This document shows, piece after piece, positions 1 to 64,000 of a DNA stretch of 64,000 nucleotides. The translations under genes were made by a program, and so were the position numbers. Positions within the stretch are counted from its first letter, which is position 1; every line of letters starts with the position of its first letter. Under the pieces are notes generated by a model. It had not been told where the DNA came from. It did not search any database and was given only the letters and a program-made list of their open reading frames with translations. This DNA is from a virus (lineage: Duplodnaviria > Caudoviricetes), in IMG/VR virus record IMGVR_UViG_3300021426_000067. The stretch is one strand, 5' to 3'.

Positions 1-24
1 CCAAGACTAACTAATATAATCCAT

Positions 25-231
25 TTACTCCAATCCATTTTTTTCTCCTTCTATCCATTTTTTAAATTCACATTTGCAATCTTCGCATAAATCAATAGTT
101 TCTTCTTCTATACCATACGAATAAGGGAGCATTTTTAATTTACATAAATAATAAGGAAATGCAGGCACAGCTTCATATTTTCGAAAAGGCACTGTAGGTT
201 TCCCGCATCTATCACATACCGTCGCTAACAT
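25..231 (-). CDS. small Zn-finger hypothetical protein (paralog of 555..743)
   Basis: CDRC...IDLCEDC motif; TAA stop. Confidence 0.7.
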   Translation of the reverse strand: MLATVCDRCGKPTVPFRKYEAVPAFPYYLCKLKMLPYSYGIEEETIDLCEDCKCEFKKWIEGEKNGLE

Positions 232-576
232 TTATTTCTCCTTTTCAGGTAAAGCCAAAATCTCACTAATTGCGCTCATCCGCCAGTCAACACCTCTACC
301 ACGATACGGTCTTTGACAACATAGTCCGCGGCCACTCCAATCAATAGGACAGCCCTTGCAATTTCCAATTGTCTGTAAAGCATATTCACAAAGAAAACAA
401 CTTCCCTGTATTGACTCTTTTGGAAATTTTTCTTCACACCATTTAAGTTTATAAGACATCCTATCATCCCAATAAGGGCGGTCTCCTAAATCTTTCTGCA
501 TATCGCGCCACATCTGACGGTGATACTCTAATGCTTGTTCTCTTGTTAAAAACATTAATAGTCTTCCCCTAACCAT
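232..576 (-). CDS. Cys-rich hypothetical protein (paralog of 743..1102)
   Basis: HRQMW..MQ, CFLCEY, CxxCP, VDWR.S.ISEILALP; true start probably MFLTREQ. Confidence 0.7.
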   Translation of the reverse strand: MVRGRLLMFLTREQALEYHRQMWRDMQKDLGDRPYWDDRMSYKLKWCEEKFPKESIQGSCFLCEYALQTIGNCKGCPIDWSGRGLCCQRPYRGRGVDWRMSAISEILALPEKEK

Positions 577-743
577 TTTTTAAAACTGTTGCAGCAATCC
601 TCACATAAATCAATTTTTTTATCCAGCCCAAAACCATATGGGTCTTCATTTAATCTTCCTAAGAAATAAGGAAAATTTTCTTGTTTTTTTGATACTGATA
701 TAGGTTTTCTACATCTATCACAGATATATTTTTCAATTTTCAT
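555..743 (-). CDS. small Zn-finger hypothetical protein
   Basis: CDRC...IDLCEDC; tightly coupled to neighbours. Confidence 0.7.
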   Translation of the reverse strand: MKIEKYICDRCRKPISVSKKQENFPYFLGRLNEDPYGFGLDKKIDLCEDCCNSFKKWLGEDY

Positions 744-1102
744 TACTCTTCTTCCTCCACATATTTCTTTCTAAGCGGTAAGGCTAAAATATCACTAATT
801 TTAGAAGTTCTCCAATCTACTGTTCCAATTCCTTTTTCACAACCATAATATATATAGTTATTCCAATTATAAGGACAATAGATACAAGAATGAGAATGAA
901 ACTGTTCATTATATTCACATAAATAACAATTATTTGTAGGGCGTTTTTCTCCTGTAGAAGCTCGTCGTGCTTCAACCCACCCTACTTTAAAAGCAGCTCT
1001 TTCTGCTAATGAAGGATTGTTTCCCAATGTTTGCATAGCTTCCCACATTTCTTTATGTTTTCGAACAGCTTCATCAAAAGATAATTCAAAATTAAGTTCC
1101 AT
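743..1102 (-). CDS. Cys-rich hypothetical protein
   Basis: HKEMW..MQ, CYLCEY, CxxCP, VDWRTSKISDILALP. Confidence 0.7.
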   Translation of the reverse strand: MELNFELSFDEAVRKHKEMWEAMQTLGNNPSLAERAAFKVGWVEARRASTGEKRPTNNCYLCEYNEQFHSHSCIYCPYNWNNYIYYGCEKGIGTVDWRTSKISDILALPLRKKYVEEEE

Positions 1103-1106
1103 TTTA

Positions 1107-1466
1107 TTATTTTCCTCCGCGCATTTCCGGATAATGCGGATCCTTCAATCTTCCATGATACCAAAGAAGTTTACAGCGGCGATTCATTTCCTTAATATAT
1201 TTATCAAATTCGCGGTCAATATCTTTCTTTCGAGACTCTGCGGCTCTATATTCAGCCAGCCGTCTGCCATAAGTTTCGTCCCAAGTATCTTCCGGCGCGC
1301 ACTTCGCCTTGCCCTTATAGATGCGGACTTCATTAATTTCATCATAATCCTCATCACCAAGACCATACTTAGCCAGTCTCTCCGGCATATCGTTATATGT
1401 AGTAATAATACATACAACAGTTCTCTTCTCTTCATTTACCTTATATTCAGTTGTTACATAAGCCAT
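1107..1466 (-). CDS. conserved phage hypothetical protein
   Basis: AGGAG RBS; GKAKCAPEDTWDETYGRRLA motif typical of a small phage protein family. Confidence 0.65.
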   Translation of the reverse strand: MAYVTTEYKVNEEKRTVVCIITTYNDMPERLAKYGLGDEDYDEINEVRIYKGKAKCAPEDTWDETYGRRLAEYRAAESRKKDIDREFDKYIKEMNRRCKLLWYHGRLKDPHYPEMRGGK

Positions 1467-1480
1467 AATTTTATCTCCTT

Positions 1481-1645
1481 TTATAATCTTAAATGACTAT
1501 TATCTTTTTCCTTTTTAGATGCGGCAAGCAATGGCTCTATGGCGGCATCTACTCTGCGGACCGCCGCATCATCAATTACTTCTACTTTTGATGGATGTTT
1601 ACCATATTTAGAAAAAGGTTTTGCTTTTTCCCTTAACCGCCCCAT
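1481..1645 (-). CDS. hypothetical protein (54 aa)
   Basis: manual translation MGRLREKAKPF...HLRL; fills the gap in the operon. Confidence 0.55.
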   Translation of the reverse strand: MGRLREKAKPFSKYGKHPSKVEVIDDAAVRRVDAAIEPLLAASKKEKDNSHLRL

Positions 1646-1839
1646 TACATTAGGTATACATCCAATTCTGTAAAAAGGGTATTAAAATCATCCTTTGACA
1701 TTCTTTGCTTTTGACCGTCTTCTGCATGAATAATAAATTCTTCAGGATTTTTTGGGTCTACTTCACCTTTATAAGTATGACCTTCATAAAATTTTCCGTT
1801 ATCAAAGGTCATATTATAATTTGCTTGCAAAAGCATCAT
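1645..1839 (-). CDS. hypothetical protein
   Basis: ORF overlapping both neighbours. Confidence 0.6.
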   Translation of the reverse strand: MMLLQANYNMTFDNGKFYEGHTYKGEVDPKNPEEFIIHAEDGQKQRMSKDDFNTLFTELDVYLM

Positions 1840-2267
1840 TTTCTAAGTCCTCCATAATCTATAATTTCTTTATGTTGTGCGGCGGCGTAACGACGAGTGT
1901 AATAAGTCCCGCCTTGTGGGATCCCATCCCAAACACATAATAGAGCATCCGCACAATCCACCATATATTCATCTCTTATCAAGTAGGCTTTTTTAGAATA
2001 TGCAGGGGTTAGATAAAGTATCTCTTCTCCATCCATTAACCATTGTTCTGTTGGAGAATAGTTTTCTTTAGGAAAAGGATAACAACATATCAGCGGGATT
2101 CCTAAATTTTTTGCAACGCCGCCAATAAGTTGATCTGTGCCTCTTGCCATCCCAATGTATACAGATTCAGGTTGAAGAGCAATAAGCTGGTCCTCCGCCC
2201 ACTTTTTTATCATTTCCTCTTGTCCTTTTAAACGCTCTGGACGATGTCCTGTTACAGCTACTATCAT
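1836..2267 (-). CDS. SLOG/YspA (DUF1273)-like protein
   Basis: VAVTGHRP, GMARGTDQ, RDEYMVD, VWDG..GGTYYT motifs. Confidence 0.75.
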   Translation of the reverse strand: MIVAVTGHRPERLKGQEEMIKKWAEDQLIALQPESVYIGMARGTDQLIGGVAKNLGIPLICCYPFPKENYSPTEQWLMDGEEILYLTPAYSKKAYLIRDEYMVDCADALLCVWDGIPQGGTYYTRRYAAAQHKEIIDYGGLRK

Positions 2268-2428
2268 TCTTCATCCCCCTCTTGGCATCTTTTTTCTGCG
2301 CAAAGTCCATTTGTATATCCTTCTAAATAGATTTCACGCTCTTTATTTAATTTTCCTGTACCCATTGTAAATAATGTTATAATGGAGCCTAACACACATC
2401 CACCTCCAAAAATCAATAAATTAAACAT
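2264..2428 (-). CDS. small membrane protein (54 aa)
   Basis: manual translation MFNLLIFGGGCVLGSIITLF...; ATGA overlap with next gene. Confidence 0.55.
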   Translation of the reverse strand: MFNLLIFGGGCVLGSIITLFTMGTGKLNKEREIYLEGYTNGLCAEKRCQEGDEE

Positions 2429-2510
2429 TATTTTTTATTCCTTTCTTATTAACTATAAATATTATAAAATAAATTTTTTTAGAAATCAAGTAAAAATCAT
2501 TTAATCGAGT

Positions 2511-2539
2511 TTGACAAAGGAAAATTTTTTTTGTATACT
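2511..2539 (+). promoter_or_regulatory. sigmaA-type promoter
   Basis: TTGACA-17nt-TATACT; divergent TTGATT..TATAAT on the - strand nearby. Confidence 0.75.
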
Positions 2540-2570
2540 ATAAGTATAGTATATAATGAAAGGAGTTTTT

Positions 2571-3677
2571 ATGGGAGAAGAAATAAAAAATAAAAATGCG
2601 GGCTTTGAAAATAAAAGACCTTATCCTTTATTAGATAAGACTATTAAAGACCCGCATGAACGTAATGAAATAGTCCATAAAATAGTTGCGGAAGTCCCCC
2701 CAGAAAAATTAACTCCTTATTATTTAGAATAGCTTACCAAATATTTAACAGAAACTCCTGATACAAAAAAGGCGCGGACAGTTTTAACTAACAACCGCAT
2801 GGTTACTGTAACTAAGCGTGAAACTTCTTATGAAGGACTTATTTCAAAATTGGAGAATGGTGAAGATGGTATTTATAATTTTATGACAGGTGGCGATAAA
2901 AATATTTTATTGGTTCCAAAAATACAAATTACAGAAAATGATATAGAGACAATTCCAGGTTTAAAATAGTTAAGAGAAGAAATAAAAAAAGTTGAAGCTA
3001 AACAAAAGACAGCAAAGGGAAGACAAAAATATTTATTAACAAAGCAATTAATTGAAATGCGGCAAGACCAATACGTTTTAAAAAATATTTATAAACCGCC
3101 TATTACAATGATGAAAGTTACAAAAAATCTTCATCAAATTGATTTAAGTTAGCACGTTACGACTAATGAAAAAGGAGAGCCAGAAAGTCATTGTGCTGTG
3201 TCATTTTTTAATCCAGATCATGTTTGTTATCTTTTGTGCAATTATTCTAAAATTAAGGAGGATTGCTGGGGTCATTTTGATAGCGATTGGTGGTATTTCA
3301 TGGAAGACTTTGATGCTCTTGTTGATAGAGCATTAAAAGAACAACATCCTATTTTATATGATATTATGATTTATAAAATTGATGGAATGTTGAATAAAAC
3401 TATATCAGAAAAGATTCAAGAGAAATATGATGCTTATTATACTGTTGAGCATCTTTCCAGTATATGGCGTAAGAAAATACCTAAAATAATTGCGGAAAAG
3501 GCAAAAGAAGAATGGCTTTTATGGCATTACACTATGGAAGAAAAAGGGCATTGGAAAAGATGCTCTCGTTGCCATGAAATAAAATTAGCTCATCCTTACT
3601 TTTATACAAAAAATAAAACTTCTAAAGATGGCTGGTATAGCATGTGTAAATGTTGCAGAAATAAAAAGAAAAATTAA
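2571..3677 (+). CDS. putative sigma-like/HTH transcription regulator with C-terminal Zn ribbon (3 in-frame TAG)
   Basis: 368 aa with TAG read-through; AGGAG RBS; region-4-like segment and CSRC...CKCC. Confidence 0.55.
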
Positions 3678-3716
3678 GGGCGAAAAATCTAAATTTATAT
3701 AGAAGTTTTTTAAAAG
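3678..3716 (+). promoter_or_regulatory. putative phage late-promoter motif (degenerate copy)
   Basis: GGGC-N9-AAA-N13-TTTTT; same spacing as other copies. Confidence 0.45.
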
Positions 3717-3743
3717 AAAAAGAGAGAAGAAAGGAGGCATTTT

Positions 3744-5084
3744 ATGGCATTAAAGATAAAAGGACAAGTGGAAGATGCCAATGGGAAATGTAAATGTTAG
3801 AGATGCGGTAAGCGGATTGGTCAAATAAACTTTTATACTTATAAAGATGGTAGTAAATGTGAAATTTGCAAACCTTGTTTAACCGCACATATAGATAACT
3901 TTGATCCTACTACTTTTGAGTGGATTCTCGAAAAAATGGATGTACCTTTTATACCTACTGAATGGAATGTTCTTAGAGATAAGGCTTTTGCTAAAGACCC
4001 TTATAAAATGAATGGTATGTCTGTTATTGGAAAATATCTTGCAAAGATGAAATTAAAACAATGGAATAAATATGGATATGCAGATACTCCAAAAATTATG
4101 AAAGAGATGGAGTAGGAAGAAGAAAGAAAGAGAGTTGCTCAATAGACAGAAAGACTTCGCCATGAAGCTGAACTTAAAGTTAAGTTAAGTGAAGGAAAAA
4201 TTTCTCAGGCTTAGTATCAAACTCTTGTTAGCACAGAGACTCAAAATAAAGAGTTGGCGCGATGGGGTAATGCAATTACTGGAGAGCACTTAGGTCAGCC
4301 TGGATTCCAAGTTCACGGTTCCCCGCAATCTTATGCAGAAGCATTAAGTCGAGCAAAAAATCCTTTTCAATAGCAAAATTTCATGTCAGAGAGTTAGTTG
4401 ATTGACCCTGGCGCGGATTTAGAAAAAGATGAAAAAATGTATCTTGCGATTAAATGGGGAAGACTTTATACTCCCGCTCAATGGGTTGCTCTTGAGCAGT
4501 TGTATAATGAATTTATGAACTCTTTTGATATACAGGGCGCCGCCAGAATAGATACTTTGAAAAAAATTTGTAAAACATCTTTAAAGATGGATTAGGCTAT
4601 AGATAGCGGCGATATAGATTCATATCAGAAATTATCAAGAGTTTATGACACTATGATGAAATCCGCAAAGTTTACAGAAGCGCAGAATAAAGATGGTGAT
4701 GGTAAGAATATTGATTCAGCTTCTGCTATTGTAGATTTTGTTGAAGCTCATAGCGGACAAATTCCTCGCATGAAAATTGAAGAGCCTTTGGATATAGTAG
4801 ATAAAATTATTTTTGATTTAAAATCTTATACTCGAAACTTAATTTATGATGATCCTTCTCTTGCTCAAGAAATTGAAAAATATTTACAAGATAAAAGAAT
4901 TTCTGAACAAATGAAAAAAGATAAAGAGGAGGCTGCAGCTAAAGGATTAGATTATGTTCCATTGGAAGATTAGGATATGGTAGTTTATAAAGATACTTTA
5001 AGACATATGTCTGAAGAAGATAAAGAGTTAACTGATGAAAAAATCGAAACAGACTATGGGAAAAGGAGAGTACAACCTAAATGA
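3744..5084 (+). CDS. putative terminase small subunit / Zn-finger protein (8 in-frame TAG)
   Basis: 446 aa with read-through; N-terminal CxxC/CxxC; ATGA overlap with the large terminase. Confidence 0.55.
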
Positions 5085-6817
5085 ATTTAAAATAGTTATT
5101 ACAACTGTCTTCTGATAGAGAATATAAAAAACAAGGATTATCTGAAGAAAGATTAACTGCAGATATAGATGAGTTAAGAAGAATAATTGCTTTTTTTAGA
5201 GAGTATCCTGATATTTTTGTAGATTTTATTAAAGGCAAAGACAGTACCTTTAATTTTTTATTTTATCAAAGAATTTTTCTTAGAAATGTTATGCGGCATA
5301 GATATGTATATGCAACATTCCCTCGTGCTTATTCTAAGTCTTTCCTATCTATGATGGCTTTAATGATTAGATGTATTCTATATCCTAATTCCCATTTATT
5401 TGTAACAACAGGTGGCAAGGAGCAGGCAGCTTCTATTACTGTTGCTAAAATAGAAGAAATATGTAAATTAATTCCTGGATTAAATAATGAGATAAACTGG
5501 GATAGAGGTGTTTCTACTAAATCAAAAGATAATGTAAAATACGTTTTTAAAAATGGCTCAAGTATTGATATTCTTGCAGCAAGGCAATCTTCGAGAGGAC
5601 AACGTCGAACGGGCGGTCTGATGGAATAGTGTGTTCTTATTGATGGAGATATTTTAAATGAAGTTATTATTCCTACAACAAACGTTGATAGACGTTTATC
5701 AGATGGCAGCCGCCATAAAGAAGAGAACGTAAATAAATCTCAAATTTATATAACAACCGCAGGATGGAAAAATAGTTTTGCTTATCATAAGTTAATATAG
5801 ATTTTAATTAATTCAATAATATAGCCTGATTAGTATATGATAATGGGCGGAACTTATGAAACCCCAGTTATATCTGGTCTTTTGGACGAGAACTTTGTAT
5901 AGCAACTGCGCTTACAAGGAACTTTTAATGATTAGTCATTTAATAGATAGTACAGAAGTATTTGGTCAGGAGATGTAGAAAATGCGTTTTTCTCATCTGA
6001 AAAATTTGATAAATATAGAGTTTTATTACAACCAGAATATTAGTATAGCGGACGCTCATCTAAAAATGCGTATTATGTATTTGGAATTGACGTAGGCCGT
6101 GTGGGTTGTACTACAGAAATTTGTGTATTTAAAGTAACTCCGCAAGTACAAGGAGCTGCTCATAAGACTCTTGTTAATATTTTTACATATGATGCAGAAC
6201 ATTTTGAAACTCAATGTATTCATATTAAACATTTATATTATAAATATAAACCTAAACGAATTGCGGTTGATGCGAATGGATTAGGAGTTGGTTTAATTGA
6301 TTATTTAATTAAGTCTCAAGACACTGAGGATGGATAGTATTTACCTCCTTTTGGAGTTTTTAATACTAATGATTATCCTGAATATAAAAAGTTTGTAACT
6401 CCTGAGACTGTTAAAGATATTTTATTTTTAATCAAAGCTAACGCGCCCATTAATACTGAAGCATATAGCTATGCTCAAACTCAAATGTTTAGTGGTAAAA
6501 TTAGGTTTTTAATAGATGAAGGACAAGCTAAAACTAAATTAATGGCTACTAAGCAAGGGCAAAATATGAATATGGATGAGAGAAATGAATATTTAAGACC
6601 TTTTATTTTAACGTCTATTTTAAAAGAACAAATGTTAAATCTTGTAGAAGAAAATGAAGGAGTTAACATTATTTTAAAACAAAGCAATAGAAGTGTTAAA
6701 AAGGATAAATTTTCAGCTTTTATATATGGATTATATTATATCCGATATGAAGAAGAATTAAGTAAAAAACGAAAGAAAAGAAATATATCAGACTTTTTAT
6801 TTTTCACGCCAAGTTAA
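5081..6817 (+). CDS. terL: terminase large subunit (10 in-frame TAG)
   Basis: 578 aa with read-through; PRAYSKS Walker A, RG...GGLME*C Walker B, ITTAG, GIDVGR nuclease motif, DANGLG, KDKFSA. Confidence 0.9.
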
Positions 6818-6857
6818 GGTCAAGTTTTATTAATTCAATACGCGTTTTTTTATATAA
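6818..6857 (+). promoter_or_regulatory. putative phage late-promoter motif
   Basis: GGTC-N9-TAA-N13-TTTTTATATAA. Confidence 0.55.
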
Positions 6858-6875
6858 AGATAGAAAGGAGAAAAT

Positions 6876-7238
6876 ATGCGTGCATCCAGAGGAGAAATAA
6901 AAATAGAAGAAATTTTAAAAGAGTCTGGGTTAGAGTTCGCAGAAGAATACTCTTTTCCAGATTTAGTAAGTAACACAGGCCGCCCATTAAGATTTGATTT
7001 TGCGGTTTTTGATGATTAGCATAATCTTGATTTTTTAATTGAATTTCAAGGAATACAGCATTATGAAGCAAAAAGTAAATTTGGTGGGATGAATGGATTA
7101 AGAAAACAACAATATAATGACATGAGAAAAAGAGAATATTGTCGATAGCATGGGATTAAACTGGTTTTAATTCCCTATTGGGAATAGGCTATAATTACTT
7201 ATGATTATATTCTTAATGCGGCTTGGAATACAGATTAA
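6876..7238 (+). CDS. PD-(D/E)XK restriction-endonuclease-like protein (3 in-frame TAG)
   Basis: 120 aa; SRGE..IEEIL, LRFDFAV, LIEFQGIQHY, IPYW; absent from the standard-code ORF track. Confidence 0.75.
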
Positions 7239-7254
7239 AGAGAGGTATTTAAAG

Positions 7255-8847
7255 TTGATTAATCGAATGGCTTAGATAAAGAAAAAAGGCTTTAATATGC
7301 CGATTGAAACTGAAGAATACCAAATTCCTGAAAGTGCGAATGGATATGTTCCTATTGACTTTTCAAAAATTCGAGTGGGAGTAAAAACCTTATCAGATGC
7401 CGTTTATAAATTAGGAGATTTTCAAAGAATAAACCCTCGATTAGCAGATAAACGTCAGGTTTTAGAAGCTATTCATTATGGGGATTTAGAAAGAATGAGA
7501 GATATTTCTAATTATTTTTATAAAATCAGTGGTATTTATCAAAGGTTATGTCGATACATGGCATATATGTATAGATATGATTGGTTAGTAACTCCTTATT
7601 ACAGTGAGACTATGAAGCCAGAAAAAATAAAAGAAGGTTTTATGCAAACTTTAACTTTCTTAGATAAGTTTGAAGTAAAACGTTTCTTTGGTGAAGTTGC
7701 ATTAAAAGTAGTTAGAAATGGTTGTTATTATGGATATTTAATTGCTAAGAATGGGACAGTAGTAGTCCAAGAGCTGCCGCCCAGATATTGCAGATCCGTA
7801 TACATATCATCAAATCGGGAGCCTGTAGTTGAATTTAATATGAAATATTTTGATGATGCTTTTCCTTCTATTGAGTTAAGACAAAGAATCTTAAAAATCT
7901 TTCCTGCGGAATTTGAAAAAGGATATAAATTATATAAACAAGGGAAATTAAAACCTCAATATCCTGGAGATTAGGCTGGATGGTATTTACTTGAAGTTGG
8001 CTCTGTTATTAAATTTAATTTTAATGGGGAAGATTTTCCTCCTTTTATTGCAGTAATTCCCGCCATAATAGACCTTGACGCTGCGCAAGACTTAGACCGT
8101 AGAAAAATGGCACAACAATTATTGAAAATAATTATTCAAAAAATGCCTATTGATAAAAATGGTGATTTAATATTTGATGTGGATGAAGCTCAACAACTTC
8201 ATAATAATGCGGTTAAAATGCTTTCTAAAGCTATTGGTATAGATGTTTTAACTACTTTTGCGGATGTTGATGTGGCGGATATGGCTGATAATAAAACTTC
8301 TACTACAACAGATGAATTAGAAAAAGTTGAACGTACAGTATACAATGAAGCTGGTACTTCCCAAATGTTATTTAATACTGATGGAAACATCGCTCTTGAA
8401 AAATCTATTTTAAATGATGAGGCTTCAATGTGGAATTTGATTCAACAGTTTGAAACATTTTTAAACACTCTATTGACACCTTTTAATAAAAGTCCTAAAA
8501 AGGTTACTTATAGAGCGCAAATTCTTCCTACTACAATTTATAATTATAAAGAATTAGCTAAACAATATAAAGAACATACTCAATTAGGTTACTCAAAAAT
8601 GTTACCGCAAATTGCTTTAGGTCAATCTCAAAGTGCTATCTTAACTACAGCTTACTTTGAAAATGATGTACTTGATTTAGTTAATGTATTTATTCCTCCG
8701 CTAATGTCCAGCACAATGAACGCAGAAGTTCTCAATAGAGGAAAAACTGGAGAAAATGCGAATGGAAAAGAAGGCGCAGGAAGACCTGAAAAAGCGGATG
8801 ACCAAAAATCAACAAAGACTATTCAAAATCGTGAATCTATGAATTAA
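7255..8847 (+). CDS. portal protein (2 in-frame TAG)
   Basis: ~530 aa from TTG start with GAGGT RBS; fragments 7297..7974 and 8107..8847 share a frame; lies between terminase and protease. Confidence 0.8.
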
Positions 8848-8872
8848 GTCAGAAAATTTTTCCAAAAATTTT

Positions 8873-8913
8873 GGTCGGAAGTTATTAAAAGATTTGTTTG
8901 AATTTTTATATTA
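8873..8913 (+). promoter_or_regulatory. putative phage late-promoter motif
   Basis: GGTC-N9-TAA-N13-ATTTTTATATTA. Confidence 0.55.
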
Positions 8914-8940
8914 TATGAAGAAATAAGGGGGACTTATTTT

Positions 8941-10278
8941 ATGCACCAATCAGTTGCAACAATAGACTCTCCTCAATTCTTAAATCTTCAACCTCTTGAT
9001 ATTAACCCTTTAATGTCAAAATGTGAGATAAAAGTTCTTTATGTAGGAGCTAATAGAAACCGTAGTTTTATTACGGAAGAGGTTGCCGCGGAAATGGGTA
9101 AAACCTTACGTGGCGCGCCTATTGTGGGTTATTATCGTAAGAATAAGGAAGATTTTACAGATCATGGAGAAAAAGTTATTATTGATGATGAAGGAGTAAA
9201 GTTTGAGTGTCAAACGATTCCTTATGGTTTTGTTTCGCCAGATGCTAAAGTTTGGTTTCAAGATTTTGAGGATAATGATGGAATGGGTAATACAGTTACT
9301 CGTAAATATTTAATGACAACTGGTTACCTTTGGACTGGCCAATTCCCAGAATCCAGCTTACCTGTGGAATAGGGTCGTCCGCAATCTATGGAACTTTATG
9401 AAGATTCTGTTAAAGGATCTTGGCAAACAAATTATGATAAAGGAATGGACTTCTTTATTATAAATGATGCAATTATTCAAAAAATTTGTATCTTAGGAGA
9501 CGATGTTGAGCCTTGCTTCGAAGGCGCTTCTGTAACGGCTCCAGATGTAAGTACAAAATTTACATTAGACGACAAATTTAGGCACACACTTTATAGTATG
9601 ATGCAAGAATTAAAGAGTGCCTTAAACGGAGGAGGACAACAGATGGAAAATCTTGAAAACACTGTAACTGCTGAAGAACCTGTTGTTGATTTTACTCAGG
9701 AAAATGCAGCTACAGAAGTTGATGAGAACAAAGATGCTTCTATTCCCGCTGATTTCGTCAAAAAAGATGATGAAGAAAAAGAAGAGAAAAAACCTGCGGA
9801 AGAAGAGAAATCTTCAGATGAAGGAGATAAAGAAAAAGATTCTAAAGATAGTTCTGATGATAAAGAAGATGACGATGATGAAGATGATAAAAAGAAAAAA
9901 GATCAGAAATATGAACTTCTTGAATCTAAATATGCGGCTTTATAGGCTGCATATCAAACTCTTCAAGCCCAATGTGCAGAACTTATTGATTTCAAAAAAT
10001 CAATAGATAATCAGCGTAAGGATGAACTTATTGCAGAATTTTATATGCTTTCTGATGATGATAAAGCAGATGTTATTCGCAATAAATAGAAGTATTCTTT
10101 AGATGAGATTAAAGCTAAATTAGCAATTATTTGCTTTGATAGAAAAGTTAGTTTTAACCCTTCAGAACAGAAAAAAGAAGAAGAAGTTGTTACTTATTCT
10201 TTAAACAATAATGAAAATAACAGTCAACCAGAATGGGTGAGAGCTGTTAAAGAACAAGAAACACTACTTGGATATTAA
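8941..10278 (+). CDS. prohead protease/scaffold protein (3 in-frame TAG)
   Basis: 445 aa; NRNRSFI, PIVG, DF.DH, GYLW, QSMEL, CILG..VEPCF motifs, then an acidic coiled-coil region. Confidence 0.75.
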
Positions 10279-10299
10279 TCTATTAGGAGGATGCTAAAA

Positions 10300-10899
10300 A
10301 TGGCAATTGTAATGAAAAGAATAGGTTATGGACAGGTTGAGCCTAACCACCTTTCTGGTATTGTGACTGGTCAAATTTATGCTCAATTACCTGCTCAGAT
10401 TGCTACAACAACAGGTACAGGAGATACTGCCGTTACTACTATAACTCCTATTGCTCAACTTGAGCAAGGACAATTTGCAAAATATGATTATGCAAATGGC
10501 GCGGTTAACTTTACCGGTGATGGTGAATTTATGCTTGTCTATAATGAAGAAAAACTTTATGATGAAAGACAACAACATCATAAGGATTTCGTTTATAAAG
10601 CTACTGATTTTACTGATGGAAAATTATTCCCTCGTTTAATCAGAACTTATGTTGGAGATATTATGACAACTAATACCCTTGCTACTGCTAATACTTCCAA
10701 TGTTGCTGAGGTAAATTCTTCCCTTAGCGTTTCCGTTGGTAATTATCTGACCGTTGATTCAAACGGTTTCTTAGTAGTTGCTCAGTCTGGCAACTCTGCT
10801 GCTACTACAATGCCTTCAAGTGGTATGGTTTGGAAAGTTGTTAAAGAATACACAATGCCAGATGGACAACCTGGTATTAAAATTCAGAGAGTGCAATAA
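10300..10899 (+). CDS. head decoration/minor capsid protein
   Basis: AGGAGG RBS; GYGQVEPNHL motif; directly upstream of the major capsid gene; no TAG. Confidence 0.6.
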   Translation: MAIVMKRIGYGQVEPNHLSGIVTGQIYAQLPAQIATTTGTGDTAVTTITPIAQLEQGQFAKYDYANGAVNFTGDGEFMLVYNEEKLYDERQQHHKDFVYKATDFTDGKLFPRLIRTYVGDIMTTNTLATANTSNVAEVNSSLSVSVGNYLTVDSNGFLVVAQSGNSAATTMPSSGMVWKVVKEYTMPDGQPGIKIQRVQ

Positions 10900-10922
10900 T
10901 AAGGAATAGGAGGAAATAGAAA

Positions 10923-12011
10923 ATGGCATTAACAAGAGATCAACTTATTGAGTTAGCCAGAGCCAATGCGAGAGCTTCATTAAATCCTTCTGTCGCTTAC
11001 TCTTTTGGCGGAGAAAAACTGTCAGCAGAGGCACTGGATAAAACTTTTATTAAGGAGTTAAATGAATTAGGTGCAACTCCTCAAGCATTTAGAGAAAATA
11101 AAAATCTTATTTATACATTAATTGAAGTAAGCCTTACAGAGATTCTTCCGCCTAAGGTTCTTCAAAGCTACGGTCAATTCGCGGATGTTCAAACTTTTGC
11201 TCAAGGTACAAAACCTGTTTATAAAGTTAGAATTAGCGAGGCTTCTAAGAAACGTGCTAAACAATTCGTTACAAGAGTTGGTTTAGCTGGTCGTTATGAA
11301 GTCTTCAAACTTGATGGATATTCACTTGAAGTTCCTACAGCAGCTTTCGGAGGAGCTTCCAGGGTAGAATGGGAAGAACTTCTTGATGGTCGTATGACAA
11401 TGAGCGATTACTACAACTTAGTTCTTGAAGGAATGGACGAAGCTGTTTATCGTGAAATTGCGAAAGCTCTTGAAGCTACAGTTGCTGGTATTAAACCTGC
11501 AAATAAAACTGTCCAAACTGCTTTTAATGAAAAAGCTATGGATCAATTACTTATGACTGCAGATATGTATGGAAAGAGTTCAATTTATTGTACTTTTGAA
11601 TTTGCGGCAACTATGATTCCTGCAGCAAATAGTGGTATGTGGTCTGACAGTATGAAAGAGCAAATTTGGAACAATGGCGCATTTGCAAATTATAAAAACC
11701 ATTCAGTAATTATTCTCCCTCAATCTTTCACAGATGAGACTAATACTGAAAAAGTCATTGATCCTTCTTATGCTTGGATTATTCCTAATGGTGCGGAGAA
11801 ACCTGTAAAAGTTGCTTTTGAAGGTTCAGCACAAGTTAAATCATTTGAGAACCGTGACTGGTCAACAGAAATTCAGACATACCAAAAACTGGGTGTAGCT
11901 ACTTACATGATTAATCCTGGTATTTGCGTATATCAAAATACTTCTTTAAAGAAAGCTATCCATTATCCAATTGGATCTGATAACTTCGATCCCGTACCAG
12001 TTAATCCTTGA
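10923..12011 (+). CDS. major capsid protein
   Basis: 362 aa, strong RBS, position after protease, followed by terminator; no TAG. Confidence 0.8.
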   Translation: MALTRDQLIELARANARASLNPSVAYSFGGEKLSAEALDKTFIKELNELGATPQAFRENKNLIYTLIEVSLTEILPPKVLQSYGQFADVQTFAQGTKPVYKVRISEASKKRAKQFVTRVGLAGRYEVFKLDGYSLEVPTAAFGGASRVEWEELLDGRMTMSDYYNLVLEGMDEAVYREIAKALEATVAGIKPANKTVQTAFNEKAMDQLLMTADMYGKSSIYCTFEFAATMIPAANSGMWSDSMKEQIWNNGAFANYKNHSVIILPQSFTDETNTEKVIDPSYAWIIPNGAEKPVKVAFEGSAQVKSFENRDWSTEIQTYQKLGVATYMINPGICVYQNTSLKKAIHYPIGSDNFDPVPVNP

Positions 12012-12032
12012 TGATTAAATAAAAATGTGAAT

Positions 12033-12065
12033 ATGGGGAGAATGAGTAATTCTCCCCATTTTTTT
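12033..12065 (+). terminator. rho-independent terminator
   Basis: ATGGGGAGAAT-loop-ATTCTCCCCAT + T-run. Confidence 0.85.
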
Positions 12066-12094
12066 ACTATAAGAGATAAAAGGAGTTTTTAAAT

Positions 12095-12667
12095 ATGATT
12101 AATAAAGATACATTAATAAAAGTTACTAATAAATATAATGGAACAGTGGGTTATGATGTTCCTGATTTAATGGTGCATAGAGAATTTTATCCAGGAGAGT
12201 ATAAAGAAATTACTTTTGAAGAATTAGAAAAACTTTCTTTTGCACCAGGCGGAGACGTTATTTTAAATCAATTTCTTGAAATTGATAATAAAGATGCGGT
12301 AATGAGTTTATTTGGAAAAGAACCAGAACCAGAATATTATTATACAAAAGCAGATATACAAGAGCTTATGTTGAAAGGTTCGTTAGACCAATTTTTAGAT
12401 TGTTTAGATTTTGCTCCAGAGTCAGTTAAAGAAATTATTAAAGACTTGGCGGTAGAATTACCTTTAAATGATGTAGCAAAAAGAGATGCCATTAGAGATA
12501 AAATGGGTTTTGATGTTTCAAAAGCAATTGAAATTAAAAATACTAAATTTGATGGCGGTGATGAAGATACTTCAGGAAATAAAACTCAGACAAAAAGACG
12601 TGCTCCCGCGCCTAAGGCGGCGCCCGCTCCATCAGGTCGTCGATACACTCCCGCTTCTAAAGAATAA
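12095..12667 (+). CDS. hypothetical virion-morphogenesis protein
   Basis: 190-aa ORF with RBS in the head operon. Confidence 0.6.
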   Translation: MINKDTLIKVTNKYNGTVGYDVPDLMVHREFYPGEYKEITFEELEKLSFAPGGDVILNQFLEIDNKDAVMSLFGKEPEPEYYYTKADIQELMLKGSLDQFLDCLDFAPESVKEIIKDLAVELPLNDVAKRDAIRDKMGFDVSKAIEIKNTKFDGGDEDTSGNKTQTKRRAPAPKAAPAPSGRRYTPASKE

Positions 12668-12688
12668 TTTTTTATAGGGGGTATATAA

Positions 12689-13246
12689 ATGAATACAACT
12701 TCTTTTTCACTTGTATATGACTCCTTCCTTTCAAAAATTACAGATGATATGTATTTAGAACTAACGGAGCTTGATACATTTAGAATGTTAGAACAGCTTT
12801 TATGTTCTGCTATTGAGAGATTTGAATTTCCACGAGTAAATATATGGGATTATGATTTATTTGAAATTGAAGATGAAAGAACTTATTGTGGCGTAGAAAG
12901 CCAAAATATAGAAGTCCCAGTAATTATTTATAGTGGAGGATATTTTAATAATCCGTTGACGCATGAAGAAATTAATATATTATCTCATTATATGATTGTA
13001 GAATGGTTAAGTCAACAACTTGCCAGTGTAGAAAATACACGCATGAAATATAGTGGTTCAGATTTTAAATTTACCTCTCAAGCAAATCATATGCAAAAAC
13101 TTCTTCAATTGAAAAAGGATTATGAAAGAGAGGGCTTTCATCTTCAACGTTTATATAAAAGAAGAAAACAGGATAAAAATGGCATTATGAGATCTACTTT
13201 TGATGTTATTATGCGACCTGTGACTTATACAACTGATTTAAATTAA
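12689..13246 (+). CDS. putative head-tail adaptor
   Basis: F..VYD.FLSKITD, DFKFTSQANH motifs; position. Confidence 0.55.
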   Translation: MNTTSFSLVYDSFLSKITDDMYLELTELDTFRMLEQLLCSAIERFEFPRVNIWDYDLFEIEDERTYCGVESQNIEVPVIIYSGGYFNNPLTHEEINILSHYMIVEWLSQQLASVENTRMKYSGSDFKFTSQANHMQKLLQLKKDYEREGFHLQRLYKRRKQDKNGIMRSTFDVIMRPVTYTTDLN

Positions 13247-13270
13247 TTTTAAAATTGGAGGGTAAAATTA

Positions 13271-14623
13271 ATGGCTTAGATTTCAAAAATTACCTTACCT
13301 TCTGGTGTTACGTATGACTTAAAAGACGCCCAAGCGCGTTCAGACATTGAGGCTTTACAAACCAGTGTTACAGGTGGTATGCACTATATTGGTGTTACCA
13401 CAACTGCATTAACAGATGGAGCAACTACAAATCCTATTAAAATTAATAATGCTGATGTTACTCCTAAAGCGGGTGACATTGTTATGTATGGAAGTTTAGA
13501 ATTTGTATGGGCAAGTAGTGATGGAAAATGGCATGAATTTGGTTCAACAGGCTCTTTAAAAAGTTTAGCTTTTAAAGATAGTGCTTCTGGAAGTTATACT
13601 CCAGAAGGAAGTGTTTCACCTACTTTTAAAGGCTCTCAAACAGGAGTTACTATTACAGTAGCAAATAATACAAGCGGAAATTATACACCTGCAGGAACTA
13701 TTACTGCTCCAACTTTTACAGGACAGTCAATGACTTCAACTGGGTCTTATACTCCTGCGGGAACTGTCGATATTAGTGTTACTAAAACTGAAGGACAATC
13801 TGTTACAGTTTCGGCGGCTTCTTCAGGTACTATAACATATACTCCTAAGGGAAGTATTGGTACTATTAATTTTACTGGTGAAAATACTGCTTTCTCTGGG
13901 ACTTATACTCCAAGTGGAACAGTAAGACTTACTGGAAAAACTCCTACAACTACAACAGTTTCTTCTGCTAATTCTGGAACTGCGACTTACACTCCTGCGG
14001 GTAGTATTCAAGTTCCTATAAAAGTAAAAACTGCGGGGACTACAGCTACAATAAAAAATCCTTCTACAATTCGAACTGTAGCAAAAACTGTAGTGGCTGC
14101 CGCGCCAGGAGCAACTGCGCCAAGTAATAATTTAACTTATTATAATGTAACAGGAGAAACTTTATCTTTATACCAATTAGGCTATACAACGGATGCGGCT
14201 ATTTCAACCAGTAATGTAACTGTAAAAACAGGAGACGCAGCATATGAGGCTGACTCTCCTACTTTCCAAGGAACTGGAGCCAGATTAGTTACAGATAGTT
14301 TCGATATCCCTACAACAGCTGCTTTTGAAGGAACAGAGGGAACTGTAAATGTTTCAGGAACTCCGCTTGGAAGTGTAAATACTCCAGCCTTCACAGGAAC
14401 TGGAGTTAGACTTGTTACAGGAAGTATTTCTGTTCCTAAGACTATTTCTGGTGGATTCCATGGAACAGAAGCTACTATTTCTGTTACTGGAACTACAACA
14501 GGACAAGTAGGAGCACCTACATTTAATGGTACTAAAGTTCAAATTAGTGGTACAACAACTGCGGCAGGTACTATTGAAAATACTGAATTTGTTGGTACAC
14601 CAAAAACTGTTACAGTATCTTAA
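13271..14623 (+). CDS. Thr/Gly-rich repetitive fibre/whisker-like structural protein (single TAG at codon 3)
   Basis: 450 aa; GGAGG RBS before ATG 13271; repeated YTPxG(T/S) and PTFxG units. Confidence 0.65.
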
Positions 14624-14644
14624 TAAGGAAGGAGGGCGCCGATT

Positions 14645-14794
14645 ATGGCAGATATTTCAGAAATTATCCTTCCTAACGGAAATCAATATGATTTAAAAGA
14701 TAAATTGGCAGCGCATGTTGTATTTTCATAGACTCAACCGACAACCCAAAAAACTGGTGACGTTTGGGTAATTATAGAAGAAGTTGAAACATAA
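14645..14794 (+). CDS. 49-aa protein sharing its N-terminus with 13271..14623 (1 TAG)
   Basis: MADISEIILPNGNQYDLKD...S*TQPTTQKTGDVW; GGAGG RBS. Confidence 0.65.
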
Positions 14795-14825
14795 GGGCGT
14801 CATTGGAAATTTGGAGGGTTAAGTT

Positions 14826-15155
14826 ATGATATTAAAATATAATATAGATATAGGAAATAATGTAATTTCCCATAGATTGCAAAATCTTATTAATCAAATT
14901 TATAAACTCCTACCCAGTCGAGAAGAAGGAATAGATTGGGAAAAACCTTTAGAAACTATTATGGAAGAATTAGCGGGATTAGAAAGATTAATGGATGGCG
15001 GCTATCCGGAAATCTTTCTTCCGCTACTTAGTAAATTAGAAGGACTCTTTTTATTAACTGACGTTGAAGATTTTTCTTGTTATAGAAGAACTATTTTTGA
15101 ATGTTTAGGATTAATGAATGAGTTAAAGAAAGAATTATGTCCTTAGAATTATTAA
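14826..15155 (+). CDS. hypothetical protein
   Basis: NQIYKLLP.REE motif; TAG at 15144 followed two codons later by TAA. Confidence 0.65.
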
Positions 15156-16120
15156 ATAAAAGATTACAATATCAGGGCGGTAATCAATAGCAAAGATTCA
15201 TTAATGATAAATTAAGAGGTTTAAAACGCGCCCTGTTATATTCTTATCAAGCCGCGACCGCTATTTTAGCAGATGGTAAAGAGTTTAGATGTTTGATTAA
15301 TCCAGATAAAAATAAGCCTGCTTATGATAATAAAATTCTTTCAATCCCATATAAAGATATTTGTTTAAATATGCCAAGAATAGGTAAAACTATTGAAGGA
15401 GAAATTCCTATTGATATTAAACCTGGTGATGTTTTTGTTTGGAAAGAAACAAATACTCATTGGTTAGTTTATTTATAGTATATTGAAGAGGATGCTTATT
15501 TTCGTTCATAGATTCGTAGATGCGATCAATAGATAAAAGTAAATAATGAAGAATATTGGGTTTATATTAGAGGTCCTGTTGAAACATCGATAGAATGGAC
15601 TCAGAAGTCAGGAATAGAATGGAATACATTAAACTATTCTTTAGTTATGTATATAACCGCTGATGAAAATACTAATAATTATTTTGAAAGATTTCAAACT
15701 GTAAAAGTAATAGACCCAAGATATAATACAGAAAAAACTTGGCAAATAGTAGGCGTTGATCCTTATTATGGTGATGGTATTTTACAAATCTTTTTAGATG
15801 AATTTTTTGAGAATCCTATTGCAGATGCTGAAAAAGAATATCAAAAAGAACATTATAAATAGAAAATAATAGATGAAACACAACCTTATATCAGCGGCCC
15901 CACAACTGTTTCACAATATAGTAAAGCATATTTTGAAATTCATAATGTGAGTAATGGGCACTGGTACTTAAAATGGGATGGAAAAGAACAAGATTTGCAT
16001 AGTTCTTTAAATATTATTCCGTTAAATATTTCTATGGGAAAATTAGGAATATTTACGTTAATATATAGAATCGAGGGGTAGGAAGATATTACTCTTGATG
16101 TCAAGATTACCGCTCTATAA
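15137..16120 (+). CDS. putative head-closure/neck protein (6 in-frame TAG)
   Basis: 327 aa with read-through; GDVFVW...WLVYL..AYFR..IRRC. Confidence 0.6.
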
Positions 16121-16149
16121 GGAAGAGATAAAAGGAGTAGACAAAACAT

Positions 16150-16755
16150 ATGAAAAAAGATTTAGCTTTAAGACCAACTGATTTTACTTCATCTTTTTTA
16201 TCATGTGAAAAAGATTTAGAATCAATTTTAAGAAAATTGTTTGTAGAAAGTCAACCTTATAGTAATTAGCTAAAAAAATTATTAGTTATTAACACTAAGG
16301 ATTGTTTAGATAATAAAACCAGTTAGGTTTATAATAATGCAATAAAAGATATGAGTCTTGCAAAATTGCGGGAATAGGGTTATATTAAATTTGAACCTAA
16401 AGTAAAAATGCCAGAACATGAAGATATAAAAAGTTATTTAATTTTTTCTTTTGATAATTTTAAATCTAATTATAATAATCCTCAATTTAGAGATTGTAAT
16501 GTTTATATTGATGTTCTTTGTCATACTGACTATTGGGATTTAGGAGGTTTTAGGCTTAGACCTTTAAAGATTTGCGGTTATATTGATGGCATTTTAAATA
16601 ATGCGCGTTTATCAGGAATTGGAATGTTTCAGTTTTCGGGATGTAATGAATTAGTTCTTGATGAAACTCTATCTGGTTATACATTATCTTATGCCGCTAT
16701 TCATGGCACAGACGATGTTTTACCAAGTCAGCATAATTGGGTGAAGAATGGTTGA
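16150..16755 (+). CDS. putative tail completion/terminator protein (3 in-frame TAG)
   Basis: 201 aa; FD.F..N..NPQFRDC...D.LCH...W...RP motif; position. Confidence 0.55.
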
Positions 16756-17500
16756 TGAATTACTTTTATTATCAGGTAATGATATACCCTTTCCCGAAGC
16801 AAAATTAACGATTCATCAACCGCGTTTAAAAGAAATTGCATATCTTACTTAGACTAACTTTTGGCCAAGCTGTTAGTTATTAAAATTTAATAAAGAATCT
16901 TTAATAGATTAGGACAGAATTGGATTAACGAATATGTCAAATTTTAATATAATAATGACGATAGTTCAAGGGAAAGATTTAGAAGCAAGACAAGCAAAAA
17001 TAAATATGCTTTCTCTTTTGACTTTATTATTTCCTACAAGCGAGATTATTTTAAATAAGAAAGTAATTCAAATACGAAATGTTTAGACTGGTGAAACAAG
17101 TTAGATTAATTAGTAGAATTATGATTCTTTTAAAAAAATCTTAGTTACAATGTTTTGTCTCACGAATAAAGATAATGAATAGTATAATCCAAGCGGTGAC
17201 TTAGCTCGTAAAATTGCTAATAAAATTAAGCAAGGTAGAGAGCAAAGGGCGAAGCTGGCGCCAGAAGGTAAAGTTGCTATTTTAAGTCGTTATGTATCTA
17301 TTCTTGCTGTTGGTTAGCAGAAAGATATGAATGACTTAATGAATTATACTGTTTATCAACTCATGGATGAATTTAACCGTTTTAATTTAAAACTTCAATA
17401 TGATTCTTGGTAGAAATTTAAAATTGCGGGAGCCACAGGGATGAAAGATCCAGAAGATTGGCTAAAAGACATTCATGAAATAATAAATAATGAAACATAA
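16748..17500 (+). CDS. hypothetical tail-assembly protein (10 in-frame TAG)
   Basis: 250 aa, visible only with read-through; MVDELLLLSGNDIPF...IHQPRLKEIA...YQLMDEF...AGA. Confidence 0.7.
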
Positions 17501-17532
17501 TATTTTGTACAAAATATAAGGAGGAAATCCAA

Positions 17533-18486
17533 ATGAAATTTGGTTTACGTGAAATTGCTAATGTAGTTTTCAAAGCAAAAAACGACCAGCAGATCGGACC
17601 TTATACATTTAAAAAGGGACAACCTGTGTTTTATATTGATTCTGCAAAAACATCAACTGTAGAAGGAGCAGCTACTACAGTATATGCAACTGGTGGACGC
17701 GGTAACACTCGTTTAATTGCTTGGGAAGGTGAAAAAACTTTAACATTTACTGTTGAAGATGCTCTTCTTTCTCCTGTAAGTTTCTCAATGCTTTCTGGTG
17801 CTGGTCTTTTGAAAGGTGCTGCTGATTCTACAAACAAAATTCATTTCCATCAAACTACTAATGCTGTTATTAGTACAGCTCAAGGTGGCGGAAAAGAGAT
17901 TGATTTAACAGATGCTTTAGAGAGTGGAGAGGAAATTTGTGGAACTGCTCCTATTTATGTTATCAAATTAGATGAATTTGGTGATTTAACTGGTGAAATT
18001 ATTGAAGGATGCACTGTTGCAACAGGTGGTAAAAAAGTTACTCTTGGACAAGACGCAACTGCAACAGGACCTGTTATGGTTGACTACTATGTATTAAAGA
18101 ATGAAGGTACTGTATCAGAACTTCAAATTGATGCTGGTAACTTTGGTGGATATTACTACGTAGAAGCCGATACATTATTCAGACGTCAGGCGGACGGTAA
18201 AGACTTACCTGCTAATATTACATTCCCTAACGTTAAAATTCAGTCTAACTGGACATTCACAATGGCGGCTACTGGTGATCCAAGTACATTTACATTTACT
18301 ATGGATGCGTTCCCTGGTTATACATATTTTAACCGTACTAACAAAGTGCTTTGCGCTATCCAAATCGTAGATGATGCGACAGAAGTTAAATCTAATGTTA
18401 AACCTCTGTTCCCTCATCCTGCTGGATTTGATATTGACGAATCTAAAACAGATTCTGTTTCGGGATCAGATGAATCTAATATTTGA
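17533..18486 (+). CDS. major tail tube protein
   Basis: MKFG.RE.ANV, YATGGRGN.RL..W, GDPSTFTFTMDA; strong RBS; followed by terminator; no TAG. Confidence 0.75.
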   Translation: MKFGLREIANVVFKAKNDQQIGPYTFKKGQPVFYIDSAKTSTVEGAATTVYATGGRGNTRLIAWEGEKTLTFTVEDALLSPVSFSMLSGAGLLKGAADSTNKIHFHQTTNAVISTAQGGGKEIDLTDALESGEEICGTAPIYVIKLDEFGDLTGEIIEGCTVATGGKKVTLGQDATATGPVMVDYYVLKNEGTVSELQIDAGNFGGYYYVEADTLFRRQADGKDLPANITFPNVKIQSNWTFTMAATGDPSTFTFTMDAFPGYTYFNRTNKVLCAIQIVDDATEVKSNVKPLFPHPAGFDIDESKTDSVSGSDESNI

Positions 18487-18506
18487 TACTAATTAACAAT
18501 TAAATA

Positions 18507-18537
18507 AGGGGAACTTTTATAGTTCCCCTCTTTTTTA
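18507..18537 (+). terminator. rho-independent terminator
   Basis: AGGGGAACT-loop-AGTTCCCCT + T-run. Confidence 0.8.
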
Positions 18538-18551
18538 TTAGAGGAAAAAAT

Positions 18552-19901
18552 ATGAGTGCTTTAGGAGATTATATTCATTTATATACTTCACATTATTTAG
18601 ACCACGGTACAAAAAGAAAAACTGGATCAAATGAACCTAACTATAGTATAGATATAATTAATAATAGAATAACAACAAATGTTAAACCTATTAATTTATC
18701 AGCAATTAGTGAGCTTGAAAGAAAATTAAAATTAAATTCTGATTTAAAAGAAAATCAAGAATTAACTAAAGCTGAAGAATAGAGACAAAGATTAATAGAT
18801 ATTTGTTATCAATTATTATATGAACGAAGTCAAAGAATAGATGGAATTAAAAGAGTGGCAAAAGTTGCTAAGGGTGGTGAAATATTTTCTAAAGGTGGTA
18901 AGAAAATCGCCTTAGGAGATCAAACTTGGGCAGCGCATATGACTCATGCACAATTAAAATAGCTTAGTGAAAAAGCTAATGCTATATATCGTGAAATTCA
19001 AAAATTAATAAATAAAATTAATAATACTTATGGACCATATTCTTATGATGATTTTACAAAACTTGTATCTTTATTTAATGAATATACTCATTTAGCTAAA
19101 GACCCAGATAGTTCTACAATGGGTGAAATTTTACGAGCTTTAAAAGTTTATAGATATAAAGGTGCAGTAAATGAAATTTCAGGCAACTTTGGAGAAATGA
19201 TGGTAGCTATTTGTGATGATGCTTGTAACGATTTAGCTGAAGAATAGGTAAAAAAAGTAATAACTGAAGCTATTGTTGGACAGTAGAGAACAGCTATTAG
19301 ATTTAATAAAAATTTAATTTCTACTGGTTATAATTTCATGGGAACTAATCCTGATGATCAAAACCAATATTCTTTAGGATCAACGCAAAATAAAGTAGAT
19401 GTGCGAATAAAAATAAATGATGAAAATGTTTATGCAAGTGTAAAAACTTCTCAAGATGTTTCTAAAAATCCTCGTCCAAAATTACAAGATGTTAATTTAT
19501 TAGTTTCTTTAACTTTTTTAAACAGTTATCCTGGATTAGAAGATTTTGGTAACCATTGGTTAAATATGCACGTTATGCACACAAGTCATAATAAACAAAA
19601 GATATTAGATGAAATACTTAAAAAAGAAATTGCTTATGAGGCGCTTTCAAGTGGTAACCCTTTTAAACAAAACGTAGAAAGTGCAAATGTTTTTGTATAC
19701 ATTAACAGAGCAAATGGAAAAGTATATGTTCAATCAGTTCAAAAACTTTTAGATGATATGGATAGAATAGGTGGATTAAAAGAAATACCACAATTACATT
19801 TTAAAAATGAAAGACAAGATGAAATATGGCAACGTATCAATGATATTTTGGCTCAAGTTCATGCAACAAAATTACAAGTTGCTATGAATATTATTTATTA
19901 A
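18552..19901 (+). CDS. hypothetical protein, possible PD-(D/E)XK-like fold (4 in-frame TAG)
   Basis: 449 aa with read-through; GNFGE...KVDV...ASVK spacing. Confidence 0.55.
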
Positions 19902-19929
19902 TAAAAAAGAGATAAAAGGAGATTTTATT

Positions 19930-20493
19930 ATGAAAGTATCTTATGCTAATATGAAATTAAAAGTAAATACAGATGTTAATACTTTTGATTTTCATGGACA
20001 AACAATAGAAGTGTTAAAATATCTTCCTGCAAGAGATAAATATGATTTATTAATGATTACTTTGCAGAAAGCATAGAACGCAGATGGTACATATAATGAT
20101 TTTTTATTAAATCTTTATTTTGAATTAAATTTAGTTTATATGTATACTAATATTTCTTTTACAGAAAAACAGCGGGAAGATGAATTTAAACTATATGATT
20201 CTTTACAAAGTAATGGCTTTTTTAAAGAATTTTATGGAGCAATCGACGAAGATGAATATAATGAGTTGTATACACAACTTAATACTATAAAAAATACTAA
20301 TACTATTAATAGAAATAGTGTAGGCGGACTTCTTAATAAAGTTATTAGCGACCTTCCTGCAAATGCAGAAGCAGCTGCTAAGATTGTTGAAAACTTCGAT
20401 CCAAATCAATTTAAGTCAGTTGTTGATTTTGCAACATGGGCAAATGGTGGAAGAAGTATTGTAACTAATCAACCAATGCCGCCTATGAATTAA
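19930..20493 (+). CDS. hypothetical protein, possible tail chaperone (1 TAG)
   Basis: 187 aa; IEVLKYLP, YTNISFTEKQRED. Confidence 0.6.
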
Positions 20494-20534
20494 AAAGAGG
20501 GCAGATGATTAATCATCTGCCCTTTTATTTTTTT
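20494..20534. terminator. bidirectional terminator between convergent modules
   Basis: AGGGCAGATGAT-ATCATCTGCCCT flanked by A and T runs. Confidence 0.85.
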
Positions 20535-20535
20535 A

Positions 20536-20982
20536 TTAAAATTTTCCTGAATCACCAAATCCGCCAGCTCCACGGTTTGTATCTGATAAATCTTTTACTT
20601 CAATAAAATCCATTTCAAAATATGGAAGAAGAATCATTTGAGCAATTCTTTCGCCAGGTTCAATACTTTGTATTTCATCAGTATCATTATGAACTGCTAC
20701 AATGTATTCTCCTCGATAATCTGAATCACAAATACCCACACAGTTAGCGGGGCGGAGTCCGCGTTTAGTAGCAATACCAGATCGCGCCACCAATGCTGCA
20801 AAAGTTCCATGCGGTAGTGCGAATGAAAGTCCCGTTCCGATCTTTACAGTAGAATGAGGAGCAATATTAATAACATGATCAGTGGCTGCATATAAGTCAT
20901 AACCTGCCGCACATTCACTTCCTCTTGTTGGAGTTTTAGCTAAATTATTTAATTTTTTAAAATCAACTCGTGTAAATTGCAT
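20536..20982 (-). CDS. dut: dUTPase (trimeric)
   Basis: AGYDL, ARSG, G.CDSDYRGE, RIAQ, RGAGGFG.SG. Confidence 0.95.
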   Translation of the reverse strand: MQFTRVDFKKLNNLAKTPTRGSECAAGYDLYAATDHVINIAPHSTVKIGTGLSFALPHGTFAALVARSGIATKRGLRPANCVGICDSDYRGEYIVAVHNDTDEIQSIEPGERIAQMILLPYFEMDFIEVKDLSDTNRGAGGFGDSGKF

Positions 20983-21218
20983 TAGTCCACCTCATATACA
21001 ACTTTTACATCAGAAATAGGTTCTTTAATGTCATTAAAAACCTTAGTTAATACTACTTTATAATATTCTTCAACAACTTCTCCTTTTGATTTACGCTCTT
21101 TATGTTCAGTTGAATATTTACTAAGAATATATGAGCCGTCTTGCTTAGCTTCTTCTATTGTTCTTGTCGCTTGTTTTTCTGTATCAAATCTATGTGTTTC
21201 TACTGTACTAATTAACAT
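20982..21218 (-). CDS. hypothetical protein
   Basis: ORF with AGGAG RBS, coupled to dut. Confidence 0.65.
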   Translation of the reverse strand: MLISTVETHRFDTEKQATRTIEEAKQDGSYILSKYSTEHKERKSKGEVVEEYYKVVLTKVFNDIKEPISDVKVVYEVD

Positions 21219-21230
21219 ATCATTCTCCTT

Positions 21231-21491
21231 TTAAATACATTTTACAATTATTTTATTTGCGTTATATTTCGTTAATTCTTTTTCTTGAATTTCTTTAACA
21301 ATTCTCTATGAAAACTGTTTTGCGCCAGATAAGTCTACCTATTGAATATCATAAGTATATGCTAATTCAATTATATCTTCTGAGATATTATTTAATTTAC
21401 TATATCTCATTTCAAGTTTATTTCCATCCTAATAAACATAAAGACGTTGACATATATCAAATGGATGAATAATCCCAATAATTTTTTTCAT
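21231..21491 (-). CDS. hypothetical protein (3 in-frame TAG)
   Basis: 86 aa MKKIIGIIHPF...VY*DGNK; AGGAG RBS; fills the gap. Confidence 0.65.
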
Positions 21492-21503
21492 ATATTATTC
21501 TCC

Positions 21504-21884
21504 TTAACATTCAATAACACCATTGTCATAATTAAATAAATAATAGACAAAGGCTTCTTTTCCAATTTTAAGCCAAATTTCCCAATCCTCTCCCTTTTTA
21601 TCAATAGAAAGAATATCTCCTCTTTCTTGAAGCAATCCAATAAGTTCTGAGGCTGCAATTTTAGGCGGATTGGGATTTGCTTTTTGATATAAATGAAATA
21701 ATGTATAATCTCGTCTTTCATGGCAAAGTAACATAGCATATCCATCTATCTGCCAATTAAACCATTCTTCAATGTCTTGCTGGGCAGTTTTAATAGCTGC
21801 CGCGCTTAGAGTACCTTGATTTAACATAAGTCGTTTATTTATATCATATAAAGTTCCCAATGAAATTTCTTTTGTATTACCCAT
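21504..21884 (-). CDS. conserved phage hypothetical protein
   Basis: MLLCHERRDYTLF, EIW, YLFNYD motifs. Confidence 0.65.
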   Translation of the reverse strand: MGNTKEISLGTLYDINKRLMLNQGTLSAAAIKTAQQDIEEWFNWQIDGYAMLLCHERRDYTLFHLYQKANPNPPKIAASELIGLLQERGDILSIDKKGEDWEIWLKIGKEAFVYYLFNYDNGVIEC

Positions 21885-21898
21885 ATTTTATTTTCCTT

Positions 21899-22381
21899 TT
21901 AACAAATTTTTTTAGCATATTGATTATTTGATGATAATTTTACCCCCAACACTTCATCAAAATGCGGTTTTTGATTAGGTATAAATCTTCCAAATTTAAT
22001 TATAATATTTGAAAATATTTCTTTTAACGCACTTACTTCTTTAGAAATCTCATCCTCATTATAACCAGTATAAATTACTACATCATCTTGATTATGGTAT
22101 TGATGTTGAAACCAAAGAAGAAAATTATTTATTTCTCCAAAAGAATCAAATGGTTCTAATCCTTGGAAAACAATTGCTTCAGTAATAGGATTGTTTATAT
22201 ATCTAATAATAATGCTTTCACAAGAAATGTCGATATTTGGTTCTTTTACCAAAGAACTATTTTGACATACTGGTTGACCACATTCTTTATCACATTTAAA
22301 ATTACAATAAGGAAATTCAATTACCATTGAGGGTTTTTTATAATTTACAAAATCTTCATCAATTAATCCTTTTATTATCAT
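21899..22381 (-). CDS. nrdG: anaerobic ribonucleotide reductase activase
   Basis: radical-SAM-like CNFKC...CQN, GLEP, IYTGY, GRF, SSNNQ; adjacent to nrdD. Confidence 0.85.
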   Translation of the reverse strand: MIIKGLIDEDFVNYKKPSMVIEFPYCNFKCDKECGQPVCQNSSLVKEPNIDISCESIIIRYINNPITEAIVFQGLEPFDSFGEINNFLLWFQHQYHNQDDVVIYTGYNEDEISKEVSALKEIFSNIIIKFGRFIPNQKPHFDEVLGVKLSSNNQYAKKIC

Positions 22382-24299
22382 TAATTGGCTCCCATCTTCT
22401 CATATTATATTCTAACTTTCTATGAGCAGACCAAGTTCTGATTGGAGTATAAAATCCTACAACTCTGGTGTATTCTCCCGCAATTGGTTTTCCACATACT
22501 GGACAAGTTGTTCCATAGAAAGCATGATTATCTTCACAAACTTGAATTTTTGTATTAAAGGCAAAATAAGTAACACCCTGGTCTGCAATATATTTAACCA
22601 TTTTCCATGCTTGATCAAAATTAGAAAATGGTGCATCAATATTAGCATGTAAGATAGAACCTCCATTACAAAAATGATCGAATTGTGCTTGGATTCTTAC
22701 TCTTTCTTGTAAAGTAGTTTTGATACCAAGAGGAATAAACTGATTTCCATATAGCGGTAAATCATATATATTTGCGTTAGGATAAAAGAATTTGTCTTTT
22801 TTCATAAGTTTATCTGCCGCAGTTTCTCCAGGAATCTGTTCTGTGTTAATCTTATAATTCAAATTATATTTGTCAATAAAGTTATCCGCAGTTCTTCTTA
22901 TTGTTTGGAATATTTTTTCTCCAAATTTAGCAGCATTTTCTGTATAGAAAGTATTACCTAATTCATCTTTTGTAATATATCCAAAATGTTTCATTGTTTC
23001 ATATATACCTAAGAATCCAATTGTATTATATAAATGTTCAAAATCAATTAATCCATATTTAAAATTAGGTAAAAGTCCTTTATCAACATTTCTTTTAATA
23101 ATATGACGAACACAATCTAAGGCTTGAAGACATACATTAGTTCTTCTTTCAAGTTCTACTAAATACTCTTCTTCTGAATTGGTATCTAAAGCAAGTCTTG
23201 CTAAATTAATAGTATTAACTTTTACTGAGCCAACCTTAAGAGCTGTTCCACCAATAGAATTAAAGTAGCCTAAATCTCTAATATCGGATTTTAAACGACA
23301 GCAATTAGATAAACTATTAACACTATCATCTACAAATAAATTACTGTCTGACCATTTCATATTATGTTGAATTGCCCAACGCGCGAACTCATCATCTACA
23401 AATTCTCCATCTTGATATAATAAAGAAATAGTGCTAACTGGAAATGTCATCATATTTTCTGAACGAATTTGAGACATTGTTTCCATATATATTTTTTGAA
23501 AAGCAATAATTTCTTCTTCATAATCAATCATAAAACTTCCATCAGGAAAAGTGCTTCCGCCAAATAGAGCTTCAAAATAAGGTCTATCAAATACAGAAGT
23601 ATTGGTAAATGCGGATTGAGATCCGTCTCTAACATAAGGTTGATTCACTGCATAGATAAATCTTTGGAAGTTCTGAATAGCATATTTTTCAGGATTGCCT
23701 TCCCAATATTTTTCTTCAATATCTTTCTTCCAAAAATAATACATATAAGGAATTAAGTTTGGTAGTCCAACCGCGCCAGAAGTCCTGTTGCTTGTATATG
23801 AAATAAATTCTTTTACAAAATCTACAAATGTACCTAAGTGCCGCGGCGGTTTTGCATTAAAATTTTTACCAAGGAAAAAAAGTCCTTTTTCAGCAAGTTC
23901 TTTCAAATCATAAGCAAAACAATAACTTTTAAAAGTACATGTGTCTGAATCGTGCATATATAAAGCACCAATCCATTCTAATTTAAGCCATTCGTTAGCT
24001 GCTTTAAAACCATATTTTTTTTGCATTTCATAATAAATTTTATTAAATGCTAACAATTTTCTATGAGACTTTGGCATCTCATTTAGTAAAGTAACTATAT
24101 CTTTATGTGATACATTTGAATTACCATCAATACTGGCATCCGCAACTGTGTCCTCTTGAATAAAGTTACTAATAAAATCATTATATGACAACTGTTCATC
24201 TGCAAAACCATTTATTTTTGCAATATCAGTTCCATATTCAGCTTGAAGTCTGTTATAAGCTGTTGTAAAATTTTTGTTTAATCTAATTGATATATCCAA
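22359..24299 (-). CDS. nrdD: class III (anaerobic) ribonucleotide reductase, no ATP cone
   Basis: YMHD..YC, FTFP-like MTFPV, NCCRL, TINL, CPVCG, TRVVGFY glycyl-radical loop. Confidence 0.92.
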   Translation of the reverse strand: MDISIRLNKNFTTAYNRLQAEYGTDIAKINGFADEQLSYNDFISNFIQEDTVADASIDGNSNVSHKDIVTLLNEMPKSHRKLLAFNKIYYEMQKKYGFKAANEWLKLEWIGALYMHDSDTCTFKSYCFAYDLKELAEKGLFFLGKNFNAKPPRHLGTFVDFVKEFISYTSNRTSGAVGLPNLIPYMYYFWKKDIEEKYWEGNPEKYAIQNFQRFIYAVNQPYVRDGSQSAFTNTSVFDRPYFEALFGGSTFPDGSFMIDYEEEIIAFQKIYMETMSQIRSENMMTFPVSTISLLYQDGEFVDDEFARWAIQHNMKWSDSNLFVDDSVNSLSNCCRLKSDIRDLGYFNSIGGTALKVGSVKVNTINLARLALDTNSEEEYLVELERRTNVCLQALDCVRHIIKRNVDKGLLPNFKYGLIDFEHLYNTIGFLGIYETMKHFGYITKDELGNTFYTENAAKFGEKIFQTIRRTADNFIDKYNLNYKINTEQIPGETAADKLMKKDKFFYPNANIYDLPLYGNQFIPLGIKTTLQERVRIQAQFDHFCNGGSILHANIDAPFSNFDQAWKMVKYIADQGVTYFAFNTKIQVCEDNHAFYGTTCPVCGKPIAGEYTRVVGFYTPIRTWSAHRKLEYNMRRWEPINDNKRIN

Positions 24300-24500
24300 T
24301 TACTCATGCTCCTTTATCCATTTTATTGCTTTAGAAAAATTTAAATATTGATCGTCTACCTGTAAAACAGGGACTTCCATAAAACCTAATTCTAATAGTT
24401 GGTCTATATCATTGGAAATCTAAAAATCAATAGACAAACTTTCTAATTTTCTTTTTAAGACTGTGCATTTTGGACAGCCTGTTGAGTATAGGGTGATCAT
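24300..24500 (-). CDS. glutaredoxin/NrdH-like protein (1 TAG)
   Basis: LYSTGCPKC...IDF*ISND...VPVL; 66 aa. Confidence 0.8.
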
Positions 24501-24543
24501 AAGCAAACCTCCTATTTCAGTAAAAATCATCTAAAGCCATCTA

Positions 24544-24585
24544 TATTATTTAAAAAAGAAGTAATAAAATTATTTAATTTTGTCC
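24544..24585 (-). promoter_or_regulatory. putative phage late-promoter motif
   Basis: GGAC-N9-TAA-N13-TTTTTAAATAAT upstream of glutaredoxin-nrdD. Confidence 0.5.
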
Positions 24586-24948
24586 TTCTTCCTTTAAATA
24601 ATGAAATTGCTTTTTCCCTTCTCTTGATTTTAAATCACACATTTCTGGGAGAGTTTCTTCCATTTGAAGTGCGCCTAAAATATTAAAAGCTGCGGCTGCA
24701 AGATGATCTTCATCATCCCACCCCGCAATATATTTAGCTAAATGACGTTCTGCTGAATCCAAGAAAGATGAGACTGGGATTCCTTTTAAATAATTAAAAC
24801 GTCCATATTTTTTAGCACCCTCCTAATAATGAACAGATAATCTTAATAAAGCAGCCATAGGAAGGGAGAGCATGTCCCCCTTCCCACCTTTCATATCTCT
24901 AACTGCGCCAGTATTAAATTCAGTTCTTTCTCCAGAATCTTTAATCAT
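24574..24948 (-). CDS. dATP/dGTP diphosphohydrolase-like (DUF5664) protein (1 TAG)
   Basis: DSG.RTEF.TGAVRD..GKG, HY*EGAKKYG..N..KGIP, RHL, EDHLAA. Confidence 0.8.
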
Positions 24949-24961
24949 ATTATGCTCCTTT

Positions 24962-25168
24962 TTATTTTAACATAACCCTATTACATATAGGACATCGTTG
25001 TGGTAATTGCAATTTTCCATATTGTAAATTATTTATTTTATATCTTATAATAATGGGGTGCGTTATAAAATCACATTTTAAACATTTAATATAATCTTTT
25101 TCACATAGCCCAATCGGAAGATCAATATTATTTAAATTTACCCATTTAGAATAATAATCATTATTCAT
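24962..25168 (-). CDS. small Zn-ribbon hypothetical protein
   Basis: CLKC...CPIC. Confidence 0.5.
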   Translation of the reverse strand: MNNDYYSKWVNLNNIDLPIGLCEKDYIKCLKCDFITHPIIIRYKINNLQYGKLQLPQRCPICNRVMLK

Positions 25169-28100
25169 TATTTATCCTTTCATGTTCTAATGTAATATTC
25201 CCATTGTTAATATCTGTAATTCTATATAATTGATGGGTTGCGGTTGATTTATATTTTTTAGTTACAAAAGTATCTTCTCTTCTAAAACCTGTAACCATAA
25301 TTTTTGTTCCACGAGAAAACCAGCCTTTTTCTAAAACTTTTTTACTTCCGTCAGCTTGTCTTTCTGAAATTTGACGATTATACATAGCATAATATTCTTT
25401 CGTAAATTTTACATTAACAACTCCATCTGTTGTTAAAATAGTTACAGTTGATTTTGTATTATTCTTACTAATAATAGTTCCTGCAATTTTATGTAATTTA
25501 AAGATAGGAATATTTCTTCCTGCTCTTTTGAAGAAGTAATCAACTTCTGGGTCAGAAGGTAAAGAAGAGAAATCTACAATACCATATTTAAATTTATTAA
25601 TATTAGCTAACTCATGCGGATGATAATAGAAACATAAACTTTCCATTTCCCATGCAGAGATATTACCTGCCGCATCTTTATTCCAAACAGTTTGAAATAA
25701 AAGATTATTATATTGATTTAAAATTTCTATTTGATTTTCTTTTAACCATTCTCTTACAGCATCCATTTCCTTTTGATAAATTTTATCCCATTTAGTTTGT
25801 AAGATACAAACTTCTCCATTGATAATACTTATCTCATTTAAATCATAATTATGACCATAAAATCGTAAAGCTGAATCATCAAGTACATAATATTTTCCAT
25901 TTTTATGTTCTTTAAGATATTTATTAAAAGAAAAAACAAAAATTTGTTTTTGTAATTTTTTTGTTGGGATTAAATTATTCTTTAATAAACCATTAAAGTT
26001 TTGTAAAGTTAATTTCTTTTTAGGCTCACTAATTATAGAAATGTAATATGCCATAATTGCATAGCGCGGATTATCTTTACAAATTTCTGATGCCCACTTT
26101 TCATCAGTTTTATCAAATGCTCCTGATTTAATTAAAGATAACATTTGAGTTTTATTTAATGGACATCTTGCCATAAAATCAATAATTCCTTTGTATGGGC
26201 GGCCTTCAATAATTTTATCAATGACTTGGCCACTAATTTTATTAACACCTTTTAAACCAAATAAGATTTCATTATTAGCTTCATCTGGTTCAAAACTAAA
26301 ACCAGATTTGTTAATATCAATTAAAGATACTTTAATACCTTTAGTGGTAATATCTCCAATAGCTTTAGCTAATTTAGAATAATCGGTTGATTTATCTTTT
26401 GTATTTCCATCATCGTCATCATCTTCTTCTCCTTCAAGAGAAGCACTATTGACAATTAAACATGCGGTATTCCAATAAATAGGATTCCAATGAGTTGCTA
26501 AATAAATTCCTTGGACTCCAATAAATGAATAAGCAAGAGCATGAATAATAGAAAAAGAATATCCCATCTGAGGGCCTACTCCACATCGCCATACATAGCG
26601 ACCAAGGGCGGGGCTACTTGCGGTATCCAGAATTTTTTGATGCAATTCTGGGATTTTATTCATTTGTTTCTTACCAACAATCTTTCGCGCGGCATTAGCT
26701 TCTTTTAAAGAAAAGTTACATATATGTTCATCCATTAACATTCTCATAAGCTGTTCCTGAGAAGGCGGAACTCCATAAGATTGTTTAAAGTATGGTTCAA
26801 GATATGCCTGTTCATCTTTAGTTAAACCTGCTAAATCCATTTCTTGATACCATAAAGATAAATTATTCTTATAGCGGATATATTTTTCCATAGGTGTTTC
26901 TTCACCTTTTTCTGCGGTCATTAACCGCATCAGACCATTGGCATCCGCCATTTCAAGAATGTTTGTAGGTTTAATTTTTTTAGCAGCTTGAGAACCAACA
27001 TCTGAATCAAACTGGAAAACATTTAAAACAGTGTTTTCTCTTAATGCTTTCCAAATTTTTTCATCATTTAAAGGTAAAACTTCTGGATGTAAATATGTGT
27101 CATAGACTTCTCTTAAAGTAAAATATTTATTAATTTTATTATGCTTTTGTAAAAGTTCAATAGTTTTTACAATTTTATCTTGAAATTCTGTTACCAAGAA
27201 ATCATATTTAGTCATGCCGCATGCTTCACATTTATGTAAATCCCATTGAGTAATAATTTCTCCTTTGGGAGTTTTCATAAAGCATCCAAACTCATATGGG
27301 TCTTCGTCAAAGAGGATAACTCCAGAAGCATGACTACTTCTTTTATTTACCAATCCTTCTATTGCCATAGCAATATCTAAAAGACCTTCATACTTATTAA
27401 TTTCTGTAATAAACGCATTTATTGGTTTTCTGCCTTTATCTTTATTGCCATACACAACATCTTTAAGAGGCCATAAAAAACCACGTTCACTGGGAATTAA
27501 TGAAGATAAGTATTGTGCTGTATCTACATCTATCCCATCTGTGAAATCTTCTGATCTGTATCCTCTACAAGCAGTGAGAACAGCACTTTTTGTTCCTTCT
27601 GTTCCAAAGGTAGCTATAAGAGTGCATCCAAGATTTTTCCTTGAGAGTTCATCAATTTCACTTGAAAAGTTTGCACCACGTTCATCTTTAATTCTCCTTA
27701 ATATTAATGGTCGTTTTGAAGGACAAAGATCTAAATCAATATCACCTAACTCAACTCGTTCTTTATTTAAATAACGCCAGAACGGAAGATCCCATTTAAT
27801 AGGATCAAGCTGAGTAACACCTAATAAATAATGATTTAGTCCTGAGCAAGATGAACCTCTACCCGCACCAACTGTACTGCCACATTCCCAAAACATATCA
27901 ACATAATGTTGAAGAGTTATTGGATAACGAAACATATTAGTTCCTAATTTTTCACTAATAGTTTTTTTAATATCTGCCTCTTCTTCTAATCGAGAGAGAT
28001 ATTTATCACAATATAATTCTTTTTCATACAGTGTATCTACACATTTATTTACCCAATATCTTTCATAAATGTCGTCAGAATTTTTCATTGAACACAATGT

Positions 28101-29081
28101 TGGATATTTTTCTTTAATATAATCAGGTTGCTGATTGTCTTTTTGATAATCTTTAACCTTTACTTTTGGAATAGTTTGTTTATGTGCAATACTATAATTT
28201 TCAATTTTATTATAAATTTCATATGAATTATTTACTAATTCATCATAATCTAATTCAGATGGAGCAATATTTTCTTTTATATCGTTTTCATCTTGAAGAT
28301 ACGCATATTCATAAAATGAATCAACTTCACGCTCTCCACCTTTTGAATTAAGATATGCTTTATGAACATATCTATCTTCTTTTTTAAGATAATGTGCATC
28401 TGATCCAAGAACCATCTTACATCCAAATGCGGCAGCTACAGATTTAAGACGTTTATTAACGGCAATCTGTTCGCTTGATTGACCCGGCGCACACTCAATA
28501 TAAAAGTCGTCTCCAAATAAATGTTTACACCAGATAAGAAATCCATTAATATTTTTACGTATTTCTTGCTGTCCTTGAATATCATCATGTTTTTCAGCTT
28601 TAATAAGATTTAAAAGCTGAGAAGATACTTGACCGCCAAGACAAGCAGTTGTAGCAATTAAACTATTAGGATATTTTTTAACAATCTCATATAACTCTGC
28701 ATAGGTAGTAGGAACTCTTTCCATACCTCTATCCCAATAACTTGCCATCCATGCTCTGGAAGAAAGCTCTCTTAATGCCTTAAATCCAGTTTTGTTTTTT
28801 GCAATCAAAATAAAATGATAATATTTCTGACCCATTTCTCTATTCTGGGTAAGATATATTTCATTTCCTAATGCAACCTTAAAATCTGGATATTTAGTTA
28901 AAATTTCTTGAGCGTAAAAATTAGCTTCAGGCGCGGCAGACAAACATTCATGATCTGTAATTGCTATCCCGCTTAAACCAATTTCTATTGCTCTATCAAT
29001 CAATGGTTTGACTTTATTGATTGAATCAAGAAGTCTTAAATTTGAATACTCAGTATGAGAATGAGGTTCAAATCGTTTCAT
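25161..29081 (-). CDS. dnaE: DNA polymerase III alpha subunit (family C)
   Basis: PHP H.HTEYS/ITDHE, GAGRGS, DIDLD, HASGV, KYDFL, GYSFSIIHA; no TAG in 1306 aa. Confidence 0.95.
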   Translation of the reverse strand: MKRFEPHSHTEYSNLRLLDSINKVKPLIDRAIEIGLSGIAITDHECLSAAPEANFYAQEILTKYPDFKVALGNEIYLTQNREMGQKYYHFILIAKNKTGFKALRELSSRAWMASYWDRGMERVPTTYAELYEIVKKYPNSLIATTACLGGQVSSQLLNLIKAEKHDDIQGQQEIRKNINGFLIWCKHLFGDDFYIECAPGQSSEQIAVNKRLKSVAAAFGCKMVLGSDAHYLKKEDRYVHKAYLNSKGGEREVDSFYEYAYLQDENDIKENIAPSELDYDELVNNSYEIYNKIENYSIAHKQTIPKVKVKDYQKDNQQPDYIKEKYPTLCSMKNSDDIYERYWVNKCVDTLYEKELYCDKYLSRLEEEADIKKTISEKLGTNMFRYPITLQHYVDMFWECGSTVGAGRGSSCSGLNHYLLGVTQLDPIKWDLPFWRYLNKERVELGDIDLDLCPSKRPLILRRIKDERGANFSSEIDELSRKNLGCTLIATFGTEGTKSAVLTACRGYRSEDFTDGIDVDTAQYLSSLIPSERGFLWPLKDVVYGNKDKGRKPINAFITEINKYEGLLDIAMAIEGLVNKRSSHASGVILFDEDPYEFGCFMKTPKGEIITQWDLHKCEACGMTKYDFLVTEFQDKIVKTIELLQKHNKINKYFTLREVYDTYLHPEVLPLNDEKIWKALRENTVLNVFQFDSDVGSQAAKKIKPTNILEMADANGLMRLMTAEKGEETPMEKYIRYKNNLSLWYQEMDLAGLTKDEQAYLEPYFKQSYGVPPSQEQLMRMLMDEHICNFSLKEANAARKIVGKKQMNKIPELHQKILDTASSPALGRYVWRCGVGPQMGYSFSIIHALAYSFIGVQGIYLATHWNPIYWNTACLIVNSASLEGEEDDDDDGNTKDKSTDYSKLAKAIGDITTKGIKVSLIDINKSGFSFEPDEANNEILFGLKGVNKISGQVIDKIIEGRPYKGIIDFMARCPLNKTQMLSLIKSGAFDKTDEKWASEICKDNPRYAIMAYYISIISEPKKKLTLQNFNGLLKNNLIPTKKLQKQIFVFSFNKYLKEHKNGKYYVLDDSALRFYGHNYDLNEISIINGEVCILQTKWDKIYQKEMDAVREWLKENQIEILNQYNNLLFQTVWNKDAAGNISAWEMESLCFYYHPHELANINKFKYGIVDFSSLPSDPEVDYFFKRAGRNIPIFKLHKIAGTIISKNNTKSTVTILTTDGVVNVKFTKEYYAMYNRQISERQADGSKKVLEKGWFSRGTKIMVTGFRREDTFVTKKYKSTATHQLYRITDINNGNITLEHERINNE

Positions 29082-29135
29082 ATAGTGTTACCTCTTTTTC
29101 TTTTATTTAATTATAGTATAATATAAAAAAATAAA

Positions 29136-29297
29136 AAAGTCAAGTGAGTTGCCCCACTTGACTTTAGAATAAATATTAATTTACAGTGCCCATTGGAGTA
29201 TACCTCCTATTCATATTGAATTGTTATCAGGTATCATTAATTTAATTACTTATCAAACCATTGGACTGTACCTCGCTTTCTTAATATTTATTTCTGT
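29136..29297 (-). ncRNA. putative structured small RNA (promoter-to-terminator unit)
   Basis: TTGACA-17-TATAAT at 29304-29332, terminator at 29136-29165, internal 12-bp and 6-bp inverted repeats, no sizeable ORF. Confidence 0.5.
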
Positions 29298-29303
29298 AAT
29301 TAT

Positions 29304-29332
29304 ATTATACAAAAAATTTTTTGTTTTGTCAA
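29304..29332 (-). promoter_or_regulatory. sigmaA-type promoter
   Basis: TTGACA-17nt-TATAAT consensus. Confidence 0.8.
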
Positions 29333-29337
29333 ATTTT

Positions 29338-29676
29338 TTATTTATATATTTTTAATCTAATTGGATCATTAAATACCCAATATTTTGATTCTTCTTTTAA
29401 TGGTTCTTTAATAAAATCATAATGACGAAACATAAAATTACCAATGTCTTTCATAATACCATCATAAATTAATGCTAAACAAGGTTGATTAATTATTTCA
29501 TTAAAATTTTCAATTTCTAATATAGAAAAAACTTTAATTAAATCATTAGTAGAAAATATTAAAAAAGCTGTCCCTTCTGTTGATGTTATTTCTAATTTTA
29601 GGATTATTTTATTTGTATCTATATCTTTAATTAAATTAGCATGTGTTATTTTTGCATTAAATATACCTGTAGTCAT
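29338..29676 (-). CDS. hypothetical protein
   Basis: 112-aa ORF with GAGGT RBS. Confidence 0.6.
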   Translation of the reverse strand: MTTGIFNAKITHANLIKDIDTNKIILKLEITSTEGTAFLIFSTNDLIKVFSILEIENFNEIINQPCLALIYDGIMKDIGNFMFRHYDFIKEPLKEESKYWVFNDPIRLKIYK

Positions 29677-29720
29677 ATTATTACCTCATTAATATTAATT
29701 TATTACTGGCTCTTGTTATT

Positions 29721-29990
29721 TTACTAAATAATCCAGTTTTCATCCTCATATTCTTCCCAATCATCAGCTTCATACGAAACTATTTCTGATTCAATAAAAT
29801 CAGATTCTTCTTTAATTCTATTTAAAACATCTTCATACCATTCAAAATCTTCATCAGACATTTTATTTTCATCTGTATTTTTTAAATCATAAAATCTTTT
29901 TTGTTCATCTTTATTTAAAAAATTATCTAAATTAATATGTTTTTCAAGAATAAAAGTTCCTTTGCAAAATTTAGTTTGAATATATTTCAT
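29721..29990 (-). CDS. acidic hypothetical protein
   Basis: ends TAG-TAA. Confidence 0.6.
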
Positions 29991-29992
29991 AT

Positions 29993-31174
29993 TTACCTCA
30001 CTAATACTAATTTATCACTGGCTCTTGTGCAAGCTGTATAGAGCCATCTGGCATGTTCAGTTCCATCAAAAGGAAAGTTTTCCTCAAGAACAACTACTTT
30101 ATCCCATTCACTACCTTGAGATTTGTGACAAGTAATAGCATAAGCAAAAGCAAATTCTTTAGGAACTATCTCTCCATATTTTGGCTTTAGTTTTCCTAAC
30201 TTATATGATAATTGCCATCCGCAACATTTTTCTCCAGTGATAATCATTTGGTGATCCATTTCTGTCATTTGATAAACATCATTGGTTTCTGGCACAACTA
30301 AATCGCCAACTAAAATATCAAATTTTCTTATGTTACTTTGTATAAATCTGGGAATTTCTCGCCAAGTTTGATAACTATTTTTTAAAATACCAATCGTTCC
30401 ATTAATAAGCGGATTTCCCTCTTCGCTAAGGTCATCCCAATAATTTCTTAAACAAATCATTTTGTCTCCATCAACAGGAGAACCTGACCTTCCTTCTAAC
30501 ATTCTCATTTGAGTATTAATAGCTTGCCGTTTGGCGTTTGTTGCAGTTAGAATCTGATCACCCCATTTGAGCACGCCTGTATTTAATTTAGAATAAGGCA
30601 TAATGATTACTTCTTTTCCATTATAATAATCAATAGGCTCATGGTTCCTAATTTTCATAGTCAGTCGAATAATTTCAGATTCCTGTGCCTGCCGCATAAT
30701 TTCATCTAAGAAGATATGAGGGGCATCCAGAAGATGATTGTTTTCATCTTTATCTATTGGCGGAAGCTGACCAGGGTCTCCTAAACAAATTACATAAACT
30801 CGATGAGAGAATAATAAATCCATTAATGTTTTTGGAGCCATACTGACTTCATCAACTACAACAATAGTATAGTCTAATCGCGGCTTAGGTCGTTTGAAAA
30901 ATCCACCGGCGGATTTAGGAATAAACTCATATAATAACTTATGTAAAGTGCAAGCGTTCTTATTTCCTTTTTTACGTAATACTTCCGCAGCCTTACCGGT
31001 AAAAGCACAATAACATACTTTATCTTCATCTACATCAAGAGCCTGAATAATAAAGCGGACAAGGGTAGATTTACCACTACCCGCATATCCACTAATAACT
31101 GTATATTTTTCTCCTGCATTATGCCGACTAACCGCTATTTTCAGTCCTTCTTCTTGTTTCTTTGTTAATATCAT
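29993..31174 (-). CDS. RecD/Dda-like SF1B helicase
   Basis: GYAGSGKS, AFTGKAA, VVDEVSM, GDPGQLPPI, YAITCHKSQGSEW, YTACTRA. Confidence 0.9.
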   Translation of the reverse strand: MILTKKQEEGLKIAVSRHNAGEKYTVISGYAGSGKSTLVRFIIQALDVDEDKVCYCAFTGKAAEVLRKKGNKNACTLHKLLYEFIPKSAGGFFKRPKPRLDYTIVVVDEVSMAPKTLMDLLFSHRVYVICLGDPGQLPPIDKDENNHLLDAPHIFLDEIMRQAQESEIIRLTMKIRNHEPIDYYNGKEVIIMPYSKLNTGVLKWGDQILTATNAKRQAINTQMRMLEGRSGSPVDGDKMICLRNYWDDLSEEGNPLINGTIGILKNSYQTWREIPRFIQSNIRKFDILVGDLVVPETNDVYQMTEMDHQMIITGEKCCGWQLSYKLGKLKPKYGEIVPKEFAFAYAITCHKSQGSEWDKVVVLEENFPFDGTEHARWLYTACTRASDKLVLVR

Positions 31175-31395
31175 TATTCATGTTCTCCAATTGCTTCATC
31201 TAAAATTTGCACAAAACGCATTATATCCTGATTTGCTCTTTGTCGATATATAGCCCATCCAGTATGATTAGAAACATTACTTTCTGTATCTCTTAAGTAT
31301 TCATATTCTGCCATTTGTTCTCTGGCTCTAATATATCTATATACCAGTGAATCATATTGATAGCCTTTTAATTTCTTTTCATCTATTGTTCCCAT
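31174..31395 (-). CDS. hypothetical protein
   Basis: ORF with GAGGT RBS. Confidence 0.6.
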   Translation of the reverse strand: MGTIDEKKLKGYQYDSLVYRYIRAREQMAEYEYLRDTESNVSNHTGWAIYRQRANQDIMRFVQILDEAIGEHE

Positions 31396-31530
31396 TATAA
31401 TATACCTCTATTTTTTATTCTATAATTATTATAATAAAATTTTATAAAAAAATCAAAAAAAGAAAAAGTGATTTAAAAAAATCCAAATGCCTTTTTGGTT
31501 CTCAGATACGACTGCCAGCGCGCCAATCAG

Positions 31531-31737
31531 TTAAGAAGATATACTTAATGAATCCAAAAAATCTGCTATTTTAGGGGCACACGTAGAACATACTTCAATA
31601 TTAGAAAGGTCTACATATTTAAATTTAGCTAATTTAGTTCCATTACTCATCGCATACATATATTTATTTACTGGGACTTGTATTGTTATTATGTTTTCAG
31701 ATGTTTTTTTACATAAATCACATTTATAAATAACCAT
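31531..31737 (-). CDS. small Zn-finger hypothetical protein
   Basis: CDLC...VCSTC. Confidence 0.6.
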   Translation of the reverse strand: MVIYKCDLCKKTSENIITIQVPVNKYMYAMSNGTKLAKFKYVDLSNIEVCSTCAPKIADFLDSLSISS

Positions 31738-31747
31738 TTTATTCTCC

Positions 31748-33520
31748 TTAAAAGAAATACTTAGATGAATCTATAATTTCATAATCCTACATGATAAGTT
31801 GTGGAGTTACTTGTCCATTCCATTCATTAGCATTACACTTACAGATAGCATTTACTTCTAAATATCCAGTAGTAGTAAATAAATTTGCCTATTCTTCAGT
31901 CCCACCAAATTTAATAATAGATAATCCATTTAATAGATTAAATTTAAAAGTATTATTTTTCATAATTTGGAAATTAGAACTGGTAATTTTGAAATTGATA
32001 TTTACATAGGCTCTATCAACATCTTGCCCCCAATAGTCATTCATTTTAGCAATCTATAATATTTTTTGATTATTATTTTCTCTTTCACTAAAATTATAAT
32101 CTATTCTATAAATAGGGTCAACAGAGACTCCTTCCAGAAGTTTATCTACGCGGCAAAGAAAATTATTTACTTCACTACCTTTTATACTCACTCCCGCCGC
32201 ATTGTTATGTCCCTGCACATAAACAACTTCAGGGCATTGTTCAAGCACTTCTTTAAAACTGTCAATCCCTGTTTTAGTGTATCCCCGCATAGAACCTTCA
32301 TATGTTTCCTATCCATTTCTATTGGTTCTGGTTAATAAACAACAAGGTCTTTGATATTTTGCCATAAACTTATTTGCAATTAAACCGCGGATTTCAGGCT
32401 CAATTTGACCTGGTTCTAATAGGAATAAAAGAATTTTATGGTCAAGCATATTATTAGTTTTTATCATTTTTTCTAATGCAGTCAAACCTGCTTCTTCTGC
32501 TCTTGTCTGTCTATTTTTAACATTTGTAACTGTTCTAATTGCTTGTAGAATTAATGGTTCTAACTCTCCTAATTTATGTCCACGCTTGTTTGAAATAACT
32601 TTCTCAAAAGCCTTATGATTTAACATCGAATTAAATAATAGATTTTTCTATTCTATTGTTCCACTTCTGGTGATAGCATTTACAAAAGGAACAATAAAAA
32701 ATGCGGCGCCCATTGAAGTGCAAGCCATTTCAGCATCAGCTGAGACATAATCTGCTTTTGATAATGGGAATCCATTTTTTTCAATCATATAATCAATAAA
32801 AGGATTTTTAATATTTTCTTTTTTAAAACCTTTTGTAATAAGATAACGAGTTTCAAAAGAGCGTAATGACATCATATCTCCGCAATTACCAAGAGCAACA
32901 AGGTCTAAGAAATCATTAGCATAATTTTCAGTTAAAAATGAATCTATATAACGGCAAAATTGCCAGACAACTCCAACTCCAGATAATTCTTTATTAGGAT
33001 AATTTGATAATTGATTATTAATAGTTACCGCATAATCGCTTGGATAAGGAGCTAAGTGATGATCTAAAACTAAAACGCCTATGCCTTTAGAATATAATTC
33101 AGTATGATATCTATAATCATTACTACTTGAATCGGGACAAATAACTAAAGAATAATAATTTGAAATTTTATCCATACAATCAGATAATCCATGTTGTTTA
33201 CCAGAGTGCATTATCCATTTCAAGTGTTGAGTAACCCAAGTAGGAAATATTTTATATAAATAATTAATTAATAGGGCGGCAGATGTATAACCATCACAGT
33301 CGCAATCAACTATTACTAAAGCATTTTTATTTTTTAAAATAGTATCTAATAATAATTTTAATCCTTGTTTTAAATTCTATTCTCCTAAAAATAATGGAGA
33401 ATAAATATCATTATCTGATAAGTTTGTATAATGAGCAATATCTGTAATTCCTCTATTAAATAAGATTTGCTATGTTGCAGAAAACTGCTCATTAGGTTCA
33501 TTTATTAATTTATATTTCAC
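31748..33520 (-). CDS. RecJ-like DHH ssDNA exonuclease (6 in-frame TAG)
   Basis: 590 aa from GTG; IVDCDCDGYTS, KQHGL, LDHH, LSGVGV, GSMRG, GHNNAAG. Confidence 0.88.
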
Positions 33521-33556
33521 GTTTTATTTCTCCTTTAGTAAAAATTTTTCTATTAT

Positions 33557-33598
33557 ATTATAACAAAAAAAGAAAGAGTTGTCAAGTCAACTCTTTCT
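33557..33598 (-). promoter_or_regulatory. sigmaA promoter overlapping a terminator hairpin
   Basis: TTGACA(33580-85)-17-TATAAT; hairpin AGAAAGAGTTG/CAACTCTTTCT. Confidence 0.7.
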
Positions 33599-34375
33599 AA
33601 TACATTCGTTAAAGGCTTTAAAATTATCAGAATTTAATTTTCCAGGAACAGCATATATAATATTTTTAATTTTACTTTCTTTAAAAATGAAATCAAATAA
33701 TCTTGCAATAACTTTTGGGTGTTGTCCAAATACACCGCATCCCCAAGCTCCAAGAATAAGAATATCAACATTATTAAGTTCTGCAATATTTTTAATAAAT
33801 TGCATGCGCTGAGCTAATACAAGAGTATTTTCAACTTGAGTAACTCCTCGCTCACTTGCAGCAGTCCAATTAGGAGATGCACAAGTGATTACATCTGCTT
33901 TTACTATTTTTTCTCCTTTATTAAAAATAATATCTGGAGAATATAAAGCCCTATCAGTATAAAGATTTCTATTTGCTTTAGAATTATTTTCTTTATAATA
34001 CGGTGCAAAATTTTTTAAAACATTATAAAGATTAGATTCATGACATAAACATTCTTCTTGAGCATTACTACCTTCAATAAATTTTCCACCAGGATTTCTA
34101 TATGAAGCAAAATTAAGAACTGCAATTTTTGCATCTTTTACAGCCTTTCGAATGAAAAAAATAGCTTCTACAGTATTCATATCAAGTAATAGTGAATAAG
34201 GAGATGGATTTAATCCATTTGTAGTCCAATCCCATTTATCTATTGGGCCAGTATAAATAGTTGTATTAGCGACAGTTGTCATAGTTTCTTTAGCAAAATG
34301 TTTGTTCATATATTCAATTTGTTTTTGTGCTTTTATTTTATTATCTTCTTTATATTTCCATGGACTTACTTTCAT
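33587..34375 (-). CDS. macrodomain ADP-ribose hydrolase (bacterial PARG/TIGR02452-like)
   Basis: VLNFAS..NPGGKF..G..AQEE.LC, YSP, ILGAWGCGVFG. Confidence 0.85.
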   Translation of the reverse strand: MKVSPWKYKEDNKIKAQKQIEYMNKHFAKETMTTVANTTIYTGPIDKWDWTTNGLNPSPYSLLLDMNTVEAIFFIRKAVKDAKIAVLNFASYRNPGGKFIEGSNAQEECLCHESNLYNVLKNFAPYYKENNSKANRNLYTDRALYSPDIIFNKGEKIVKADVITCASPNWTAASERGVTQVENTLVLAQRMQFIKNIAELNNVDILILGAWGCGVFGQHPKVIARLFDFIFKESKIKNIIYAVPGKLNSDNFKAFNECIRKS

Positions 34376-35466
34376 TCTATTATAATTCTCCTTTTAAATA
34401 ATTCTAAAAATTTACTTTTACCACAATCTATTGGTGAATCTTTATAACCAATTAAATTATCTTTATCAAACATATAACTAACATTTACATAACTACCATA
34501 TTTATTATATAAAGTTTTTAATTTAGTTACCCATTTCTCCCATTCTTTATCCCCAATTTCTTGAAACTGTTTATCAAAAGCAATAATAATTTCTTTTACC
34601 CCAAGAGATAAAAGTAATTTTACTTGATAATTAATTAAATTACTGCCGCAACATGCAACACTTATATCAGAGTCTTTACCAAAAAAAGTTGCATATTTAA
34701 GACAACTCTTCTCTCCTTCAAATACAATAGCTTTTTTAAATGCGGCGATAGCTTGTTTACTATAATTTAAATTATATAAATTAAATCCAAGCGGGTGATT
34801 ATACATTTTTCCATTAATTTTTGCTGGTCTATATTTTCCATATATTTCATTTTCTTTAATTAATGTTCGTTCTCTTATCCCCACAAGGTTTCCATTTATA
34901 TCATAATGAGGAATAACGACTCCTTCAGAAATAGGATCATAACAAATTCCTCTTGATTCCATTATATTAAAATCAATACCTTCTTCATACCAAGGATAGA
35001 CAAGCGGATGCGGTAAATATTTTAAAATTTTATCATCATAAATTTTTAATTCTACAATTTGTGACTGAGTAATTTCTTTATTTCTTTTGAAATTATTAAT
35101 AATTTTCCAATCTTCAGTGGTTTCTTGATTATCTTCAAAATCAAAAGTTTCTGGTGTATAACCAAAATATTTTGCAACAAAGGCAATAGCGCGTGGAAGA
35201 GAAAAATTTTCAACTCCCGCAGTATTATTAACTCTTAAAACTAAATCATATATATCAAATGATGCGTCTCCGCATCCTGTATAACAATGAAATAAATGTG
35301 TATTAGAATAATAATAAAGTTTATGGCTATCTCCGCCATGACAGATAGTGCGGGCGGTGAACAATCCATTTCCCATAATAGGTTCACCGCCTAATTCGCT
35401 AACTAAGTCAAATACTTCTTCTATTGTTAAATTTTCTTTTAAAGTATCTTTATCGTATTTATACAT
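34372..35466 (-). CDS. DNA primase
   Basis: CH..DS.KLYYY...FHCYTGC Zn domain; TOPRIM FEGEKS, IIIAFD. Confidence 0.85.
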   Translation of the reverse strand: MYKYDKDTLKENLTIEEVFDLVSELGGEPIMGNGLFTARTICHGGDSHKLYYYSNTHLFHCYTGCGDASFDIYDLVLRVNNTAGVENFSLPRAIAFVAKYFGYTPETFDFEDNQETTEDWKIINNFKRNKEITQSQIVELKIYDDKILKYLPHPLVYPWYEEGIDFNIMESRGICYDPISEGVVIPHYDINGNLVGIRERTLIKENEIYGKYRPAKINGKMYNHPLGFNLYNLNYSKQAIAAFKKAIVFEGEKSCLKYATFFGKDSDISVACCGSNLINYQVKLLLSLGVKEIIIAFDKQFQEIGDKEWEKWVTKLKTLYNKYGSYVNVSYMFDKDNLIGYKDSPIDCGKSKFLELFKRRIIIE

Positions 35467-35638
35467 CTTTTTTTTCTTTTATCTCTTTTAAAGGACAATG
35501 TGGCATACGTTTATCAAATATATTAAATTTATATCCCATAGATTTATCAGTTATATAACAAGTAGGATAGTCCCAACGATCGTCATACATAGGGCAATCA
35601 TTACAACTTTTAGGCATTTCTATTTCTATTGTAACCAT
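35459..35638 (-). CDS. small Cys-rich hypothetical protein
   Basis: MPKSCNDCP...CPLKE. Confidence 0.6.
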   Translation of the reverse strand: MVTIEIEMPKSCNDCPMYDDRWDYPTCYITDKSMGYKFNIFDKRMPHCPLKEIKEKKDV

Positions 35639-35789
35639 ACTTTTTATCTCTATATTCTTTTCTAAACATTTTTAATCTTTCACAACTATTACATTTATTA
35701 TGATTATATTTACAATCCCAACAGTTATCATTATCCCACCAAAACCATCTTGGCGGTTGAGGTCTTGGTTTTCTATATTTTCTTTTCAT
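35610..35789 (-). CDS. small Cys-rich hypothetical protein
   Basis: PRWFWWDNDNCWDC...C..C. Confidence 0.5.
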   Translation of the reverse strand: MKRKYRKPRPQPPRWFWWDNDNCWDCKYNHNKCNSCERLKMFRKEYRDKKYGYNRNRNA

Positions 35790-37331
35790 TTAAAATGCAC
35801 TTTCCTCTATTGGCATAACATTAATTTTTAAATCTTCAATACTAATCAATTCATAATTATAATTAGTAGCAAAGATAGGATTAATTCTACAAATTCCTCT
35901 ATCAGCTCTACACCAAAGTAATATATCTTTATAGCGGCCGCGCCTATTTTTATATACAGAAATCTTTATACTTGGCATTTCAATACCCATCGTATCTATA
36001 ATATTTTTTAAAGATTCTCTATCATCTTGACTAACTTGTAACATAATCATACCACAGTCAATTTTATCCGCAATAGCTTTAGCACCTCTCAAAAGATTTT
36101 GATCGTATTGCTGTGCTGAAACATAATCAGCATTTAACTGAGTAGCGGACATAATAAAAACGCCATATTGATTACAAAGATCTTTTAATCTGACGCTAAT
36201 CATAAAAAGAATATTATCTTCTCTAAGTCCTTTGACACCCGCTTTTGAACTAATTTCACTAAGAATCTTCATACTGGAATGAATATAATCCATAAAGACA
36301 TATCTAATACCATATTGTCGAATACCAAATTTTATAGTATTTTCAATATCTTGTAATGAAAAATCTGGTAACTTTTTAATATATAAAGGACTTTTTAAAA
36401 GAATTGCGGCGGCCTCATTAACACGCTCCCATTCATCGCCGGTATAAGTGTTTTCTAAGATATGATCTTCATTAACCCCAGAAAGAAAAGAAATCATCAT
36501 TGTTTGAATTTCATCTTCTTCTTGTTCTGTTGTTATAAATTGAGTAGGTTCACAAGTTCCATTGTCTTCCCATTTTCTTGTTTCAAGATTATAAATTTTA
36601 TCACAAGCTATAAAACAAGCATCCGCAATCATAGAACGAGTCTTTCCTACACCCGTAGCCGCAGATCGCAAATAAAACTTTTTTAATCTGGCTCCTCTAT
36701 GAACTGCATTAATCAATTTTCCATATAAAGGATAACCAACTTCTGGATTATCTTTTAATCTTTGTAAAAGAGCTGCCGCGCCTTCTCCCGCCTGAATAAC
36801 TCCATCTTCTGAGTTATCGACATATTTTGCTTTAATTTTTTCTATTCTATCGTTAATAACATTAGCTATATCTCCAATAGAAGTATTATCAAACCATGTT
36901 TCTTGCGCTTCTTTCTTTTTTACATCTAATATATTGTCTGGGTCATAAAGCCAAGATAAATCCATTCCTACAGATTTATTATACATTCTTAATAATGTCA
37001 TTTTTTTCATTCGATTATAATAATAATCAAAAGCCGCAAGTTGACACATTTCTTTAAGATTAGCTAAATATTCTGACCCTTTATTTATTTTATATACAGC
37101 ATATTTTTTTGGTCTTTGCTCTAAATATTTCTCTATATCATCTATTGTTATTTGTTTTGCTCCTAATTGATGCAGATTATAAATAGACCCAAATAAAATT
37201 TTATGAAACTCTTGCGGAAAGTCTTGTTCATTAAATTTATATTTATCTTCTAAATCTAATAAAGATGGATTAATAAATACATCACCTATTACCTGCATAT
37301 TTGCTGAAGTATCAACATATTTTGAACCCAT
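35790..37331 (-). CDS. DnaB-like replicative helicase
   Basis: SAATGVGKT, FITTE, FMDYI, SATQLN, KNRRG. Confidence 0.88.
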   Translation of the reverse strand: MGSKYVDTSANMQVIGDVFINPSLLDLEDKYKFNEQDFPQEFHKILFGSIYNLHQLGAKQITIDDIEKYLEQRPKKYAVYKINKGSEYLANLKEMCQLAAFDYYYNRMKKMTLLRMYNKSVGMDLSWLYDPDNILDVKKKEAQETWFDNTSIGDIANVINDRIEKIKAKYVDNSEDGVIQAGEGAAALLQRLKDNPEVGYPLYGKLINAVHRGARLKKFYLRSAATGVGKTRSMIADACFIACDKIYNLETRKWEDNGTCEPTQFITTEQEEDEIQTMMISFLSGVNEDHILENTYTGDEWERVNEAAAILLKSPLYIKKLPDFSLQDIENTIKFGIRQYGIRYVFMDYIHSSMKILSEISSKAGVKGLREDNILFMISVRLKDLCNQYGVFIMSATQLNADYVSAQQYDQNLLRGAKAIADKIDCGMIMLQVSQDDRESLKNIIDTMGIEMPSIKISVYKNRRGRYKDILLWCRADRGICRINPIFATNYNYELISIEDLKINVMPIEESAF

Positions 37332-37843
37332 TATTCGTCCTCTCCTTCAAACCACATTCGCGGCGGCCGCACATCTACTCGTGGAGATTTTATATTTATA
37401 ACTCTTTCTTTTGGCAAAATAAAAATTGGAATATTCTTTTGCTGATTTACTAATTGTGCTTGATAAAGCATATAATAATAGCGTTTAGCTTGTTGATAGA
37501 TATAAGGAATAATTCCTATACTACCGTTACTTTTTTCTGTTGAATGTCCTTCTTTTTCATAATACCATTTTAGACTACTTAACATACCATGATAAGTATA
37601 ATGATTTTCTTTTATATATCTTTCTGCTAATTTTTTAGTTAAAGTATAATTATAATCTTCTCCAAATAATTGTTTAGTATACTCATAAAAAGCTATCATG
37701 TCTTTTTCTTCTTGAGACATATTAGCAATATGTTCTTCCCAACATTTTAGATGTGCGTACCTACGAGCAGAAACTTGTTTTGTAGGTTCTTTATCTCTAT
37801 CAAATTGTTGTCTACAATAAAAACAAATTACTTTATGAGCCAT
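37331..37843 (-). CDS. Zn-finger replication-associated protein
   Basis: CFYC...H.KC, GIIPYIY; coupled to the helicase. Confidence 0.55.
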   Translation of the reverse strand: MAHKVICFYCRQQFDRDKEPTKQVSARRYAHLKCWEEHIANMSQEEKDMIAFYEYTKQLFGEDYNYTLTKKLAERYIKENHYTYHGMLSSLKWYYEKEGHSTEKSNGSIGIIPYIYQQAKRYYYMLYQAQLVNQQKNIPIFILPKERVINIKSPRVDVRPPRMWFEGEDE

Positions 37844-37873
37844 AAAAATCTCCTAATTTTTTCTATATATTAT

Positions 37874-37920
37874 ATTATAATAAAAAAAATAAGACTTGTC
37901 AAATTACTTTGGCAAGTCTT
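37874..37920 (-). promoter_or_regulatory. sigmaA promoter overlapping a terminator hairpin
   Basis: TTGACA(37897-902)-17-TATAAT inside AAGACTTG..CAAGTCTT hairpin. Confidence 0.7.
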
Positions 37921-37932
37921 ATCATATATATA

Positions 37933-38982
37933 TTATTCTGACGGCGTTTCCTTGGAAAGCTGGATTAGGTCATCGCAAATCAGAGACAGGGCCTCTACTT
38001 GTTCACGAGAACATTGATTTATCTTTTGACCGCGTCCTAAGTATCGCTCAATAATCTGAGTAATTCGGGGTTGGTAGTATTTATCAAAAACGCCTGACTC
38101 AGAATAATTATCTAACATTGATTTGATTAAACTATTGCATTTACCTATAATGTCATCAAAATTCAATTCTTTTGTTGTATCTTGATAAAGATTACTTTTT
38201 TCATTAGTAAAATACTGTTCGCCATCTTCTTCCGCTTGTTTATCAATAGCTTCACTAATGGCATCTACTAAATTATTATAAGAAAAATCAATATATGGAG
38301 GAGTGTATTTAAAACGACTACCAGCTTCATATCTTGGAGTTCCTCTCATAAATAACTTAGTGGAACTTTTACCTTCTTTATCAGTAACAATTCTTGAATA
38401 ACCGATTATATCAGACATTCTTGCAACGATGTTATTGGCTCTTTTGTCAAGAGTTGGGACAATTTTATTATATTCATTTCCATTCTAATCTTTAAAAACT
38501 TTATCAGTAGCATGAGAAATAAGAATAAGTCCATAATCCATCATTACAATAGAACGCAAACATTCATCAAATTCTTTTGATACCATGCTGTATCCCTTAC
38601 CAAAAGGAATATCACTAATACTGTCTACTCCAAATCCACCACCTTGTTCTTGTGTTCTTGGAGCGTTATCACAAATATATTTTGTACAATAATCATAAGC
38701 TATATCACAGGTATCAATAGTAATTGTATAATATTTCTATTTAGCTCTTGGGTCTTTTAATTGGCGTAGAACTTTTCTAAAGTCCGCCCAGTTATTAATA
38801 GGCTGTGCCATAATTCCTGGAATTGCATTATATCCTTTTTCAAAAGCTAAGAGTAAATTTTTCTAAAACTTTGATGCAGTTGTTGTCTTGCCGCTCTTTG
38901 GTTCTCCATAAAAGAATATAGAATATCCACGAAGATTTCTACTTACCTGATGCGGCTAAATATTAAAAATATCAATTGCCAT
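37933..38982 (-). CDS. AAA_24/Sak4-like ATPase (4 in-frame TAG)
   Basis: 349 aa; YGEPKSGKTT, LAFEKG, ITIDT, LISH, DIIGY, AGSRF. Confidence 0.8.
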
Positions 38983-39025
38983 ACATTATCCTTTCTATGT
39001 GGTTAGAGGGGTATAACCCCTCTAA

Positions 39026-40015
39026 TTACCAATTACTCATATCAAAATTAAAGTCACCAGAAGCAACTGGAACACTCTCGGTTGGAAGACTACTTGTAGT
39101 TGTAGCATTTTTCTGATTTTCTTTGAATCTGCTTTCAACTTCTGCAAGTTTAATCTGACGATTCTGATTCATTTTGTTGACATCTTCGGCTGTAAGAACA
39201 TCATCATTTCCAAAATCATAAGGAATTTTTGCAGTTCCAGTAATAACATATTCACGACTTTTTTGCTCAGAAGAAGTAACCATAGCTTCTCCCCATGCAG
39301 ACTCTTCAACTCTTTCAGTTTTCACAGTCATGCAATTAATACGTCCCCATACTTTTGTAAAAACAGGGTCTTTCTGAGTTACTTCAAGATCTTCAAAATA
39401 ATTCATTCCACCAGGATTGCGAACTACAAAAGTTGCAGGAATAAGTGTAGGAATTTCTGCTCCATATCCAAAAATGCAACCACTAACTCTGGTAAAATCA
39501 TCTTTAATACCTCTTTCCTCATTAGCATCTACATGAGTAACTTTTGCAATAAGCATATCTGTCATAAAGGTGTTTCTATCTGACTCTGGACCAAGGTCAT
39601 TTATAATACTACAGAAGCCATTTTCATTTCTAAGTGCGGCAACTTTTGTTTCATCAGAAGCAATAAAATCATTTACCGCGATAGCAACACCAGTACACTG
39701 AACTTTAATAGCATTTTCTTTACCACCTGTCAGCCATGTTCTATCAGGACTATCAATAATTTTCTTTAAAGTAGCATATGTACTGTTAGGAGTCCCTTTC
39801 TTTGTCTGAGGTGTGACATAGGAATAATGTACAGTAATTACATTTAAACCATTCTCATCTACGGCAATATCAAGATCGCCTGCAATATATTCAGCACCAG
39901 GGTTTTTTGCTTTCTCCCCAGCGGTTCTTGTTGAAAGTTGATTAAAACCACTACCTGTACTATATACGTAACCTTCAATTTTTTCTCTGTTAATAAAATT
40001 TGCCTTATTTTTCAT
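39026..40015 (-). CDS. putative single-stranded DNA-binding protein
   Basis: next to the Sak4-like ATPase; acidic/aromatic C-terminus. Confidence 0.55.
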   Translation of the reverse strand: MKNKANFINREKIEGYVYSTGSGFNQLSTRTAGEKAKNPGAEYIAGDLDIAVDENGLNVITVHYSYVTPQTKKGTPNSTYATLKKIIDSPDRTWLTGGKENAIKVQCTGVAIAVNDFIASDETKVAALRNENGFCSIINDLGPESDRNTFMTDMLIAKVTHVDANEERGIKDDFTRVSGCIFGYGAEIPTLIPATFVVRNPGGMNYFEDLEVTQKDPVFTKVWGRINCMTVKTERVEESAWGEAMVTSSEQKSREYVITGTAKIPYDFGNDDVLTAEDVNKMNQNRQIKLAEVESRFKENQKNATTTSSLPTESVPVASGDFNFDMSNW

Positions 40016-40052
40016 ATTTACTTACCTTTCTTTATCAACTTTTTACTCTTAT

Positions 40053-40081
40053 ATTATAATAAAAATTTTTTTAGTTGTCAA
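40053..40081 (-). promoter_or_regulatory. sigmaA-type promoter
   Basis: TTGACA-17-TATAAT. Confidence 0.75.
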
Positions 40082-40445
40082 TGTGATACAGTCTTCCAGT
40101 CTCTGTAAGAGAATATTGAACAGGGTTTTTCCCAATTTTTTCTACATATCCATCATTAACTAATTTCTTCATAGAACCTGAAATAGAACGACCAGATGTA
40201 AAAAGCCCTTCTCCTATTTCTTTTGCTGTGAAAACATTAGACATTTCCTCTATATGTTCCTGCATCCACGTGAGAACTTTTAAACCATTTTCAGTCATAT
40301 CTTTTGGAGGCGCAAGACATTTCTTATAATCTTCCCAAAAGGAACATATATCGCCCCAATCCGCTTCCCAGTTTTCAGAATAAATGTCAGGATTATCAAA
40401 AATTTCTGTTTGAATACAATTAATAAATTTTTCTTTTTTAGTCAT
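40071..40445 (-). CDS. winged-HTH DNA-binding protein
   Basis: FTAKEIGEGL..SGRSISGSMKKLV.DGYVEK...P..YSLT. Confidence 0.75.
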   Translation of the reverse strand: MTKKEKFINCIQTEIFDNPDIYSENWEADWGDICSFWEDYKKCLAPPKDMTENGLKVLTWMQEHIEEMSNVFTAKEIGEGLFTSGRSISGSMKKLVNDGYVEKIGKNPVQYSLTETGRLYHIDN

Positions 40446-40525
40446 ATAATTCTTTCCTTTTCAATTCTTAATTTTTATAATTTTATTATAATATAATATT
40501 TTTTATTTTTCAAATTAGAAAAGAA

Positions 40526-41392
40526 TTATTCTTCATCATAAAAAATTAACTCATTAGCATAAGGCAAAGACTTTGCCCATTTTATAAAATTATCTTTAGA
40601 AGAATCATCTTTACCGCTCCATTCATTAAGTTTATGATTCATTCTTTGATGACAAATTGTACGAATTACTTCATAATTAGCCGTCCATGTTCTGGTTTGA
40701 AGCCAGCTCTCGGGTAGCCACCGCACAAGTTCTTTCCAATATCTTTTATCTTTTGTTTCAAGATATTTTTGACGAAGAAATTCAAGTTGTTCAATCATAA
40801 AATCAGATAACATCCCAATATCATTACCTGCAAGTTTGCCTGCATATGTTGGGATACTGTAATATATTAAATCAGAATTCATATCATCTGTTTCAAAACA
40901 ATCAAGAGTAATAGGGTTACTTGTTAATTTGTGCATAGTAGAAGTGCTGTTAGCAACTGTTCCTACTTTATATGTATCCATCTATTTCCACCAATATAAA
41001 GGTGCAGTAATATCAACAGATACAAAGATTTGACGTAAGAATTTACGATGTTCTGGTCCACCTTTAATAAGAGTCTGAGCAAGTTTTAAATCATTAGGTC
41101 CAATAAAAGCATTATCTCTATACTGATAATCTTTAGATTCTTTTAAAACTCCTTCTGCAATTAACCAATCGCAATATTTATTTTCTAAATCAAAAAATTC
41201 TTTAGTATCTTCCTATCCATTCCATTCGGGATGATTTTGATAAACCCAAGCATTAGCTACATCAAGAACCCCTTCATCATAATCATCCGTAATATTAAAA
41301 TAACTATCACTTTTATTCCAACTATTTTTAGGGTTTCTCATTCCTCTAATGGCGTGTTCAAAACCCCAGACCTATGTATTTTCAAATTTCAT
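40526..41392 (-). CDS. ThyX-like protein (3 in-frame TAG)
   Basis: 288 aa; AIRGMRNP, EHRKFLRQI, APLYWWK*MDTY, STSTMH, LPESWLQ.R, QR.NHKL.EW. Confidence 0.7.
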
Positions 41393-41395
41393 ATT

Positions 41396-41656
41396 TTAAT
41401 CTCCTAAATTTGTTTTTATCGTAATAGAATTATTAGATATATCACTGCCATTAATAGTATATGGATTATTTGAATCTGCTTTAATGGTAGTGGTAGTAAG
41501 TGGAGTGGTAATAACTGAAGGGGAAGAACAAGTCCACCAATGCGAATAATTTCCGCGGTTATATCCTTCCCAATAACTTTCATTTAAAAGCTACTCTAAT
41601 TCTTTTTTTGTTAATTCTATTTTTCCATTTTTATTTAATGTAAATACTTTAATCAT
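41396..41656 (-). CDS. hypothetical protein (1 TAG)
   Basis: MIKVFTLNKNGKIELTKKELE*LL... Confidence 0.6.
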
Positions 41657-42579
41657 AATGTGTTATTTCCTTTCGTTGAATTATAGCCAAATTTATTACT
41701 TTGATACATGTCTATCCAGAATTTTTCTTTTTCATTTAATAAATTTCTCTAATGGATTTGTTCTAATAATTCAAAAGAAAAGTTCCAAACACCATATTTT
41801 TGCATAGCATTATAAAGTTTATTTGTTGCGGATGCGTCAATTCCTAAACCACATTTACAATGTTGTTTCCAGCGGTCAGCAACGTTCACGCTTTGACCTA
41901 TATAAGCCTATTCTGTTAATAAATTTGTAATTTTATAAATACCACAAACAGATTCTTTTCCTAAAACTCTATCACATAATTCATTCATTTGCTTTTGAAA
42001 ATATTGTGTCCAGATTAATTTACTTAAAATAACTGGTTTATGTAAAGTTGATTTTAAATTTTCTAAAACTTTAACATCTGACAAATCAGTTTCATTAATA
42101 AATAATTTATAAAAATTTATTTTTTCTTTTTTTTCTTGCTCGCGGAGACGAGCTTCAACACCCGCGCTTAAAGAAGATCTTATTTTATCTATTTCCGCCT
42201 GTATTTCCATTTTCTATTTTTTTGCTGATTCTCTAATATTATTTAAATCAGTATGAATCTGAGTTATTTCAGCATATGCCGCATTATTAGCTTGTTGTAT
42301 TTTAATATCAAAAATTTCTTTTCTTGCGGCTAAATCTTCATCAATTCTATTTTTCTATTTTTCAAATTGCTATTCAATAGATTTAATTTGTTCTTGTTTA
42401 GATGTAATTGTTGCTGATAAGTTTAAATTTTGGTTAGCTAATTGATTTGTCTATTCAGCTAATTTCTAATTATATTGCTATTGCTATTCATTTTTTTGTA
42501 GTATTGTTCGTTGTCCTTTAAAAAAAAGGAAACAACCAATAATAAATAAAATAACACTAAGAAAATTTACTACTATCAT
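41653..42579 (-). CDS. membrane-anchored coiled-coil GIY-YIG nuclease (multiple in-frame TAG)
   Basis: 308 aa; N-terminal hydrophobic helix, coiled coil, GIYKITN...YIGQS..RWKQH...GYN. Confidence 0.75.
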
Positions 42580-42651
42580 ATTTTCTCCATATAAAAACAA
42601 GGGTTAGAAATAAAATTCTAACCCTTATCAAGTCTTAACAATGAAAGGAAA

Positions 42652-42936
42652 TTAGTCCTCAGCTTCTGGATCAAATTCACGACCTTCATCAGTTAACTGG
42701 ATGAATTTAACAGGTTTATGAAGTCCAGTTTCAGGGTCAACGATTTCTGCGGGGACACGAACCATTAGAGGAATCTCTTCTTTAGCCGCATTTTTATGAC
42801 GCTGAAAAGCTGAAGTAATAATTCCATTTACAGAACGAACTTTCATACCAAGAGCATCTGCAATATCCTGTGCTGTAAAATCTTCTCCATCATGTTCTTT
42901 TACAAAACTTAATACTTTCTTACTATTATCATTCAT
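42652..42936 (-). CDS. HTH DNA-binding protein
   Basis: FTAQDIADALGM.VRSVNG; preceded by tandem sigmaA-like promoters. Confidence 0.7.
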   Translation of the reverse strand: MNDNSKKVLSFVKEHDGEDFTAQDIADALGMKVRSVNGIITSAFQRHKNAAKEEIPLMVRVPAEIVDPETGLHKPVKFIQLTDEGREFDPEAED

Positions 42937-43158
42937 AATTATTTACTCCTTTGTATAATTTTTATTATTTGTTTATATTTTCCTAAAGATGAATTTATAT
43001 TTATCATCTGTATTCTTATTATATGAAAAATTTTTCATAAAGTCAAGAAAAATTCCAGATAAATGAAATATATTTTTACATTTTTGTTTTATTGTTTGAA
43101 TAACAACTTTCTCTTAACTATTCATCTTATTTACAATTCTATTATATAAAAAATTTTT

Positions 43159-45117
43159 TCAGTTTTCAAGGTAATGCTTTATGAAGTCTGCTTCTGATAG
43201 GATTGGTATACCTCGTTGTTTAGCTGCATTATTCTTAGCTGAATTACTATTTACATCATTGTTAATAAGTAAATCAGTTTTTCCTGTAATAGAACTTCCA
43301 ACTTTTCCGCCAGCTTTTTCAATAATAGATTTTAATTTGTCTCTATTTTTAAAATTTGTAAGTTTTCCAGTAATAACAATAATTTTTCCTTGTAAATTAC
43401 TATTTATTAAAGTGTTGTTTACAACAGGGGTTTCAATAATTAAAATTTTAGAAATTCTATCAGCTTCAGAATAATCAAAAGTTTTTAAGAAATTATCCAT
43501 TTCTATGCCGAAATTAGGTAAGTCATAAAAATGATATTCCTTATCTTTTACAGCATTACGGAAATCTTCATAAGTTTTAAATTCTTTAGCTAAATCTGCT
43601 GCAACTGTTTTTCCGATAAAAGGAATACCGATAGCAGAAATAAACGCATTAAGAGTTGTATGTTTATGTTCTTCTATTGATGCAAGAATTTTGTCAACAG
43701 ATTTAGTACCAAAGCCACTTTTATTAATCCATTCATTTCTATGGGCGGCAAGGGTAAAAACATCTTCTATATTATTTACCCAGCCCCAATCAATAAGTTT
43801 TTCAAAAGTTGCTTTTGAAAGTCCTTTTATATCAAGTCCTTTCTTTCCGCAAAAATGGTCAAGTCTATTGATTAACTTACCTCCGCATTGAGGATTAGTA
43901 CAATATAAAACCTCACTATCAATATCTTTTCTTATTTCTGTTGGCTGACCGCAATATGGGCAAATCTTGGGGATTTCAATCATTGGAATATTGTTAGGAT
44001 TATCTTCCTGTGCGCTTTCAACCTGTGGAATAATTTGATTAGCTTTATAAATAAAAACTTTCTGACCAGGATAAGCGCCACCCATAAGCTGTACCATAAC
44101 GCTAATATTATGTAAACTTGCTCTATTACAGATTGCTCCATCAATTTCAATATCTTTATAAATTAAAACAGGAGTAAGCTGTCCAGTTCTTCCCATAGTC
44201 CATTCAATATCTTTGACTTCTGTTTCATAAGATTCATCATAGAATTTATATGCCAAACCGCCCTTGAAGTGGTGGTCTGTGCGGCCTGCCGCCTCATAAT
44301 CTTTAACATTATCATATTTAAATACAACTCCGTCAATAGGGTAGCCTTTCTCTTTTGCTCTATCTTTAATATAAGTTATTGGTATATTAAGAGAATTAGC
44401 TTCTTTAATTTCTTCATCTATAATATAAGGTACTATATTAAAGCCAAGAATTTGTAACCCTATTAATTTAACGAATAATGAAGCCGCCTCTTCTTCTGCT
44501 TCTATTATATCCCAAGCCACAAAAGTTAATTTTCTTTTTTTACATTCTTTTGAATCTAATAATCTTATACTTCCACTTGCAAAATTACGAGGATTTTTAT
44601 AATCTTTTTTAAATGATTCAAAATCTTCATAAGTACAAATAATTTCTCCATCAATGATTAATTCTTTTTTATATTTGATTTCATTAGGGATAGATGAAAT
44701 TACTAAAGCATTATGAGTAACATCTTCCCCTTCTATACCGTTTCCTCTTGTTTCTGCGGAAACCAGTTTTCCATCAACATAGCGTAATGAACAAGTTAAA
44801 CCATCCATTTTTGCCATAGCAATCCATTCATGTCCTTTTATAAAAGATTCTACTTCTTTTATATTTTTTGTTTTATTAAGGGAAAGCATTGGATGATTAT
44901 GTTTAACTTTTTTTAATTCAGAAACTTTTTTAAAATGGATTTTATGAGTAGGAGAATTTTTAAAAAAGAAATCACATTCTTCTTCCAAAGTTTTTAATTC
45001 AAAATAAAGATTATCCCATTCTTCATCTGTCATTGTGGGAGTTCCTTTATCATATTCCTCTGTTGCTTTATTTAATAAAATTGTTAATTCTTTAATTCTT
45101 AAAATTCGTTTATCCAT
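43159..45117 (-). CDS. ligA: NAD-dependent DNA ligase
   Basis: HPMLSL, KMDG, TRGNG, NPRN, DGVV, GRTG, Zn finger, BRCT. Confidence 0.95.
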   Translation of the reverse strand: MDKRILRIKELTILLNKATEEYDKGTPTMTDEEWDNLYFELKTLEEECDFFFKNSPTHKIHFKKVSELKKVKHNHPMLSLNKTKNIKEVESFIKGHEWIAMAKMDGLTCSLRYVDGKLVSAETRGNGIEGEDVTHNALVISSIPNEIKYKKELIIDGEIICTYEDFESFKKDYKNPRNFASGSIRLLDSKECKKRKLTFVAWDIIEAEEEAASLFVKLIGLQILGFNIVPYIIDEEIKEANSLNIPITYIKDRAKEKGYPIDGVVFKYDNVKDYEAAGRTDHHFKGGLAYKFYDESYETEVKDIEWTMGRTGQLTPVLIYKDIEIDGAICNRASLHNISVMVQLMGGAYPGQKVFIYKANQIIPQVESAQEDNPNNIPMIEIPKICPYCGQPTEIRKDIDSEVLYCTNPQCGGKLINRLDHFCGKKGLDIKGLSKATFEKLIDWGWVNNIEDVFTLAAHRNEWINKSGFGTKSVDKILASIEEHKHTTLNAFISAIGIPFIGKTVAADLAKEFKTYEDFRNAVKDKEYHFYDLPNFGIEMDNFLKTFDYSEADRISKILIIETPVVNNTLINSNLQGKIIVITGKLTNFKNRDKLKSIIEKAGGKVGSSITGKTDLLINNDVNSNSAKNNAAKQRGIPILSEADFIKHYLEN

Positions 45118-45193
45118 TATTTTCTCCTTTTTTTATATAAAAATATTATAACATATTTTTTATAAAAAATCAAAAAAGAGGGGCGACCCCTCT

Positions 45194-47539
45194 TTAAAAT
45201 TTTACAACAGAGGAAATATTAGATTTTATCATAATATTTCCATAACTGGTTCTGGTTAATAAAGGTAAATCTGATGCGGTAATACATATAGAATTAGGCT
45301 GGCCTGTAAGAAGAACTGTATCAGAGTTAGATACGACAAAGGCTCCCGCAATATTTCCATAAACTACGCTTGGTTTATAAATTACAAGACCTTTTCCGCC
45401 ACGTCCTTGTACATTAAATTCTTTAACAGAAGTCTTTTTACCATATCCTTTTGTTGAAAATATAGCAATCTGATCTTTATCAGAAGAGATAGGGAGTCCA
45501 ACAACAACCTCGTCATCTTCATCTAATTTAATAGTTTTTACTCCTGCCGCAACTCTGCCAATAGGATTGACATTTTTACTTTCAAAATGAATTGACATTC
45601 CATTCTTAGTAATAACTAAAATATTTTCTTCATTGATAAATTCTACATTTGCAATAGAATCACCTTCATTAATTTTAATTGCCGCAATTCCCGTACTTCT
45701 TTTTACTTTTGTATATTCTTCAAGATAGGTTTTTTTCATTAAACCTTTTTTAGTAAAGAATACAACATATTTAGCAGTATTGCTTCTGGCAAGAGAGGTG
45801 ATAGCAATAACTTCATCATTTTCATCCATATGAATTAATGTACCCACATGAGTTCCTTTTGAAGCATTTGTTCCAACCGGCACTTCATCTACGATAATTT
45901 TATACATCTTACCTTTTTTAGTAAAAAGAAGAAGATTATCAATAGTATTAGTAGAAATGGTAGACATTACTACATCATCTTTTGTTTTTATGCCTTTCCC
46001 ATTTTTGCGCTGTACCTTAAAAGATTTTGTAGGTACACGTTTAATATCACCAGATTGAGACAATATAACAACGCAATCTTCTGGAACAACTTCTTCAATT
46101 TTTTTCTCTTCAGGTTTGATGTCAATATGAGTTAATTCAGTGCGGCGAGCATCTCCATATTTGTTAACCAGTCCTTGAAGCCGTACTTTAAGAATTCCGA
46201 TTTGCTCATCTCGACTATCTAAAATCTGATTAAGCATAAAAATTTTATCTTTTAAATCTTCGGCTTCTTTTTCTAATTCAACTTTTTCAAGTTTTGCAAG
46301 AGAAGAAAGTCTCATAGCTAAAATTGCTTTAGCTTGATTTTCTGTGAACTGATATTTTTTAATTAATGCTTCTTTTGCGGCAGCCGCACTTTCAGAACTT
46401 TTAATCAGCGCTATAATGTTGTCAATATCTTCGAGTGCCCGCAGTAAACCATTAACAATTTCAAGTCTATCAATAGCTTTGTTTAAATCAAATTGAATTT
46501 CTCTTACAATACAATTAATATTAAAATCAACATAAACTTTGATACAATCTTTAAGATTTAGTTCAGTTGGTACTTTATCAATAAGAGCAACTTGATTATA
46601 ACTAAATGAACTTTGAAGATTTGTTTTTGAAAATAACTTATTTACGATACTGATGGGATTAATTTTTTTATCACATTCAATAACAATTCTAATACCTTTT
46701 TTATTAGATTCGTCACGAATATTCTCAATTCCTTCAATTTCTTTTGAATCAGCAACTTCGCCAATTTCTGCCATTAATCCTTCAACAGTAGTTCCATAAG
46801 GAATCTCAGTAAAGATAATTTTTCGTTTATCAATTTCATACTTACCGCGGACTTTTACACTTCCATGGCCAGTTCTCATAATAGTTGGAATATCTTTTGA
46901 ATTAATAATAATTCCACCCGTAGGAAAATCTGGTCCAGGAAGCATCGGTTCTTCTCCCGCTAAATATTGATTAATTGCGGCAGCTACTTCATTTAAATTA
47001 TGGGGTGCCCATGAGCAAGCCATAGCCACACCAATTCCGCTGTTAGGATTACAAAGTAAATTTGGGAAGATGCTTGGTAATGAAATTGGTTCTTCTGTTG
47101 TTTCATCATAGTTTGGAAGGAAATCAACATTATTTTTCTTTATACCTTGAAGTAATCCATCTTCAGCAAGTTTACTCAATCGACATTCAGTATAACGCAT
47201 GTGAGCAGGTCCATCGCCAATAATATTACCATTATTCCCATGAAAATCAATTAATGGATAACGCATAATCCAATTTTGTGATAACCGCACTAACGCGCCA
47301 TAGATAGATGAATCTCCATGTGGATGATATGTACCCATAATATCACCCACAAGTTTAGCTGCTTTTACATGAGGTTTTTTTGATACACATTTAGTTTTAT
47401 CTTCAGCTCCCCATAAAATGCGTTTAGCAACTGGTTTAAGACCATCTTTAGCATTAGGTATAGCACGGTCAGTATTCACGGCAACCGCATATTCTATAAA
47501 ATTTGTTCCTAATTCTTTTGTTAAATCATTCTGCATCAT
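45194..47539 (-). CDS. gyrA: DNA gyrase subunit A
   Basis: DGLKPV, YHPHGD, AHMRYTE, GPDFPTGG, beta-pinwheel repeats with QRKNGKG. Confidence 0.92.
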   Translation of the reverse strand: MMQNDLTKELGTNFIEYAVAVNTDRAIPNAKDGLKPVAKRILWGAEDKTKCVSKKPHVKAAKLVGDIMGTYHPHGDSSIYGALVRLSQNWIMRYPLIDFHGNNGNIIGDGPAHMRYTECRLSKLAEDGLLQGIKKNNVDFLPNYDETTEEPISLPSIFPNLLCNPNSGIGVAMACSWAPHNLNEVAAAINQYLAGEEPMLPGPDFPTGGIIINSKDIPTIMRTGHGSVKVRGKYEIDKRKIIFTEIPYGTTVEGLMAEIGEVADSKEIEGIENIRDESNKKGIRIVIECDKKINPISIVNKLFSKTNLQSSFSYNQVALIDKVPTELNLKDCIKVYVDFNINCIVREIQFDLNKAIDRLEIVNGLLRALEDIDNIIALIKSSESAAAAKEALIKKYQFTENQAKAILAMRLSSLAKLEKVELEKEAEDLKDKIFMLNQILDSRDEQIGILKVRLQGLVNKYGDARRTELTHIDIKPEEKKIEEVVPEDCVVILSQSGDIKRVPTKSFKVQRKNGKGIKTKDDVVMSTISTNTIDNLLLFTKKGKMYKIIVDEVPVGTNASKGTHVGTLIHMDENDEVIAITSLARSNTAKYVVFFTKKGLMKKTYLEEYTKVKRSTGIAAIKINEGDSIANVEFINEENILVITKNGMSIHFESKNVNPIGRVAAGVKTIKLDEDDEVVVGLPISSDKDQIAIFSTKGYGKKTSVKEFNVQGRGGKGLVIYKPSVVYGNIAGAFVVSNSDTVLLTGQPNSICITASDLPLLTRTSYGNIMIKSNISSVVKF

Positions 47540-47780
47540 TTATAACCTCATAATTTACTTCTAAAGGAGCACCCCAATCTTCTATCCTATAATCATCTAT
47601 AATTAAATCTAAATCGCATAAAAGATCTTCTTCATCAAGAAATTTCATAGAATTTTCTTTTAATCTTTGAAGTTCCTCTTCTGTTAATTCTAAAATACCT
47701 TCTTTATGTCCATAACGTAAATACCCAAAAACATAATCTAATGGAATATTAAATTTTACTTTTATTGTTTTATTCTGCAT
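47526..47780 (-). CDS. hypothetical protein between gyrB and gyrA
   Basis: GYLRYGHKEG; overlaps both gyrase genes. Confidence 0.6.
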   Translation of the reverse strand: MQNKTIKVKFNIPLDYVFGYLRYGHKEGILELTEEELQRLKENSMKFLDEEDLLCDLDLIIDDYRIEDWGAPLEVNYEVINDAE

Positions 47781-49686
47781 TATATGTAGCCTCCGCACTA
47801 TGTTCTTTAATATATCTTTTTCTTGGCATAACTAAATTACCCATTAAATCATTAAAAAGTTTATTAGCCGCTGTAACATCTTCAACAGTAATTTGTTTAA
47901 TAATTCTGTTATTTGGATCTGTAAGAGTTTCTTCAATCTCTTCAACGTCCATTTCACCAAGACCTTTCATACGACCAATCTGACTTGTTTTTCCCCTATT
48001 TTCTTTTTGAAACTCAGCTAATGCTTCATCATTTTTAAGATATTTATAGCCTTTATTTGCAGCAAGAGTAACTTTATAAAGAGGGGGAACGCCTGCATAA
48101 ACATATCCATCTTTAACTAAATCTGGACAAAAGTTCCATATAAACGTATAGAAAAGATTTTTAATATGTGCTCCGTCAACATCTGCATCTGACATAATAA
48201 TTATCTTACCATATCGGACTTGATGATAATTTACTTTTAAAGTTTTAGGATCAATAGACCAGTCTCCAGGTCCAAAGAAAGCATCACACATTGTCATAAT
48301 TTCTGCATTTTTTTGAATTTGTGCAAAAGTAGCTTTCTGTGTATTAAGGATTTTACCACGAACAGGAATAACTGCCTGAAATTCATTATCACGAGCAAGT
48401 TTTAACATACCTGCCGCACTATCTCCCTCAACGACATAAACTTCACATTTATCTCTTCTTTCAGAATAACAATCCGCAAGTTTAGTGTCAAATTTAAGTG
48501 CTTTTTGTTTCTTTTTATTCTGTTCTCTTGCTTTATCTCTTGCTTTCTTCGCGGCGTCTCGTGCTTTACGTGCGGCAGCCGCCTTCTCAAAAATTAATTT
48601 TACTTCTTTTTCATTATTATTAAACCAAATATTTAAATTTGTGCTTAATGCAGAAGTAAAAGGAGTCATATCAATTTTTGTAACTCTGCTTTTGACCTGG
48701 GCATCATATCCTACATTTGGGGCTGTAATATTAAATACTACATACATTCCCTCTTGAATATCATCACCAGTTAAATTTGCATCTTTTTCTTTTAACCATT
48801 TTTTCTCTTTAAAGAATTTATTAAATTCCCTTGTAATAACAGTTTTAATCTGAGTGATATGTGGTCCAGATTCAGTCAAGCCTGTATTGACATAGGGAAC
48901 AATAGTAGAAGAATAATTGCTTGTATATGTGAAAGCCATATCAAGTTTATTTTTACCTTCTGAAAAATTCATTGAAAAACGATTATCAAGAAGTTCTGCA
49001 TTTTTATTTACAACATTATTTATTAAGTCATGGATACCATTTACAGAAACAAAAATGATTGGTGCTTCATTATTATATTGTAAATTGATAGTTAATCCAG
49101 GGCATAAACTTACAATAGTTTGAAATAAATCTTTAATTTTATTTATTTCGACTTCTGTATGTGTAAAAAATTCTCCTGAAGGTTTCCATTCAACAAGAGT
49201 ACCAGAAACACCTCCCGCACCAGTTGTTCTATTAGAAAAAACACCTTCTTCAAAATATACTTCTTCCCATTGTGAATCTCTCATTGTTTTAACTCTTAAC
49301 CAATGAGAAAGAAAAGTAGTAATTTTAGAACCAATACCAAAAGAACCTAATGAAGTTCCTTCATAAGTTCCATCTTCTCGATATTTACCTGATGTATTTA
49401 ATACACTGAAAGCTGCTTCAAGAATAGTTTTTCCATCTTCTCTAAATGAATTTGGAATAAAACCTTGTCCATAATCTCGGACTGCAACCATATCTCCAAT
49501 TATTGTTACATCAATTTTATTTCCATGTCCAAGTCGATATTCATCAACTGCATTAGAAATAATTTCAACTAACAACTGAGTTGAATATGTACAATCACCG
49601 GCATATACTTGAGGACGAAGTCTTGTAAATTCAAGAGGACTTAAACTTTCAATACTCTCTTCTGTATATAAATGTTTATCGTTCAT
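47770..49686 (-). CDS. gyrB: DNA gyrase subunit B
   Basis: EIISNAVDE, VEGDSA, PVRGKILN, MSDADVDG, KGLGEM. Confidence 0.92.
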   Translation of the reverse strand: MNDKHLYTEESIESLSPLEFTRLRPQVYAGDCTYSTQLLVEIISNAVDEYRLGHGNKIDVTIIGDMVAVRDYGQGFIPNSFREDGKTILEAAFSVLNTSGKYREDGTYEGTSLGSFGIGSKITTFLSHWLRVKTMRDSQWEEVYFEEGVFSNRTTGAGGVSGTLVEWKPSGEFFTHTEVEINKIKDLFQTIVSLCPGLTINLQYNNEAPIIFVSVNGIHDLINNVVNKNAELLDNRFSMNFSEGKNKLDMAFTYTSNYSSTIVPYVNTGLTESGPHITQIKTVITREFNKFFKEKKWLKEKDANLTGDDIQEGMYVVFNITAPNVGYDAQVKSRVTKIDMTPFTSALSTNLNIWFNNNEKEVKLIFEKAAAARKARDAAKKARDKAREQNKKKQKALKFDTKLADCYSERRDKCEVYVVEGDSAAGMLKLARDNEFQAVIPVRGKILNTQKATFAQIQKNAEIMTMCDAFFGPGDWSIDPKTLKVNYHQVRYGKIIIMSDADVDGAHIKNLFYTFIWNFCPDLVKDGYVYAGVPPLYKVTLAANKGYKYLKNDEALAEFQKENRGKTSQIGRMKGLGEMDVEEIEETLTDPNNRIIKQITVEDVTAANKLFNDLMGNLVMPRKRYIKEHSAEATYNAE

Positions 49687-49754
49687 ATTTTTTACCTTTC
49701 ATTTTTTATTATATAATAATATTATAACAAATTTTTTTAATTTTAGCAAATTTT

Positions 49755-50258
49755 TTACGAGAGCTTAATCTGAATATGGTTCTTTAATATAAGATTTGAA
49801 AATTTTTGCTTGTCTGCCGCGGCAAGAGCATCAGCCAATTCATTCCCTATAATTCCTTTATGTCCTTCAACTTTGACAATATAAATTTGATTAATGAAAA
49901 ATTTTATATTATAATATTCATATAGGGATAATATAATATCCAGATTTTTTACAGTTTTGTTTTTACTATTCTTCCAGTCATTTTGACTCCAAGAATAAAT
50001 CCAAGAAGTGAGGATATTTATACAATATGCAGAATCAGAATAAATTGTAGCTTGTTCATTTTTATATTTAGAATTTAATAATTCAAATGTTTTTAGAAAT
50101 GCTTTTAATTCCATTTGATTATTTGTTACATTATCAAATTGTTCAGAATAAGCATCAATTAAATTGCGGTTTTCATCAAATATTATTATACCATAGCCGC
50201 CCTTTGAATTATTTTTACCATTCCCGCGACAAGAACCATCTATATAAATATATAACAT
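49755..50258 (-). CDS. rnhA: ribonuclease HI
   Basis: IDGSC.GNG, TNNQMEL, SDSAY, V.GH.GI.GNELAD. Confidence 0.92.
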   Translation of the reverse strand: MLYIYIDGSCRGNGKNNSKGGYGIIIFDENRNLIDAYSEQFDNVTNNQMELKAFLKTFELLNSKYKNEQATIYSDSAYCINILTSWIYSWSQNDWKNSKNKTVKNLDIILSLYEYYNIKFFINQIYIVKVEGHKGIIGNELADALAAADKQKFSNLILKNHIQIKLS

Positions 50259-50288
50259 ATTATAATCTCCTTGATATTTTTATAGTAT

Positions 50289-50317
50289 ATTATATAATAA
50301 AATCTTATTTTTGTCAA
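50289..50317 (-). promoter_or_regulatory. sigmaA-type promoter
   Basis: TTGACA-17-TATAAT upstream of rnhA. Confidence 0.7.
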
Positions 50318-50380
50318 ATAGAGACAAAAAAATAGGTATTTTAATAGCTTTAGCTATTAAAATACCTATACAGTTTGTTT

Positions 50381-50647
50381 TTATTTTTTAGGCTTTTGAT
50401 ATGTCATAGCCTGGGCACTATCAGTAACTCCTGCTGTTGTAGGGTCATTAAGTGCGTTCCATACTGATACAGCAATTAAACCAAGCACATAGGGATTACT
50501 TAAAGCTCCCATTAAAAGGTTGCCAAGTGCTCCCCAAGTTGTAAGATCTTGAAGAGTTAATCCCGCATATGCGAGAATTGGAGTTAAGATAGCAAGGATA
50601 AGTTGAACAATAAAAACAGGATTTCTAAATCTGACTTTTAGATTCAT
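50381..50647 (-). CDS. holin (phi LC3-like)
   Basis: MNLKVRFRNP, two hydrophobic helices, DPTTAGVTDS..A..Y..P. Confidence 0.85.
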   Translation of the reverse strand: MNLKVRFRNPVFIVQLILAILTPILAYAGLTLQDLTTWGALGNLLMGALSNPYVLGLIAVSVWNALNDPTTAGVTDSAQAMTYQKPKK

Positions 50648-50702
50648 ATATATACCTCCATTCAACAATAAAAAAACATTCCTTAGAGATTTGATTCTCT
50701 AA

Positions 50703-50744
50703 GGAATATAAAAAATAGAAGTATATAATTATTCATTTTTGTCC
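50703..50744 (-). promoter_or_regulatory. putative phage late-promoter motif
   Basis: GGAC-N9-TAA-N13-TTTTTTATAT upstream of the holin. Confidence 0.55.
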
Positions 50745-51227
50745 AAAATCCACCATCATCCGCAGTCCTTCTTTACTATTGTATTTAAAGATGTTATCAA
50801 AGCCTTCTTTAAAAGAAGGTTCAACAAGCTGAGTAAACATACGGCGAATAGTGCCTCTGGGGACATATGCGCGAGTTCCTTTGCGTTTTTCATTTCTCTC
50901 TAAACAAGTTTCAAGATCTTCATCAATAAGAACAATATTGAGTTTAGCATATCCTGTAACGTGTTGAATGAACCATTTTCTGGATCTTGGAGTAAGAGAT
51001 GTCTGATCTGCTACAACATGATTTCCTTTAGCAAGATTATCATTAATCTGTTTCCAAAATTCTTTAGTAACTTCATCTTCCCGTGAAAAATAATCCTCAT
51101 CAGGTGATACTAAAGAAAAACGAATTTTATCACGAGAAATTACTGAAACAGCTTGATTAAAATTTTCTTCAATAAAAGTTGATTTTCCTGCGCCAGGACA
51201 ACCACACATTAAGTATAAGTTAGCCAT
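50733..51227 (-). CDS. P-loop kinase (polynucleotide-kinase/AAA_33-like)
   Basis: GCPGAGKST, ISRD.IR, DQT.L, RN..R. Confidence 0.8.
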   Translation of the reverse strand: MANLYLMCGCPGAGKSTFIEENFNQAVSVISRDKIRFSLVSPDEDYFSREDEVTKEFWKQINDNLAKGNHVVADQTSLTPRSRKWFIQHVTGYAKLNIVLIDEDLETCLERNEKRKGTRAYVPRGTIRRMFTQLVEPSFKEGFDNIFKYNSKEGLRMMVDFGQK

Positions 51228-51495
51228 TATAATTTTCCTTTCTAAGAGTTTTTAAAGGTTTTATTCTATTGCCATCTTTATCAAAATTATGATGCTCCAT
51301 TTCATATTTAAAATCTTCATAAGTATAATTTGAATAAGGCTTTACTTCAGCGTGATTCCAAAGTTTCCCACAATATACACAATAAAGTTTTTTTAAATGT
51401 CCATCCTCGCGGGAATGGGATTTTTTTCTACAGATTGGTAATCCCTCTTTTCCGCAGTTACAGCAATACATTTTTGAAATTGTAAAATTACTCAT
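51220..51495 (-). CDS. Zn-finger hypothetical protein
   Basis: CCNCG...HLKKLYCVYC...NH.E. Confidence 0.65.
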   Translation of the reverse strand: MSNFTISKMYCCNCGKEGLPICRKKSHSREDGHLKKLYCVYCGKLWNHAEVKPYSNYTYEDFKYEMEHHNFDKDGNRIKPLKTLRKENYNG

Positions 51496-51721
51496 TAGAT
51501 GTATTCATTACCTCCTTTAAGAAATAAAGAGATTTAGCAAAATCTTTTATATCGTCTAAAATAAATTCATCCTCAATATAGAATACATCTCTATGATATT
51601 TGTCATAATACCAACCTTGGAAATTTATGATAAATTGTCCAAACCGCCAGTCAGGAAAATAGGTTCTATGAATTTCTTTTAATGTTTCATAAAAAGTATC
51701 TAATCTATTAGGGTCTCTCAT
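51488..51721 (-). CDS. conserved phage hypothetical protein
   Basis: MRDPNR...PDWRFGQ...FY.ED. Confidence 0.7.
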   Translation of the reverse strand: MRDPNRLDTFYETLKEIHRTYFPDWRFGQFIINFQGWYYDKYHRDVFYIEDEFILDDIKDFAKSLYFLKEVMNTSNE

Positions 51722-51822
51722 AATATCACTCTCCTTTTGTTTTTTAACTTTTAAATATTTTTATTTCTCATTTCTATAAAAATTATAACAAAATTTTTAT
51801 AAAATATCAAAAAATTCTTTGT

Positions 51823-51864
51823 GGTCAAGATATAATAATTAAAATAAATAAATTTTTAATATAA
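51823..51864 (+). promoter_or_regulatory. putative phage late-promoter motif
   Basis: GGTC-N9-TAA-N13-ATTTTTAATATAA upstream of the tail operon. Confidence 0.55.
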
Positions 51865-51936
51865 GTATGGAAAGAAAATTTTTAAATGAAACTATTGAGG
51901 TTTCTTATTGTTTTTATAAAATGGAGGAAAAATATT

Positions 51937-52218
51937 ATGTTAAATGGAAGAGTAGGGCAAGTAGTTGGCCCATTTGAAGCAGGAGTAGATTTATTAGATA
52001 GTGATGCTCCTATTGGTGCGTATACACCTGAAACTTCAAGACCTATTATTTATAAATTAGGTATTCAGGCGGCAGAGGGTACTGAAGTAAAAATTAATAA
52101 AGCAACCATTAAAATTGGTAAAACAGGCATTTATGAATTGGATAATGTTGTTGATGTATATCGTTTAATTTTCCCGAATGGAGCAGATTCAGATACTCTT
52201 GTTGATTTTGTATATTAA
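51937..52218 (+). CDS. small tail-associated hypothetical protein
   Basis: GGAGG RBS before ATG 51937; KLGIQ, IG.TGIYEL, VDFVY. Confidence 0.65.
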   Translation: MLNGRVGQVVGPFEAGVDLLDSDAPIGAYTPETSRPIIYKLGIQAAEGTEVKINKATIKIGKTGIYELDNVVDVYRLIFPNGADSDTLVDFVY

Positions 52219-52249
52219 TTAACAAAAATCGTAAAGGAGATAAAAGGAT

Positions 52250-55200
52250 ATGGCACAAGCATCAGGCGAAATTAAATATACGATTGGATTTGATGTCCAA
52301 AAACAAAGTTTAAATGATTTAAAGGCTTCATTAGAAAGCATACGTAAAATGACGTATGGCGATTTTATGAAGATTAATAATTCAAGTATAAAAGAAGCCA
52401 GAAAAGATTTTGCTGAAGTTTAGAAAACTATTAAAGTTGTTGAAACAGCTATGGAAAGTGCATTTAATAAAAAATTAAATACAGTTAACATAGATGCTTT
52501 TAATAGTAAATTAAAACAGAATTAGTTGACTCTTTAGCAAGTATATACAACTTTTAGTAAAGCTGGTGCAAGAGGATAGGCTTCTTTTAGAAATTTAACA
52601 ACAAGTTTATTAAGTGTTAATACTGAATTAAGAAAATCACATGAATTTTTAGATAAAGTTGCAAATACATTTGCAAATACAATAAAGTGGACCATTTCAT
52701 CTTCTATTGTTAATAATTTCTCTCGTTCAATCCAAGAAGCATGGGGATATACAAAAGCATTAGATTCTTCTTTAAATGATATTAGAATTGTTACTGGTAA
52801 TTCAGCAAATGAAATGGCAAGATTTGCGGTTTAGGCTAATGAGACTGCAAAAGCTCTTGGTAAAACTACAACTGATTATACTAACGCGGCTTTAATCTAT
52901 GCTCAACAGGGTTTAAGTGATGAAGAAATTGCAAAAAGAACCGAAATAACTTTAAAGACTGCTAATGTTACTGGGCAATCTACGGATAAAGTATCTGAAG
53001 AATTAACTGCAGTTTGGAATGGTTATAAAGTAAATGCAGATGAAGCTGAAGTTTATGTAGATAGATTAGCGGCTGTTGCGGCAACAACCGCTTCTGACCT
53101 TCAAGAACTTAGTACTGCGATGAGTAAGGTCGCGAGCGCCGCAAATGCGATGGGTGTTAGTGAAGAACAGCTTGCCGCGCAATTATCAACTATTATTTCC
53201 GCTACTCGTCAAGCACCAGAATCAGTTGGTACTGCCTTAAGAACTGTTTATGCACGTATTTCAGATATACAGGCCGGAATTGATGAAGAAGGGGTTTCTC
53301 TTGGTAACTATTCTGGAAAGATGGCAGAATTAGGTTTCAACGTTCTTGATATGAATGGTAAACTTCGTGATATGGGCGAAGTTATGGAAGAAATTGGTAA
53401 TCGTTGGGGCGATTTAACTCGTGAACAACAAATTTCTCTTGCACAAACTATGGCTGGTCAAAGACAATATTCAAATTTAATTGCATTATTTGATAATTTT
53501 GAACAATATAATAAATCTTTGACTACAGCTCAAAATGCAGCTGGCACACTACAAGAACAACAAGATATATATATGGATAGTATGGCAGCGCATTTAAAGC
53601 AATTAAAAGCATCTACTGAAGGTATTTTTAATAGTTTATTTGATGAGTAGGCAACGGATGGAATAAAAGATTTAGTAGATGGATTGTCTGGTGTTGCTGA
53701 TTTAATAGCCCAAGTTACTCAAGGATTAGGCGGTGGAATTGGAGTTTTACAGACTTTAGGAACAGTTGCTCTTCAAGTTTTTCAAACTCAATTAGCGCGA
53801 GGTTTAGCAATTTCAATAGAAAATTTTCAAGCCGCAGAAAGAAATGCTTAGGCTTTAAAACAATCTATTCAAGCAGCAGCAGATATTTCAGCTTAGTTAG
53901 AAAAAAGACGTTCTGCAGATCCTTTTAATGCAAATTTAGATTATACTAAAGATATAGTTGATAAATATCAATTTTTCGGAGATAATTCTCGTTTATTGAC
54001 ACAAGAAGAATTTTCGCAAGCTCAACAACTTTTACAGAAGCAAGGAGATATTAGCGGAAAAATATTAATTAATGATGAGGATATTGAAGCAATTGAAAGA
54101 GCCAGAATAGCTGTTTATTAGTTAATGGAAAGTGAATAGCGTTTTAGTAGTAGTGATGAAGTAGAAAAACATCTTTAGAAGCAAAAAGTATCCCTTTTTG
54201 GAGTCCAAAAAGAATTAAAAAATTTTGCATCAACTTGGAAAGATTTTAGTAATGCTTTAGAACAAGGAAATACTAATGATATTAATACTTATTTTGGACA
54301 ATTACAAACAATATTAACTAACTTAAAGACAAAAGTTGGTGCGGGAGGAATTTTTCAAGATATTCCAGATGCAGCAAAAAAAGCTATATATGCAGCACAA
54401 CTTGAATTTAATAAAATTGATTTAAGTGGTTCTGCAGACAGTATTAAAGAACAAACTTTAGCAATTTTTGGAAATTTATCTGCAGGAGTAAAAACATCAA
54501 TAGCAGAAATTAATGCTGAAATGGAAGTTATTAAAGGCACAGATTAGGCAAAATATAAAGAATTACTTCAACGAAGACAAGAATTAGAAAAATTATTAGC
54601 AGACATTTAGAAAGATAGACAAGCTCTTGTAAATACTACTTAGAATAGAATTAACACAGAAAGTTTAGTCAAAACAGTTGGTGGAGTTGCAAGTTTAGCA
54701 AGAGGAATAGCTCAAACAGGTCAAATAGTAAAAACTTTTTTTAATGACAATTTGACAGCAGGAGAAAAATTTACACAAATAATTACTGGATTATCTTTTG
54801 CTATTCCAATGTTGACAAAGGGATTTCAACAAGCTAAAGAAGCGGCAGTTACATTTTTTGGAGTAAGTTAGGCGATGGCAGGACCTGTTATAATAGCCAT
54901 TACAGCGATAATAGCGGTTTTTACTGCAATCTCTGAATATCAAAAACAAATATATTAGAATGAAATTAAAGCCTATGATGCCGCTATTGAAACTAACAGA
55001 GCAATTCGATAGGAAGCTGAATCTTATGAAGGTTTATATGATGCATTAGAGAAATTAAATGAATAGCAACAAGATCATATTATGACAAGACATTAGTTAA
55101 GAACTAAAATTGAAGAATTAATTAATGAATATGGTCTTGAAGGAGAAGCTGCTGAAAAACTTCGTAAAAATTATACAGATTTAAAACAAGGTATCATTTA

Positions 55201-58200
55201 GGCTCGTCAGTAGGCAGCAAAAACAGAATTTAATGCTGCTCAAGAGGAATTTAATGCTGCTGGTGGTAAATTCAATAAAATGGCTGATCATTATACTGAT
55301 TCAAACTTATTTGAAGGTGGACATCAGAGAGTATTTACTGGAAGAATGTCTGAAAGTGGAGATAGAGATATAGCAGATAAACTTTCTCAAATTCAAGGGA
55401 TAGAATCAAGTATAGACGGAAGCGGAATTATATCTCTTGAACTTAAAATGAGTGATTCTGTTTATGAGCGTTTTAAACAAATTGAAGAGATAAAAACAAA
55501 AATAAATGAATTAGAAAGTGAAGCTACAACAAGTGAGGAAAAAACTGCTTTATATAACAGTCCTCTATATACTCAACTTAATGGTTTCTTAACTAAATTA
55601 TAGGAAGGAACAGCAGATTATAAAACTTCTTTAGAAGCTATATAGCAAGCTACTGTAAATACTGTATTAGTAAATATTCCTGATTTTATGAATAATTCTA
55701 TTTAGGGCGTAAATAATTATTTAATTAACAGAGCAGAAGCTATCAAACAAGTAGAATAGGAATTAAAATAGCAAGGAATAGAACAAGAGGGATTAGCAGC
55801 AGAATTAGTTGATAAACAGTTATCTTCTAAATTTGGAGAATTATATGCGGATTATGGTAAGGCTGGAAAATTTATTGATGAATTAACTGAAAAATTTGGA
55901 AAAGATACTGATAAAATTCAACAAGAATTAGATAAATTAAACCCAAATCAATTGGAATATTTAATTCAATTACTTGATTTAAATCCTTCTATTGGGAAGA
56001 CTTGGGAAGATATATTATCTCTTATTGATAAGGTTTCCAAAAAAGAAGTTTCTGATTTGGCGATTAATCCAGATAATTTATCGGCTTTTCAAGAAATGGC
56101 TTCTTAGAAATATAGTTCTTTACAATAGGTTGAAGATAAAGTTAAAAGTGGAAAAAATTTAACTAAAACTGAATTTCAAAATTTAGGTTCTTTAGCTCCT
56201 GATTTAACAGATTATTTTAAACAAGCAATAAATGGAACATATGAATTAAAAGAATCTGCTCAAGAATTTTATAATGCGATTGATAAAGAAAAAGTTGCTG
56301 ATTTTGGAACTGCTTTAAGTACTGCTTATGACCAAATTGATAAAATAAAAACTTTAAAAGCAACTGGGGTGGATTATGAAGATGTAATGCAAAAAAATTA
56401 TTAGTCAGTACAGTCTATCCCTGGAGGACCTGATCAGGCTATTGGAATTAATGATGAATTAGTTCAAAAGCAATTAGATTATTTATAGGCGGTTGATGCA
56501 ACCAATAAAGAATCTGTTGATATGTGGAGATAGCAAATTCAAGAAGGTAGAGCAACTAAGGAAACTTATGATGAAATTTATCAAGCATTAGAAAGAGTAA
56601 AAGATCTTGGTGACCTTAATGACGCTTTAGGGGAAAATGAGAAAACAGCCAGATAGTTAGAACAAGCTATTCATGATGCTATGTTTCCTCTTGATGAAGA
56701 TGTTGATTCAAAAGCACTTCAATCTTTAACTGATACAATTCAAGGAATGGCTGATTCTTCAGCTGAATTAGCAGATATTTTAGAAGAAGATAAACGAGCA
56801 GCTGAAGATGTGTCAGAGTCTATTTTAAGATTTGACGATGCTATTCAAAATGTCGTAGATAGTTATGATGATTGGATGGGAGCGTTAACAAGTGGTGCTG
56901 TGGGAGAGCAATCTGAAGCAATAGATGGATTACGAGATGCTTATGCTGATTTATTAGATATGGATGCTTCTGCTTTACCTGAAAGTTTTTTACAAAGTGC
57001 TGAAAATCTTTAGTTGATGAAAGCTGCTATTGATGGTAGTGAAGAGGCTTATAATCAACTTCTTGAAAATGCTGCTCAAGCTATTTTATTAGATGTAGGA
57101 TTAGATACTGATCAATTTTATAGTGACAGAGATAATATTCAAACTGCTATGGAGTATTTAACAGGACAGGAGTTTGATGATATCGAAGTTGGAGCTGAAT
57201 TAAATGATGCTAATTTTTTAGCTGGTTTAGAGAATATTGTTAATGCGTCTGGGATGACCGCTCAACAGGCAACAGACTATCTTGCTGCTATGGGCGTAGA
57301 TGCAGAAGTTATAGAAGATACCAGCCGAGTTAGAGACATCCATCAATATACCGGTGCGAAACCAACCATTGAAGATAATCCTTTCCTTGGTACTGATCCT
57401 GCAACTGGAGCGCCAATGACATATCATTTCCCTACAGTGACTTATGAAACCGTTCCTTCTTAGGGTGAAGATATAAAAGAAAATTCTGCTTTTGCCTTAA
57501 AAGTAACTGCTGCTCATAAATCTTCTGGTGGTGGTTTTAAATTTAGAAATGCTGCAAATGGTGGTGGTTCTAAAGGTCAACAACGTAGAGCTGGTTCCGG
57601 TAAAAAAGGCGGCGGAGGTAAGAAAGGTGGAGGCGGGAAAGGCAAATCCGCACAACCAGATACCTCTAAAAAAGATAAGAAAAAGGAGATGGAAGATTAG
57701 CGAGATATTTACCATGATATTAATATTGAATTAGAGCAAATTAATAGATAGCTTGAAAGAACATAGAAAGTTCAATAGAGATTGTATGGTAAAGATCTTA
57801 TTGATAATTTAAATAAACAAACCGCAATCTTAGAAGCTCATAAAAAGAAACTTAAAGAAAAACAAGAACTTCAAAAAGAAGATTTAAAGAATCAACAAAA
57901 AAATCTTAAAAATCTCGGCGTTATGTTTGATGAGTATGGTAATATTGCCAATTATATGAGTGTTCTTGGTAATAAACAACTTGAGATTAATGCCAGAACA
58001 AAAGATTATAATGCTTTAATTGAACAATATAATAAATCAACTAATAAAGATGCTAAAAAAGCTATTGCTGACCAAGCTGAAGCTATAAATAAAGAAATTA
58101 AAAAAGCGGAAGACGAATATAAAGACCTTGAAAAGAAAATTAAAAACTATGATAAACTTCGTGAAGATATGGAAGATTTAGTTGATGAGATTGAAGAAGA

Positions 58201-60721
58201 AACTCAAAAGCAAATTGAATTAAATATTAAGAAGTTTAGAATGGAACTTGAAATCAGATTAGATATGGGATAGGCTGAACGAGATTGGAATAAGTTCCGC
58301 AGAGAAGTCCTTGAAGGCACTGATGTTCTTAAAGGTACTGAATTTGAGAAGATTTTTAAGGACGCCGCAAAAGACGCTACAGATTTAAATTCTTATTTTG
58401 ATGTTCACGGAAGCAAAGGAACTATATAGACTCTTACTGATCAACTATTAGCTACAAAAGCGCAGATTGACGCTATTAATGCCACTGGTACATCTGATAT
58501 TTATGGTGACAATAAAGCGCAAGCTATGTAGGATTTACAGAATGATCTTAAAGAATTAATGGATCAAATGGAAGAAGTTGAAGAGTTAATTAATAATATT
58601 GATGAAGCATATCTTGACACTATTGATGATGTTCAAGACCAATTTGATAAACAAATTGAAGATTATGAATATATTAATGATTTAATTGAATCTAATATGG
58701 ATTTATTAGAAATTATGTATGGTGAAAAGAATTATAATGCTATGCAAAATTATTATGATATGTTACAAAGAAATAATATAAGACAACTTGATTCATTAAA
58801 ACAACAGAGACAATTCTGGAAAGAACAATGGGATGCGGCAGTTGCTCGTGGAGACACGAACGCCGCAGAGAAATTTAAAGAAAATTATAAGGAAACTATC
58901 AAAAATCTTAATTCTTTAATTCAAGAATCTGCAGAAACTTTACAAGATAAGTATGTTAATGCTATTGATAAAATATTTGATGAATTAGATAAGAAATTAT
59001 CTAATGGTCATGGAACTGATTATTTAAATACACAATGGTAGTTAATGAATAAAAATGCAGACGAATATCTTGATACTATTAATACCGCATTTGCTATTCA
59101 AGAGACTGAAGATAAATTTAGAAAAGCATTAGATGATACTAAGAGTATTAAAAATCAACAAGCCTTAAAGAAATTAATGAATGAACAACTTGATATTTTA
59201 AAGAATAAATAGAAAGTTACTCAATATGATATTGATAGGGCGGAGAAGCTGTTAGAAGTAGAAAGAGCCAGAATCGCACTTGAAGAAGCGCAATCCGCAA
59301 AAACTTCTTTAAGATTAAAGAGAGACTCTCAAGGTAATTATTCTTATGAGTATGCGGCAGATAGTGGTTCTGTAGATGATGCTCGTTCTAATTTAGCACA
59401 GGCTCAAAATGATTTATATAATTTCGATAAAGAGCGTTATCAATCTAATTTGAATGATATGCTTCAGGCTTGGAAAGATTTCCAAAATGATTATAAAGAT
59501 ATATTAACTGATACTGCTTTAACTGAACAAGAGAGAGTTGAAAGACTTGCTTTATTAAGAGACGAATATGGTCAATATATCAATGATAAAACTGAAGAAA
59601 ATCTTAATATTAGAAATAATTTAAGAGAGTCTGCATTTGCCGATATAGCTGCATTATATAATACAGATGTTGCTAATTATAATCAAATGTCTCAAGATGA
59701 GCAAAATATTCTTATGGGAGATTTGGTTCCAGCATGGCAAAGTGGTATTCAAGAGATGTCAGATGCGGTTGCTGGTGAAGGTGGATTTATCCCTACCTGT
59801 GAAGAAGCATTTGAAGATATTGAAGAACAGACTCGTTCTTACCAAGATTCATTACAAGAATTAGCGGATGCTGCAGGTATCAATCTTGAGGATATTAGAA
59901 ATGGTGTTTCTAATTTAATAGATGAATTTGAAGTATTAGTAGAAGAAAATGATGATATTCTTAATCGCATGAGAGATTAGATGTTTGCTATTGAATCTTT
60001 AAAAAATCAAGCACAACAACTTGTTGGAGAATATAATAATGTTTATCAAGCAGCTGCTAATGCGGTTATTCAATTACATAATTTCGTACAAGCTGAACAA
60101 GCTGCTGCCGCCGCATATCAAGCTACTGCCGCGTCATATGAAAATATGATTCGTAGGATGCAAGCTGCTAACGCCGCCTATGCGAGAAATCCATATGGAG
60201 GAGGCATCTCTGGAGATAGCAGTTCTGGCGGTGGAAGTAGTTCCGGTGGTGGAGGAGGAAACGGATCCGGAGGAAGTGGATCTGGAAGTTCATCAGGAAG
60301 AAGTAGTAATTCCGCTTCTGGAAATAGGGGCGGTTATGCTTATTATACAGGTAGCACAGGTAAGGTTACTTATACAGGGCATTATAGATATGCTTCTGGT
60401 GGATATACTGGAGACTGGGGGAGTGATGACCCCAAATTAGCTTGGGTTGATAGAAAAGAGTTAGTATTAAATAAAGATGATACTAAAAACTTCTTAGAAG
60501 GAACTTATATTCTAAGAGAAATTTCTGCTTCATTAGAAGGTTCTTTAAGTAATCGAATGAACAATATTGGTATTAGATCTGTTAATTCTAAGGATAAAGA
60601 TGAAATTCAACAAAATGTGCATATAGATGCTACATTCCCTAATGTAGATAGTAAACGTGAAATCGAAGAAGCACTTAGTGATTTAGTTAATCTTGCCGCA
60701 CAAAGAGTATTACATAGATAA
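52250..60721 (+). CDS. tail tape measure protein (~2,820 aa; about 44 in-frame TAG by manual count)
   Basis: all long + fragments from 53120 to 60721 share a frame; TP901-like core (LNDIRIVTG, YAQQG, ESVGTALRT, GKLRDMG, AGQRQ); C-terminal ASGGYTG...KELVLN. Confidence 0.88.
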
Positions 60722-60755
60722 AAGTAAGGGGTATTTTACCCCTTACTTCTTTTTT
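60722..60755 (+). terminator. rho-independent terminator
   Basis: AAGTAAGGGGTA-TACCCCTTACTT + T-run. Confidence 0.85.
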
Positions 60756-60766
60756 AAGGAGAAAAT

Positions 60767-60937
60767 ATGGATAAAGATGAATTATAGTTATTAAGACACA
60801 AGTGGTAGCATAGAGTATTAGAAATTGAGGATATGTTATAGCTTGTGGATAGTGGGAAAATAACTAAAGAAGATTTTTTTGATATAACCAGATACTCTTA
60901 TTAGGGTATTTATATAGCTAAAAAATTTGAGGATTAA
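60767..60937 (+). CDS. XkdX-like small protein (4 in-frame TAG in 56 aa)
   Basis: AGGAG RBS; L*LVDSGKITKEDFFDIT. Confidence 0.55.
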
Positions 60938-60938
60938 T

Positions 60939-60967
60939 TTGACTTTTGAAAAAAATTATGGTATAAT
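60939..60967 (+). promoter_or_regulatory. sigmaA-type promoter
   Basis: TTGACT-17-TATAAT with extended -10 TG. Confidence 0.7.
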
Positions 60968-61042
60968 ATCCATGAGGATAAGATAAAACATCTTGTCTAA
61001 AGGATTTTTATATCTAATTAAAAAGAGATATAAGGAGGAAAC

Positions 61043-64000
61043 ATGAGTATAAGTGAAAAAGTTTTAGATGCTATTTAGATATTAGCAGATAATTCTGTAA
61101 AAAAAGCAGATTACGATAGAACAATTCAAGCTCAGATACTTTCATGTGAAGATGCAACGATTGGTAAATATAGATGTCGTTATCAAGACGCAGTTTTCTA
61201 TGCTTATTCAAATAATACGGATATTACGTATAGTAATGGCGCATTGGTTTATATATTAGTGCCAGGTAATGATTTTAAGAAGGAAAAAACAATTCTTGGT
61301 ACAACTAAAAAATTAGGAATTAATTATATTACTCAGGCGGAAGGCGATTAGGCTTATGATATAATTGGAACTAATGGGATAGAAAATAGTCAAACTTTTT
61401 ATTTAGATACAAATTATGAATATGAGTATTCTATATATGAAGCAGAAGGCGAAAAAAGTATTGAATTAGATACCCAAGCCATAGAAAAATATATAAAAGA
61501 ATCTTCATCTATTATTGTCGGAGCTGCTATAAAAACTTCAATAAAAGCTGAAAGACAATTAAGAGGACATTATGGTATTGTTTATAATTTAAAATTTATA
61601 GATAATGCTACTGGAAAAGAAACTATTCGTTCATATACAATAGATGAAGATAATATGGTTGGAAATCCTTATAGATTATTATATCCTATTAGACAATACC
61701 AAATTTTTGACGTTGATGGTCCGAATTTTGTAAGAGTTGAATCTATTAAAATTTTTTGTAAGAGTTTCCCAGATAGTGTTCCTTTAGAAAATAACACTGA
61801 ACTTCATCCAGATATTGAAATTAGTCAGTTATAGTTAAATGGCGCTTGCCGCATGTCAGAAAGTTAGATTAATGGGATTGCAATTTCTTTTTATACTCCA
61901 CAAGGAACTTTCTTTCCACCGGGGACAAAAGGCGGCAATAAGCTGATCACCGCACAAGTTAGGGTAAAAGGAAAATTAGTTTCAGCAGATCAAAAGATTC
62001 CTTTCTATTGGGGAAAAGAAAATGTAGGAGTAACTCCAAGTAATCCTTATTATAATAAATACTTAGGACGTGGTTGGAAATGTATTAATAGTAAACAAGA
62101 ATTAGATAGTGAAACTTTTGAATGGATTTCTGGTAAAAATACATATGTTATTAATTTTGGAGAAGCTACCGCAAAAGATAACTGGTTAAAAGTTGCTATT
62201 GTATATGATGGTAATGTTATTAGTAAAAAAATTAATATTCAAAATTTAACAGATAAAATTTATCCAATAATTGAATCAAATGATGGAACTAAATTTTATT
62301 ATGATGTTGGACATCCAACTTTGACCGTAAAAATTATGTAGAAAAAAGACGGTGTAATAAAATAGATTGAAGATATAAGTCAATTTCAATATTATTGGGC
62401 ATATGAAGATAATACAGGGAATCTCGTTGAATTGCCTTAGATTTTTGGAACAGAAAGCCCTAATTATAAATATAATAAAGCTGTAAATGATTTAAATGAT
62501 TTAACCAATGATATTCAAAAAAATTATAATGCTGAAAATATTAGAGTATTAAATGAAACTCTTAAACAATATGATTTTATTCAAAGAGTTTAGGGGAATC
62601 AAATTCATGATGTTCAAATTAGAAACATAACTTCATTTGGTACTTTTAAATGCTCTGTTTTTTCAGGAGAATTATACATTGGAACCGCCCAAATTACTTT
62701 AACAAATACTTTAGATGGAGAAGGATTATATTCTCTTGTTATTAATAATGGTTCTGCGGTTTATCAATATAATGAAAATGGAGTCGCTCCTAATAATAAA
62801 ACTTTAGATAATCCTCAACAGATTCCTGCACTTACATTTACTGTATATGATAATCAAGGAAAACCGCTTGATTCAAATATGATTGTAAATGATAGTAAGT
62901 GTAAAGTTAGATGGAAAATTCCTTTAGGAAATGATACTTTATTAGTTGATAATATGCTTAAGACTCCTAATGATCCAAATCGTATTGAAACTGAATCATA
63001 TGTATATTATGATAAGGTCGAAACTTTATCTTATGGAATTGCTAATAAATATGATATTAAAAAGCAAAATAATCAGATTTAGCTTACTGTTGATTATAAA
63101 GGATTAAATTTAACAGCGAGAACTAACTTTACTTTTGCTAAACAAGGTGAACCAGGAACTAACGGTACTGAATATGTTGTTAAAATTGTTCCAAATACTA
63201 CAATGGATAATCCGCCATTATGGCCGATGATTACTAAGAAAGAAGGTGCCGGATATTAGATAAATTATGGTATAAATAGTTCTGCACCTATTTCTGAAAT
63301 AAATGAAGGTGTAGATAAAAAATTATTTAAAGCTCAACTTTGGCAAGATGGAGAAGAAATTTGGGAAGGTATTTCCAACGATGATGAATATAAAAATTTA
63401 AAAGTAGATCTTATTCATTGGGAAGTTTTAAAAAATATATATAATAAAAGTAATAATATTAATATAGAAGATTTTTCTGCTTTTCAGATACCTTCATAGG
63501 GGGATATTCAATTATCTCAATGGGAAGGAAATTTGAAAACACCTGAAGCTAATATTATTAAATGTAGTATTACTTATGGCGGACAAGGTAAAACTTACTA
63601 TGGGACTATTCCTATAATAACCGCGTGGGTTAAACAAGAAAAAAATGAAAAGAATGAATATAAAGAGAAATATAGAATTGGATTAAGAAATTTTACTGGT
63701 TTTAGACATGTGTTATATACTTCTGATGGCATAAATCCTCAATATGATAATTCTCATCCTTTTGAATTTTATTGTGAAGAATTAATTAAAAAAGAAGGTA
63801 CAGAAATTTAGACTTGGGAAGACGTTTCTAATGTTTAGGGTAGTCATCAAATAACTTATAAATTTTTTGCAATAGGAAATTATCAAAGTTATGATGAAAC
63901 ATATACTTCAACTAATGCAAACTTATTAACTATATTAGGAGAGGCTTACAGAAAAGGGCTAACTCCAAATCAATGCCCTGCTCGTCCAGCCGCAAAATAT
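61043..64000 (+). CDS. large tail/baseplate protein, runs off the window end (many in-frame TAG)
   Basis: AGGAGG RBS; single frame includes fragments 62879..63082 and 63533..63811; YDRTIQA, VYILVP, K.GEPGTNGT. Confidence 0.7.

Follow-up and report, generated by a model that had tools for sequence, protein, structure and literature searches.

TAG is very probably a glutamate codon in a lineage of phages from ruminant guts

The amber codon TAG very probably serves as a sense codon for glutamate in a lineage of gut phages, leaving TAA and TGA as the sole terminators. We base this reading on comparisons of a 64,000-nucleotide stretch of phage DNA, hereafter the window, with its relatives; the window is part of the roughly 135-kb genome of a phage of the SPbeta/EF1/phAss-like type from ruminant guts. 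If the reading is true, it adds to the known natural variants of the genetic code. In the literature searched we found no report of TAG as glutamate in phages or bacteria, in keeping with the suspicion, raised in an initial annotation of the window, that the code is undescribed in phages.

Results

Extent and distribution of in-frame TAG

The window derives from one metagenome assembly; its curated gene set comprises 53 genes and covers about 90% of its length. In-frame TAG codons, 144 in all, are spread over 26 of these genes on both strands. The initial annotation had noticed more than 20 such genes, and its counts of 10 TAG codons in terL and about 44 in the tape measure gene were reproduced (10 and 44). 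When the window is read with table 11, the late genes are broken up; when TAG is read through, full-length fused open reading frames (ORFs) result, with family matches to portal, terminase, tape measure, RecJ, AAA_24 and GIY-YIG proteins. These ORFs align end to end with their relatives, which carry sense codons at the TAG sites. Their frames are free of TAA, TGA and frameshifts and the proteins are conserved; a frame of 2823 codons without TAA or TGA in DNA of 31% GC cannot have arisen by chance. The complete genes of the window terminate in TAA (n = 40) or TGA (n = 12), none of them in TAG, and across eight whole relatives no homolog was interrupted by a lone in-frame TAA or TGA. Since TAA and TGA are still stops, the change is limited to TAG, as had been proposed.

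TAG use is sharply bimodal: 27 genes have 0 in 8665 codons, and the remaining 26 have 13.7 per 1000. No TAG occurs in the core replication or the abundant virion genes, and the TAG-dense genes are those for terminase, portal, tail and tape measure proteins and some nucleases. Exceptions in the replication module are the RecJ-like, AAA_24 and GIY-YIG genes and the gene at 40526-41392, all of which carry TAG. At 15144 and 29724, a TAG lies 0-2 codons upstream of the TAA of the gene, and these two may be former terminators. The features are as follows.

2244..20493, plus strand: packaging and virion module; 14 of 19 curated genes with in-frame TAG, 56 TAG in total
5081..6817, plus strand: large terminase, terL; 578 aa, 10 TAG
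7201..8847, plus strand: portal protein; 2 TAG
10291..13246, plus strand: four TAG-free virion genes, probably the scaffold/capsid block; covered by RNA-library contigs
16748..17500, plus strand: virion-module gene of 250 aa; 10 TAG, two of them in tandem (TAG-TAG, 17111-17116)
17533..18486, plus strand: virion structural protein, TAG-free
21899..51495, minus strand: replication and nucleotide-metabolism module; TAG-free here are NrdD, Pol III alpha, SF1 helicase, PARG-like, DnaB, NAD ligase, GyrA and GyrB
31748-33520, minus strand: RecJ-like; 7 TAG
37933-38982, minus strand: AAA_24; 4 TAG
40526-41392, minus strand: gene with 3 TAG
41653-42600, minus strand: GIY-YIG protein; 9 TAG
52250..60721, plus strand: tape measure protein; 2823 aa, 44 TAG
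61043..64000, plus strand: large tail-region gene that leaves the window at its 3′ edge; 13 TAG within the window

TAG aligns with glutamate codons

The initial annotation had argued for glutamate over glutamine from remembered motifs. We aligned the window codon by codon with about 130 IMG/VR contigs as well as with eight whole relatives. In contigs 85-95% identical to the window, the partners of its TAGs were GAA 212, GAG 48, GAT 54, CAA 3 and CAG 0, the two glutamine codons thus making up 3 of 330 non-TAG partners. Conversely, the relatives' own TAGs stand opposite E at 214 sites, D at 46 and Q at 46 in the window. By partner-residue likelihood, E came first in each of the eight whole relatives and led Q by 10-73 natural-log units: 54, 69, 73 and 57 for the close relatives G001-4, 19 and 44 for the standard-code relatives G006 and G008, and 10 and 20 for G007 and G009, so that on this point the computed alignments side with the annotation. 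In a leave-one-codon-out control, sense codons were assigned correctly in 56/56, 55/55 and 54/54 cases and TAG was assigned to E each time, with a per-site signal about half that of GAA and GAG. Q is the majority residue among relatives at 10 of the 144 TAG sites. This, together with the half-strength signal, fits the placement of TAG at less constrained sites; some ambiguity would also fit. Where at least three distant genomes agree, they agree on E at 8 sites, on Q at 2, and on N, T and P at 1 each; in the two Q columns, close relatives show GAG, GAA or TAG. Three contexts that had been quoted as diagnostic lost that standing, namely 33470 (Q majority in relatives), 7017 (N in four distant relatives, TAG in four close ones) and 41372 (mixed residues). 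The TAG=Glu clade comprises about 30 terminase-bearing contigs and 61 loci, and the trait is common to all.

Four individual sites in terL and AAA_24 are as follows.

5627..5629, plus strand: terL codon 183, TAG (GGLME-TAG-C); E in 51/51 distant terminases
5948..5950, plus strand: terL codon 290, TAG (SFNR-TAG-YRS); E in 10/10 standard-code relatives and 43/51 distant homologs
6041..6043, plus strand: terL codon 321, TAG (QPEY-TAG-Y); E in 10/10 standard-code family members, a K/E mix in distant homologs
38485..38487, minus strand: AAA_24 codon 166, TAG (KVFKD-TAG-NG); GAA/GAG in 8/8 whole relatives

All four had been singled out beforehand as contexts favouring glutamate. Codon 183, which by motif order would be the Walker B catalytic glutamate, is exclusively GAA, GAG or TAG in 78 family contigs (TAG 10, GAA 23 and GAG 8 in the Glu clade; GAA 6 and GAG 21 in standard-code relatives). 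A sheep-gut strain has GAG at 5627, a natural TAG/GAG polymorphism across independent runs. At terL 183, terL 290 and AAA_24 166, close relatives use TAG, GAA and GAG interchangeably. Compared with 10 standard-code relatives, the 10 TAG sites of terL include three invariant for E, one that is E in 9/10, four with an E/D mix, two that are variable and none dominated by Q. Pooled over 51 distant homologs, the terL TAG columns have E at.39 and Q at.05; the columns of window glutamates have E at.34 and Q at.05, and those of window glutamines have Q at.28, so that the TAG profile matches E and not Q. The alignment of TAG columns with standard-code homologs, which the annotation had suggested, thus returns mainly glutamate rather than glutamine. 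NCBI table 15 (TAG=Gln) was tried and rejected, as the TAG columns do not align with glutamine. Together, the alignments show TAG behaving in evolution as a synonym of GAA and GAG, strictly invariant glutamates included.

Sister genomes read TAG differently

The same likelihood method was applied to sister genomes. In G009 the TAG partners are 49 Q, 18 K and 14 E, which gives TAG=Gln; the CUA tRNA of this genome, Gln-like in its body and carrying U1-A72, adjoins the tRNA-Gln genes. In G007 they are 27 W, 8 F and 5 Y, which gives TAG=Trp, and the CUA tRNA is a copy of the neighbouring tRNA-Trp. The standard-code genomes G006 and G008 have no in-frame TAG, and TAG terminates 6 of 26 genes in G006. 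That the method returns Q, W and no reassignment in these genomes indicates that it tells codes apart. L140, a TAG=Glu contig, is placed amid standard-code rows; its nesting and the mixed codes among sister lineages point to a phage-borne determinant.

A single suppressor tRNA in close relatives

There are no tRNA genes in the window. Each of five close relatives (G001-G005) has exactly one tRNA(CUA), with Rfam tRNA scores of 45.8-64.7 bits. All versions of this suppressor in the Glu clade have C1-G72, A73 and U11-A24 and are without the U1-A72 of tRNA-Gln; position 1 is A or U in 18/18 phage tRNA-Gln, and U1-A72 is required by bacterial GatCAB (PMC2811023). We compared the suppressors with the E. 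coli tRNA-Glu identity set (PMC9976931). In G004 the suppressor shows every element of the tRNA-Glu 'augmented D helix' (D stem GUCU/GGAC, A46, variable loop of 4 nt), including the U13-G22..A46 triple and the lack of nucleotide 47. The suppressors of G005 and L243/L361 have D arms nearly identical to those of phage tRNA-Glu, and the variable loop is 4 nt in G005 and probably also in L243/L361, whose T stem is imperfect. In the commonest version (G001-3) the variable loop is 5 nt long, the D stem is GUGG/ACAC and positions 13 and 22 are G and A. Of the tRNA-Glu elements U34, U35, C36 and A37, the suppressor anticodon loop retains U35 and A37 alone; the missing U34 and C36 weigh heavily in recognition by the GluRS of E. 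coli (PMC9976931). The nearest neighbours of the suppressor among 355 phage tRNAs were a low-scoring mix of Gln, Ile, Met and Glu, by a classifier with an accuracy of only 64-68%. The initial annotation had proposed a search for a tRNA(CUA) with glutamate identity elements; of these, U11-A24 is present in all versions of the suppressor and the anticodon set is retained only in part. It had also proposed a search for a GluRS or release factor; GluRS/GlnRS and release factors are not encoded by the close relatives, and ten relatives gave no match to PF00749 or PF00472.

Discussion

The nearest cultured phages infect Enterococcus and Bacillus, and by this affinity the host is probably a Bacillota bacterium. 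As a rule, Bacillota are without GlnRS and have a GluRS that tolerates varied bases at anticodon position 36. The host GluRS would then charge the phage tRNA(CUA) with glutamate, and the resulting Glu-tRNA(CUA) would escape conversion to Gln, presumably because C1-G72 replaces the U1-A72 needed by GatCAB. Full translation of TAG-rich genes would come only after tRNA(CUA) had built up, which would place a gate on late genes; such gating by a suppressor tRNA has already been proposed for code-15 phages.

A serious, if lesser, possibility is that the phage follows a host that already reads TAG as glutamate, the phage tRNA merely boosting a rare host tRNA; in that case the phage would not itself have switched the code, and its tRNA would not compete with RF1. 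Code-25 phages have been seen on code-25 hosts (Borges et al., 10.1101/2021.08.26.457843), and the phage relatives yielded neither a release factor nor any other function that counters termination. The bimodal use of TAG is, however, the pattern of code-switching phages, and a tRNA(CUA) of their own is kept in 5/5 relatives. The standard, glutamine and tryptophan codes of the sister lineages and the position of L140 also argue against an inherited host code, as does the finding that no species genome sharing the suppressor's anticodon arm carries the suppressor tRNA itself.

Glutamate decoding by the phage tRNA could also be imperfect, with Gln or other residues mixed in through incomplete transamidation, a mischarged CUA tRNA or near-cognate decoding. 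The half-strength per-site signal and the Q-majority sites are consistent with this, and CUA-anticodon tRNAs tend toward glutaminylation in E. coli (Borges et al., 10.1101/2021.08.26.457843), and the suppressor is without the GluRS anticodon determinants (PMC9976931). We nevertheless consider such ambiguity unlikely: the exchange of TAG, GAA and GAG at invariant glutamates would be costly if much of the product had Gln, C1-G72 and A73 speak against recognition by GatCAB and GlnRS (PMC2811023), and each relative has a single CUA tRNA.

Ordinary code 15, with TAG as glutamine as in crAss-like, Lak and phAss-type phages, is the sole published meaning of TAG in phages; it is found by the same test in sister G009 and the phAss-type genome G014, and a few window TAG sites are Q in relatives. 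For the window it is very improbable, given the likelihood margins in all eight genome comparisons, the scarcity of CAA and CAG among close partners, the occurrence of Q at terL 183 in 0/51 homologs and a suppressor without U1-A72. The chance that the TAGs reflect G-to-T miscalls (named in the initial annotation as a result that would refute its reading), misassembly or pseudogenes of a dead phage is negligible: we found no support for it, for 65 of the 76 TAG sites examined first, one or more independent IMG/VR contigs also have TAG, the same sites recur in dozens of independent contigs from many samples and in contigs of independent DNA and RNA-library runs (T at 5627 in goat DNA and bovine RNA-library runs), the frames are intact, and the matching tRNA is conserved.

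The glutamate reading can be set beside several known systems. TAG-recoded gut phages were reportedly described by Ivanova in 2014. The code 15 gut phages (crAss-like, Lak, Agate; Borges et al., 10.1101/2021.08.26.457843; Peters et al., PMC9523058) are alike in having in-frame TAG in late and structural genes with early and replication genes TAG-free, a phage-encoded tRNA(CUA), usually without a synthetase, and code shifts over short evolutionary distances. They differ in that their TAG is glutamine, as found by proteomics in two crAss-like phages, whereas the TAG columns here are glutamate. Where the phage code differs from that of the host, the only changes seen by Borges et al. (10.1101/2021.08.26.457843) were TAG to Q and TGA to W.

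In genome organization there is a likeness to phAss-1 ('Phassvirus'; PMC10607447) and the Enterococcus EF1 and Bacillus SPbeta siphophages: the genome measures about 135 kb, Pol III alpha and many tRNAs are encoded, the tape measure protein is about 3000 aa long, and TAG occurs in the genes for terL, portal and tape measure. The window Pol III alpha is 40% identical to those of EF1, VRE9 and SPbeta, and the suppressor has exactly the same anticodon arm as a 138,252-bp phAss-type record, with which the window shares short DNA matches only. The phAss type differs in reading TAG as Gln (in G014, whose proteins are about 35% identical to those of the family's standard-code genomes), and the body of the Glu-clade suppressor is different.

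Among eukaryotic nuclear codes, UAG=Glu occurs in peritrich ciliates (table 30), Blastocrithidia (table 31) and the ciliate PL0344, where UAA=Lys and UAG=Glu (PMC10553269, PMC11687900, PMC12153298). These share the change from stop to glutamate, theirs via a tRNA-Glu-derived suppressor; they are cellular and reassign UAA as well, whereas the present code is that of a bacteriophage, concerns TAG only and leaves TAA to end 40 of 52 genes. Tables 30 and 31 (UAR=Glu) thus match in the meaning of TAG, not in the joint reassignment of TAA.

In the indirect Gln-tRNA pathway (non-discriminating GluRS plus GatCAB; PMC2811023, PMC9976931), one tRNA family yields Glu or Gln by way of U1-A72. By analogy this pathway would act on the phage tRNA, U1-A72 being present in the Gln-reading sister G009 and C1-G72 in the Glu clade. 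An E. coli tRNA-Glu given a CUA anticodon is said to insert glutamate at UAG (Kleina, Normanly, Abelson and Miller, 1990). Such laboratory amber suppressors are engineered and leaky toward Gln, whereas the phage tRNA is natural and conserved and serves hundreds of codons.

Genome organization and relatives

The 64-kb window, part of a tailed phage, has a GC content of 31% and is organized as follows:

2.2-20.5 kb, plus strand: packaging and virion module
Between the virion and tail modules, minus strand: replication and nucleotide-metabolism module
52250-60721, plus strand: tape measure gene, in the tail module
From 61043, running off the window end, plus strand: large tail-module gene

The minus-strand module encodes NrdD, Pol III alpha, an SF1 helicase, a PARG-like protein, DnaB, an NAD-dependent ligase, GyrA and GyrB. 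The PARG gene (33587-34375) is of the microbial poly-ADP-ribose glycohydrolase-like type, and a gene with a dATP/dGTP diphosphohydrolase N-terminal domain, carrying one TAG, lies at 24574-24948. Pol III alpha is 40% identical to the enzymes of Enterococcus phages EF1 and VRE9 and of Bacillus SPbeta-type phages, whose genomes measure 125-142 kb. Relatives are numerous in IMG/VR and include several complete genomes (133-144 kb, with terminal repeats), and near-identical DNA was found in sheep, goat and bovine gut runs from 14 studies, RNA libraries among them. A search of GenBank phage DNA gave short matches only, in the gyrase gene, and most virion genes of the window have no Pfam match.

In-frame TAG codons interrupt the late genes

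The initial annotation held that more than 20 genes on both strands are broken only by TAG. Indeed, the late genes fall into pieces under table 11 and become single ORFs when TAG is read through; the terminase gene (terL) then encodes 578 aa with 10 TAGs and the tape measure gene 2823 aa with 44, in agreement with the counts first reported (10 and about 44). Altogether, 144 TAGs are distributed over 26 of the 53 curated genes, and the other 27 have none. The TAG-free set amounts to 8665 codons and consists of core replication enzymes and abundant virion proteins (10291-13246, 17533-18486). Within the TAG-bearing genes, TAG is used 13.7 times per 1000 codons versus 10.9 for GAG. Complete genes terminate in TAA (40) or TGA (12), which bears out the claim that TAG is the only codon changed. 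In two small genes a TAG (15144-15146 and 29724-29726) sits 0-2 codons ahead of a TAA; these may be old TAG terminators with a back-up stop. The majority of the TAG sites are also TAG in independent contigs. For example, the base at 5627 is T in contigs from a goat DNA run and from a bovine RNA-library run, and G in a sheep strain, which gives GAG. Because the TAGs recur in independent contigs and runs, we rejected an assembly or sequencing artefact.

TAG aligns with glutamate codons

To identify the residue that TAG specifies, we translated the window together with every fetched locus, writing X for TAG, and traced BLASTP alignments of the proteins back to their codons. In contigs 85-95% identical to the window, the partners of window TAGs were TAG 115 times, GAA 212, GAG 48, GAT 54, GAC 5, CAA 3 and CAG 0. 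Since GAA lies two mutations away from TAG, this pattern reflects amino-acid equivalence rather than mutational neighbourhood. In the reverse direction, the window residues facing TAGs of relatives were E (214 sites), D (46), Q (46) and K (42). We also pieced together eight whole relatives from 20-kb segments. In each of these alignments every window amino acid has its own substitution profile, and we asked by likelihood which profile best accounts for the residues that face window TAGs. Glutamate was the best fit in eight of eight comparisons, as had been proposed, with E-over-Q margins, in natural-log units, of 54, 69, 73 and 57 for the close relatives G001-G004 and of 19, 44, 10 and 20 for the more divergent G006, G008, G007 and G009, respectively. 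Plain code 15 (TAG=Gln) was rejected on these comparisons and on the near absence of CAA and CAG partners.

As a control, each sense codon was left out in turn; the correct amino acid was recovered for 56 of 56, 55 of 55 and 54 of 54 of them, and for TAG the answer was E. The per-site signal of TAG in this control was about half that of GAA and GAG, so that either TAG sites are less constrained on average or decoding is somewhat ambiguous. The second possibility, that TAG may be read as a mixture of Glu and Gln, draws on this weaker signal in the alignments.

Where at least three of four distant genomes agree on a residue, window TAGs fall in columns of E (8), Q (2), N (1), T (1) and P (1). 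At the two Q columns (4593-4595 and 15476-15478) the close relatives and the Glu clade, i.e. the relatives reading TAG as Glu, have GAG, GAA or TAG; at 15476, three of the four distant relatives have Q and the fourth, the Gln-reading G009, has TAG. These columns, only two in number, could be the trace of an ancestor in which TAG still stood for Gln. Taking all 144 sites, E has the majority of partners at 52 (with 17 further ties including E), against 11 for D, 10 for Q and 9 for K. TAGs in the RecJ-like protein fall at unconserved positions in PDB alignments. Together, the codon comparisons show TAG to be evolutionarily equivalent to Glu codons.

In the terminase, the three positions that the initial annotation had singled out as diagnostic of Glu, at 5627, 5948 and 6041 (codons 183, 290 and 321), are invariant E in ten standard-code relatives. 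Of the other seven terL TAG sites, one has E in 9 of the same ten, four mix E with D and two vary. To avoid circularity, we then translated TAG as Q and searched 1.8 billion protein representatives with terL. The 51 full-length terminases recovered (27-68% identity) have E at codon 183 in every case (51/51) and at codon 290 in 43. Pooling their TAG columns gives frequencies of.39 for E,.11 for N and for K,.08 for D and.05 for Q. The E columns of the window have a similar profile, with E at.34 and Q at.05, whereas its Q columns, with Q at.28, do not. Across 78 family contigs, codon 183 is TAG in 10, GAA in 23 and GAG in 8 members of the Glu clade, and GAA in 6 and GAG in 21 standard-code relatives; no other codon occurs there. 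From the motif order, PRAYSKS followed by GGLME-E and then TTAG, codon 183 is plausibly the catalytic glutamate of Walker B. PDB sequence and profile searches with terL gave no matches. In a set of relatives (L120, L121, L145, L154, L156, L158, L160, L166 and L169-L171) the terL match is 2.0-2.6 kb long rather than 1.7 kb, and the gene is therefore taken to be interrupted by inserts.

Related phages assign TAG differently

In-frame TAG is essentially absent from G006 and G008, and TAG terminates 6 of 26 genes in G006; both use the standard code. TAGs of G009 stand opposite 49 Q, 18 K and 14 E residues of the window. Those of G007 (IMGVR_UViG_3300028805_000058) stand opposite 27 W, 8 F and 5 Y and, in comparisons with standard-code genomes, opposite W in 81 of 203 pairs. 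G007 is thus a sister phage that reads TAG as tryptophan; we found no such phage in the published literature. For a phAss-type record (G014), Q was the best fit, in agreement with PMC10607447.

When all loci were typed against two standard-code genomes, 61 were assigned to E, 5 to Q and 2 to W, and about 44 had no in-frame TAG. A quick terL tree placed the window inside a clade of 30 rows (SH-aLRT 100), 29 of them typed E and one unclear. One further locus, L140 (IMGVR_UViG_3300026549_000406), has E at 27 of its 33 TAG partners and lies outside this clade, its neighbours being standard-code rows and the Trp-reading G007. Its placement on this quick tree suggests that TAG=Glu had more than one origin or that the tRNA was transferred.

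A dedicated tRNA(CUA) accompanies the recoding

The window itself contains no tRNA genes. In each of G001-G005, however, exactly one tRNA(CUA) lies within a cluster of 9-25 tRNAs (45.8-64.7 bits, Rfam tRNA model), showing that a dedicated tRNA(CUA) is conserved in the Glu clade. It exists in four versions, all with C1-G72, A73, U11-A24 and the anticodon loop CUCUAAA. The G004 version combines a tRNA-Glu D stem (GUCU/GGAC) with A46 and a 4-nt variable loop, the entire 'augmented D helix' set read by E. coli GluRS (PMC9976931). The G005 and L243/L361 versions have D arms near-identical to phage tRNA-Glu. The variable loop of the G005 version is of 4 nt, as is probably that of the L243/L361 version, whose T stem is imperfect. 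Informative TAGs were too scarce in contigs of the tRNA region to assign a code to the L243/L361 version. The commonest version, that of G001-G003, is less Glu-like, and whole-sequence nearest-neighbour typing assigns the suppressor no clear amino-acid type. Position 1 is A or U in 18 of 18 phage tRNA-Gln genes. The G009 suppressor has U1-A72 and adjoins that phage's tRNA-Gln genes; the G007 tRNA(CUA) copies the neighbouring tRNA-Trp(CCA) (tRNAs at L214:10182-10354).

No GluRS, GlnRS or release-factor domain is encoded in ten relatives, and the tRNA clusters held no Rfam families besides tRNA and tmRNA. The tmRNA of G004 (L091:6804-7084, 101.9 bits in Rfam, ARAGORN tag peptide ADNYTYQMAA) stands at the end of the tRNA cluster and deserves mention as its genome reads through a stop codon. 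Ochre-reading (UUA) tRNAs occur in the Glu-clade G003 (L090:7223-7297) and in the standard-code G006 (90065-90135); homologs of window genes split by in-frame TAA were found in none of the eight genomes.

The Gln- and Trp-type amber suppressors carry a hairpin inserted in the variable region, the loop of which copies the anticodon loop of the cognate normal tRNA (G009 29464-29562, in L208; L214:10262-10354; CUA tRNAs of L234, L235, L245, L259, L261 and L276). In G009 this loop, CUCUGAC, is identical to that of its own tRNA-Gln(CUG); further loops are CUCUGAA, UUCUGAA and CUUUGGA and, in the Trp type, GUCCAAA. Glu-clade suppressors lack the insert. The hairpin might serve the synthetase as a decoy anticodon arm, or it may reflect an alternative fold. 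One exact anticodon-arm sequence, GCGGU-CUCUAAA-ACCGC, is present in 49 viral contigs of 5-309 kb (L231-L279, IMG/VR), on very diverse tRNA bodies, among them Ser-, Leu-, Lys- and Gln-like types, and on long-arm Leu/Ser-like CUA tRNAs of Acidobacteriota and other MAGs (L308-L360). A scan of species genomes for the arm returned 53 places, none with the Glu-clade tRNA. Given that one arm is carried by such different bodies, TAG may have yet more meanings in phages.

Discussion

How might TAG come to specify glutamate? GlnRS is generally missing from Bacillota, in which a non-discriminating GluRS and then GatCAB produce Gln-tRNA. In such a host, GluRS would charge the phage tRNA(CUA). Bacterial GatCAB needs U1-A72 and refuses G1-C72 (PMC2811023). 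A Glu/Gln-type tRNA(CUA) with C1-G72 would accordingly keep its glutamate because GatCAB requires U1-A72, and one with U1-A72 would be amidated to Gln, which would explain the different meanings of TAG in sister phages. Against charging by GluRS, the CUA anticodon lacks the GluRS determinants U34 and C36. TAG is absent from early and abundant genes, and expression of TAG-rich genes would await tRNA accumulation, a timing model already proposed for code-15 phages (10.1101/2021.08.26.457843).

The main rival concerns the mechanism and leaves the amino acid unchanged: TAG may already mean Glu in the host, the phage simply matching its code. However, TAG is distributed bimodally among genes, close relatives of the phage carry a tRNA(CUA) of their own, and the meaning of TAG varies among sister phages, which points to a phage-borne switch. 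We put forward, at a little less than an even chance of being correct, a model for a family of large ruminant- and human-gut siphophages, probably on Bacillota. In this family, amber would have at least three sense meanings (Glu, Gln and Trp) besides stop, since one efficient CUA anticodon arm would be shared by tRNAs with different bodies. TAG=Glu would be an undescribed natural code for a prokaryote virus, arising from glutamylation by host GluRS and escape from GatCAB; the Gln and Trp versions would instead bear the extra hairpin that copies the cognate anticodon loop.

Published phage recoding of TAG is to Gln only (PMC9523058, PMC7886860, PMC10607447), and Borges et al. described only TAG to Q and TGA to W where phage code differs from host (10.1101/2021.08.26.457843). 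In the published view, no host synthetases other than those for Gln and Trp accept suppressor tRNAs, so that Gln is the one meaning open to TAG and Trp the one open to TGA. A whole TAG=Glu clade beside Gln, Trp and stop sisters breaks the Gln-only rule for TAG, and means that a recoded codon can differ in meaning between close relatives. If genomes of this clade are annotated with table 15, Gln is put at invariant glutamates that are probably catalytic, terminase codon 183 being one, and hundreds of residues in each genome are mistranslated. The phage tRNA(CUA) is a candidate natural Glu-inserting amber suppressor for Gram-positive hosts, and the system offers a direct test of the constraints that GluRS, GatCAB and RF1 place on genetic-code evolution.

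In the full-text literature searched, which covers few subscription journals, we found no phage or bacterium with TAG=Glu. Among eukaryotes, UAG is read as Glu in peritrich ciliates, in Blastocrithidia and in the ciliate PL0344, which pairs UAG=Glu with UAA=Lys. All three codes differ from that of the phage in that UAA is reassigned too, whereas here TAA and TGA remain stops.

Follow-up and report, generated by a model that had tools for sequence, protein, structure and literature searches.

Free use of TAG as a glutamate codon in a recoded phage, except in its early and replication genes and those for the bulk capsid and tail-tube proteins

Borges et al. (bioRxiv 10.1101/2021.08.26.457843, published later in Nature Microbiology) described gut phages that keep the standard code in early and replication genes and write their structural and lysis genes with a recoded stop; metaproteomic support for alternatively coded gut phages was given by Peters et al. 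(PMC9523058). Among phages with a code unlike that of their host, Borges et al. (10.1101/2021.08.26.457843) stated that only TAG-to-Gln and TGA-to-Trp changes had been seen, and they termed recoding of the replication machinery 'variable'. A second described system is Phass-1, of the proposed Phassvirus genus (Babkin et al. 2023, PMC10607447), in which TAG is found in 28% of ORFs; that paper contains no analysis of which genes avoid TAG.

We analysed a 64-kb stretch of DNA (the window) from a phage described as uncultured and from gut or rumen. Like the phages of Borges et al., it is partially recoded, with early and core replisome genes in the standard code, a recoded virion module, variable recoding of the replication machinery and strongly recoded homing endonucleases; its relatives have a phage suppressor tRNA without a dedicated synthetase, and the same translational early/late gate can be proposed. 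It differs in that TAG aligns with Glu, in that the tail tube and capsid avoid TAG, whereas a tail tube family is preferentially recoded in the crAss-like set of Borges et al., and in that searches of its relatives turned up no gene for a release factor. Phass-1 belongs to the same broad lineage (portal 37% and capsid 51% identical) and shares the genome size of ~135 kb, siphovirus-like character, very long tape measure, tRNA array with Sup-CTA and per-gene ranking of TAG use (Spearman 0.70, P = 3e-4, 22 genes). However, TAG in Phass-1 fits Gln, both in the published assignment (PMC10607447) and in our likelihood test, whereas the clade of the window fits Glu, and the Phassvirus-type suppressor, on a 138,252-bp contig, has a different tRNA body that starts UGGGG and has G73. 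Standard-code relatives fall between Phass-1 and the window clade, nearer the window by portal identity, and hence the two recodings look independent.

At the TAG positions of the window, 80 related loci carry GAA 854 times, GAG 273, TAG 272, CAA 110 and CAG 23. Glu is the majority residue at 33 of the 49 TAG positions tested and at 11 of 11 strongly conserved positions; opposite one TAG of the large terminase (5627-5629, context ...GGLME[TAG]CV...), 54 of 55 relatives have Glu. In a likelihood test against a standard-code relative (G005), Glu beat Gln by 43 log units for the window and by 61-74 units for the other three genomes. The test distinguishes the two amino acids, since for Phass-1 it returned Gln, in agreement with the published assignment. 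On this alignment evidence the phage reads TAG as glutamate, the codon aligning with Glu and not with Gln, and an earlier sequence-only reading was right to choose Glu codons as the denominator for TAG use. Glutamate is also the meaning of TAA and TAG in the nuclear codes of peritrich ciliates and Blastocrithidia (NCBI tables 30 and 31); those codes are eukaryotic, genome-wide and include TAA, whereas here the change is viral, limited to TAG and confined to part of the genes.

The evidence for a suppressor comes from the tRNAs of three complete recoded relatives (G001, G003 and G004), each with one tRNA(CUA); the suppressor gene of the phage itself would lie outside the window. The standard-code relative has neither tRNA(CUA) nor in-frame TAG. 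The suppressor isotype read from tRNA sequence is only moderately supported. Searches of G001, G003, G004 and G005 found no release factor, GluRS or GlnRS gene, and the suppressor would be charged by a host synthetase. In G004 it sits within a tRNA array amid small TAG-free genes, and Phass-1 has two Sup-CTA tRNAs after nrdD, inside a TAG-free block.

With only TAA and TGA allowed as stops, we called 68 genes in the window, 20,358 codons in total; these contain 147 TAG, 1268 GAA and 228 GAG codons, giving TAG/(TAG+GAR) = 0.089. TAG was then permuted 20,000 times across all Glu-like codon positions, a null model that keeps each gene's length and Glu content fixed. For TAG per gene, chi2 was 175 against 60 +/- 11 under the null (maximum 129 in the 20,000 runs), and 41 genes were TAG-free where 19 were expected. 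The sequence-only reading had called the distribution strongly non-random, and so it is; gene length and Glu content do not explain it.

Also as claimed, eight replisome and nucleotide genes lack TAG altogether (0 of 377 Glu codons in 5,293 codons, hypergeometric P = 2.8e-18). All lie on the minus strand: NrdD, the anaerobic ribonucleotide reductase (22359..24299, 0/39); DnaE, DNA polymerase III alpha (25161..29081, 0/96); a RecD-like SF1 helicase (29993..31174); primase and a DnaB-type helicase, with two small, likewise TAG-free genes between them (34372..37331); and the NAD-dependent ligase LigA, GyrA and GyrB (43159..49686). Pooled over four diverged genomes, TAG is absent from the Glu-like codons of DnaE (0/396), GyrA (0/208), LigA (0/202), GyrB (0/179), DnaB (0/150), the RecD-like helicase (0/109) and primase (0/103), or 0/1,446 when a YorF-like gene is included. 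These counts support the view that the replisome genes would be readable by the standard code. High expression is not the reason for their avoidance of TAG, because C-ending codon bias is absent from them. Near DnaE there is a perfect sigma-70-like promoter site (29332-29304). At the left edge, nine small genes without annotated function (25..2428, minus strand) have TAG at 0 of 80 Glu-like codons and TAG-free orthologues in G003 and G004; the early region probably ends with them.

The replication block also contains TAG-bearing genes that the earlier reading omitted, again on the minus strand. A RecJ-like exonuclease (31748..33520) has 7 TAG (26/157 over four genomes, 6/24 in the Phass-1 orthologue) and is preceded by a perfect TTGACA-17-TATAAT promoter-like site with an extended -10 (33585-33557). 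An AAA_24 ATPase (37933..38982) has 4, with counts of 0, 2 and 2 in relatives, G001 being the TAG-free one. Three consecutive genes (40526..42600), with a terminator-like hairpin upstream (42629-42596), are phrog_6721 (40526-41392, 3 TAG), an 86-aa gene (1) and a GIY-YIG endonuclease of the group-I-intron type (TIGR01453, 9).

On the plus strand, a putative phage sigma factor (2556..3677) has three in-frame TAG (codons 59, 138 and 199). Its identity comes from PHROG only (phrog_5767, E 1.4e-42), sequence searches of Pfam, NCBIfam and PDB having given no match. A host-type promoter-like site (TTGACA-17-TATACT) lies directly upstream; pooled over four genomes the gene has TAG at 22/135, and it is TAG-free in 0 of 24 recoded relatives. 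The genes that had been proposed as low-copy and TAG-dense, all on the plus strand, are indeed TAG-dense: the gene 5' of TerL, in the putative small-terminase position (3744..5084, 8/46 Glu-like codons), the large terminase TerL (5081..6817, 10/45), the conserved virion-module gene phrog_4051 (16748..17500, 10/24; 39/102 over four genomes), for which a structure search gave no match, the 2,823-aa tape measure (52250..60721, 44/280; 188/931 over four genomes) and a 56-aa gene (60767-60937, 4/9), followed to the end of the window (60767..64000) by a large tail gene that runs off it (13/77). The phrog_4051 and 56-aa genes are the two most TAG-dense in the window; in Phass-1, phrog_4051 (6/13) is the densest mapped orthologue with more than 6 Glu-like codons, and the HNH gene has 3/6. 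The HNH homing-type endonuclease of the window (6876..7238, plus strand) has TAG at 3/14 (0.215 pooled over 40 recoded loci), and the portal (7201..8847, plus strand) is TAG-poor here, at 2/38, with 0.138 pooled in relatives. The idea that core replication runs on the host code and that packaging and tail assembly need a suppressor stands in part, in that the replisome is TAG-free in four genomes and packaging and tail genes reach 15-40% TAG there. A split between replication and assembly is nevertheless too coarse, because RecJ, AAA_24, two homing-type endonucleases and the putative sigma carry TAG. As a statement about timing, the idea is the already published model of Borges et al. and needs amending for those genes.

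Three plus-strand genes of the late module depart from this usage and are TAG-free in the window: the gene adjoining the capsid on its 5' side, in a putative scaffold or protease position (10291..10899), the HK97-fold major capsid protein (10923..12011; AlphaFold2 pLDDT 75, Foldseek matches to many phage capsids at E about 1e-7) and the major tail (tube) protein (17533..18486; tblastn matches to annotated major tail or tail tube proteins of Bacillus phages). Over four genomes their TAG counts are 0/43, 2/108 and 1/78. Recoded relatives give 4/308 for the capsid neighbour (29 loci), 5/573 for the capsid and 6/117 for the tail tube; together, over 41 recoded loci, 15/998 against 1341/8580 (0.156) for other late genes. 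C-ending codons for Phe, Tyr, Ile and Asn were reportedly used by Sharp et al. in 2005 as a marker of translational selection in highly expressed genes. C-ending two-fold codons are commonest in the tail tube (share 0.33, z = 6.1), capsid (0.23, z = 3.2) and capsid neighbour (0.20), which outrank every other gene in the window and do so again in G005. Across late genes, C-ending bias against TAG share gave rho from -0.10 to -0.41, not significant in any single genome. The proposal that abundant proteins avoid TAG is borne out in the 41 recoded loci, 'abundant' being deduced from gene function and codon bias. As in classical translational selection, the TAG avoiders are the late genes with the strongest C-ending bias, and ordinary translational selection fits the data better than a switch of stoichiometry. 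Unlike the classical case, the codon avoided here is a reassigned stop, in competition with a release factor; its cost is probably truncation of the protein and not slow decoding alone, and the bias signal is weak in G001. The claim for the highest-copy virion genes holds for capsid and tail tube but not for the decoration candidate (12095-12667), which is TAG-free only in the window (3/20 and 3/18 in relatives), and the supposed avoidance by the phiLC3-type holin (50381..50668, minus strand; TIGR01598, two transmembrane segments) is uninformative, because that gene has no Glu codons of any kind.

The gene-level pattern is conserved in the three complete recoded relatives and in 41 recoded IMG/VR loci, although individual sites change fast: where Glu is conserved, a relative also has TAG at only 24-42% of the window's TAG codons. 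The pattern is therefore kept by selection and not by descent. We consider it probable that the spread of TAG was left by selection under dependence on a suppressor, which sorts the genes into three tiers. TAG would be readable only while the phage supplies its own suppressor tRNA, with the anticodon CUA. Small early genes and replisome and nucleotide genes, made by unmodified host machinery, would tolerate no TAG, the label 'early' being deduced from what the genes do and from codon bias. The most heavily translated late genes, those for the capsid, the neighbour on its 5' side and the tail tube, would owe their near-lack of TAG to the cost or risk of reading through a stop. In packaging, tail, recombination and nuclease genes and the putative sigma, TAG would be a nearly neutral synonym of GAA and GAG that drifts to 10-40% of Glu codons; high site turnover, a following nucleotide resembling that after GAG and the lack of a 5' excess support near-neutrality. 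The low-copy portal, TAG-poor here, counts against this reading. Separately, phrog_4051 (0.38) and the never TAG-free putative sigma exceed the expectation from drift and hint at positive selection for TAG.

A less likely, though serious, alternative is an actively selected timing switch, with TAG retained where delay until suppressor build-up benefits the phage, for example by holding host-transcribed late-sigma mRNA and recombination or nuclease mRNAs at translation. The putative sigma and RecJ do carry TAG despite host-type promoter-like sites, all 24 recoded relatives with this sigma gene carry TAG in it, Borges et al. report preferential recoding of intron endonuclease and lysis genes, and holin orthologues in G003 and G004 have TAG at 1/1 and 1/2 Glu-like codons. 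Moreover, the Glu-recoded clade and Gln-recoded Phass-1 share a TAG-rich phrog_4051, RecJ, tape measure and set of homing endonucleases; however, such convergence is also expected if these genes simply tolerate TAG. A single early TAG would suffice as a gate, yet the sequence-only claim that TAG often falls in the first 10 codons did not survive: the N-terminal examples are real and stand behind good ribosome-binding sites, but 6 genes against 3.9 +/- 1.6 expected (P = 0.16) is chance level, and the odds ratio pooled over four genomes is 1.04. With both tests null, gating by early codons fails; a weak excess does appear in the window when 50 codons are taken in place of 10 (P = 0.026). The majority of TAG sites differ between relatives, the sequence around TAG shows no tuning, and AAA_24 of G001 lacks TAG.

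It is improbable that TAG acts as a rheostat of stoichiometry, with yield equal to read-through efficiency raised to the number of TAGs per gene and matched to virion copy numbers. In its favour, TAG is close to absent from the two virion proteins of highest copy number, against 44 in the tape measure, of few copies, and 10 in the terminase. However, the 44 TAGs of the tape measure would imply near-complete read-through, of about at least 0.95 per codon, at which 2-10 TAGs should have a modest effect. The portal has 12 copies in known tailed phages. Low-copy as it is, it is TAG-poor in the window, whereas small neck or tail genes are TAG-rich; the conserved quantity is TAG share per Glu codon and not TAG count, and avoidance follows ordinary codon bias. 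The stoichiometry switch of the earlier reading is thus not needed.

Recent import of the TAG-free genes from standard-code phages or hosts, leaving too little time to gain TAG, is highly improbable: replisome genes do have cellular homologues, but they have collinear orthologues in G001, G003, G004, G005 and partly Phass-1, their divergence equals that of late genes, which swapped most TAG sites over the same span, and base composition is even along the whole window. That TAG is a true stop in split genes or pseudogenes, as the standard-code ORF map alone would suggest, is refuted almost beyond doubt by full-length terminase, portal, RecJ and tape measure restored on read-through, alignments that cross TAGs with Glu opposite, 41 related loci alike and a CUA tRNA in three relatives.

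We conclude that the phage shows the early/late division already known from recoded phages, with two twists of its own. Under the selection reading that we favour, proteins of the TAG-rich packaging, tail, recombination, nuclease and sigma genes would be finished only once the suppressor accumulates, which would amount to an early/late translational gate, whether or not it was selected for.

The window has a G+C content of about 31% and matches ENA contig ERZ12302851 NODE_96 (137,851 bp) with 100% identity over 21.5 kb. We compared two ORF maps, built from our own simple ORF calls. Table 11 leaves many conserved genes interrupted, and they become full length once TAG is read as sense; the terminase, portal, RecJ and a 2,823-aa tape measure protein were identified on such read-through ORFs. 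Nine small genes of unassigned function (25-2428, - strand) precede a late block (2556-20493, +) with a putative sigma factor, a gene in the small-terminase position, TerL, an HNH endonuclease, portal, the capsid region, neck and tail genes, and the tail tube. A DNA-metabolism block (20536-51495, -) holds nucleotide genes (dUTPase, NrdG/NrdD), the replisome (DnaE, RecD-like helicase, primase, DnaB, LigA, GyrA/B), recombination and nuclease genes (RecJ, AAA_24, a GIY-YIG endonuclease, RNase H), and PARG, holin and PNK; the tape measure and further tail genes run from 51886 (+). The capsid protein (10923-12011, +) has an HK97 fold, its AlphaFold2 model (pLDDT 75) matching many phage capsids in Foldseek (E ~1e-7), and proteins annotated as major tail or tail tube match the product of 17533-18486 (+). 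No gene was identified as encoding a decoration protein, which a sequence-only reading had listed as TAG-free. For the phrog_4051 gene (16748-17500), an AlphaFold2 model (pLDDT 77) had no Foldseek match in the PDB at E < 0.001, only unnamed proteins matched in the viral structure library, and VIA-align wide gave Z <= 5.2. The sigma gene product has no sequence match in Pfam, NCBIfam or the PDB, and its label stays putative. The HNH gene (6876-7238) overlaps the longest-ORF start of the portal gene (7201-8847, +); the true portal start is probably near 7237, because alignments to relatives begin at portal residue 9-19.

To assign TAG, we used the 80 closest of 255 IMG/VR relatives and took four relatives whole: the recoded genomes G001, G003 and G004, and the standard-code genome G005, which has no in-frame TAG. 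At TAG positions of the window, the 80 loci have GAA (854), GAG (273), TAG (272), GAT (199), AAA (120), CAA (110) and CAG (23). Where these relatives have TAG, the window residue is Glu in 738 cases, Asp in 83 and Gln in 76. In a likelihood test with substitution frequencies drawn from the same alignments, Glu exceeded Gln by 43 log units against G005 and by 61-74 against the other three genomes. All 11 strongly conserved TAG positions correspond to Glu, including a terminase site (...GGLME[TAG]CV...) that is Glu in 54 of 55 relatives. As a control, we applied the test to Phass-1, the nearest described phage, published as a TAG-to-Gln phage (PMC10607447), and it favoured Gln over Glu by 10 units. 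For the window, genetic code 15 (TAG = Gln) does not fit, as Glu is preferred by 43-74 log-likelihood units and by the codon tally, and Glu codons, the denominator chosen in the sequence-only reading, are the right one. If these phages were annotated with table 15, catalytic Glu residues, such as that of the terminase Walker B-like site, would be written as Gln. Two genes have TAG at or close to their end, 29721-29990 (-) with ...ATT TAG TAA and 14826-15155 (+) with TAG AAT TAT TAA; these TAGs may be true stops with a second stop behind, or terminal Glu codons. In the orthologues of window genes in G001, G003, G004 and G005, TAG is rare as the first stop-like codon past gene ends, even in the standard-code G005 (1/32), and TAG stops may therefore have been depleted in the lineage before reassignment.

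TAG makes up 147 of the 1,643 Glu-like codons (GAA + GAG + TAG) in the window. When TAG was permuted over Glu-like positions, so that gene length and Glu content were accounted for, the observed heterogeneity (chi2 = 175) far exceeded the null (60 +/- 11), with 41 TAG-free genes against 19 expected. The proposed non-random distribution is therefore borne out, and gene length or Glu content cannot explain it. The eight replication and nucleotide genes named as lacking TAG have none among 377 Glu codons (5,293 codons in all; P = 2.8e-18). By region, the TAG share is 0/80 in the left small genes, 31/737 (0.04) in the DNA-metabolism block, and 116/826 (0.14) in the late blocks, where structural genes use the recoded codon; the exceptions are the capsid, the gene directly upstream of it (10291-10899, hereafter 10291) and the tail tube, all TAG-free. 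The DNA-metabolism block is itself heterogeneous (chi2 119 vs 34), nearly all its TAGs lying in RecJ (7), AAA_24 (4), 40526-41392 (3) and the GIY-YIG endonuclease (9). A block readable in the standard code is present, comprising the replisome and nucleotide genes and the nine left-edge genes, which are TAG-free in the window and in relatives. Within genes, TAG is not enriched in the first 10 codons, where the sequence-only reading had often noted it: six genes have it there against 3.9 +/- 1.6 expected (within-gene permutation, P = 0.16), and pooling four genomes gives an odds ratio of 1.04. The N-terminal instances are real, behind good Shine-Dalgarno sites, and there is a weak excess within the first 50 codons. 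The nucleotide after TAG resembles that after GAG, with no context tuning.

The same genes are free of TAG, or rich in it, across the clade. In counts pooled over four genomes, which are related so that the counts are not independent, DnaE (0/396), GyrA (0/208), LigA (0/202), GyrB (0/179), DnaB (0/150), the RecD-like helicase (0/109), primase (0/103) and a YorF-like gene (0/99) are TAG-free, capsid (2/108), tail tube (1/78) and 10291 (0/43) are nearly so, and phrog_4051 (39/102), GIY-YIG (31/110), TerL (46/181), the tail gene at 61043 (77/318), the tape measure (188/931), RecJ (26/157) and the putative sigma gene (22/135) are TAG-rich. The 80 closest loci divide into 41 recoded ones and 39 with the standard code. 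Among the recoded loci the TAG share is 0.22 in TerL, 0.215 in HNH, 0.138 in portal and 0.194 in the putative sigma gene (TAG-free in 0/24), and TAG is scarce in capsid (5/573), 10291 (4/308) and tail tube (6/117); together, these three genes have 15/998 against 1341/8580 for other late genes, cells that are not independent. The prediction that abundant virion proteins avoid TAG holds, since capsid and tail tube are TAG-free in the window and, with 10291, nearly so in relatives. Individual sites behave differently: only 24-42% of window TAG codons are also TAG in a relative, against a background of 12-19% (Glu-conserved sites in TAG-bearing genes), and TAG sites therefore turn over quickly. 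The gene-level pattern is fixed despite this turnover. Four recoded loci (L056, L057, L061 and L076) have portal identities within the range of the standard-code group, and the lineage may have acquired or lost its recoding repeatedly.

We used the C-ending share of Asn, Asp, Phe, Tyr, His and Ile codons as a proxy for expression; Sharp et al., in 2005, reportedly treated such codons as a marker of translational selection. In the window, where the mean is 0.12, the share is highest in tail tube (0.33, z = 6.1), followed by capsid (0.23, z = 3.2) and then 10291 (0.20). With the ranking in relatives restricted to orthologues, the same three genes lead in G005, which uses the standard code; in G004 tail tube and 10291 reach the top three and capsid comes sixth, in G003 tail tube and 10291 reach the top five, and no clear signal for bulk virion genes was seen in G001. 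A genome-wide "rare codon" index was uninformative, because in this AT-rich genome rare codons are those ending in C or G, which bulk virion genes use slightly more. Under ordinary translational selection, a disfavoured codon would be depleted in genes with an independent codon mark of high expression; the bulk genes carry that mark, so TAG is avoided in them as highly expressed genes avoid poor codons. Replisome genes lack the bias (DnaE 0.12, GyrB 0.10, DnaB 0.07), so TAG is avoided there for another reason, most obviously that their translation may precede the arrival of the suppressor.

A search of the 64-kb window found no tRNA gene. The recoded genomes G001, G003 and G004 each have one tRNA(CUA), and G005 has none. 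No release factor, GluRS or GlnRS gene was found in the four relatives; lacking either synthetase, the phages would therefore have to rely on a host enzyme to charge the suppressor. The suppressor has C1-G72, G2-U71, A73 and a 9-nt D loop. No isotype stands out when its body is compared with the phages' own tRNAs; outside the anticodon arm, comparison with the tRNA sets of two MAGs containing related phage contigs places tRNA-Glu first or tied first, by small margins. The 17-nt anticodon arm GCGGTCTCTAAAACCGC occurs in 49 IMG/VR contigs (L145-L193); the distinct tRNA bodies that bear it number about 40, the Phassvirus Gln-like suppressor among them, and the arm is thus uninformative on tRNA identity; its spread suggests one arm convergently selected for amber suppression. 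In G004 the suppressor lies within a tRNA array among TAG-free small genes, with nothing clear upstream of it as a promoter; Phass-1 has two Sup-CTA tRNAs directly after nrdD. Besides its tRNA(CUA), G001 has a tRNA-like gene whose anticodon is UUA (ochre) and whose acceptor stem is weak (90222-90296, in L115, which is G001 80001-100000), and a similar odd gene occurs in a standard-code relative (L200:10726-10797).

A host among the Bacillota is suspected, given the relatives and the phiLC3-type holin. Related phage contigs are binned in Bacillota MAGs, host links that rest on binning only. Contigs in a Clostridiales MAG, RUG816 (L195), and an Acutalibacteraceae MAG (L199) are recoded with a TAG-free capsid; those in rabbit-gut Bacilli MAGs (L196-L198) use the standard code. 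RF1 is present in 4/4 of these MAGs, and the two Bacilli MAGs lack GlnRS but have GatB. We considered whether a host without GlnRS lets a Glu-charged suppressor escape amidation. The evidence, with the same binning-only host links, is mixed, and we did not adopt the idea: the GlnRS-less Bacilli MAGs carry standard-code relatives, and GlnRS is present in the Clostridiales MAG, whose phage relative is recoded.

Perfect or near-perfect host-type promoter-like sites lie upstream of TAG-free operons, and also of RecJ and the putative sigma gene. The coding strand (-) of the DNA-metabolism block has four perfect 12/12 TTGACA-17-TATAAT sites (33585-33557, 29332-29304, 37902-37874 and 40081-40053); the first, at RecJ, has an extended -10, and its -35 lies inside a terminator-like hairpin (33598-33571). 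If such sites were used early, TAG would delay RecJ and the putative sigma factor at translation, which is suggestive only. The holin (50381-50668, -; TIGR01598, two transmembrane segments) is not the example of avoidance that had been assumed, since it lacks Glu codons altogether; in G003 and G004 the orthologous genes have TAG for one of one or two Glu-like codons. This phiLC3-type holin stands alone in the DNA-metabolism block, between PNK and RNase H and far from any recognisable endolysin, and in G004 a TAG-rich 761-aa gene adjoins its orthologue.

Phass-1 (37% identity in portal, 51% in capsid) resembles the window in its distribution of TAG. Counted against its own Gln codons, TAG is absent from DnaE (0/57), GyrA (0/24), GyrB (0/12), capsid (0/15) and tail tube (0/2), and frequent, as in the window clade, in RecJ (6/24), phrog_4051 (6/13), HNH (3/6) and the tape measure (44/123). 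Gene ranking by TAG correlates between the window clade and Phass-1 (Spearman 0.70, P = 3e-4, 22 orthologues).

The best account is that TAG, a Glu codon here, would be readable only conditionally and that selection acts on it. Genes read before the suppressor exists would be under an absolute ban, the most translated genes under strong avoidance, and TAG would be in near-neutral drift in all others; late gating of TAG-bearing proteins would be a consequence of that selection. Alternatively, TAG may be positively selected in particular genes, namely those for the putative sigma factor, RecJ, the endonucleases and phrog_4051. The convergence of gene ranking with Phass-1 favours such selection; however, TAG sites turn over, show no 5' bias and have no tuned following nucleotide. 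The fullest form of this proposal, which we regard as rather unlikely, is that the TAG share among Glu codons is an evolved, gene-specific layer of translational control, convergent in two independent recodings of one lineage (TAG = Glu here, Gln in Phass-1), under which a host-transcribed late sigma factor, the nucleases of recombination, the homing endonucleases and the virion protein phrog_4051 would have to wait for suppressor tRNA to build up, TAG-free genes being the pre-suppressor genes and bulk virion proteins. The stoichiometry switch suggested by the sequence-only reading is unlikely, as a tape measure with 44 TAGs would need per-codon read-through of ~0.95 or more, at which a few TAGs would barely alter yield.

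Conditional reading of a Glu codon, our preferred account, is the Borges model (early and replication genes in the standard code, late genes recoded, a phage suppressor tRNA as translational gate), to which the window adds another amino acid and a sharper separation of causes. The window shares with that model in-frame stops in conserved genes, a standard-code block and recoded structural genes; a TAG-bearing lysis gene, the holin, is found in relatives only. The later translation of recoded genes that the model describes would be predicted here too. Partial stop recoding is thought to time late phage genes, on the evidence of codon placement in a few clades with TAG = Gln or TGA = Trp. The present lineage offers a natural replicate, with TAG = Glu in one branch, the standard code in its sister and TAG = Gln in a more distant branch, and both recoded branches put TAG in the same genes. 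Two forces that are as a rule hard to tell apart can also be distinguished in it: genes that would be read before the suppressor are under an absolute ban, and the most translated genes show a quantitative avoidance.
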